Positions 1 through 39,366 of a DNA stretch of 39,366 bases are shown here, one piece after another. This stretch comes from Asterionella formosa. Lineage: Eukaryota. Position 1 is the stretch's first letter. Each line of letters opens with the position of its first letter. The position numbers and the translations under genes were made by a program. Below the pieces are notes generated by a model. The model had not been told where the DNA came from. It searched no databases and saw nothing but the letters and a program-made list of their open reading frames with translations. The stretch is taken from assembly GCA_002256025.1 (NCBI GenBank), contig NKIB01014066.1, forward strand, positions 1 through 39,366, given 5' to 3'.

Positions 1-454
1 GGTACCAGTCAAAAACTGCTTAAGACCACTATATTACCCCGTTTTTGGACTAAAATTAGAAAAATGTTCAGCCGACCCCATTTAAAACCCTTTGAATATA
101 GGTCAATTAATGCATGCAAGTACTAGATAAATGAATCATTTTAACAATTGGAAGGATATATCTTGCGATATCGAACTTTTTAAGTCGTTCATTTTGCATT
201 TTAGTGGTCTTAAGCCATTCATATATTTTTCATCATGTATATATATTTTTTAATGGTAAACGGTTAGGAAATATTACCTCGTTTTCCATATTTTCTCCAA
301 TTTCTTGTGTCAAATGACGTCGATTTTTTGTGCGGAACACACAAATCACTCTTCTTTCACCACGACTTCATCCTCGTTGTCCCCTTCAGCTGAGGCTGCT
401 GGTGGCGGTATAGCTCCGGCAACTGAGACTGGTTCATCGCCACGTCCCAATGTA

Positions 455-1425
455 TCAATGTATCTGGTAAGTTAGCATTAGATGTTTTGTTGCAGGTAAT
501 GGCGCATCGCCAACTTGTTTGTACCAAGACACTATTGTTTTTGTTTGCGCCACCGTCCATTCGTGTTCCTGTTTGTTGAGCGCTCTGATCGCTTGCACCT
601 TGTTCAATGTTGCTGTGTAGTTCATAACTTTCTTATTCGCTTTCTCACAATCATTCTCCTCTGCTCTTCTTTTCATCCTAGTCATATCGTCCAGTGCTTC
701 CAGCCGCCACATGAAGTCTTGTTGTCTACCTTCTATTTTGCGCGATTGGCCATAGCGCCGATTCCTTCCGTTGGCAAGCCATCTTATCAAGATTGATGTC
801 ATTCCTTGAATCCTCTTTGCTCCTGAATTCAATAACTTTGTCAAGAAGGGTGCAGGTGATACCTTCCTTTAGATTCAGTCCTGCTGGTGTGATGGTCGAG
901 ATAGCGGCATTCAATTCTGTCTGGGTTGCTGAAACTGCTGTCAGTTGTATTTCATCATGAAGAAGTGTGTATTAGTTTGTTGGTTGCTCATTTAATGCGT
1001 TGCTGGTAGTCTCTTGAAAATGCTGATCAGGTCTATCTATTAGATAATTGTTTCTCACACTGCTTTTTTCATCTGAGTTAAATGTAACTGTTGTCAAAGT
1101 GGATGCAGTAGTGGAGTTTCTGGTTGCAAAGGTAAGTATGCTGCTGGTTTCAATTTGATTTGCTGGGGAGTAATCCAATAGAACTGTAGAATTTAAACCC
1201 CCTACTACTAGATCTGTGTTGTTGTTGTTGTTGTTGTTCAATTTCTTCAAATGGTACATCACCATGTCTTTTGTTAGCCACGTAATTTTGCCACCTTTGT
1301 TTGCTACTAATCTAGTGATAGCACCATATAGCAACACTCCTGCATTGTTAGCCTTTGTAGCTTCTAGTTCTCTAACAATGTTGTTTAGAACAAGCTTTAC
1401 TATTTCCTTATCTCGAGTCTTTCAT
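455..1425 (-). pseudogene. Frameshifted transposase remnants (N- and C-terminal parts; no DDE core visible)
   Basis: ORF pieces 972..1337, 726..914 and 455..844. GITCTLLDKVIEFRSKEDSRNDINLD and VQAIRALNKQEHEWTVAQTKTIVSWYKQ align with degenerate translations at 32890-33275. Confidence 0.65.
1216..1238 (+). repeat. (GTT)n microsatellite (poly-Asn on minus strand)
   Basis: gtgttgttgttgttgttgttgtt seen directly. Confidence 0.9.
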
Positions 1426-1458
1426 AACTCTGTACTTTGCTCGAGGTTTGGTGCATCT

Positions 1459-1498
1459 CCGGTAAGTACCGGTAGAATACCGGTAAGTACCGGTAGAA
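1459..1498. repeat. 21-bp tandem duplication containing three TACCGGTA palindromes
   Basis: ccggtaagtaccggtagaata followed by ccggtaagtaccggtagaa. Confidence 0.9.
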
Positions 1499-2151
1499 AG
1501 ATCCGAAAATATGAAAATAGATGTGGTATTTTTTGATTGTCTCAAGAGCATTTCAGGATGCATATCGGTACATAAGTTGACAGTACAAAATCACTCGATT
1601 TCTATGGTGCGAACTATCGTGCATGTTTATATTGGGATGTTGCACATAATCGCGCCATAGTAATATCCACCTGAAGAAAAGCGTTAAAGGAAGCTATATT
1701 AATTTGGAGTATAAAACTTTAAAGAATATCGTATATGAAGATAAAATGTCGGCCCAGCTAAACGAGGTAATTTTATTTTCTTCCGATGTGCCTCACTCAA
1801 CATTTTCGTGGTCGTTTATCTCAACAACTGGAACACAACATCGATCGGGCGTCAAGACATCCTATATGTAGATGCGTGAAACAAATGACTTGTTCATAGT
1901 AAATATTGTCGTATTGGTAAAATTGAAAAAGTTTGTAGAACAAAAAGTAAGATTACCCCGTTATAGTGGTCTAAGCAGTTCATAGTGGTCTTAAGCAGTT
2001 TTTGACTGGTACAGCAGAGTACTTACCATATAACTATTGTTTTATATATAGATATGATATATACCGGTATGCTCCGTCCTATATTTAGTGATTCTACGAC
2101 GATAATACCGGTAATTGGGTTTCTAGTGACTACATTCAAAGTAGTCAACAT

Positions 2152-2353
2152 GGAATCCTACGTTTAGGTAACTTTGGGAAAAAAAAACCTAAACGTAATG
2201 CGTTTGGGTAACTTATTGGGATATGGGCACGGAATCCCCTAAACGTAATGCGTTTGCGTTGGGTTTTTCACTCCCGTTAGCATCGTTTTTTAGGGTTACC
2301 GAAACCTAAACACTGTTTGGTTTAGGTTTTGGTCCAACGTTAGCAACGGCCTA
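2152..2353. repeat. Dispersed repeat, probable DNA-transposon/MITE end with internal subrepeats
   Basis: CCTAAACGTAATGCGTTTG at 2188 and 2238 (50-bp period). About 55 bp at 2286-2342 recurs, diverged, at 29405-29460. Confidence 0.65.
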
Positions 2354-2581
2354 ATGTACATGAACCTGGTAGTACCGGTAGTCAACCAATCATGTCGTCA
2401 CCGCCAACCAAAATTCTTCCCCCCAAACTCACTCCTCTATCAAAGAGGGGAAACAAGAAATATCCAAGAAGTGGTTATTTACGCGTCGCCTCAAAGAGAA
2501 GACTCGACTAATCATTGATTGCTATTGCTTCAGCCGCTGTTACTGCTTTGACGGCTCCTTCAACGAGCCTAAACATACAGA

Positions 2582-5500
2582 ATGACCGAACACAACAAGA
2601 GAAAGAAGTACCATGACAAGGATAAGTATTATCGGCGTAAGTACAAACACAAGAATCAATATTATTGACGCGCTTCTATAACAATCTCGTGGTGTCTGAA
2701 CTCACCAATCGCATACTACCAGTTGCCAAGGAACAGGGCTTTCGCTCCCGTGCCGCTTTCAAAATATCACAAATCAATCGCAAGTTTCCCATTCTGCAGA
2801 ATGCGAAAGTAGTCCTCGATCTCTGTGCCGCTCCTGGCGGTTGGTCGCAGGTGGCCTCGCGCACCATGCCCAAGCAGGGATCCTTGGTCGTTGCTGTTGA
2901 CATTCTCCCCATTCGATCCCTCGGTCCCAACGTCATTACTATTATTGGAGACATTACCACAGAATCATGCAAATCCGAGATTAAGCAAAACCTACAAGGC
3001 CACATGGTCGACGTGGTCCTGCACGACGGTGCCCCCAACGTAGGCGCGTCCTACGATCGAGATGCCTATCTACAAAACGAAATCTCGCTGCACGCTCTCA
3101 AGTGTGCCACCCAGCATTTGAAGCCTCACGGACACTTTGTCACTAAGCTATACCGGTCCAGAGATTATCAATCCTTTCTGTGGGTCGCACAGCAATTCTT
3201 TGGCACAGTGCAGGCGGTCAAACCAGCGGCGTCTCGGTCGCAATCCGCAGAAATATTTTTGGTCTGTCAAGATTATGTCGCACCCACCAAAATTGATCCA
3301 CGTATGTTGGACCCCAAGCATGTATTTGCTCAAGTAGAAGGAGATTCGACTGGAGGTGGAAATGCACCCAAGAAACTTAACGTCTTTCACAAGTCTTGGG
3401 CGGTGCAAAAGCGACACCGAGAAGGATACGACCATACCGAAATGGACTTTACAATGAGGAAAATTAAGTCGGTTCGAGAATTTATGGGTAACAAGGGGAA
3501 TCCAATTGATATTCTATCCACATCGACGGGATTGAAATTTCAGTGCGACGACTGTGCGGATGAACAAAAGAAGGAGGAAGACTGCAATTGCTACTGTCAC
3601 TTTTACAGACAGCATAGATTGACGACACCAGAGATTAAGGCATGTGTGTCGGATTTGAGGGTTTTAAATAAGTCGGATTTCAAGAGTCTGCTTGTTTGGA
3701 GAGGCAAGTTGCAAGACGCTCTCAAAGAGCTCAAGGCTAAGGAGGCTGAACAGGACGAGGTCAAGAAGGCCAAACGTACACATGATTCCGACGATGAGGA
3801 CGAAGAGCGCGATTCTGATGACGAAGAAGATGAGGTACAAAAGGAGATTAGTGACTTAAGACAGCGTCGGCTGCGAGAAAAGAAAAAGTTGAAGAAGAAG
3901 GAACGAGCTGCCGCTTCGAAACGACGTCGTCGAGCTGCCTTTGGCATGGACTTGAATGCCATTGATGTACCCGAGCACGACCAAATTTTTTCTCTCGCAA
4001 CAATTTCATCCAAGGGAGATTTGGAAGCGGCACGTGAAGTGGATCTCGACAAGGTCATGTATGACGAAGTGTTTGGCGAGGACGAGGACGATGACGCGAA
4101 TGAGGGCGATGACGGGTCGGTTCAGTCACAAGGTGAGAAGGATGATCGCGATGAAGCGACTGGATACTCATTTCGTATGGATCGCGAATTGGATGAAGCC
4201 TACAATCGCTATCTCAAAAACACAAAGGACGGCCTTGCTAAGTCGGGAACTAAAATGGCCAAACGATCTAAGAAGCTTCAGCGTCTCAAGGCGGCAGAGG
4301 AAGCGGATCAAGATGAAGAAATGATGTTGAAGGACGAAATAGGTATTGACGGCGATACCAAGACGTACGCCAAAATGTTGCAAGGACCACGCGATAGTGA
4401 CGACGATGATTCTTCTGTGGACGAGGAACAAGGCGGTGACGATAGCGATGGGTTTGATGACGAGCCACTCACTCCAGGAGAGCACGCAGCGAGGCTAAAG
4501 GCCAGACATAAAATGCCGGAAAAGTCAAGGAATCCCTTGATTCACAAGCTGGAAGAAGCTACTTCTGAAAAGACAGCCCGTTGGTTCAGTAATCCCCTTT
4601 TTGAGAGCATTAGCAACACAGCCAAGCTTGCTGCTTTGCCAAATAACAGAAAGGAGGAAGAAAATGATGGTCTTGATAGTGACGACGAGGCAGATGATAT
4701 CGGCGAGGATGTCATGGAAGTTGGCTCGAGTGAAGACGAGGACGACGATGCACCAAAAAAGAAGAAGAGCAAGATGGACACCAAGCCTAGCAATGGATTA
4801 AATGCGGACGATGTGTTAGCTAGCATGCCCAAGACGGACAAGCAGATTCGTCACGAAAAAAGACTGAAAGCGTCGGAACGTCAAGAACGCCGAGCCAGTC
4901 GAAAGGCACGACTGGCTGGTGACAATGAAGAATTGGAGTTGGTGCCTCAGAGAGTAGATGATGCAGAAAAGGAAAAGCTCCAAGGAATGACGGATGCACA
5001 GAAAGCAAAGCACTTCGAGGCTCGTAATTTGATCAAGGCTGGTCTTGGAGGAAATGTTGACCATGACACATCTAGCGGCTTTGAAGTGGTTCCTGCCGTG
5101 GCTCCGCTCCCAAAATTGGATTCACGTGTTTACAATTCCGACAATGAAGATTACGACAGTGACGACTATGTCCGTACCCTGGCTTTGGGTACCATGATGC
5201 TTCGTCAATCTAAAGCCAAGCAGTTGGTGGACGCCTCCTACAATCGTTATGCATGGAATGACCCCGAGGATTTGCCCGATTGGCTTGTCGATGATGAGAA
5301 CCGCCACTACCGTCCACAACTCCCCATTCCACCCGCTCTCATGCAGAAGCTGAAAGACAAGCAGATGGCAATGTCGGTCCGACCCATTGCCAAGGTTGCC
5401 GAAGCCCGAGCACGCAAAAGTAAGCGTGCGAAGACAAAGTTGCAGGCTGCAAAGAAGAAGGCAGAGGCTGTCGCCAATTCCTCTGAACTTAGCGACACCA

Positions 5501-5727
5501 TGAAGCTCAAAGCTATTTCGAAAGCTATGCGAGGCCAGGACACTAAGAATCCTAGTAAAACGTATGTGATTGCCAAGAAGGGTCGCAACTTGGGAGCCAA
5601 GGGTGTCAAGTTGGTGGACAAGAGATTGAAGAATGACAAAAGAGCAATGGATCGGAAAACGACCAAGTCAAAGAAAGGAAAGCAAAACGGCCTGGTGGGA
5701 GGCAAGAAACGAAGAAATCATTCGTAA
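2582..5727 (+). CDS. SPB1: AdoMet-dependent rRNA 2'-O-methyltransferase SPB1/FTSJ3; join(2582..2636,2723..5727)
   Basis: Splicing GTAAGT(2637)...CAG(2722) gives DKYYRLAKEQGFRSRAAFK. FtsJ motifs VLDLCAAPGGW, HDGAPNVG and KPAASRSQSAEIF are present, as is the Spb1 C-terminus (LVDASYNRYAW, PIAKVAEARARK, KLVDKRLKNDKR). Confidence 0.96.
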
Positions 5728-5842
5728 TTTCTTAAGCTTTAGTGAGCAGAGTATCAATTTAATCCTGTTATGATTCATTTCGAATGTTGCACAGAAGGAA
5801 CTAGGCAGCCTTACCGAATCTTCCTGCCACGACCATATAATC

Positions 5843-6967
5843 CTATACCCACTCGACTGGTGTCTTTAGAACGTCCATCAACTTTTGCTCCTCGCTACCA
5901 TCTTCAATAGCATGATTGTATTCCCACGCAATCAACGGAGGTGCACTCACCATGACACCCTCCACTCTTGGATTGGCAGAAGCCAACCCAAACTTGACAC
6001 CTCTATCATACAACAAGTTGAATTCCAAATATCGACCTCGCCGGAGTAGTTGCCATTGTCGTTGCTGTTCCGTGTAGGTTTCATGTCGATGTTGTTCCAC
6101 AATTGGAAGCCAACTAGGCATCCACGTGTTGGCCACACCTTTAACAAATGCCATGCTGGCTTCTGTGGCATCCATGTCATCAAAGAAAATACCCCCAGTA
6201 CCCCGATGCTCAGATCGAGCGACAAGATAGAAATATGAATCGCATGCTTCTTTCATTGTTGCATAGTCGTATCCTGGAATGGAATGTTTGTCGGCCAATT
6301 GTTTGTAGTCTTGATGAAACGACTTGATGTCGTCCACATTTAAGTAATAGGGCGTCAAGTCTGCTCCGCCGCCAAACCACGCGTTCGTTTTGGAACCATT
6401 GGAGACTAGAAATACTCTCACATCACTTCTAAAGGTGGGAACCATGGGAGACTTGGTATGTAGTACCATACTCAACGCAGCCGCTGAATAAGTGTCTCCC
6501 GCTCTTACCGAAACATCTTGACGTGATCGGATCGAATCGGCACGTTCGGAAGTGAGGATGCCTTGTTGAATCACCGTCAAGGAACAAGCACCCTTTTCAA
6601 TAAAGTCTCCACCCTGCAGCACTCGTGTAATGCCTCCCGATGTGAGTCCCTCCTCGTTAAACATGCCCCATGTGTCGTTACTAAATGTAGCCCCACTCCC
6701 ATCCATCGCCTCGAGCTGTTGAATAATGGAGGCTTGAGTGGATCGCAAACAGGTGCAAAAGTCCTGAAATAACTGTGCAGTATTGGATGCAGCAACAGTG
6801 TCGTTGTCATCGCTAGATGATGCATCGAGACCAAGGAGTGTTGAGGTTGAGTCAGCGTGCTGCGATCCATGCCTACCGGTAGCAGCAGCAACATGATGAG
6901 GTGTCCATGCAAATGAGACTTTGAGTACCAATGTAACAGTCACCAGTGGTAGATATAGAATTCGCAT
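5843..6967 (-). CDS. hemF: Oxygen-dependent coproporphyrinogen III oxidase, predicted plastid-targeted
   Basis: Motifs WFGGGADLTP, EHRGTGGIFFDD and WQLLRRGRYLEFNLLYDRG. The first ATG at 6967 gives a signal peptide ending SFA|WTP (ASAFAP-like). Confidence 0.93.
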   Translation of the reverse strand: MRILYLPLVTVTLVLKVSFAWTPHHVAAATGRHGSQHADSTSTLLGLDASSSDDNDTVAASNTAQLFQDFCTCLRSTQASIIQQLEAMDGSGATFSNDTWGMFNEEGLTSGGITRVLQGGDFIEKGACSLTVIQQGILTSERADSIRSRQDVSVRAGDTYSAAALSMVLHTKSPMVPTFRSDVRVFLVSNGSKTNAWFGGGADLTPYYLNVDDIKSFHQDYKQLADKHSIPGYDYATMKEACDSYFYLVARSEHRGTGGIFFDDMDATEASMAFVKGVANTWMPSWLPIVEQHRHETYTEQQRQWQLLRRGRYLEFNLLYDRGVKFGLASANPRVEGVMVSAPPLIAWEYNHAIEDGSEEQKLMDVLKTPVEWV

Positions 6968-7563
6968 GGTGGCTTGTTCAGAGACTGGTGCCACCTTTAG
7001 TAAGGAGCAGGAAAAAGAGGGTTAGCCACCCGGAAAATGTGAAGATTTGTTTGACAACTTGCTCCAAATCATGTTTATACACGATATTCACGTCTGTATG
7101 ATGCATATAGCATTTTTTCATCTAAATAAAAATAATACCGACTTGCTAGACAACACTCCAATTGTCTACATACATATAATGGTGATGAGCACTTATGGAT
7201 GTCACAAAACGTCGTACTCCCTCTGTTCAACAACGTATACAGGGGGGTACCTGGTACCGGTGAATTCAAGCAAACTTTAGGTCACTGCCTCCTGCCTCTC
7301 ATGAAGCACAAGCTCCGATAATTCTCCGTCTAATAGCCCTTCCTATTTAAAAATTATTCCGAACCGAGGACTGCTCCCAATAGCCATTTGCCTTACCTGG
7401 TACACGGAGTACTGCATACGTATAATAATAGAATATTTCCATCCCATCGTCATTAATATATATACATGTATTTATCCATGACAATCAATATTCTTGTTTC
7501 TCTACCGGTACTCCTTGTTTTCACTCGTCACCATTAATCAGCACCGCATCGGCGGCAAGAACA

Positions 7564-8721
7564 ATGATCTCCCAACGCGCAGTGGCCAATTGGGGGCAAT
7601 GCAGCAGAGCCGATACAAGTAACCTGATAAGACACTTGATGACCCCCCTGACTCCCTTACGAGTCAGTATCAAGTCGAAAGCCCAATGCCAATTTCGATC
7701 CTCCTCGTCGTCGTCGTCGTCCAAAACTACAACAGCACAGTGGCCGTCATCCCTTCAAGACTTTGTCATGGGCACGCCCATCATTACTCGAAGGCTACCG
7801 TATTTGGGAAGTGTCACTATTGATTTCGGAACCAGCATGATGAATTTAGGCGCCGTGACATCACTGACTGGCTTTATGATGACTGACGTTATCTTGCTTC
7901 GAACACTCTCCATCTTTGGATCAGTGTGCGGTATTACGTACAACCTGACGCGAGCTCCTAAACAAATAAATGCATGTGCCTGGGGCGCAGTCTTTATATC
8001 CGTCAATGTTGTTCAGATTGTCAGACTATACTTGTCTCGTAGAGATATTAAATTTGCTGTTGAAGAAGGAGAATTGTACTACAAGAGGTTTGCACCCTTT
8101 GGTGTGGATCCACATTTGTTTCAACGCTTAATGCGTCAGGCTGAGTGGATATCTCTCAAGCGGGGAGAAACTCTTGTTGCAGCTGGGGTGCCTTTGAATC
8201 GGGTTATTTTAATAACCAAGGGCAGTGCAACTGCCATGAAAACAGATGCAACAGCCTTGTATGATTACACTGCCACAGACAATGGATGTCTCGTGGGTGC
8301 TACTGCCATTGTCGATCCAACGATTTTGGGCAGAAACTACCCCAATAATATTGTTGCCAACGAAAATGTGAGAGCTCTTTCCTTTGATACTCTTAAATTG
8401 AAAGCATTTTTAAAGAAGAATGAAAGTACAATTGAAGCAGCCTTGTTGCATCTAATGTATGAGGACTTGATTGGTGCCTTGCGGCGACATCGTCGAGAAA
8501 CAAAGTCTCCGTCACTGGAACAACTAAAATTGATGCTGCAAAAATCAGTGGCTGATGGTCAAATTAGTCCCCAGGAACGTCAATTGATTGCTGATTTCAT
8601 GAAGGAACACAAAATTACCAGGGAGCAATTCATTGCTCTCTTAAAATCAAGTGGTTGGACCGAGAAAGAATGGACGCGAGGTGAACAGCAGCAAGATGAT
8701 GGTAGTGTAGTGGCAAATTGA
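7564..8721 (+). CDS. Popeye-domain-like membrane protein with cNMP-binding-type fold and a C-terminal helical domain
   Basis: Three hydrophobic helices (GFMMTDVILLRTLSI...WGAVFISVNVVQI), then KFAVEEGELY...F.P and LKRGETLV...RVILITKG. The N-terminus is Arg/Ser-rich and presequence-like. Confidence 0.75.
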   Translation: MISQRAVANWGQCSRADTSNLIRHLMTPLTPLRVSIKSKAQCQFRSSSSSSSSKTTTAQWPSSLQDFVMGTPIITRRLPYLGSVTIDFGTSMMNLGAVTSLTGFMMTDVILLRTLSIFGSVCGITYNLTRAPKQINACAWGAVFISVNVVQIVRLYLSRRDIKFAVEEGELYYKRFAPFGVDPHLFQRLMRQAEWISLKRGETLVAAGVPLNRVILITKGSATAMKTDATALYDYTATDNGCLVGATAIVDPTILGRNYPNNIVANENVRALSFDTLKLKAFLKKNESTIEAALLHLMYEDLIGALRRHRRETKSPSLEQLKLMLQKSVADGQISPQERQLIADFMKEHKITREQFIALLKSSGWTEKEWTRGEQQQDDGSVVAN

Positions 8722-8938
8722 AGGGTGTCGCATGAGAGGAAATAAAATGTCCACTATATAGATACGGAGCATATTATGTCGAGGTGACATGTTCTGATGC
8801 AGACGAAGTTGGCTAGATCGTTGCTTTTGGTGAATGAACCAAAAAACTAGCCTCGAGCCTCGATACAATCGACTACGAATAGAGCAATTTATAAACTGCA
8901 AAACCGATTTTGTAAACAATGCCATGCTATAGCTGATT

Positions 8939-10330
8939 CTATCGCGAGTATAGCTTAAGCTGTACTTCCTTGGCTGCACGCACACCTGTCTCCATGGCTG
9001 CTTGAACCGTGCAACAAGCATTGGTGTTGGTGGCTTCTCCGGCGAAAAATATCTTGTCTGCTATTGGTGCTGCCATTGCCTTCAAATGATCCATGGTCAT
9101 GTTGACCTTGGGGTACATATACCCATGTTCCCAAACATGCATATGTGAACCGACAAGCTGCACATCCTTGATAGGTATAGAAAAGACTCTTGTCAGTTGC
9201 TCCAACATGATGGAAGCTGCCTTATCTTGACTGCTGCCGCACATTGCTATGAAATCATTGGCTTTGGGGGAAGTCACGTAGCCAGTGGCAACATGATGCT
9301 CTCCACTCTGTTTGAACCAAATCTCTGGGATAGGACAGTCTCCAAATATCACAGATTGCACATTAGGAGGCCATATTGGCGCGTTAAATTTTAGCAAGAC
9401 CTTCAGGGCCTTATTCATTCCTATGTACTTCAACGCCTCTACCTTGTCACTTCCAAGGCTCATATCGATAGCAGCCAAAGCTGGAGGCGGTACTGTGATA
9501 ATGACCGCATCTGCTTCAAATATTTGGTAAGAACTATCGGATGAAAAAACTCGGATATTGGTGTCATCGTAAGATATTCTTGCAACACTCCAGTTCAAAT
9601 TGACGGAGAATCGCTCGTCTCGTGCCAATTCCTCTGCTAGTCGCTTGACAATACCGTACATACCAATCTTTGCGTTTAGTCTCATATCTCCCTCTATCTC
9701 ATGTTCTTGCCAATGATGTTCAAACGATGCCAATACCGCCAATGAAATACTATCAAGAGGAGCCCCAACTGTGTTCCCATAGCTGGCTTCTGCCAAGGCC
9801 TCCAACTCCGGTGAAAGGTGAAACTGTCGCAATGCCTCACCGACACTTGCACTGGTGTCATGCTCCATCATCTCCTCCATACTACCTAGAGCCTTGGTGA
9901 GTGGCCAAATGCGCTCGTCAGTATAGTTCACAAGTTCTCCTCCAACAAAGTACATGCCATACTTTCCAGCGTTGGTCGGGATCGGCGACGGGCCTCCGTC
10001 GGCATGTGCCGTAATAAAGAGTTCCTCCATCTCTTGCTCTCCAAAGTATTCATCAATGAGATCTGTTAGAACAGTTCCCGTGCCATGGATAAATTCTGCT
10101 CCTAGATCTACCACGAGGTTATCATTATCATTGTTGTTGTCAGCAGCGCGGATCCTACCACCCAATCGATCAGAGGCTTCCACCATTGTAATTTTCAATA
10201 AGGGCTGTTGTTGGACTTTCATATCATGACATTGCTTCGCCCGTGTGGACAATAGCTCTTTCGCTGCCATCAAGCCAGCTATTCCACCTCCTATTATAAT
10301 AACATGATTGTTGGGGTTGATGTGGGACAT
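8939..10330 (-). CDS. Flavin-containing amine oxidase (polyamine/monoamine oxidase family)
   Basis: IIIGGGIAGL (FAD GxGxxG), EASDRLGGR, VDLGAEFIHG and FFAGEATN...VQAAMETGVRAA. The start is uncertain (10330, 10348 or 10393). Confidence 0.88.
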   Translation of the reverse strand: MSHINPNNHVIIIGGGIAGLMAAKELLSTRAKQCHDMKVQQQPLLKITMVEASDRLGGRIRAADNNNDNDNLVVDLGAEFIHGTGTVLTDLIDEYFGEQEMEELFITAHADGGPSPIPTNAGKYGMYFVGGELVNYTDERIWPLTKALGSMEEMMEHDTSASVGEALRQFHLSPELEALAEASYGNTVGAPLDSISLAVLASFEHHWQEHEIEGDMRLNAKIGMYGIVKRLAEELARDERFSVNLNWSVARISYDDTNIRVFSSDSSYQIFEADAVIITVPPPALAAIDMSLGSDKVEALKYIGMNKALKVLLKFNAPIWPPNVQSVIFGDCPIPEIWFKQSGEHHVATGYVTSPKANDFIAMCGSSQDKAASIMLEQLTRVFSIPIKDVQLVGSHMHVWEHGYMYPKVNMTMDHLKAMAAPIADKIFFAGEATNTNACCTVQAAMETGVRAAKEVQLKLYSR

Positions 10331-10631
10331 GGTTGTTCGACTTATCATTAATGAACAGGAATGGAGTACCGGTAGTAACCTATTGTGCATCATTTATCAT
10401 ACAGACGATGTTTCCTCCTCAGTTTACTATGTAGCAAAATGGAACTCAGCCAAGCAGTACATTGTTCATGCATACGAGCTACCTGGTAACCATACTGGTG
10501 ATACAGCCAGCATACCAGTTCTCTGTCGTACAGAAATACAGGCACTGTTACCTTTCTATGTAGCCATGTGCTGGTCGTACCAGCAAGTTGTTGAAGCGGC
10601 ATGCCTCAGGGCCGTTCTTATCATTTTTTTG

Positions 10632-10755
10632 TGTATCACGGAATTTAAATTTTTTTGAAAATGTATCAGCAACGGTAACTCGATTTGAACTGAATTTCAT
10701 TCATTCCAAAAGTGACACTGTATCACTAATTTGTATCACAGTGTATCATGGAGTA
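10632..10755. repeat. Cluster of five TGTATCA motifs ending in GGAG|TA; possible MITE terminus
   Basis: TGTATCA at 10632, 10662, 10719, 10732 and 10742. Confidence 0.5.
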
Positions 10756-11049
10756 CCGGTAACAAGGATTGTCAACGGTGACAGGCCAGCTACGAGCATG
10801 TAGATATAAATGAGCAGTAATATGCATATGCGAAGCTTAAATAAAAATAACAACCGGAATAAAAAAACAAATATCATATCATCTTACGGAGACTGTGTGG
10901 TACATGCTACTAGCCCCTGGTACCAGGTATTGAGAGACTCGTCAACATGTGTGACGCCTCATTTACTGTTGTATCTCTCCAGCACCAGAACTCCCCACAG
11001 CTTCTGAACAGAGGTTCTGACTTAATTGTGGCCCCCATTACATACACAC

Positions 11050-11800
11050 GCTACTCTGTACTGAGTATAAATGGACAATCTCTTGACGCGCATGTGAGTC
11101 TACTAACTAGGGGCAGCACTCATTCCCATACCGCCTACCTTTCTTTCTTGTTACCACCCAACCTCTCAAGTGTCAATTATCCCTAGACTGCCGCTGGCTT
11201 CTTGCCGATTCCCTCAATTTGGGGGGATTTCCTGCAATGATGGATCTCGCCTACACAGACACTCACAGCACCAACAAGAGAATAACACGAGGTTTTTTCT
11301 TTGTTATTTACTCTCCCAACAAATAAGGACTCAGCCTGTACAATCCTACACTATGAAGGGGGAGATTGTTGCAATCTTGGATGTCATTATTCTTTTCACC
11401 AGCCACTTATCACTGGAACACCAGAGATAGTGGAGATATGTCCCATGGCAGCAGAAGAGCAGAAAGGGGGAGATTATAGCACCACAGAAACCAAGCAAAT
11501 GAATTGATGAGAAAATTATTCATATTTGTTTGACATTTTAAGATCGATTCCACAGCAAACCTGGGCAATCCTGTGGCAACCATATCTTGGTTAACAGATT
11601 GAATGAAGGGACCAAGTAACAGAGAAATATTGCAACATACCTCTGGTATAGTCATTCAATGATGAACAGGCACAGTATAGTGGCCAAATGTATGACCAAT
11701 TCATATGTATGTTGAACCCATGGATTTATAGCAGACAGGCAGCTGCTACCAGCAGCAGTAAAACCAACAGGGTATGAAATTTATGTATAGAGCACACATT
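11050..11800 (+). mobile_element. Possible highly degenerate 3' fragment of a non-LTR retrotransposon
   Basis: CpG-poor block. Broken translations IWGDFLQ*WIS and WNTRD...HG resemble the IGW..FL.G.IS / W..RN...HG C-terminal motifs I recall for diatom LINEs. Weak. Confidence 0.3.
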
Positions 11801-11945
11801 ATAGTATAATTTCACATTTATTTGGTAACATTTTTTCTCTTTGTGTGTCTGCCAAGGATGGGGTTTGTAGTGATTTGCACTGCAGTTGTTCATACCTTGT
11901 TTCCACTTTTTTCATTTACTAAGAACCATGTCTATTAGTACCGGA

Positions 11946-12126
11946 TGGAGAATGGCTTAATTGGTGAGCACTCATCCTCATGACGAGGTGGCGGGTTCGA
12001 TTCATGCATTTTCCACCTTTCTTTGTTCTTTTATGTAGTCCCCAGGGTTCCGGATGGTGAGGCTGACAAAGCGACAGGTCCCGTTGCTTGTGTACATACC
12101 GTACGGACGAATAAAATCGGTTCTAA
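11946..12126 (+). mobile_element. tRNA-derived SINE-like element
   Basis: Pol III A box TGGCTTAATTGG (11953) and B box GGTTCGATTC (11994). An imperfect cloverleaf at 11946..12015 is followed by a ~110-bp non-tRNA body ending AATAAAATCGGTTCTAA. Confidence 0.65.
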
Positions 12127-12129
12127 TTG

Positions 12130-12901
12130 TGTCCATTCAAGTGGGCATGAGTGCGATTTTTGGATAGCAAAGTTACTTTGACTCAATTACCAACTCATTC
12201 AACAACCTTTTTTGCAAATGTTCCTTTGTTCCTATTTTGATTCTTTGTTGAGGTTGATTTGTTGCACCAACTTATCTCTAGACTTGTGGCTGGTTTTTTT
12301 GAATTCGGTTTTAAGTAGCTTGGGACATGATTCCTTTCCTTTGGGTCTCCCATAGCTGCAGTCAAGTTTTGCACATTAGCCTTGGGTGGGACTTCGGGTG
12401 GGTGAATTTTTATCTGAAGACTATAAATTTCTAAGGCTTGGTGATCAATGATTTGCTTTGTTGAAAGCCTATTCACAGAATTGTGAGCTTTCTGCCTTGA
12501 AACCCTCTGCATGGTTGTTCTCTGGCAGATCGACTCTTCCATGACCTTCTTCTTGCATGGTTTACATGTCGCTTGCTTACTTTTGAACTTCATTTTCAAT
12601 TTTGCTAGGTTTTTCATTTGCTTCCATGGTTGCTCAGTTTTTCCTCAGCCTGCCTGTATTCCGAACTCTCCTGTCATTCTGCGGCTTCAATGCGCGCTTC
12701 GTGCACATCCCTTACACATGGAGCACTTGTCGTTACGGATAGGATTCGGATGCCAGGGCAGCACGAAATGGATTTTCAAGCTATTAGTTTAATGTATGCT
12801 AAATTAATATATTCCTTTTATCGCCATCAGAAAAGGGAAAATTACCCCTCCTTGGCAAAAAGCGTCATCAGAAGAACTCTATCAATTCTGACTTAAACTG
12901 G
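12130..12901 (-). mobile_element. Truncated TA|CCAGT-ended DNA transposon (one end plus degenerate N-terminal ORF)
   Basis: The terminus reads TA|CCAGTTTAAGTCAG on the minus strand. Its subterminal region is shared with 33481-33664 (44/46 identity, 12715-12760 vs 33619-33664). Basic ORF at 12195..12617. Confidence 0.65.
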
Positions 12902-12975
12902 TACCAGGTACCTGGTAACACTTCTGTATGGTGGTGGTTCTCCATCCCGGGCAATAGACACCCAGCGAAGGGATA

Positions 12976-13290
12976 CCAGTTAATGTCAATATTGCGAAAG
13001 TTAGAAATCACACCTCAAACATCGTTGTCACCATTTGTGAAAAGGGTTTAAATTAACTTTTAAGTTTAAAAAATAAAGTTATTTTAGCTTGTACTCAATC
13101 CGTGTTCATATTCATTTCATCATTAGAAACACACACCTTCATTCACCATGGAGAACGACTACGACCGTGTTCCTTATACCGGTCCGTTCAGAGGCGTTCT
13201 GGCAAACAAATGTTTTTGCTCCTTAGTAACTTCGTCTATAAAATTAACTTTAACGTACTATAATAATTTAATTAAGATCATTTCAACAGT
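12976..13290 (+). mobile_element. Another TA|CCAGT-type transposon end (relic; right boundary uncertain)
   Basis: TA|CCAGTTAATGTCAATATTG at 12974 resembles CAGATAATGTCAATTTTG at 33481. Confidence 0.4.
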
Positions 13291-13705
13291 AGTACCGGAT
13301 GCAATATAGTTTATGTTTACATATGTATAATAATATGTACAGTGCTTGTTACTTTCTAGACTGCTGGTATCGTATCGATGTAAATATTTGATGATTTATA
13401 TACCTATACTACATACCGGTATGTTGTATTGAGAACAAAGATACATTCTTAGCTATGTGATCCGGATAAAAATTGTCATCTTAAACCACAAACAATACAT
13501 ATTGTGAAGCTGTTTTGAGAAATATACGGGCCACTACACTAAATGGAGAGAAAGCAACTCTATCGAACTCGTAGTATACAAACAAAAAGGGTAATAAATC
13601 AAGTCTGACAAGGCAGCGAAAAACAACCGGCAAACAATTCGCTGAATTAAGTCTAATCCCAGAGTGCCCCATAATACAGGCCGATTCGATAACTACCAAA
13701 ATCAC

Positions 13706-16700
13706 TTACTCCTCGTCCAGCGCAGATCCGCATGTCAATATATCTTGGAGCTCGGGGAAAATCTCTAGCCATAACAAATCAAATAACATGTATGCCATTG
13801 ATTTGGTGACCATACGGTTTTGCAGCATCTCATGCAAAATGTCAAGTCCATTCTGAGTAATATTCTGTCCAAGCACAGCTTTAATTTGATCTGGGAAAGC
13901 CTCGCCTAGACCTAATTTCGCTTTCGAAGCGAGTGATATCTCCTCATCTGGAGTCAATGCTGGGGATGATGTGAAGAAAACGCCATCAGGCCAGATCATA
14001 TCAAGCGTAAAGTGGACCCAGCCCGCCAATGCCTCGGCGTTGACGAACTTCACGTGATTTTCATACAACATCTTTCGGAATTCACCAGAAGTGGTAACCG
14101 CAAATGACATAGTCTTCATTGCAGCAAACATTCGGTTTCGAAAGAATGAAGCATTGTCAAAGTCGAACTGGTAACGAATGAGGTCGAAGATCGCATGACG
14201 AACTTGAGACAGGGGCACTTCGTCAATCTTTGCTTTTATAGACGGAATCATGCTTATTTCTTTGACCTTAGCAATTCTTGAAGGTTGCTCCTCGAGATCG
14301 CCTGTACTTTTTACCGCAAGAGACACAGCCTCATTTTTCTTCACAGAGGAACTGGTTCCAATGCTCCTTACTGAGTTGCTTGGGACACTGTCAATTCCGG
14401 TGGTGACATTCGGCAGAGAATCAAATAAGGATGCATCGCTACGGAAATGAACTGACTTGTTTTCGACTATGTCCTCGCTTTCGTGAATTGACCTTCTCGA
14501 GACTTCTCTTTCTGCAATGTGGATATTTCGAATAATGTCGACCCTGCCAAACGGATCGGTGACGGGATTCATTGGTGAGCCACCTGTCACAACTTCAGAC
14601 GGAAGTGGACATGAGGCGCCCAAAAACAGCAATAGCTCGGAACAGCGATTAAGGAGATGATTTGGCGACAAAAGATACTTGAGGTAACTATCTGTGACTG
14701 CACATCGCTTTTGGATAGACTTCTTTGTCAACCCAAGCCCGGCACTTTTGGTAGCTTGCCCAAGAGAAGGTATCAACGCCTGACGACGCCGAGGTCCGAC
14801 TCCGATTCCTCCAACTGAAAACGCCGCAGTAGCGGCACCAACTAAACGTGCTCCTGCACTTACTGACTGTTCTGTCGGTGCCACTTGACTCTTAAGCTGC
14901 TTATGGAGAATTGCGAAATCTTGAAATTGCCTCCATACAGTCCATTCCTCGCGGAACACCTTAGCGTCAGACGTTGATGACTTATATGATTTCCTGTCTT
15001 CTTCATCGATCTCTTCTTCGCATAGCTCAACTATTGCGACACACCGGATTCTAAACATAACTACTGTCGGAGCCATTGCTAAAATTGCATGCCCGGGCTC
15101 CTTGACAGTTGTTGCTCCTTCGATCTGAGCTGTCAAGCTACGAATTATGGTTGGATATCGTGGCACGAGCAATCCGTTTCGTCTGAGCTGCTCTCTGTCA
15201 ATGTGATTGATTCCAAGCTTTAAGTCTCTCAACAGGATTGATTGCTTTTCACGTTCTGGACTGCTAGCATAGTCAAGAAGAGTCACAGTTGGCCACAGTA
15301 GCGCTTCAGTTCGAGATTTCGTTGCGCTACGTGCAGAACCTGCCATGACACATTTGGTCAAACACATTTGCTGTGCTTCCTGTCGAGCTTCCGTAATCAA
15401 AATTGCAGCGCGAATGTGTGACGATCGATACGGCTTCACCTCAGTGACTGAACCATCACCTTGTTTTCTGTTGTACTTGAGGAACAGAACTGGGTACCCA
15501 TCCTTGCCGACCTCAACATTCGATCGTCTAATAGCTCGGTGTTTGCTACCCTTTTCAATATGGTCGCTGCTTACTACCTCGTCGTCACCGTCGTAGTCCC
15601 AATCTCGTCCAATATGAAGTAGCGCCAAACTCAAGGCTGCGTCGCTGATTTCAAGGCTACTAGCGTCGGCACGATGAGTACCAGTTGCTGAGGAGTCGTA
15701 CACTGTAAATTTCTTTCCGTCAAGGTCCACCATAGGACGTTCAAATAGTGATACTCTGTACACAAAGTCGATTGCTTTTCCACTTCGTGGAGCTGCCGTA
15801 AAGTCCGTTGTTTCCATTACAGAGCTTGCCAGGAGAGAACCCGACCGAGGAACACTGCCTTTGGGTGCCCACTTCTGACAGAGGTGACGTTCCTTCAAGA
15901 AATCGCCTGTCAGAATACCGGGCGAGCTTGCTAGGTTCACCGTCTCCGGTACTCGATCTTGCCGCTGATCAAGCTGTCGTCCATCATTTGGTAATTCAAT
16001 CGAGGCAGTGCGATCATTTGGGTAGTACTTAAGTAGACATCGACGAATGTATTTAGCTCCTCCATGTTTTGACGAGCCTTGTCGAGTAAGTGGTTCCTCA
16101 TACGTAGCAGCGAAACACTTGTAGCTCTGGTCATGATTCCTTGGATCCCGGTGAACTCCAACAGCAACCAAAGGCCTGGGTTGAGCTCGAAGAAGGAATG
16201 ACGAGTCTTCGTCAGGAACCTCAATCCTTCGCTTTTGACTTGCCATTTCAATTGTCAACAACGAAAGCGGTAAGATCTCACTTTTTGCACCGTCTGCTTG
16301 CTCTCCGCTATTCTTGCGGCGTCCCCCGCTTCGAAGCGACAGCATATTCGTGCCTGCATAAAGGATTCTGGAGACTTGATGCAATTCCCGTTGAAAGGCG
16401 ATCGACGCCTCTGACGCTCCCTTGGACCGGCAGATAACAGGAATGCCCTTCGTAGTCTCTTGGGTAGCAGTTGCGTTCAACCACGACTGCGTTCGCCTAT
16501 CCCGTTCCGACCGAAGACTAGCAGCAAAATTTTCGTTTTTTCTAAAGTCAAGATACTTTGGTGTGGCTGTTCCAATCGCTTGAGGGACTGGAAGGGGCGA
16601 GGCCTTGTTGGGTTCGGTCTCGTTTTCGGGTGCATCGAATGCTCCAACACCCATCAGTCTTGAGAATCTGCCACTTTTTGACGGTCGCTTGACTTCTTCT

Positions 16701-19483
16701 TGTGTCAGCTTGTTTTGCTGTACAACAAGCGGCAGCGGATTTCTTTCATGACGCTCGCTATTAGGCGTAGGGACAACAGAACATCCATGTTCGTTGACGT
16801 CCATATTGGCGCTAGACAATACCGACAATGTATCCACCAGAATAGGAACCCCGTCCAAAGATCGAAGCTGCCTTACAAAACCAACAGCATTTTGGGGCGT
16901 TCGTAAGAAAGAGTGCTTGTGATAGAATGGAACTAATAAAGAGTTGGGAGCGTTCATGAGTACTGTGATAACTCGGTGAGCTTGACCGGAATGGAGCCAT
17001 GCTGCAACAAGAGTTCGCGTAGTTGCTAGCTCCTGCTCACTTGGACGCAAGACGGCATCGGGGTTGAAGGCAACCAGGCTGTCGGCTTCGACGTCATCTT
17101 CCATCCATAAATCTTCAATCTTCATAATTCTTTCCTGAAAACCCTCAAGGTCGCTTGTCATATCCATTAAAACATTAATCAAAGAATCTGGTTCATACTT
17201 GGCAACAGATAGCTCAACTACGCCGTTGTTATTTTCAGTCAGAACCCCAGTGCTCGCATCTGACTCAATTTGGTTGGGTGCCTCCAATCTGACGTTTCTT
17301 CGTCCATGAATAAGTGCAGCTTCTAAGACAAGGACGAGCTGCGTGACAGCAGTTTGGCAACCTATATCGTCCCAATTTATGGCTGTCCTTCCTTCACGGC
17401 AATCTTCAAAATCGCAAAATCCCTGCAGGTCAATGAGGGACATGGTCAGGAGAGGGAGTATAAAATCTCCGGTGGGTGGCAGCCTCACAACAGGAGCAGA
17501 AGCTTTGTCATTCTCGTCCCTTAGACTTATGCTTGCTGAGTGCACTCGACCGGTACCTGATTCGTCAATAGTATCTTCGTCATCTGTCCCAGAATGAGCA
17601 TCTTGATTATGATCTTCTTCTTCCAACGAAAGTAAATCCTTCAAAGGAGATGATCGGAAGAAACTTGCTGAACTCATCTCATGGGCGTCCTGGCTGCTAC
17701 AAACTGAAGGGGTTCTCGCAATGATGTCGGCCATGCTCATTGTCAATTCTTGGCCCTGCCCATCCTCTACATCAATTTCTGATTCTTGCACAGGCTTCCA
17801 AATGTTTGCCTCTTCCAACCTCATTTCGACGCTGTCCTCCATGATCTCATCTTGTGGTCCCGTTTCTACTTTGCCAGTTGCAATAACCTCCAATGTATTC
17901 TCGGCCACATTGTCTGGATTAGGCGTACACGCTTGCAAAATCCATCCATTCAGATAACTTGGACAGAAACATCCCATAACTGGTGTTAGGACACATCCCG
18001 CCAATAATTCAGTCACCATACTGCGAATAAGGGGCGAAGAATATTCTGCTCTTGGCAACAACGCTCGCGCCAATCGGTTGCCAAGGACACGATTGTAATC
18101 CAGTTCGCATTCATACAGCATTTTTGTTCCAAAAAGCCGCATTTCCAAGACCTTGTCTTCGTCTAAATCTAAATCTTCTCCTCCACTATCTCCTATGCCA
18201 CAGTCTTCTCCTTTGGAATCAGCATACAATAGTGATGGAACGTCCATGCCAAAGGTTACAGCTCGATGTAGCTTGCAATTCATGAGAAATTCTCTCGTTA
18301 CCGCCATTTCCGACACAACAGTCAAGGGCGTGACCTTGTCCTCTGCTTCTTCCGTCGTAATATGCGACGAAGAGGATGTTTTACTCGCGGATGCTCGTAA
18401 CCGTCTAGATGATTTTAGGGTTGTTGGCATCGACTTCGCCAGAGCCTTATTTCTCATTTGCCTGTACACTTTCAGTGTATGACCAATAACTTTGGTCCAT
18501 TTCAACAGTATTAGAGAAAGCAGATTGACGCCTTCGACACGCTGAGCCAGGTTTCCAAACATGAGAGCCAATGATGTGTACATGCTTCCCATCATTGGCA
18601 CTGGACGATGTCCAGTGGTGGACAATAGCATGATCCGCTGCTTGGGCTCGCTGGATGCTCCATCAAGGTCACTTGTTGGTGTATTATTTTGGGATCTCGG
18701 TGTGCCATTGTTATATTCCTTGACTTCGTTGGAGGACGTGGCTTCGGCAAGTCGCGTCCGCTTTCTGGCTTCATCTTCATATGTCACGCTACCATCAACC
18801 ATGCTGTACCACGAGCTGACGTAATCTCTCATAATGTGTTCAATGAACTTTCCAAGTTGTAACGAAACTGGAGCTGCCAAGTGTGGCATTATCTCTCTTA
18901 TCATTTGTACTGCCTTGAAGTGCGTTTCAGGGGCATCCGTGAAGGGGTAATTCATGGCCAAAAACGGTGAACTTCGCTTGATGATTTGCGCACGCAAAAT
19001 ATGGTCTGATACATCGTAGCCAGCAGATGACATGAGAGAAGAGTACACTGTGTCGTCGTCCCATGCAGATGATATGCTCTGTCCCCTGTTCTTGCTTGAA
19101 AGGCCGATTCCCTTGGGGGTGGAAGGTCGAGGCAACTGCGCATTCGCTTCCGCTAACGATGAGCGTTTCTGATCCCGATGCGCCAGATCAGTAAGATAGT
19201 CATAAACATGAGTGGCCAGTCCAAGGCCAAGACCGATGCCGAGGGCAGTCCCGACAATGGTCAACGTGAATGTGTAGGCGGGATAGAATATCCATCGTGA
19301 CAGCAGCTCTGCGTTACCTGACAAGACAATGGAAGCAATTACTGCTGCTGACGGAGCGTAGATAGCATTCATTCCATGTTTGCAGTAAAGTTTCTTCGCT
19401 TGCTCCACTATTATTGGGGAATAATGGTGCTGTGCACGCATTGTTTGATCGGTGGCAGTCGCGTGATCTTCGCTCGCCGTCAT
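13706..19483 (-). CDS. Large sorting-nexin/Mdm1-like protein: TM - PXA - RUN-like - PX - Nexin_C (about 1925 aa, apparently intronless)
   Basis: PXA motifs FIEHIMRDYVSSWY and LIRSMVTELLAGCVLTPVM. PX motif WTVWRQFQDFAILHKQLK...ELLLFLG. Nexin_C motifs IWPDG, AFPDQIKAVLG and LQN...LFDLLWLEIFPEL. First ATG at 19483. Confidence 0.85.
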   Translation of the reverse strand: MTASEDHATATDQTMRAQHHYSPIIVEQAKKLYCKHGMNAIYAPSAAVIASIVLSGNAELLSRWIFYPAYTFTLTIVGTALGIGLGLGLATHVYDYLTDLAHRDQKRSSLAEANAQLPRPSTPKGIGLSSKNRGQSISSAWDDDTVYSSLMSSAGYDVSDHILRAQIIKRSSPFLAMNYPFTDAPETHFKAVQMIREIMPHLAAPVSLQLGKFIEHIMRDYVSSWYSMVDGSVTYEDEARKRTRLAEATSSNEVKEYNNGTPRSQNNTPTSDLDGASSEPKQRIMLLSTTGHRPVPMMGSMYTSLALMFGNLAQRVEGVNLLSLILLKWTKVIGHTLKVYRQMRNKALAKSMPTTLKSSRRLRASASKTSSSSHITTEEAEDKVTPLTVVSEMAVTREFLMNCKLHRAVTFGMDVPSLLYADSKGEDCGIGDSGGEDLDLDEDKVLEMRLFGTKMLYECELDYNRVLGNRLARALLPRAEYSSPLIRSMVTELLAGCVLTPVMGCFCPSYLNGWILQACTPNPDNVAENTLEVIATGKVETGPQDEIMEDSVEMRLEEANIWKPVQESEIDVEDGQGQELTMSMADIIARTPSVCSSQDAHEMSSASFFRSSPLKDLLSLEEEDHNQDAHSGTDDEDTIDESGTGRVHSASISLRDENDKASAPVVRLPPTGDFILPLLTMSLIDLQGFCDFEDCREGRTAINWDDIGCQTAVTQLVLVLEAALIHGRRNVRLEAPNQIESDASTGVLTENNNGVVELSVAKYEPDSLINVLMDMTSDLEGFQERIMKIEDLWMEDDVEADSLVAFNPDAVLRPSEQELATTRTLVAAWLHSGQAHRVITVLMNAPNSLLVPFYHKHSFLRTPQNAVGFVRQLRSLDGVPILVDTLSVLSSANMDVNEHGCSVVPTPNSERHERNPLPLVVQQNKLTQEEVKRPSKSGRFSRLMGVGAFDAPENETEPNKASPLPVPQAIGTATPKYLDFRKNENFAASLRSERDRRTQSWLNATATQETTKGIPVICRSKGASEASIAFQRELHQVSRILYAGTNMLSLRSGGRRKNSGEQADGAKSEILPLSLLTIEMASQKRRIEVPDEDSSFLLRAQPRPLVAVGVHRDPRNHDQSYKCFAATYEEPLTRQGSSKHGGAKYIRRCLLKYYPNDRTASIELPNDGRQLDQRQDRVPETVNLASSPGILTGDFLKERHLCQKWAPKGSVPRSGSLLASSVMETTDFTAAPRSGKAIDFVYRVSLFERPMVDLDGKKFTVYDSSATGTHRADASSLEISDAALSLALLHIGRDWDYDGDDEVVSSDHIEKGSKHRAIRRSNVEVGKDGYPVLFLKYNRKQGDGSVTEVKPYRSSHIRAAILITEARQEAQQMCLTKCVMAGSARSATKSRTEALLWPTVTLLDYASSPEREKQSILLRDLKLGINHIDREQLRRNGLLVPRYPTIIRSLTAQIEGATTVKEPGHAILAMAPTVVMFRIRCVAIVELCEEEIDEEDRKSYKSSTSDAKVFREEWTVWRQFQDFAILHKQLKSQVAPTEQSVSAGARLVGAATAAFSVGGIGVGPRRRQALIPSLGQATKSAGLGLTKKSIQKRCAVTDSYLKYLLSPNHLLNRCSELLLFLGASCPLPSEVVTGGSPMNPVTDPFGRVDIIRNIHIAEREVSRRSIHESEDIVENKSVHFRSDASLFDSLPNVTTGIDSVPSNSVRSIGTSSSVKKNEAVSLAVKSTGDLEEQPSRIAKVKEISMIPSIKAKIDEVPLSQVRHAIFDLIRYQFDFDNASFFRNRMFAAMKTMSFAVTTSGEFRKMLYENHVKFVNAEALAGWVHFTLDMIWPDGVFFTSSPALTPDEEISLASKAKLGLGEAFPDQIKAVLGQNITQNGLDILHEMLQNRMVTKSMAYMLFDLLWLEIFPELQDILTCGSALDEE

Positions 19484-20303
19484 GGTCAACTTGTATTCGG
19501 TATGTCCCTGTACGATGATTTTTAAATTATGATTTGACACAATGACACAAATTTATTCTACCGGTATCAGACTACAGTTATTATTAGACGCTTCCATATT
19601 GTATACCGGTAGATACCGGTAGTCTACCGGATCGTATATCACTCGACAGTATACGGTATATTTATTTGCCTTCACTCTCCTGGTGATGCGGGCTGCTGAG
19701 GAACTTCTCAGTAGGAGTGTCCCAGGTATAAAAACCAGTAAAAATCGGCACATAGAAAGGAATCCTCGGTTATCTTCCGCATTTATGTATTCAGTAATTT
19801 GGCAGAGACTAATACTTTAGCTATCTTTATCCGATATTAAATAGTTCATTCAAGCAAAATGACCGCAGGTTGCAGGTACTGGAACCTTCCGTCTCAGCAT
19901 GCTGATGATCCTGTCTGAAACTTTCATAGTAATAAGTCCACCAGGAATACATACATGCCGTCTAAATAATTAATCTATTATATACAGATCCTCATGTCAG
20001 AAGGATTAAATGCTACACTACCCGGTACAACAGCAAGAAAGGCAGCCAGCGAGCATTTCTCATTGCTCAATCATGCTCGGCTTGCTACATATATGTTCCT
20101 TCCAGATTTAATTGATCCCCGATACCGTTAGACTACCGGTTCAAAAGCAATGATAAACAAAGTTAACGGCGCCGGACAGGCTGAGCACATAGGACTATTC
20201 AACCACTCAAATATTATATACACACATGTATTACTGTACATATCAAAAACACAACAAGAATGACACCAAACAACAAGACTTGAAAAAATATATGTACGAT
20301 AAA

Positions 20304-20351
20304 CGGTAGGCAGGTGTACCGGTAGGCAGGTGTACCGGTAGGCAGGTGAAC
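20304..20351. repeat. Three tandem 16-bp units CGGTAGGCAGGTG(T/A)AC
   Basis: Seen directly; unit junctions recreate TACCGGTA. Confidence 0.9.
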
Positions 20352-20476
20352 CTGTATACAGTTCGTCGGTATCAGCAACTAACCTAAACACCAGTCTTCT
20401 CCATTCCTCTCTCGCTCCCCCCTCTCTCTCTTGTACTAATCAACAAATAAACCTTGGCATTGGAATCATCATCATC

Positions 20477-21493
20477 ATGACAAGAAGCAACACCAACACG
20501 AAGATGCAGTCAGTTGTACAACGACAATTTGGATTCTTCATCCTTGTTATTGTTTCCTTGTCCACGTTAACTACTGCGGCTACGTCATCCTTATCTCAAT
20601 TGGTAAATCTTATTCCATTCGATGTTTCCATTGTCCTTGTTTCTGATAGTGCAACTGCAACAAAAGTTGATACAGCAACCGTGACAACATTGGTAACGAG
20701 TGATTTGACAGTTTGTATTCAAAATATCAGTTCGTCGTTGTATGCATTGGATCAGATATTGTTGGAAGAAATCATTAGTGTTGAGACAAGACGACGATTG
20801 ACAACAACAAAGAATTATATTGCAACTTTCAAGGGTGTCTCTATTTGGAAAACCAATGTCAATAATACAATTATTCCAGATGCAACCATAGTGGCTGGAT
20901 TTGAAGTCACATGCTTAACGACGGCTCGTACAAGGTTATTAGCCAGATTTACAAATGAGAATGGTTCAGCAAGTGGGTTAGGATCATCTGTTGTTGATGT
21001 ACGTGCAACCATTAATCCCAATGCTGATACTACAACAACAAGCAATGGCAATAGCAATGGGGGTGGTGGCTTGGATGTGGTAATTATAGTGGCAATTTGC
21101 ATTGCGAGTATTGCAGTGCTTTTATTGTTATTTGCCTGTTACATGGCATGGAATGGAAATCGTCAACGCACTGCCAAGAAGAGTGGTAGTACGACAGTTC
21201 AAGATTCATATGATCCAGCTGTTATTGTGGTACCATCGGAAATTGGTAGTGGCAACGACAATGATAATGGTTATCCAGAATCTGTCATTTCCGAAGATAT
21301 TTCAACATCATTGACTGCATATTACAAGTCAGGGACAACGACAAATATGCCAATGAGCTTGAGAGAGAAACAACAGGCTAGTTATTTAAATGATGCTGCA
21401 AGTGTTTCTTCTATGGAATCATATGGATATTCTCTTGATGGATATGCCAGTAGTATTGGTGGTGGTGGACACGCCCTTGCCATGAAAAAGTGA
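20477..21493 (+). CDS. Type I single-pass membrane protein of unknown function
   Basis: 338-aa ORF with a signal-like hydrophobic N-terminus, an RRRL processing-like motif, TM helix VVIIVAICIASIAVLLLLFACYMAW and a Ser/Tyr-rich cytoplasmic tail. Confidence 0.75.
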   Translation: MTRSNTNTKMQSVVQRQFGFFILVIVSLSTLTTAATSSLSQLVNLIPFDVSIVLVSDSATATKVDTATVTTLVTSDLTVCIQNISSSLYALDQILLEEIISVETRRRLTTTKNYIATFKGVSIWKTNVNNTIIPDATIVAGFEVTCLTTARTRLLARFTNENGSASGLGSSVVDVRATINPNADTTTTSNGNSNGGGGLDVVIIVAICIASIAVLLLLFACYMAWNGNRQRTAKKSGSTTVQDSYDPAVIVVPSEIGSGNDNDNGYPESVISEDISTSLTAYYKSGTTTNMPMSLREKQQASYLNDAASVSSMESYGYSLDGYASSIGGGGHALAMKK

Positions 21494-21899
21494 AACTTGA
21501 TAATCTTGTGATGATGATCCATGGTGATAATGTGGATGCACAAAGTGCAATCAAAATGATGTGAAGAATCAGAAAAAAACCATGACCAATCTATTGCCAA
21601 GTGTCACCCCCAAGTATACTCTACCAATACGTAAACATGGTAAATGCCTACATATATGTGTATATATATTTAATAATCATTCCGTTTTCTCCGACAACTT
21701 AACTTGCAATCATGATGCTGTGGCGAATGTGTCATATATATTTGTATGACTACCGTAATACCAAAAAGAGTCCATGGACTAAACTGACTACTTGTCTAAA
21801 GTTGGTATTGGTATTAGTCTACATATATTTTTTTGTCTCTTTTTCTCATTTCTTCGTCATGAGCCATTTGAAAACTAAAAGCACAATATTCAATATTTA

Positions 21900-23330
21900 G
21901 GGAGTCCTCCATTTTTTTCTCCACCATACTTTTGCCAGGCAAGCTTGATGTGAAGAAATGGGAATCAACTTCTAAAATTGAAATAAATTCTACTTTTTAG
22001 TTAAGTTGCCAGGATGATGAAGAAAATAGCGAAACCAAAAAAGTGGGGAAAGGGCCCCAGTCATGACGATGGTGGAAAGCTAGCTATGTGCCTTGTGCAA
22101 AACTCCCAAATATTTTATGTGTACCGAAAAAATAACACAACATAAAATATTTTATTTATTGGTATGTATTTTCTTTGTATATTACTGTTCCTTGTAAAGA
22201 ATTATTGTCACATATATTCATACAGCAACATGAAAATTGCGGATAACATTCGTGATGACGAAATCCTTATCCTTAGAGGTACCACCATTGGAAGAAGCTG
22301 AGAGCAGCATGCCCGCTGTGGGGCAATCATGAGGCCTTATGATTGTGTTTGACTAAAGTCATCATTGGTCCCGATTAATGGAGCTAATCTGGCAGGTATC
22401 AAGGATGTTCTCATCTTTGATGGGATGGAACTGTGCACAGTTGGTTTCCTTGTTGGCAACAATATTGCAGCTTTGAAGAAATCAAGTGACAAGTTTCTCA
22501 ACAAGTTTTCTCAAGTCATTGAGCTGTATGATTCTAGTGAAGATGCGTATAAATCGACCAGGAAATGACGAAGATATGCACAAAGAAAGGAGATTTCGCC
22601 ACCCTGATGCTGAACCAAATCGACACAGCGGCCTACATTGCCACTTGACTAATAGAAATTTACATTGCCACTTGGCTACTAATAGAAAATATATCACCAA
22701 GGGAGCGATATCTCATACTCTTTTTCAGAAAAAAGTGTTCCTTCTAAAGCAGGATTGATAAAAGATGGTTAAATATGCAACATAGAAATATGCAATTAAA
22801 TCTTTGAAGGTAAAATTTATTTTCAGATTTTGTCATCAAATCAGAGAAGGGAGAGATAACTCACACTGATCAGTTATTGTAACCTACATTTATTTGAAAT
22901 TTTTGTAGCCCATTTCAGAACAAGAGCTTTATTTTGAACGCATGAGTAAGTTGTGGTGCTGCCTGGCTGATGCTGGTGTTTTGCAGTCATTTAAACGGCT
23001 CCGTGCTGGAACAATTGAATTGTGCACCATGTGTGTACTATCATCAGCTGACCTGCTTTGATGGCAATCGATGATAACATGTCATTGGGACCATCAAAGA
23101 AAACATTCAGTAAGAAATCATATTTCATCATGTATGCTGTAATGGTTTTATAGATAATTGCCAGTATTCTTATTCATAGGTTCATGCACTGTTTTTTGTC
23201 TACATTAATCAAGATTGTTAAATGTATTGTGAGCTTTTCTGCACCAATCAAACCATTAACATTACATAGGGTGCTGGCACGAGCCACAATCTGCTAAACC
23301 AATAGAAATACCTCTATTATTTGGCTACGG
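21900..23330. mobile_element. Degenerate two-ORF DNA transposon relic, probably PIF/Harbinger-like
   Basis: Plus-strand remnant GRS*EQHARCG...DGMELCTVGFL...FSQVIELYDSSED resembles an accessory ORF I recall from diatom/oomycete Harbinger-like elements. A convergent broken minus-strand frame lies at about 22690-23110. Boundaries approximate. Confidence 0.45.
22634..22690. repeat. Local tandem duplication (~27 bp)
   Basis: TACATTGCCACTTGACTAATAGAAA followed by TACATTGCCACTTGGCTACTAATAGAAA. Confidence 0.85.
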
Positions 23331-23368
23331 TGAGAGTCTAATCAATCAAATTCCTGGTATTTGGTCCG

Positions 23369-23429
23369 TAAGGGTGTCATTCTCGACCAAGACCAAAGAA
23401 TATTTGGTCTTGGTCGATACTATGCCTAA
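23369..23429. repeat. Perfect 15-bp inverted repeat; mini Tourist-like MITE candidate
   Basis: TCGACCAAGACCAAA (23383-23397), 5-nt loop, TTTGGTCTTGGTCGA (23403-23417); flanked by TAA|GGG...GCC|TAA. Confidence 0.7.
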
Positions 23430-23788
23430 AATATTTTTGCTTTTCCGACCAACATGACACATCATGACGTGTAATTTCCCACAACTTCAATTGGCTTGTT
23501 GCTATTTGGTCGGCGCGGTGGCGATGCTTATGTATATATAAATTGCTATTCCTCTTTATCCCCAGTATATACTATAAATAGAACTCATGCATTTTTATAT
23601 TTTTGAAAACCGGAGAAATTGGTCAAGAATTTACCTCGTAAGCAAAGGATTATATTATTAGCTAAATATGTTGCCTTTCTGCCTTCGTAAAAATGCAGAA
23701 AATGTGTGTCAAGGAACAAAATTGGTCGAGATTTGATTTGAAGAAACGGATACCGGCATGACCAACTGCGGTCCTGCCGCTGTCCTAT

Positions 23789-25078
23789 ATGCAATCAATG
23801 AGGCTCAAATCACTCTTATTCGTTATTCTTCCGTACGTTGCATCATGGAAGTTTACAGCCATTCCTCCGTCCACAAACCCTTCTTCGAAGCTTAATCTGC
23901 AGCTGATTGACGAACTGGCGAATACCCTGTTGGTACGGGAAATTCATGTCGAGGATGGGCGCATACTATTTGAGCCCTCCATCGAGTCCCCATCCTTTCA
24001 TTCATGGTCAAATGCCTTTGACTCGGGAGTTCGATCCATTAGAGTCCTTGCAAATTCCTATTCCAACGTGACTGGTACTGAATGTGAGAAAGAAATCGTC
24101 CGACTGGCACTGGACAATCTACACTGGGCCCGGGTCTTGAGCATATGGCAAGACTTTGGAAATGTACTCCCACACCAGGACGATATAAGGGTGCATGTTA
24201 AGTGCAGAAAATGGCACACGTCGGTGTGCCGAGACTTGTCCTCCACAGAATTGACCAATACCCTTGCCAAAGCGCTTTCCCATGAAACTGGTTGGTCGTC
24301 CACCTCGAAACGAAATGCACATTTCGAAGTACAGCTACTGTTATATTACACGCACATTGCCTTAGAATTGGTAGTATTGAACCGTCCCACTTGGACCAAT
24401 GAACTACCTCATCCGGGTATGAAGCGAGTGGAATCGTTTTGTGTGGCCAAGTCTGCAGAAATCAAGACTGGGTCTGTTGTGCTGGATCCCATGTGTGGAC
24501 GAGCCACTTTCTTGGTGGAGGCTGCTATCTTTTGGCCTCAAGGAGGAAGATTCATTGGCGTAGATAGGTCACATGACCAATTGAAGGATGCAAAAATCAA
24601 TTTGAATTCTTGCAACTTGGACCAAGCAGTCGAATTGCACCATGGAGACTCTCGTCATTTGGCCATGCTCGAAAACGAAACAGTTGATACAATAATTTGT
24701 TGCCCGCCCTTTGGTCGCCAATTTGAACAAGATACCAATGATTCCTTCCGGGACCTACTGCTTGAATGGTCCCGCGTACTAAAGGCAGATGATGGCAAGA
24801 TGGTATTGCTAATCGACGAGGAAAATGTGAATGCGTTGACCTGCGCTATTCAAAACGCAAACTGTTCAGTATTCAGCATTCGCCATTCGTTTAGATTGGG
24901 CAAGCTGCAAGCGACGATTGTGATTGCTCATAAATTGAAGGTAGCGTCGATGTGTCTGCCAAATCGAACGAGACTTTCATGGGAGAACGAATCTCCACTA
25001 CTGGAGAAGGACAGAGCCCTTTGGTCGAGAATACGGACCAAAGCACTACCTGCGCTAGTTCCTGTACACTCTGGATAG
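23789..25078 (+). CDS. THUMP-domain RNA (guanine-N2)-methyltransferase-like protein (THUMPD2/3, Trm14 family)
   Basis: SAM motif VVLDPMCGRATFLVEAA, GVD, LHHGDSRHL and motif IV variant CPPFG. The N-terminus is signal-peptide-like. Confidence 0.8.
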   Translation: MQSMRLKSLLFVILPYVASWKFTAIPPSTNPSSKLNLQLIDELANTLLVREIHVEDGRILFEPSIESPSFHSWSNAFDSGVRSIRVLANSYSNVTGTECEKEIVRLALDNLHWARVLSIWQDFGNVLPHQDDIRVHVKCRKWHTSVCRDLSSTELTNTLAKALSHETGWSSTSKRNAHFEVQLLLYYTHIALELVVLNRPTWTNELPHPGMKRVESFCVAKSAEIKTGSVVLDPMCGRATFLVEAAIFWPQGGRFIGVDRSHDQLKDAKINLNSCNLDQAVELHHGDSRHLAMLENETVDTIICCPPFGRQFEQDTNDSFRDLLLEWSRVLKADDGKMVLLIDEENVNALTCAIQNANCSVFSIRHSFRLGKLQATIVIAHKLKVASMCLPNRTRLSWENESPLLEKDRALWSRIRTKALPALVPVHSG

Positions 25079-25212
25079 AACTAATGGTGGTGATTTTTTA
25101 AACTCTTTGAATGTTCCAGTATTCTATCGGTACTCTTATTAATCGACGCGCGAATGGCAAACTGCAATTATCATCGGCCATTTCAAGGCGTTGGTCTAAA
25201 AGGGTTGCTTCC

Positions 25213-25738
25213 CTAATTCCGAGCAAAACTCTCTTGTGGCGATGCGTTCGGACCTAGCTTCTTCCGGTTAGCAGCTGTGTAGGAAATAGAGTCGCCATCG
25301 AGCATTCGCAGCAAGTGAGGTCGTTGCTTGTGCTGGAGTAGAGTCGATTCCAATTCCATGTAACCCTTTTCAACCAACATTTCCAAGACACGTTCGTCTC
25401 GAATGTAGGCATTCTCAAGAAACATTTTTCGAACCTTGCCCTTGACTTCCGGAGCAGGCATGTCAATATCGAAAATAGCCATGATACGGGGCACCTCTCT
25501 AATATAAATATAATGAAGTGGGTGAGCGAAAGCATAAACGTTTCGCATCTGTAATTCTAGAAGTCCGCATCGGGGATTCGTCCATAGAAGGGATCAGATT
25601 TCGAAGCACAGGTTGTGCATTGTTCTACAATCTTTCTTTCTATTGGCTCACTCACTTGCAAATACTGCGATAAAGAGTCTTGGGCTTATGAACGCCCACA
25701 AGGGCTCGAGCCTTGAGCGCCAGCTGAAGTTCGGCCAT
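25213..25738 (-). CDS. NDUFA6: Complex I LYR-motif subunit B14; complement(join(25213..25498,25656..25738)), 122 aa
   Basis: Splicing GTGAGT...TTAG gives TLYRSICKEVPRIMAIFDIDM...F..NAYIRDERVLEMLVEKGYMELESTLLQHKQRPHLL. Confidence 0.88.
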
Positions 25739-26060
25739 GTTGATTGTTTCCGTGCCAGTAGAAAATGGGTGCAGCGTGTTACTAGCGGTATGTAGGTTTG
25801 ATATAGGGTATGCCTGTGGGCTTGGTGTGCGGGCATACGCAGCGGTATGCGGGTATGTAGGACGGGCTGTTTTCTACCTCTAAGAATACCGATCTGCTAC
25901 AGCTATTTATGTAGCATGTCGTATCATTTTCGAAAAGTGGAAGATCTGTAAGAATGAATTAGGTACGTCAACACCGATGTACATTTTCCTCGATGTTGTG
26001 GGTAATGATAACGGTAATATTTTTTTGTAAAGATATTTGACAAACACGCCCACCATCGTG

Positions 26061-26943
26061 ATGGGGTTTTCTATTATTGGCTCTTTGCTGATTCTATCAG
26101 CCTCGCACTCTCACGCATTATCACTTAGAATGTCTGGAGGACTGGAGCAGGCCGCGAATTTCGCGGTTCGCCAGTCCCCGTCATCAACGCGATTTGTCAC
26201 AAACAAAATGTGTCCATACGCACAGAAAGTTTGGATTGCGTTGGAAGTAGTCAAGGCTCCCTACGACATGGAAGAAATCAGTCTATATGGTCCGGATGGG
26301 AAGCCAGATTGGTAAGTTACTATAACCTAAACATTTTCTCGACGTGGTACATACCCTTGGAACTTCAGCTCTGTCGAGAGTTCCTGATGTCTGCTACGGG
26401 GTACTATTCAGAGTACTTTATGTGTAAACAGTTTCGCGTAGTACCAACGGACTTCAAAATACTCACAGGTTCTGGGAACTAAACCCAGCGGGAACAGTAC
26501 CAGTATTGGAATGTTATGGTGGGGCGGTGGTGATTTCAGATTCAGACTTGATTCTTGATCAAATAGTGAATGGCGTTGTCGAAGGAGGGAATCGTCTGGC
26601 ACCAATCGAGGGCGATAATGCTGACCTTGTCCGAGAATGGAGAATTAGAATTAATGAAATGCTGCCGATCGGTAAGGCAGCAGTTCATGGTGACAAGATT
26701 CAGAAAAATAAACTAACTGTCATACTTCAAGATTTGGATGGTCGCGCCAAGGTTGGATCCTACCTTTGCGGAGATGAGGTGACGCTGGCAGACTGTGGAG
26801 CCTTTCCCTTTTTGTGGCGATTGGATAGCGAACTCGATCTAGAAAAACTCAAATGTAACAAACTCAAATCATGGCTCAAGAAATGTGAAGAAAACCCGGC
26901 CTTTTTCACCACTATTCAGTCGAGCTGGTGGTGGTGGTGGTGA
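26061..26943 (+). CDS. Cysteinyl glutathione S-transferase (Omega/Lambda-like), predicted plastid-targeted; join(26061..26311,26469..26943)
   Basis: CPYAQK active site. Splicing gives KPDWFWELNPAGTVPVL; also SDSDLIL and YLCGDEVTLADC. Signal peptide SHA|LSLRMS. Confidence 0.9.
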
Positions 26944-27718
26944 AATTGCTGTTCCTGGATGGTTTCTTCTTTCCTTTTACATCTAGATCGAGTACCGGTA
27001 ATGATGGTCACGATATTTGACTGCATGCACTTCTGATGGCATGCGATGAACGAATATACACAATAGGCTTTATTCCTTGTTTCTGGGACTCTGGCAACAG
27101 GACCATCATGGGCTTGCTTTCGCAACTTACACTAGATGTATTTAGTCACACTTCCGGTACCATTGAGAACATGTATGCATATATGCTAGAAATTCCAAAT
27201 ATTCAACATAATTCGATGTAGTAACTGCTCTGACTGGAAACCGAGATAGATTGAGAACACTTGATATAGCGTGATCATCCTACAAGGCAAGATGTCAAGA
27301 TAAAAGGTGGTCGTTAGGGGGAATTTGGTGACAAGACGGGTTTCACTATGTGTACGTATTAGAAAAATAAGGATACTATATAAGTGGAGTTCATGTCGAA
27401 CTCCATTTGAAGTCAAAATGACAGCAAATTTCCTTTCTCACAAGAAGCGAGCTTTCTCTTCACAGTTTTGCTGGCTAGATAACTTGCAAGCTTCCATGTC
27501 GTAGTGTTCCTTCTGTAAATCAATCCCATTTTCTTTCGTTTTCCCGTGTCACAGGAAGCCCTCATCATTCTCCAATCTCGTATTCATGACTTTATGAAGC
27601 ATAATTTCCTGCATTATTTGAATTTTAATTGATAAATAATTAGAGGCTTATTTATACTATTAATTTAAGAGCAAAGTGGAGAGGGACATGATCTGTTGAC
27701 AAAACACTGCTCTGGACG

Positions 27719-28552
27719 CTATGTGCAAGACAACATGACGGTGTCTTTCGACAGATTTCCTTCTGGACTCGGAACATCCAAACATCTATTGTTTGGCTTG
27801 AATGCCCCATCTGTTACGTACTGTTCCGCCCACTTTTCTTCCATTACATCTTGCAATTCATCCCTTGCAGCAAGATGATCTGCAAAAGCCATAGACAAGG
27901 CATACAATTTGCTAGCATTGCTCAATCTCTCGCTACTCCTGCGTATGACTTCCATCAATTCTTCCCAATCCAGCCCATCTGGATTTTCATATTGTATGTC
28001 TAATACAGCGTCAATGACTGCTAATCGACATTCTTTGCGTATCTTACTAACTTGAGGAATACTCCACCGCTCCAGCCCTCGTCGTGAGTGGGCGACTCTA
28101 GCCCAATGAGCTAGTTTCTCCAAGTCATGTTCGGTGGGTCCCTTCATTTTGCTAGAGAGACAAGCAGAAAAGACGCGAGCCACAACGTTACTATACGCTG
28201 AGGGATTTCCCTTTGGATCGCAGGGTTCTCGTTTTTGAATGGCCTTGGCTATATTTTTGGCAGTTGCTTTTTGCGAATTATATTCGGACGGCTGCCACCA
28301 TTGCGTTAGCTTTTCGAAGTCCGTCATCTCTGAGGAAGGAACGAGCAGAGGACCTACGATTACATGAGGAACAGAGTCTGTTTCGTCGTCGTACTCAAAA
28401 TGAACTCGTCGCTCTGACTTGAACTTGGTACAATCTGGGTGTCTTCGTGAGATGAAGCAGGATTTCACGACTGTGGATGTCGGTGAAATATCCATCTCGA
28501 AGTCATTGTCTATTTGCATCATTTGGGTGCCCTCCGGACTCGTGGCTCTCAT
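27719..28552 (-). CDS. Diatom-type protein of unknown function (RVxF ... WW ... RRGLE family)
   Basis: 277-aa ORF with RRVHF, WWQPSEY, HSRRGLER, VLDIQ and S...A..MA..D, a pattern I recognise from an expanded diatom family. Confidence 0.75.
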   Translation of the reverse strand: MRATSPEGTQMMQIDNDFEMDISPTSTVVKSCFISRRHPDCTKFKSERRVHFEYDDETDSVPHVIVGPLLVPSSEMTDFEKLTQWWQPSEYNSQKATAKNIAKAIQKREPCDPKGNPSAYSNVVARVFSACLSSKMKGPTEHDLEKLAHWARVAHSRRGLERWSIPQVSKIRKECRLAVIDAVLDIQYENPDGLDWEELMEVIRRSSERLSNASKLYALSMAFADHLAARDELQDVMEEKWAEQYVTDGAFKPNNRCLDVPSPEGNLSKDTVMLSCT

Positions 28553-29404
28553 GGAAATTGGAAATTTCTTTGTAATGCCTGACGACAGGACAGGAGCTCT
28601 GCCTCGTCTGTTGCGTTGTGTCTAGCGATTGTCGCTGTGACAAGCTCAGAATGTCCCGTATTTTAATAGCTGATTGATGTTGCTTTCGCAGAAGATCAGA
28701 ACGAATCAAGCGGTATTGGGACTTAGCCAACGGTGTTCCCGCTTTCAAAATCGAGTTTCGGGATTGGGGGCTTGTTAAGGTGGGGGATGCGAAAAGGCCG
28801 TTCAACTGGCGACTGTTGTGTCACGACTATACAATCGTTGCGCTTTTGGACAGCAGCACGAAATACGAAATTTCGCGAGTGGATCACGAGTGTTGCATAG
28901 AAAAGACACTAGACATTTGCTTACAAGATATTTGAGATGTCCACCAATGCCTGAATCTTAAAATGTATTCGAATATGAATACTTCGACGATATACCGGGT
29001 CATACTAACCTTTCATTTTCTGGACAGTTCCGGACATCGCAGGTGCTGGCAGTTCAAACTGGTCGCTAGTTTATTAGGGCTTTTCTTGACGATGCAGAAC
29101 CTGCTCATGGAACTTGGCCAATCAAAAACGTACACTGAGAAAAATTAAAATGAAAAAAGAAATCTAATTCGGCGTCCAATAAATGAGTTGTGTCCTCATG
29201 CAAATCTGTCCGCAAATGTCCTAGAAATAGCCTATTCCATAAAAACGATAGCCTAGCATCTTCGAACCTTGGCTGTTTTCAACCTTGCTTTGCTTTGCTT
29301 CCCTTCGTAATTTGGACTTTTTCCTTTGCATTGGTCTTAATTAGGAACTTATTTAGCAAGGTGAACAGCAGTATTTTGTCGATGATGTGACAAATAGTAC
29401 AAGC

Positions 29405-29480
29405 TTTTTTAGGGTTACCAAAACCATAACACTGTTTGGTTCTCGTTTGGTCCACCGTTAACGTTTTATAGCATTGGCCT
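29405..29480. repeat. Second copy of the repeat end at 2286-2351
   Basis: TTTTTAGGGTTACCAAAACCATAACACTGTTTGGTT...TTTGGTCCACCGTTA vs TTTTTAGGGTTACCGAAACCTAAACACTGTTTGGTT...TTTGGTCCAACGTTA. Confidence 0.8.
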
Positions 29481-29672
29481 TAAAATTACTGGCTCAAACG
29501 ATGGGGATTTTCCATCCATGTACCCGTTAGGTACCAGCAGCTTCCTATATTATACCTTTTTTCTACAATATTTTCATCAATATAAATATGTTGGCATACC
29601 GGTAGTCTACTAAAATACAGGTGGCTGAGCTGTTGCTTCGCCAAAAAATGTGACGGTGCTGTAACTATGGAC

Positions 29673-29788
29673 TACCATGTACCGTGGTACCTGGTACCGT
29701 ACCGGTATGTACCGGTAGTCGCGAGCCTAAAATACAGAAGCAACCAGTATATGACTTTTTGTACTACCCTAGTACCTGGTACCAGGTA
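29673..29788. repeat. Chain of TA-CC..GG-TA palindromic units (putative stacked excision footprints)
   Basis: ta-ccatg-ta-ccgtgg-ta-cctgg-ta-ccg-ta-ccgg-ta-tg-ta-ccgg-ta, and ta-cctgg-ta-ccagg-ta. Confidence 0.75.
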
Positions 29789-30209
29789 GCATGCATGTGC
29801 GGGAATGTATCTGGACATTCATGCAATGTAAGAAGTACATGCATGTTGTATATTTGTTCATACATTCGTCACACACTCATGGCTCCTGGCTGAATATGTT
29901 CCATCAATACCCTAACCCTAACAGTGTGTAGTCTACCGGTACTGTGTACCAGTAGTCGCTCATCAATTTTATAAGACATATCTTAGGTTTACAGGTCTTG
30001 TAGGCATGAATATATATGTATTGCAGTCAAACCGGTTTATATGTATTCACATCGCAGGCTTGAACAATTTTACGAAAAATGAAGAGTTACAGTGGCTGTA
30101 TATGCAATGGTCCCTGCCTTGATCGCAAAGCTCAAGAATCCCTAGAGGCGACCGTGTATATGAAATCACTACCTGGTATCTCCAATTGCATATTACCTGC
30201 GATCTAGGA

Positions 30210-31409
30210 ATGGGAAACTCTCAATCGATCTCGCGAGAAGAAAAGCGTCGAGAAGAACAGCGTCGGCGTGAACTTTATGAACATGGAGTCTTGATTCCTC
30301 CCTCCTTTGGTGTAGCAGGCAGTGATACGCCTCCTTCTGCTGTCCTTGCGAGAACCCCGTCACTTGTTTCTGCACTCCAGCAAACGTCATTGTCGTACCA
30401 GTTGCTTCATTACCATACATATCCCGGAGTTTGGTTGAAGGCCAAGGCGAATAAAGGCGGGTCGATTCTGGCATCGACCTCGGTTCCTTCCGACCGAGGC
30501 TATCAAGAAGGATTGTTGTGTCTTACACAGCGATTCGCGGATCGTGCTATGTTTGAACTCAGGTCCCCATCCATTGGGACGCCCACCTTGTATGGGAGTG
30601 TAATGTGCAATTCCACTTTGACAGCATCCACGCAAATGGATACGAAAGGTCTAGGGTGGGCGGCTGTACATCTGGATTTGAGCGGATTGGCGAATCAGTG
30701 CTTTTTGCCTCCTAAAAAGAATCATTTAGGCTTTGAGAATTCTCTTAAAGAATCTCAGCGTTCACTGTATCTGGGATCATGGACCAATGTACGACAATTT
30801 CAAACTCCGATTTCAGTTACTGGCTACGCAGCCTACCAAGTCCCAGGTGTGACTCTCGCAACCGAAACAACCTTTCCCTTTTCCAGCCTAGAACCCCAGT
30901 TATCATGCCATTTATCATGTGAATTGACGGACAATGGTCCACCTGTGGTTGTGAATATCTCAAAATCTCCCCATCAGACGAGTCTTTCCTTTTCGCAAGT
31001 AGTGACCTTTGATCGCTATCATGTCAATTTATTTGATGATCGAGCCAATAAAGTTCGCAATACACTTGGTTGGACAGTTGACATGAGCAAGAATGATGCC
31101 GAATCGATGACGCAACTATCTGCTGGGGTGGCATGGCAAGTCAATCGAGCCTTAGCACTCAAGGCAACTCACAAAAATGGGAACTTGACTGGTGCAATAG
31201 TATTCAAACGATGGCAGCAGCCTAGAGTCACATGTGCCTTGTTGTTTGCAACGCCACAGCAAAAAGGAAAAATTGCATTTTATGGTTTTGGGATTGAATT
31301 TGAAACATTTGCAAGAAATGATGATGGTAGTCTGTATGGCATGACAGAGGATACAAGGGTTCGACTTTCAAGTGATTCACCACTGACCAAAACAGAATTA
31401 TCTGAGTAG
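30210..31409 (+). CDS. Predicted beta-barrel outer membrane protein, plant mitochondrial OM47 (At3g27930)-like
   Basis: MGNSQS start, VLIPPSF...LART and amphipathic beta strands. The C-terminal SFSQVV...AWQVNR...LK...FKRWQQP...YGFGIEFE matches the OM47 pattern as I recall it. Confidence 0.7.
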   Translation: MGNSQSISREEKRREEQRRRELYEHGVLIPPSFGVAGSDTPPSAVLARTPSLVSALQQTSLSYQLLHYHTYPGVWLKAKANKGGSILASTSVPSDRGYQEGLLCLTQRFADRAMFELRSPSIGTPTLYGSVMCNSTLTASTQMDTKGLGWAAVHLDLSGLANQCFLPPKKNHLGFENSLKESQRSLYLGSWTNVRQFQTPISVTGYAAYQVPGVTLATETTFPFSSLEPQLSCHLSCELTDNGPPVVVNISKSPHQTSLSFSQVVTFDRYHVNLFDDRANKVRNTLGWTVDMSKNDAESMTQLSAGVAWQVNRALALKATHKNGNLTGAIVFKRWQQPRVTCALLFATPQQKGKIAFYGFGIEFETFARNDDGSLYGMTEDTRVRLSSDSPLTKTELSE

Positions 31410-32319
31410 TCAGGAAAAGGTGCTGATTTATTGAATAAAAAACCCTAGTATTTCTACATATGTCATGAACTGAAGCATTGTGACTAATAATACAACACCT
31501 AAAGGGCCATAAAAAATACTGTAAATCACTGCTGATTGTGAGAAAACAGCCTTTGAAACAAAGATTGACCTTATTATTTTTGCTATAATACTGTTGTGAT
31601 ATCTCCATTACTCTCACTACCAATTTCTGGACTGTTATAATATAATAATAATAATAGATTGAAAAGGTATCACAATAAGCAAGGTGTGTACAAATCTATT
31701 TTCTTTGGAAGCTGAAGAGGTCAAGATTTCTACAGGCAAGAAGATGATGGTATTTTGACATGAATATCAAACAAAGGACAAAAAGAGGCAAATATTTATT
31801 TATACTACAGGAAAGACAGCATCAGTGGTTACTAAGCTTCCTAGGTATGGAAATTTATCTACATGGGAAGATAAATGTGTTTCATTGAAGAGGCTGCTAA
31901 GTGGAAGTAAGGGTCATGAGGATGGTCAAAAATTTGCAATTGTCATGTGATATCATCTAGTGGTAGTAGCACTTCACCTCAACTGTTAGAGAAAGAAGTT
32001 TCTATGTGTACTAGTCTAGCAGAAGAATTGAATCCATGACAAAGGAGAAGGACAACTGAAGAACAAAGAGGAGAAGAAAAAGAAGTAATTAATAAATTCA
32101 GAATGCTGCAGCAAGTGCTGGGAATAAAAGCTTAAGGGGGTACTGATGTTTCATCAAAACTAGCTACTGCTTCATCGTCCCAAGTCAAAGACTGAGAACT
32201 GAGCAACGACATCCAGGTAGAGGACTCATCATTTGAGTCATCATTCCCCCTGCAACAATCATCCACTTAAACTATAGAAATAAATGAATCAATTAGTCAC
32301 TGTTAGTAAATGAATGCAA

Positions 32320-33280
32320 TATTTCCTAAAGGCCAACAATGGAGCCATATTTTCATGTCAGAGACCGTAATTCACAGCAGAAATTGCCTTTGACACATCA
32401 CAAAATGAAGCAAATCGCTCGCAGGTATCTCATTAACAACGATGACCCAGTACCATTTGTAAAAACTAAATCAGGCGGGAATGGCAACTAATTTTCACTA
32501 GTACAATTACATGCTACTATGACACTAAATGATTCACAGTTGTTGGCAGGACATTTCTCATCAATTTCTATCCTGACTACAAATTCAAGTTTAAAGATCC
32601 AACTCATGAAATGCAAGAGAGACGTACTCACTCAAAAGGAAAGGCGCCTTGCTGCATTTGCTCTTGAAAAGGATGACATTGTTGATCTGGCTTCAGGGGC
32701 TTGGGATGAATCCTTTGCCCATATCGCCAAAAACCAAAAAGCTGTTGCTGAACAAGGTTGGGTCCATTGAACTACAACTTGTAGCTCCATCCGTAAAAAA
32801 AATTTAACTGAGAAGCATTGAATCTGCAAACAGAAGCAAACAATAATTAACCAGTCTCTTTCATTCCCCAATCCAGAATAAACATGTGCCAAGGAGGTAT
32901 TACTTGAACCCTACTAGTTGATCAGGTCATACAGTATCGCAATCATGAGGATGCTAGAAAGAGAATAAATCTGGACTAACTTGTTGCCCACCAACAAAAA
33001 CAAGCAGCACTCAAGGCAATTGCAAGCAATAAACAATACACAGCCAGTCTCCATGTCGGTGTGGGCAGTTACTTGCTTGTTGGATCCTGAAGAGGTCTAT
33101 GACCAGGTGAAAAGGAAATTGCTTATGGAAGAAGCACAGAGTGAGCAAGAAAATCGGAAAATAGATGCACACGCAACACTTGCAAACGAGGTTTATGCAA
33201 TCAGAACGCTAAACAACAGTCAGCAGAGTGGATAGCGGCGCAAACGAAAACAATTGCATTGTAGTACAAGCAAATGAATT
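32320..33280 (+). pseudogene. Degenerate pogo-like transposase (C-terminal half)
   Basis: AWDESFAHIAKNQKAVAEQGW.H.NYNL.LHP, followed by segments homologous to the element at 5..2009. Many stops and frameshifts. Confidence 0.7.
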
Positions 33281-33480
33281 TAATTATAAAGGTGGTTTGC
33301 ATATAAGCTAATAAAATATTAAAAAGAAATTACTTAAGAAGAAAATATTGCCCCTAAGTGATGACGACGTTTTCGAAACGATCAACCGGATGTACTAACT
33401 TCCGTAATTATGACTTTAACCGGTAACCACTTTAGGTATGAGGTCGACTTGCACGAGCCGCAACTTCAAGGAACGGTTAA

Positions 33481-33700
33481 CAGATAATGTCAATTTTGAG
33501 GAAAACAAAATTGTTTGGTTGGCAATGGAGGGGTAATTTTCCATTAGCATGATGGAGTAGGAGAGAAACTATTTATTTAGCCATATCTAGTTATGTAAAA
33601 CAGCTTTTAAGATTCTATTGCCCTGGCATCCGAATCCTATCAGTAACAACAAGTGCTCCATGTGAATTTATTTTACCTGTAACCGTCATAAAGTTTCAAA
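33481..33700 (+). mobile_element. Transposon end related to 12715-12901 (inverted)
   Basis: Shares GGAGGGGTAATTTTCC and a 46-bp block (44/46) at similar distance from the terminus. Confidence 0.7.
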
Positions 33701-33751
33701 CGGAAAAGCGCTGCCACCTTTCACAGCAGAATCGCTAACTACCAACTTCAA

Positions 33752-33893
33752 CTTGCTGACTGCGGACTTCTGTTGCTAACTGCTGACTTGATTTGCTGAA
33801 AAAAATTAGAAATTTTCACTGACTCCTGACTTCATTTGCTGACTACTTAGTCTACTGACATGAATCGCTGACTGTTAACTTCACTTTGCTGAC
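33752..33893. repeat. Array of (G)CTGAC(T) motifs
   Basis: About ten CTGAC/CTAAC-like units in 140 bp. Confidence 0.7.
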
Positions 33894-34385
33894 GTCAAGA
33901 AACCTACTTTGTATATAGGAAGAGACCGACTACCGGTGTATGAATCGTGTTTACTATTGATAACTTAATTATGATGGAAACGCATCTTTTAATCGTTTGT
34001 CTACTGATGGACCTTCCTGTACAAGCTTTTTGTTGCTTGTATCTGCTTTTTGAGTCATGAATTCATTTATTTAAGTCAAGTCAAGCTTCAGTCATTAATT
34101 TGTGTCATGCTGGGAGTACCACAGTATCAATTCTACTCAAATGTCTACACAATGCACCTCTCTGTTTTACTTTTACATGAAATCCTCACATTTTCAAAGC
34201 ATGTCATTACTTATGAGTTTGTACAAATCCCTTCATAGCACCTTCGTATGCCGGTTTGACGATAACAATAAGAGCATACAGTTTTTTTTGCAAATCAATC
34301 AGGAATAAGATCACTCCAACCGCGAGATTGTTCGCTTTTGATCCAGTTGTTGACGTTGCGAACGCTTCGCTACACTCTGTCAAGG

Positions 34386-36839
34386 ATGCCGTCGCTTGTT
34401 CTATTTGGCCGTCGGACTCTACTGGCAGGCGATGACCTTCGATTATGGGCATTAATGAGCAGCAGCATAAAATTGGCAGAAATAGGTGTTTGTATTCCTC
34501 TCCTCGTGTATTTAGCTCCGGGTAATTCATTCGACGATTCCAGGGGGTCCATCAAGGAGGCGTGCGATAACTCGAACGCAGGCCGACCAGTCAAAAATCT
34601 CCTTGCTCTCCTTTACTCATATGTCTTAACTTCATCACTTTCGGCAGCGTCAGGAATTTTGTTGGCGGCACGAGTTTGGGCGTTGAGTAGGACTGGTACA
34701 CCCACGATACAGGGAAAACGACAACGGATTCAGCCCCTATGCCACCTAAATTTGACGCTTCTCTTTTCAGTCAGCATTTCTTTGCTTGTGTTAGGAATAG
34801 TTGTGCGCTCCAATTTTCTAGAATACTGCAAATGTGGAGTGGAAAGCAATTCAGCGAACTTAAGCTCGAAATGCGGAGGGAATGAAGGGCAAGCGTATGA
34901 TCTTATGAATGCCTTGGGTAGGATGAATTTTGCCGATTATTGCTTCGCCGTCTTGATGATGATCTATTTCGGTTGCAAATGCTTGCCAAAATGTTGCATG
35001 AGAATATCTTCTGAAGATCAATGGAAATGCTGCTGTAGATGTTGTTGCACGTTTTCGTCCATCCTGACCTGCTGCATGTTGGGTGGTCGAGATTCGGTCA
35101 CTGGTGACTTCTCCGATGTTGCTCTCATCCTGTCTGACTACTTTGATGGTGGAGGTCGATTAGACGTAGTTCCATCTGACATTTATGTTGGTTTAATGTT
35201 GGCTAGAGTTCAAGCTGAGAAACGAACCGAAGCTGAATCAAACCTTAAATGTCAGATTAAGGATATTGAGAATCCTCTGGACACTGGAGAGCCTGGCACT
35301 GTGACCGACGGTAAACCTATGCAAGCGCGGCAAGGGGAATCATCGGCGCCTCTAGATACTGGAGGGCCTGGCAGTGTTAACGACGACGATGATGTGCAAA
35401 CGCGTTTAGTGGAGCCGTCGGTACCTCTGTATGCTGGAGAGCCTGGCAGTGTGAACGAGGACCAAACTATGCAAATGCGGAAAGTGATGTCATCGGGGCA
35501 TTCTTTAAGTGACGATTCTCGTACGATCCAAGTTCAACGATCACTTCGGGGCCACATCTTTTATGAAACCCAGCTACTAAGGGATACTCTTTGGATTGAG
35601 AATCCAATAGATCGTTCAGTGATTGCGGAGGGAGCACACTTTATGCGCTTGTCATTGGCAATTTACACATGGGGCATGAAAACAAGAAATCAGCCGTTCA
35701 CGGCGCTTTGCGAATTGCTCGCCATATCTGCCGGGACGTCGATTCGGGAATGCTGTAAACGACACACTCAGTTTGTGTCAGACAACCCCTGTCGGTTTAA
35801 TCAGACTGCTTTGATGAGAGAGGCGGGTTTAAAGGAAACTGAGGTGGTTTTTGCTCAGTTCAAAGTTGGCTATGCGCCAACTCCCTACTGCATTGTTCTT
35901 GACCATGAATGGAAGTCTATCGTTATTGGTATTCGAGGTACTCTATCATTGGATGATTTGCTGGCAGATATGACCCTTCGACCAGTTTCACTAGAAAAGT
36001 TAGGAGAGCTATGCGGCTTTGACGGAACAGATAGGTACGTTCATTCTGGTATGTTAGCTTGTTGTGAGTGGATTTATCGCGACATTGAGAAAGTGGGAAT
36101 TTTGGCCAGTACAGTAGCAACATATTCAACGTACGACATTCGAATAACAGGCCATTCTTTGGGGGCTGGATGTGCGGCCATCCTGGCGATTCTACTTCGA
36201 CCAAGGTATCCCTCGATTCGTGTTCTTGCTTTCAGTCCCCCTGGATGTGTCATGACAAAAAATCTTGTAGATGAAAGCAAAGGATACATCCGCTCTTACG
36301 TCCTAGATTGCGATATTATCCCACGATTATCTCTTCAATCAATTGAGAATCTTCGAGATGGCGTCTTGGACATGATTGATCGAATCAAAGTGCCTAAATA
36401 CCATGTCCTTTCTGGGCCGCGTCGAGCCGAATCAATCAAAACAGCAAATCAGAATGTTCTACATAGTGCCGACAGCATCCCCGCCACTCAGTTTCATTCC
36501 GAACTTCAAAGTTTTCGTATTGAGTACACTGAGCGAATAAGGACTCGACAATTTCGAGAAGTAGAGTTGTGGCCACCTGGGGAAATTGTACACTTATCTG
36601 CATCAGGTCAGTCCAAGACACCTTTGGTTAATTTCGGATGTTTTGAGTATTCCAGGAAAACGAAGTCCTATGCTGCCTGTTGGGCTGATACTGCCGACTT
36701 TCGGGAGATTCTTCTGAGCTCCCACCTGGTCAAAGACCACGAACCTGCAAACGTTTTGCGAGAATTGGAGGCACTTGCTGAGCAGTTTGGGCTGAAAGCA
36801 CCATATAACACGGCATATGTACATGAGGGGGGCGTGTAG
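34386..36839 (+). CDS. sn1-specific diacylglycerol lipase (DAGL alpha/beta-like, lipase class 3)
   Basis: DAGL-type start MPSLVLFGRR...DDL, four TM helices, DVVPSDIYVGL, IVIGIRGTLSLDD, HSGM, nucleophile ITGHSLGAG, AFSPPG, DIIPRLS and DH. Confidence 0.92.
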   Translation: MPSLVLFGRRTLLAGDDLRLWALMSSSIKLAEIGVCIPLLVYLAPGNSFDDSRGSIKEACDNSNAGRPVKNLLALLYSYVLTSSLSAASGILLAARVWALSRTGTPTIQGKRQRIQPLCHLNLTLLFSVSISLLVLGIVVRSNFLEYCKCGVESNSANLSSKCGGNEGQAYDLMNALGRMNFADYCFAVLMMIYFGCKCLPKCCMRISSEDQWKCCCRCCCTFSSILTCCMLGGRDSVTGDFSDVALILSDYFDGGGRLDVVPSDIYVGLMLARVQAEKRTEAESNLKCQIKDIENPLDTGEPGTVTDGKPMQARQGESSAPLDTGGPGSVNDDDDVQTRLVEPSVPLYAGEPGSVNEDQTMQMRKVMSSGHSLSDDSRTIQVQRSLRGHIFYETQLLRDTLWIENPIDRSVIAEGAHFMRLSLAIYTWGMKTRNQPFTALCELLAISAGTSIRECCKRHTQFVSDNPCRFNQTALMREAGLKETEVVFAQFKVGYAPTPYCIVLDHEWKSIVIGIRGTLSLDDLLADMTLRPVSLEKLGELCGFDGTDRYVHSGMLACCEWIYRDIEKVGILASTVATYSTYDIRITGHSLGAGCAAILAILLRPRYPSIRVLAFSPPGCVMTKNLVDESKGYIRSYVLDCDIIPRLSLQSIENLRDGVLDMIDRIKVPKYHVLSGPRRAESIKTANQNVLHSADSIPATQFHSELQSFRIEYTERIRTRQFREVELWPPGEIVHLSASGQSKTPLVNFGCFEYSRKTKSYAACWADTADFREILLSSHLVKDHEPANVLRELEALAEQFGLKAPYNTAYVHEGGV
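35274..35498 (+). repeat. Three 75-bp (25-aa) coding tandem repeats in DAGL
   Basis: PLDTGEPGTV / PLDTGGPGSV / PLYAGEPGSV starting at 35274, 35349 and 35424. Confidence 0.9.
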
Positions 36840-36920
36840 TGGAGCGGGGCCCAGCATCACCATAATGACACTATTAGTGGCTAAACATTAGTAACATGTC
36901 CACATTAATCAAACTCCTTA

Positions 36921-38771
36921 TTAGTACCCATCTATGGCTTTGCTCAAGTATGGAATTACGTCAATGATCGGAATTCGAATTTGCTCAGTCGAGTCTCGTT
37001 CACGTATGGTAACTCCACTGTCCTTCTCAATGGTATCAAAGTCAATGGTGATGCAAAACGGAACACCAATTTCGTCAGCACGCCGGTATCGACGCCCAAT
37101 CGCTCCACTGGCATCCCATTGTACATTGTATCGCAATCGCAAGTTGTCAAAAAGTTCCCTTGCTACGCCGACTAGCTCTTCCTTGTTCTTGACAAGAGGG
37201 CAGACAACAGCCTTAACGGGAGCAATGGAAGGATGGAACTGTAAAAAGTTCCTTTTTTCTCCTCCAATCTCATCTTCGGCGTATGCAGAGCAAATTAATG
37301 CCAGAATCAGTCGGTCCACCCCTAAACTAGGTTCAATGCAATGAGGAATAAATTTTTCCTTGCTTTGCTCATCGTAATACTCCAACGACTTTCCCGACCC
37401 ATCCGAGTGCTGTGTCAAATCAAAATTTCCACGAGCAGCGATACCCATGAGTTCCTGGGTGCCAAACGGAAAGCGGAAGGTGATATCTGTGCACGCACGA
37501 GCATAGTGAGCCAAGCTGTCACCTTCGTGAACGTCCCATCCCATTAAGTGTTCTTTCAATCCAATTTGGAGCCTAATGGTATTGTGGCGAAGAAACAATG
37601 GTAAGTATATTTTCCAGTCTACTAAGATAGGGCATTCACTCCGTGAAAACACTCACAAAAAGTCTTTGCTATCCTTCATCCATTGTTCATGAAATGGCTG
37701 CCATACGTCATCGCCTGGTGGAATAAAGTATTCAACTTCCATCTGCTCAAATTCTCTCGAACGAAAAATGAAATTTCGTGGAGTAATTTCATTGCGAAAG
37801 GCCTTTCCAATTTGAGCAATTCCAAAAGGAATCTTTTGCCGGGAAGTGCCAAGTGCGTTCTTGAAATTGATGAAAATTCCTTGCGCTGTTTCGGGACGTA
37901 GGTATGCGATATTGGTGCTGTCGGTAGCAGCACCAACGTTTGTCTCAAACATGAGGTTAAAATCACGAGGCATGGTTAGTGTGGGTTTGCCTGAGGCCGG
38001 AGATGGTATTTCCGTCATTTGTTCTTCCGTAGCTTCCATTAGTCCAACAAAGGAGAAGCTTTCAAGGGGCAAGTTTTTCATATCTTTCTCCTTCAAGAGT
38101 GCTTTGGCTTGTTTAGTGGCTTCCTTCACCATTTCTTCGTCGTTATCTTCTTGGACACAAATGTACCCGACCGTTTCCTTGGTTTCGCTAAGAACGACTG
38201 GGGCATAAAAAAGTTGATCGGCGCGGAAACGTAATTTAGTTTCCTTGCAATCTACCATTGGGTCAGAGAATCCGTCGACGTGGCCTACATTTCGTTGAGT
38301 TGAACGGTTAGCAACGAAATGGCTCGCGAACATATGAGCACATTAAAAGCAGTGAAAGTTAGCATTCGCCTTACCGGAGGACTTCCATGTCGCTGGGTTG
38401 TGGATGATGCTGCTGTCCAAGCCAACGACATCTTCTCTTCTCGTCACGAAGTGCCTCCACCACGCATCCTTGACATTTTTCTTCAGTTCAGATCCAATAG
38501 GGCCATAGTCATAAAAGCCAGCGTACCCATTGTAAATTTCTGAAGACGGAAAAACGAATCCGCGTCGTTTACATAAGGAAACGATGTCTTCCATGCTGGC
38601 CTGATCGTAAGCGTCTTCGTTGACGATGGGCTTAGCGGATGCCGTTTCTTCCGTTGTCGAGAAGAGGCGGAGGCTGGCGAGAGTGATGGAAGACGCTCTG
38701 GGAGCCGAAAAGCCAACAGCAAACTTGGGAAGCAACGCCATGCTAGTCAACAAGGAAAAGTAGAACTTCAT
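36921..38771 (-). CDS. glyQS: Glycyl-tRNA synthetase (alpha2 type), organellar; complement(join(36921..37572,37657..38284,38375..38771)), 558 aa
   Basis: [52 protein letters not shown] and [12 protein letters not shown]. Two GT-AG introns restore the frame. Presequence AVG|FSAP. Confidence 0.95.
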
Positions 38772-39058
38772 ACTCTAGATGGAGCCGTCAATGGATAGTG
38801 TTGAATCCACAAGTTCGGACTGGATTCTATTGTGTCTGTAAGACAACAATGGACGGAAGACAGTCAAGGGGAGGCTTTATTGATGTCAACCCGATAATTA
38901 TGGCTGGAATCATTCTCAGAGTACATACCGGTATAGTAGCCACCTTAGCCCTAGTATGATAGATAATTAGCATAGGGAATATTTTATGGATAAATATATT
39001 CGTGCATTACTTACGCAATGTTGAAAAGGATATACCGGTAACAACATAAGCTATCCCT

Positions 39059-39366
39059 TTATTCATCTACATTCATTATCAACATGTAATCGAAGTCCAA
39101 GGCACATCCATGTGTCTTCATCTTCTTTATAAGGTCGTCGATTTTGACAGGGCCATGCTTGGAGCACTGCTGTTGCAGTTCTGGTTCAAATAAGCCAGAA
39201 TCAAGAGCATGGTAAGAAGCGTTTTCATTTTCGGGCTCCTGTCATTACTTCTGCTGACAAACATGTTCTGACACTTGCCATGAAATTCGATTTCCCCTTC
39301 TTTTCCTTCAGTGCCAGGTTCTGGTATGTGCCTTTGCTTGGCACATGCCCACATGTATTCCATAAC
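39059..39366 (-). pseudogene. C-terminal remnant of an IS630/Tc1-like transposase, truncated by the window end
   Basis: Frameshifted EYMWACAK...KEKKGKSNFMASVRTCLS...KMKTHGCALDFD* resembles the C-terminus of stramenopile Tc1-like transposases. Confidence 0.6.

Follow-up and report, generated by a model that had tools for sequence, protein, structure and literature searches.

The window analysed here, a 39,366 bp stretch of DNA, comes from a freshwater diatom, and the best named matches of its coproporphyrinogen oxidase are likewise diatoms. A terminal inverted repeat (TIR) element occupies the left end. To the right of it lie protein-coding genes, including those for coproporphyrinogen oxidase, a PXA-PX protein and a class II aminoacyl-tRNA synthetase, and in the spacers between them two short words, TACCGGTA and TACCWGGTA, occur again and again (Table 1). 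An oomycete source of the window was considered and rejected, given the diatom matches of coproporphyrinogen oxidase, the lack of INR/FPR enrichment, and the presence of a single TACATGTA. A tRNA-like stretch near 11.95 kb yielded no tRNA gene with ARAGORN.

Table 1. Positions of the TIR element and of the recurrent words in the window.
Feature	Position	Strand	Basis or remark
TIR element, ~2 kb, non-autonomous, multi-copy	5..2009	.	Inverted repeat, metagenome copies
Left terminal inverted repeat, CCAGTCAAAAACTGC...	5..32	+	
Right terminal inverted repeat	1982..2009	-	
Candidate target duplication TA, left	3..4	.	GTAC at 2-5 equally compatible
TA at right end	2010..2011	.	GTAC at 2009-2012 equally compatible
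Three TACCGGTA, 10-11 bp apart, within the element	1467..1495	.	Word count
TACCGGTA in high-copy repeat right of the element	2062..2069	.	Word count, contig depth
TACCGGTA; most homologous copies have plain TA, 6 letters shorter	2106..2113	.	Contig gap table
TACCGGTA	2373..2380	.	Word count
TACCGGTA in leader or first codons of the coproporphyrinogen oxidase gene	6874..6881	.	Word count, Pfam
TACCTGGTA (7248, 7394) and TACCGGTA (7503), divergent CPOX / POPDC-like spacer	7248..7510	.	Word count
TACCGGTA (10367) and TACCTGGTA (10480)	10367..10488	.	Word count
TACCGGTA, 6-letter presence/absence between repeat copies	10754..10761	.	Contig gap table
TACCAGGTA; exact start point of a unique X2 contig	10921..10929	.	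Word count, contigs
Doublet TACCAGGTACCTGGTA, middle TA common to both	12902..12917	.	Word count
TACCGGTA 3' of the PXA-PX gene, single-copy DNA	13414..13421	.	Word count
Three TACCGGTA (19559, 19604, 19614) and a decayed TACCGGAT (19625)	19559..19632	.	Repeat upstream of the PXA-PX gene
16-bp tandem repeat with two TACCGGTA (20317, 20333)	20305..20345	.	Word count
TACCGGTA 50 bp beyond the GST_C ORF	26993..27000	.	Word count
Densest patch, 9 sites, including 29597, 29688, 29700, 29710, 29773, 29780, 29934 and 30170	29597..30178	.	
Two TACCGGTA upstream of the class II aminoacyl-tRNA synthetase gene	38926..39040	.	Word count

An earlier note on this DNA had listed 23 copies of TACCGGTA and 10 of TACCWGGTA, and had put the chance expectation at under one copy. 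Every listed coordinate was recovered in a recount, and dinucleotide shuffles gave expectations of ~0.2 for each word (0.18 for TACCGGTA and 0.16 for TACCWGGTA), with the observed count reached in 0 of 100 shuffles in either case. Measured against base composition, TACCGGTA is the top over-represented 8-mer of the window (23 copies, 0.56 expected), and 23 of the window's 80 CCGG tetramers lie within it. The enrichment is confined to a narrow set of forms: the arrangement TACC-spacer-GGTA is over-represented only at spacers of zero (n=23) and one letter (n=11, consisting of ten with A or T and one, at 20019, with C), while lengths of 2 to 8 yield 0–3 matches apiece. The 24 single-substitution variants of TACCGGTA have a combined count of 17 (~6.5 expected). 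With so few one-letter variants beside 23 perfect sites, the word is more sharply defined than binding sites typically are, as would suit young or little-decayed insertions.

The words lie mostly outside coding sequence, as had been claimed: of 33 sites, 28 are intergenic, three are within the TIR element, and two (6874 and 10367) fall within the initial ~30 codons of ORFs, where they may belong to the 5' leader instead of the coding sequence. The nearest gene end is a 5' end for 24 of the 28 intergenic sites and a 3' end for the remaining 4. This 5' bias is qualified by the shortness of the spacers at 3' ends and by the tendency of the motif to follow repeats. TACCGGTA has a density of ~1.5–2 per kb of non-genic DNA, and a spacing of 10–11 bp recurs between neighbouring sites. 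Zero sites occur in 5.3 kb of ORF-free DNA (21.5–23.8 kb and 31.4–34.3 kb), and none in the regions upstream of three genes with long spacers. Within the densest patch, two arrays (29686–29717 and 29773–29788) are built of units that share their TAs.

The element at the left end of the window has the ends described in the earlier note, TA-CCAG...CTGG-TA (hyphens marking its borders). Its perfect inverted repeat comprises positions 2–32 and 1982–2012 and so includes GTAC, giving a TIR of 28–31 nt; the 28-nt perfect TIR carries a CAG-type tip, which we take to resemble the tips of Tc1/Bari (CAGT...) and Mos1 (CCAGGT...). Four further copies (L001–L004) were found in other metagenome contigs, 84–90% identical to the copy in the window. 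All five insertions are independent, and every one is at a TA; at each of the seven visible element ends the TA abuts CCAG/CTGG and lies within G-TA-C. Since every element TA is inside GTAC, a 4-bp GTAC duplication with element ends CAG...CTG fits equally well. In run X2, the summed depth of element contigs is 4,400–13,000, compared with ~155 for the genes next to it, although depth does not translate into copy number. No transposase (DD(E/D)) was found: the element ORFs contain no Pfam family, and those of L003 are only short and decayed. The element copies are non-autonomous. An Atlas lead for the element, ISL3-like, is weak, its recognition score being too low to be useful. A scan of the window for further TIR pairs flanked by TA turned up two chance pairs only, and viral contigs did not contain the element TIR. 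With no transposase, and a duplication that could be TA or GTAC, the Tc1/mariner membership implied by the earlier note is a candidate assignment only.

The surroundings of the element copies contain pieces of the recurrent words. Three of the four further copies adjoin CC(W)GG pieces, and flanks of the five insertions read CCTGGTACCTGG-TA, CCTGG-TA, TA-CCGGTA and TA-CCAGTTACC. Copy L002 has a 125-bp stretch in which ~20 TAs are parted almost only by CCAG, CCAGG, CCGG, CTGG and CCCTG pieces, and contains runs of GTACCAG in one orientation. In the arrays, each piece between two TAs is a prefix or suffix of an element end. Predicted scars of greater length (TACCATGGTA, TACCCTGGTA, TACCAGCTGGTA and similar) were not found in the window; TACCCTGG and CCAGGG forms are present in L002 and in one X8 contig. 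The three TACCGGTA inside the window copy (1467..1495) are missing from other element copies: alignment with L001 and L003 places 17 extra letters here in the window, contigs from other copies part from the window sequence at 1463 as loose ends, and a 21-bp duplication lies at 1461–1502.

Contigs of four metagenome runs (X2, X6, X7 and X8) were compared with positions 1–20000 of the window. Among the 12 indels listed for this range, out of 53, only two are 6-letter gaps, and both fall on TACCGGTA (at 2106 and at 10753/10754); at least 2 of 20 sites have homologous copies that read plain TA where the window reads TACCGGTA. The earlier note had proposed 6-letter insertions at an ancestral TA as a check; 6-letter differences of this kind are seen at 2106 and 10754, where homologous repeat copies have a plain TA. 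At 2106, the summed contig depth lacking the six letters, which may include other organisms, is 1940.9 of 2037.2 in X2 (~95%), 81.9 of 90.1 in X7 and 84 of 84 in X8. The corresponding values at 10753, with the same proviso, are 3108.7 of 7617.9 (X2), 43.1 of 346.3 (X6), 76.5 of 372.8 (X7) and 39.5 of 204.5 (X8); at this site the motif is present in the larger part of the depth, and loose ends behind 10755 continue as post-motif sequence. The polarity of the gap is clear only at 2106. Judged by X2 depth, 15 of the 20 sites fall in 10 bins above 1000, four in 2 mildly raised bins and one in single-copy DNA. The motif-rich spacers are multi-copy repeats, and some motif copies have spread via repeat amplification, not by separate excisions.

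Two further differences between the X6/X7 contigs and the window were recorded, namely 6 extra letters in 7244–8185 and 11 gap letters in 19197–19837. At the position of the element itself, an X8 contig reads GGTACCCTGGTACAGAG, with GGTA-CCCTGG-TA-CAGAG exactly where the window holds the element (loose end before 2015). This contig may represent an unfilled site next to a pre-existing motif instead of a scar, the window offering only 4 bases of left flank for the comparison.

The letters bordering each word bear on which element could have made it. TACCWGGTA sites (window and L001–L004) have G on 36 of 48 sides, matching the GTAC setting of the element, whereas TACCGGTA sites in the window have G on 12 of 46 sides and the pair G..C at 0 of 23 sites, and do not match it. 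With its ends in GTAC throughout, a setting that the TACCGGTA sites lack, the resident element is a poor source of the commoner motif and probably did not make most TACCGGTA sites; another element would be the candidate maker of TACCGGTA at plain TA.

Taken together, we consider it likely (with a probability of about 0.55) that most TACCGGTA and TACCWGGTA sites are scars of cut-and-paste DNA transposons. Of the scar origin as first put forward, the plain TA in homologous copies at two sites and the fit of the terminal letters speak in favour, and the TACCGGTA flanks, unlike those of the element, speak against, as do the stretches of ORF-free DNA that have no site. The concentration of sites in repeats and the lack of the element's three internal sites in its other copies also favour scars. 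Both words have the composition of a duplication, element tips and a second duplication (TA+CC+GG+TA and TA+CC(A/T)GG+TA, beside TA-CCAG...CTGG-TA), and other element copies sit at TAs beside the same CC(W)GG pieces, as expected of scars. In the mechanism that we infer, excision followed by end-joining, an element that duplicates a TA target would leave, and the break would be rejoined with both TA copies kept; the outermost element letters (CC..., ...GG) would stay between the TAs, producing TA-CC-GG-TA or TA-CC(A/T)GG-TA. The GTAC-bound element at 5..2009 would give rise to the TACCWGGTA class, which parses as GTAC + C(A/T)G + GTAC and in that form resembles Sleeping-Beauty-type CWG scars, while a second, related element accepting any TA would give rise to the TACCGGTA class. 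Scars might then be favoured landing sites, building up the arrays, and some would later have multiplied together with the repeats around them. Footprints of the hAT type, formed through hairpins (P nucleotides), were discarded, as the inserted letters are independent of the flanks.

Sleeping Beauty leaves the footprint TA-C(A/T)G-TA. The diatom words share with Tc1/mariner footprints a TA on both sides and 2–5 element-tip letters between, and the A/T middle of CC(A/T)GG has its counterpart in the CAG/CTG overhang mismatch seen with Sleeping Beauty. Unlike Tc1/mariner footprints, they include the top over-represented 8-mer of the spacers, form arrays, and have filled elements sitting in what would be earlier scars; the element, too, differs in having no transposase and possibly a GTAC (4 bp) duplication. 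We know of no Tc1/mariner element with a 4-bp GTAC duplication. Palindromic 4-bp targets are used by IS630 elements (CTAG, with TA duplicated) and by piggyBac (TTAA), to which the occurrence of all seven element ends in GTAC, with TA at the centre, is comparable. Excision of piggyBac is precise, whereas extra letters remain at the diatom sites. Published Tc1/mariner footprints are 2–4 bp long (PMC7913693). A literature search on excision footprints of mariner elements in diatoms found nothing on the subject.

A regulatory origin would account for several of the same observations. The words could be the binding site of a dimeric factor, with half-sites TACC and GGTA spaced 0 or 1 letter apart (a choice typical of dimers) and selected in promoters; the transposon link would then be incidental, or elements would insert wherever promoter DNA is open or GTAC occurs. 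TACCGGTA is identical to M94, a 'high-confidence' palindromic promoter motif of Phytophthora infestans that is scored as conserved and is over-represented in germinated-cyst genes (p 0.00012; M94 entries in Roy et al. 2013, PMC3597505), and its sister word TACATGTA (M93) is bound by PsMyb37, a MYB-related factor (PMC11134190). The closeness of the intergenic sites to gene 5' ends and the recurrent 10–11 bp spacing also agree with a binding site. Left unexplained, however, are the exact 6-letter gaps down to one TA at two sites, the TA-sharing arrays, and the end pieces beside every element copy. The motif is also far sharper than usual binding sites, is missing upstream of the three genes with long spacers, and at ~1.5 per kb of non-genic DNA is ~10 times as dense as M94 (0.03–0.22 per kb in the M94 data of PMC3597505). 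Other oomycete promoter words are unenriched here (INR/FPR, 19 against 15.2 expected; TACATGTA, 1 against 0.65), and no diatom paper with TACCGGTA was found in the literature search. Selection as a binding site is, in our view, an unlikely origin; a regulatory role, or co-option of the word, is a candidate only.

The direction of events could also be reversed, with the words being a pre-existing preferred target (GGTACC/GTAC-type palindromes) or parts of repeats, into which elements home and which amplification spreads. The 6-letter differences would then be deletions between two TA copies in other lineages. This would suit the position of all seven element ends in GTAC with the motif in their flanks, the excess of GGTACC in the window (17 against 4 expected), the predominance of repeat copies with the motif at 10754, the location of 15 of 20 sites (1–20000) in multi-copy DNA, and the tandem duplications (16-bp at 20305–20345, 21-bp at 1461–1502) that account for some copies. 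We nevertheless regard it as rather improbable: it offers no account of how the word arose, an insertion is the simpler account of ~95% of depth being without the six letters at 2106, the sites lie in unrelated contexts (self-BLAST of the window returns only 6 short internal matches), and the array pieces correspond to prefixes and suffixes of element ends. Minisatellite expansion, in which the TA-sharing arrays of 7-letter units would arise by replication slippage and without transposition, is suggested by the one orientation of the GTACCAG runs in L002 and by the 16-bp tandem repeat, but covers neither the solitary sites in at least 19 unrelated contexts nor the mixed CAG/CTG/CG/CCTG units and their link to element ends, and seems to us highly improbable.

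Excision scars are familiar from single loci and assays; to our knowledge, no genome has been described in whose spacers they form the dominant sequence word. Should the excision-scar reading hold, the words are a countable, datable record of cut-and-paste activity in a diatom, and scars can attract insertions. It also reopens, for oomycetes, the question of whether the promoter palindromes TACATGTA and TACCGGTA are former transposon footprints. In the oomycete literature, TACCGGTA is motif-9 and TACATGTA motif-1 of Seidl et al. 2012 (PMC3520976), who quote the Tc1 footprint taCATGta, and raised and then set aside a Tc1-footprint idea for TACATGTA; TACCGGTA is also streme-5 in Plasmopara (PMC10031896). 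A term search of the 2024 P. infestans binding-specificity paper (PMC11267843) returned no TACCGGTA.

The diatom word and M94 are the same palindromic 8-mer, enriched upstream of genes in another stramenopile, and M94 and M93 both have the form TA + 2 + 2 + TA that is expected of scars from CC..GG and CA..TG elements. It is conceivable, though well short of even odds, that stramenopile promoter palindromes of the form TA-NNNN-TA (TACCGGTA here, M94/M93 in Phytophthora) were born as IS630-Tc1-mariner-type scars (ends CC..GG and CA..TG), that such scars are preferred re-insertion sites, or 'landing pads', before genes, and that some were captured by MYB-related factors. If true, transposon traffic would itself compose new regulatory words, each step adding 6 letters. 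The oomycete words have been treated as binding sites; in the diatom window, in contrast, the far denser TACCGGTA is accompanied by an unenriched TACATGTA, and the gaps down to TA point to insertion.

The window contains 23 copies of the palindromic 8-mer TACCGGTA and 10 of its sister 9-mer TACCWGGTA, and the positions listed in the earlier note are exact at every coordinate. This enrichment is a solid observation: mean counts in dinucleotide shuffles were 0.18 and 0.16, respectively, and the observed counts were reached in none of 100 shuffles. No other 8-mer in the window is nearly as over-represented as TACCGGTA, which encompasses 23 of 80 CCGG occurrences and is a very sharp word. Across the window, the TACC-to-GGTA spacer is enriched only at zero letters (n=23) and one letter (n=11; A or T in ten, C in one, at 20019), with 0–3 occurrences for each length of 2–8 letters; the 24 one-letter variants of TACCGGTA, pooled, occur 17 times (~6.5 expected). 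GGTACC is found 17 times (4.0 expected), mostly within the same patches as the motifs.

The 33 sites are patchily distributed. Twenty-eight are intergenic (a gene 5' end is nearest for 24, a 3' end for 4), three lie inside the ~2-kb inverted-repeat element at 5..2009, and two fall within ~30 codons of an ORF start, in what may be leader sequence. Two ORF-free stretches (21.5–23.8 kb and 31.4–34.3 kb; 5.3 kb in all) contain zero sites. A spacing of 10–11 bp recurs (1467/1478/1488; 19604/19614, with a decayed copy at 19625; 29700/29710). Longer words—TACCGGTAGTC (2373, 19614, 29597, 29710), TACCAGTAGTC (once, 29955), and GAGTACCGGTA (10367, 10754, 26993; reversed at 7503)—involve too few sites for significance. 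A telomere-like CCCTAACCCTAAC adjoins a TACCGGTA in an intergenic patch (29911–29923). The spacer holding a pair of decayed relics, 33173–33269 and 33519–33664, has repeats without TACCGGTA; one relic is 76% identical to the interior of the inverted-repeat element (1439–1533 of copy L001), and the other resembles window 12715–12858, reversed.

Logan contigs from four metagenome runs of four studies (X2, X6, X7, X8) were compared with window positions 1–20000 at a likeness of at least 88%. Summed depth—which does not equal copy number, and to which other organisms may contribute, as the tool warns—is flat in gene regions (~150–160 in X2), but reaches 1,150–24,800 in bins 1–2668, 10006–13340 and 19344–20000; the motif-rich spacers are thus multi-copy repeats. 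Fifteen of the 20 sites in this region lie in ten bins with depth >1000, four in two mildly raised bins, and one in single-copy sequence. Among the 12 of 53 indels listed, only two are 6-letter gaps (2106 and 10753), and both fall exactly on TACCGGTA; since the 20 sites occupy <1% of positions 1–20000, we infer that this is not chance. Presence/absence of 6 bp at a TA, named beforehand in the earlier note as support for excision scars, is therefore seen in homologous repeat copies at 2106 and 10753/10754. At 2106, the window reads ...GATAA-TACCGGTA-ATTGG... and most homologous copies ...GATAA-TA-ATTGG... (depth without the six letters: 1940.9/2037.2 in X2, 81.9/90.1 in X7, 84/84 in X8). Polarity at this site is clear: the motif-bearing form is rare and derived. 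At 10753, depths for the form lacking the six letters are 3108.7/7617.9 (X2), 43.1/346.3 (X6), 76.5/372.8 (X7) and 39.5/204.5 (X8), and loose contig ends behind 10755 read on into post-motif sequence; the motif is the commoner state among these repeat copies, and either form may be the ancestral one. Some motif copies hence multiplied along with their host repeat.

Two differences between strains or haplotypes also emerged from this comparison, at single-copy depth in X2, X6 and X7: 2184–2324 (141 bp) is skipped, and 7293–7337 (45 bp) is replaced by 14 other letters. Positions 10620–10680 hold a short, extremely abundant, TGTATCA-rich repeat (X2 summed depth 73,691 at 10647; 37 contigs).

The element at 5..2009 is bounded by a perfect inverted repeat (2–32 and 1982–2012), with GTAC-CAGTCAAAAACTGC... 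at either end. The ends proposed earlier, a TA duplication with tips CCAG...CTGG, agree with the sequence; a GTAC duplication with tips CAG...CTG would fit equally. A 22-letter query from the terminal repeat matched four loci in metagenome contigs, L001–L004, with copies 98–99% identical to each other and 84–90% identical to the window copy. Given that no Pfam family matched the element's ORFs, that L001–L004 contain no long ORF, and that copies occur across metagenomes, the element is a non-autonomous member of a family found in two or more sample types. As no transposase was seen, Tc1/mariner stands as a working likeness rather than as membership; an Atlas search with the element gave only a weak lead, below recognition level. 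A scan of the window found no other TA-flanked inverted-repeat elements. The three TACCGGTA at 1467–1495 are absent from L001 and L003, the window copy being 17 letters longer there, and other-copy contigs diverge from the window element at 1463; we read this cluster as partly a 21-bp tandem duplication, so that the three would not be separate events. In L001, a short MITE-like repeat (58–160) whose ends resemble CCAG...CTGG adjoins TACCTGGTA. Half of it is present at window 19816–19880, and contigs link window 12914/12920 to 19816 via ~34 other letters.

Flanks of the five element copies and TA-sharing motifs in the window (slashes mark junctions)
Feature	Position	Sequence or composition
L001 flank		...TTACCTGGTACCTGG/TA/element
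L004 flank		...GTACCTGG/TA/element
L002 flank		element/TA/CCAGTTACCTGG
L003 flanks		...AACCAG/TA/element/TA/CCGGTATG
Window element flanks		GG/TA/element/TA/CAGCAG
Shared-TA doublets	12902/12909 and 29773/29780	TACCWGGTA pairs
Shared-TA array	29686–29717	TAs common to neighbouring motifs

The five flanks differ, so the insertions are independent. All seven visible element ends adjoin a TA, each within G-TA-C, and scar-like pieces adjoin four of the five insertions. In L003 the element is inserted at the leading TA of a TACCGGTA. A 125-bp tract in L002 has ~20 TAs, parted almost only by CCGG, CCAGG, CCAG, CTGG, CCAGGG and CCCTG, pieces that are left-tip prefixes joined to right-tip suffixes. 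Most often TACCWGGTA extends to GTACCWGGTAC (a flanking G is present on 12 of 20 sides within the window, and on 36 of 48 when L001–L004 are included). For the window's TACCGGTA sites the figure is only 12 of 46, and none of the 23 is flanked by G..C; the gap-proven TACCGGTA sites have the TA contexts aTAa and gTAa. Where the element ends on the right, an X8 contig has ...GTGTGGTACCCTGGTA/CAGAG (the window's left flank is four bases only), interpretable as a scar (TA-CC-CTGG-TA) or as an older motif adjoining an unfilled site.

Mainly on the basis of the TA gaps in homologous copies and the element copies within arrays of their own tip letters, we consider excision scars the best-supported explanation of the motifs (probability roughly 0.55). 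Recurrent insertion and excision at a single location would produce the TA-sharing arrays of L002 and the window, a pattern that suggests scars are favoured targets. A GTAC-bound element would leave GTAC + C(A/T)G + GTAC, the expected TACCWGGTA form; Sleeping-Beauty scars show the same A/T choice. The resident element, proposed earlier as the source of both motifs, fits the TACCWGGTA flanks better; since it is always found in GTAC and the window's TACCGGTA sites are not, it is an unlikely maker of most TACCGGTA, which would require a relative accepting any TA.

Diatoms and oomycetes are both stramenopiles, making it conceivable that TACCGGTA is the binding site of a factor common to the two. 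The 5' bias, the 10–11 bp spacing and the 0/1-letter spacer would suit a dimer, but a binding site does not account for gaps of six letters that leave a single TA, for arrays with shared TAs, or for the link to element tips. In oomycetes the identical word is M94, a 'high-confidence' promoter palindrome reported beside M93, TACATGTA (Roy et al. 2013, PMC3597505), where Table S1 lists it as over-represented among genes of germinated cysts (p 0.00012), with conservation given as yes/no/yes and 0.03–0.22 occurrences per kb; the window's non-genic sequence (33 sites, 15.7 kb) is roughly tenfold denser. The word has further been reported as motif-9 (Seidl et al. 2012, PMC3520976) and as streme-5 in Plasmopara halstedii (PMC10031896), while TACATGTA is bound by the MYB-related PsMyb37 (PMC11134190). 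Seidl et al. recognised the Tc1 footprint in taCATGta, and dropped this idea for their motif-1 given its conservation and abundance (PMC3520976). Within the literature library searched, no diatom paper contained TACCGGTA, nor did any address excision footprints in this group. Scar origin and later use as sites are not exclusive, and can both be true.

An oomycete origin of the window itself was rejected: the initiator/flanking-promoter consensus is at chance (19 vs 15.2), and TACATGTA occurs once. Window ORFs match eukaryotic housekeeping proteins (Spb1, coproporphyrinogen oxidase, PXA-PX nexin, class 3 lipase and others); among named sequences, the coproporphyrinogen oxidase is most similar to those of the diatoms Cylindrotheca, Nitzschia, Fragilaria and Cyclotella (55–68% identity), and the stretch is present in freshwater, lake and 'algae' metagenome runs. 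Within 5843–10393, the coproporphyrinogen oxidase gene and an amine-oxidase/protoporphyrinogen-oxidase-like gene, both of tetrapyrrole-pathway type, lie 2 kb apart with a POPDC-like cyclic-nucleotide-binding gene between them. A class II aminoacyl-tRNA synthetase (36921–38771, minus strand) spans three adjoining ORFs (36921–37652, 37653–38333 and 38343–38771), suggesting short introns or frame changes.
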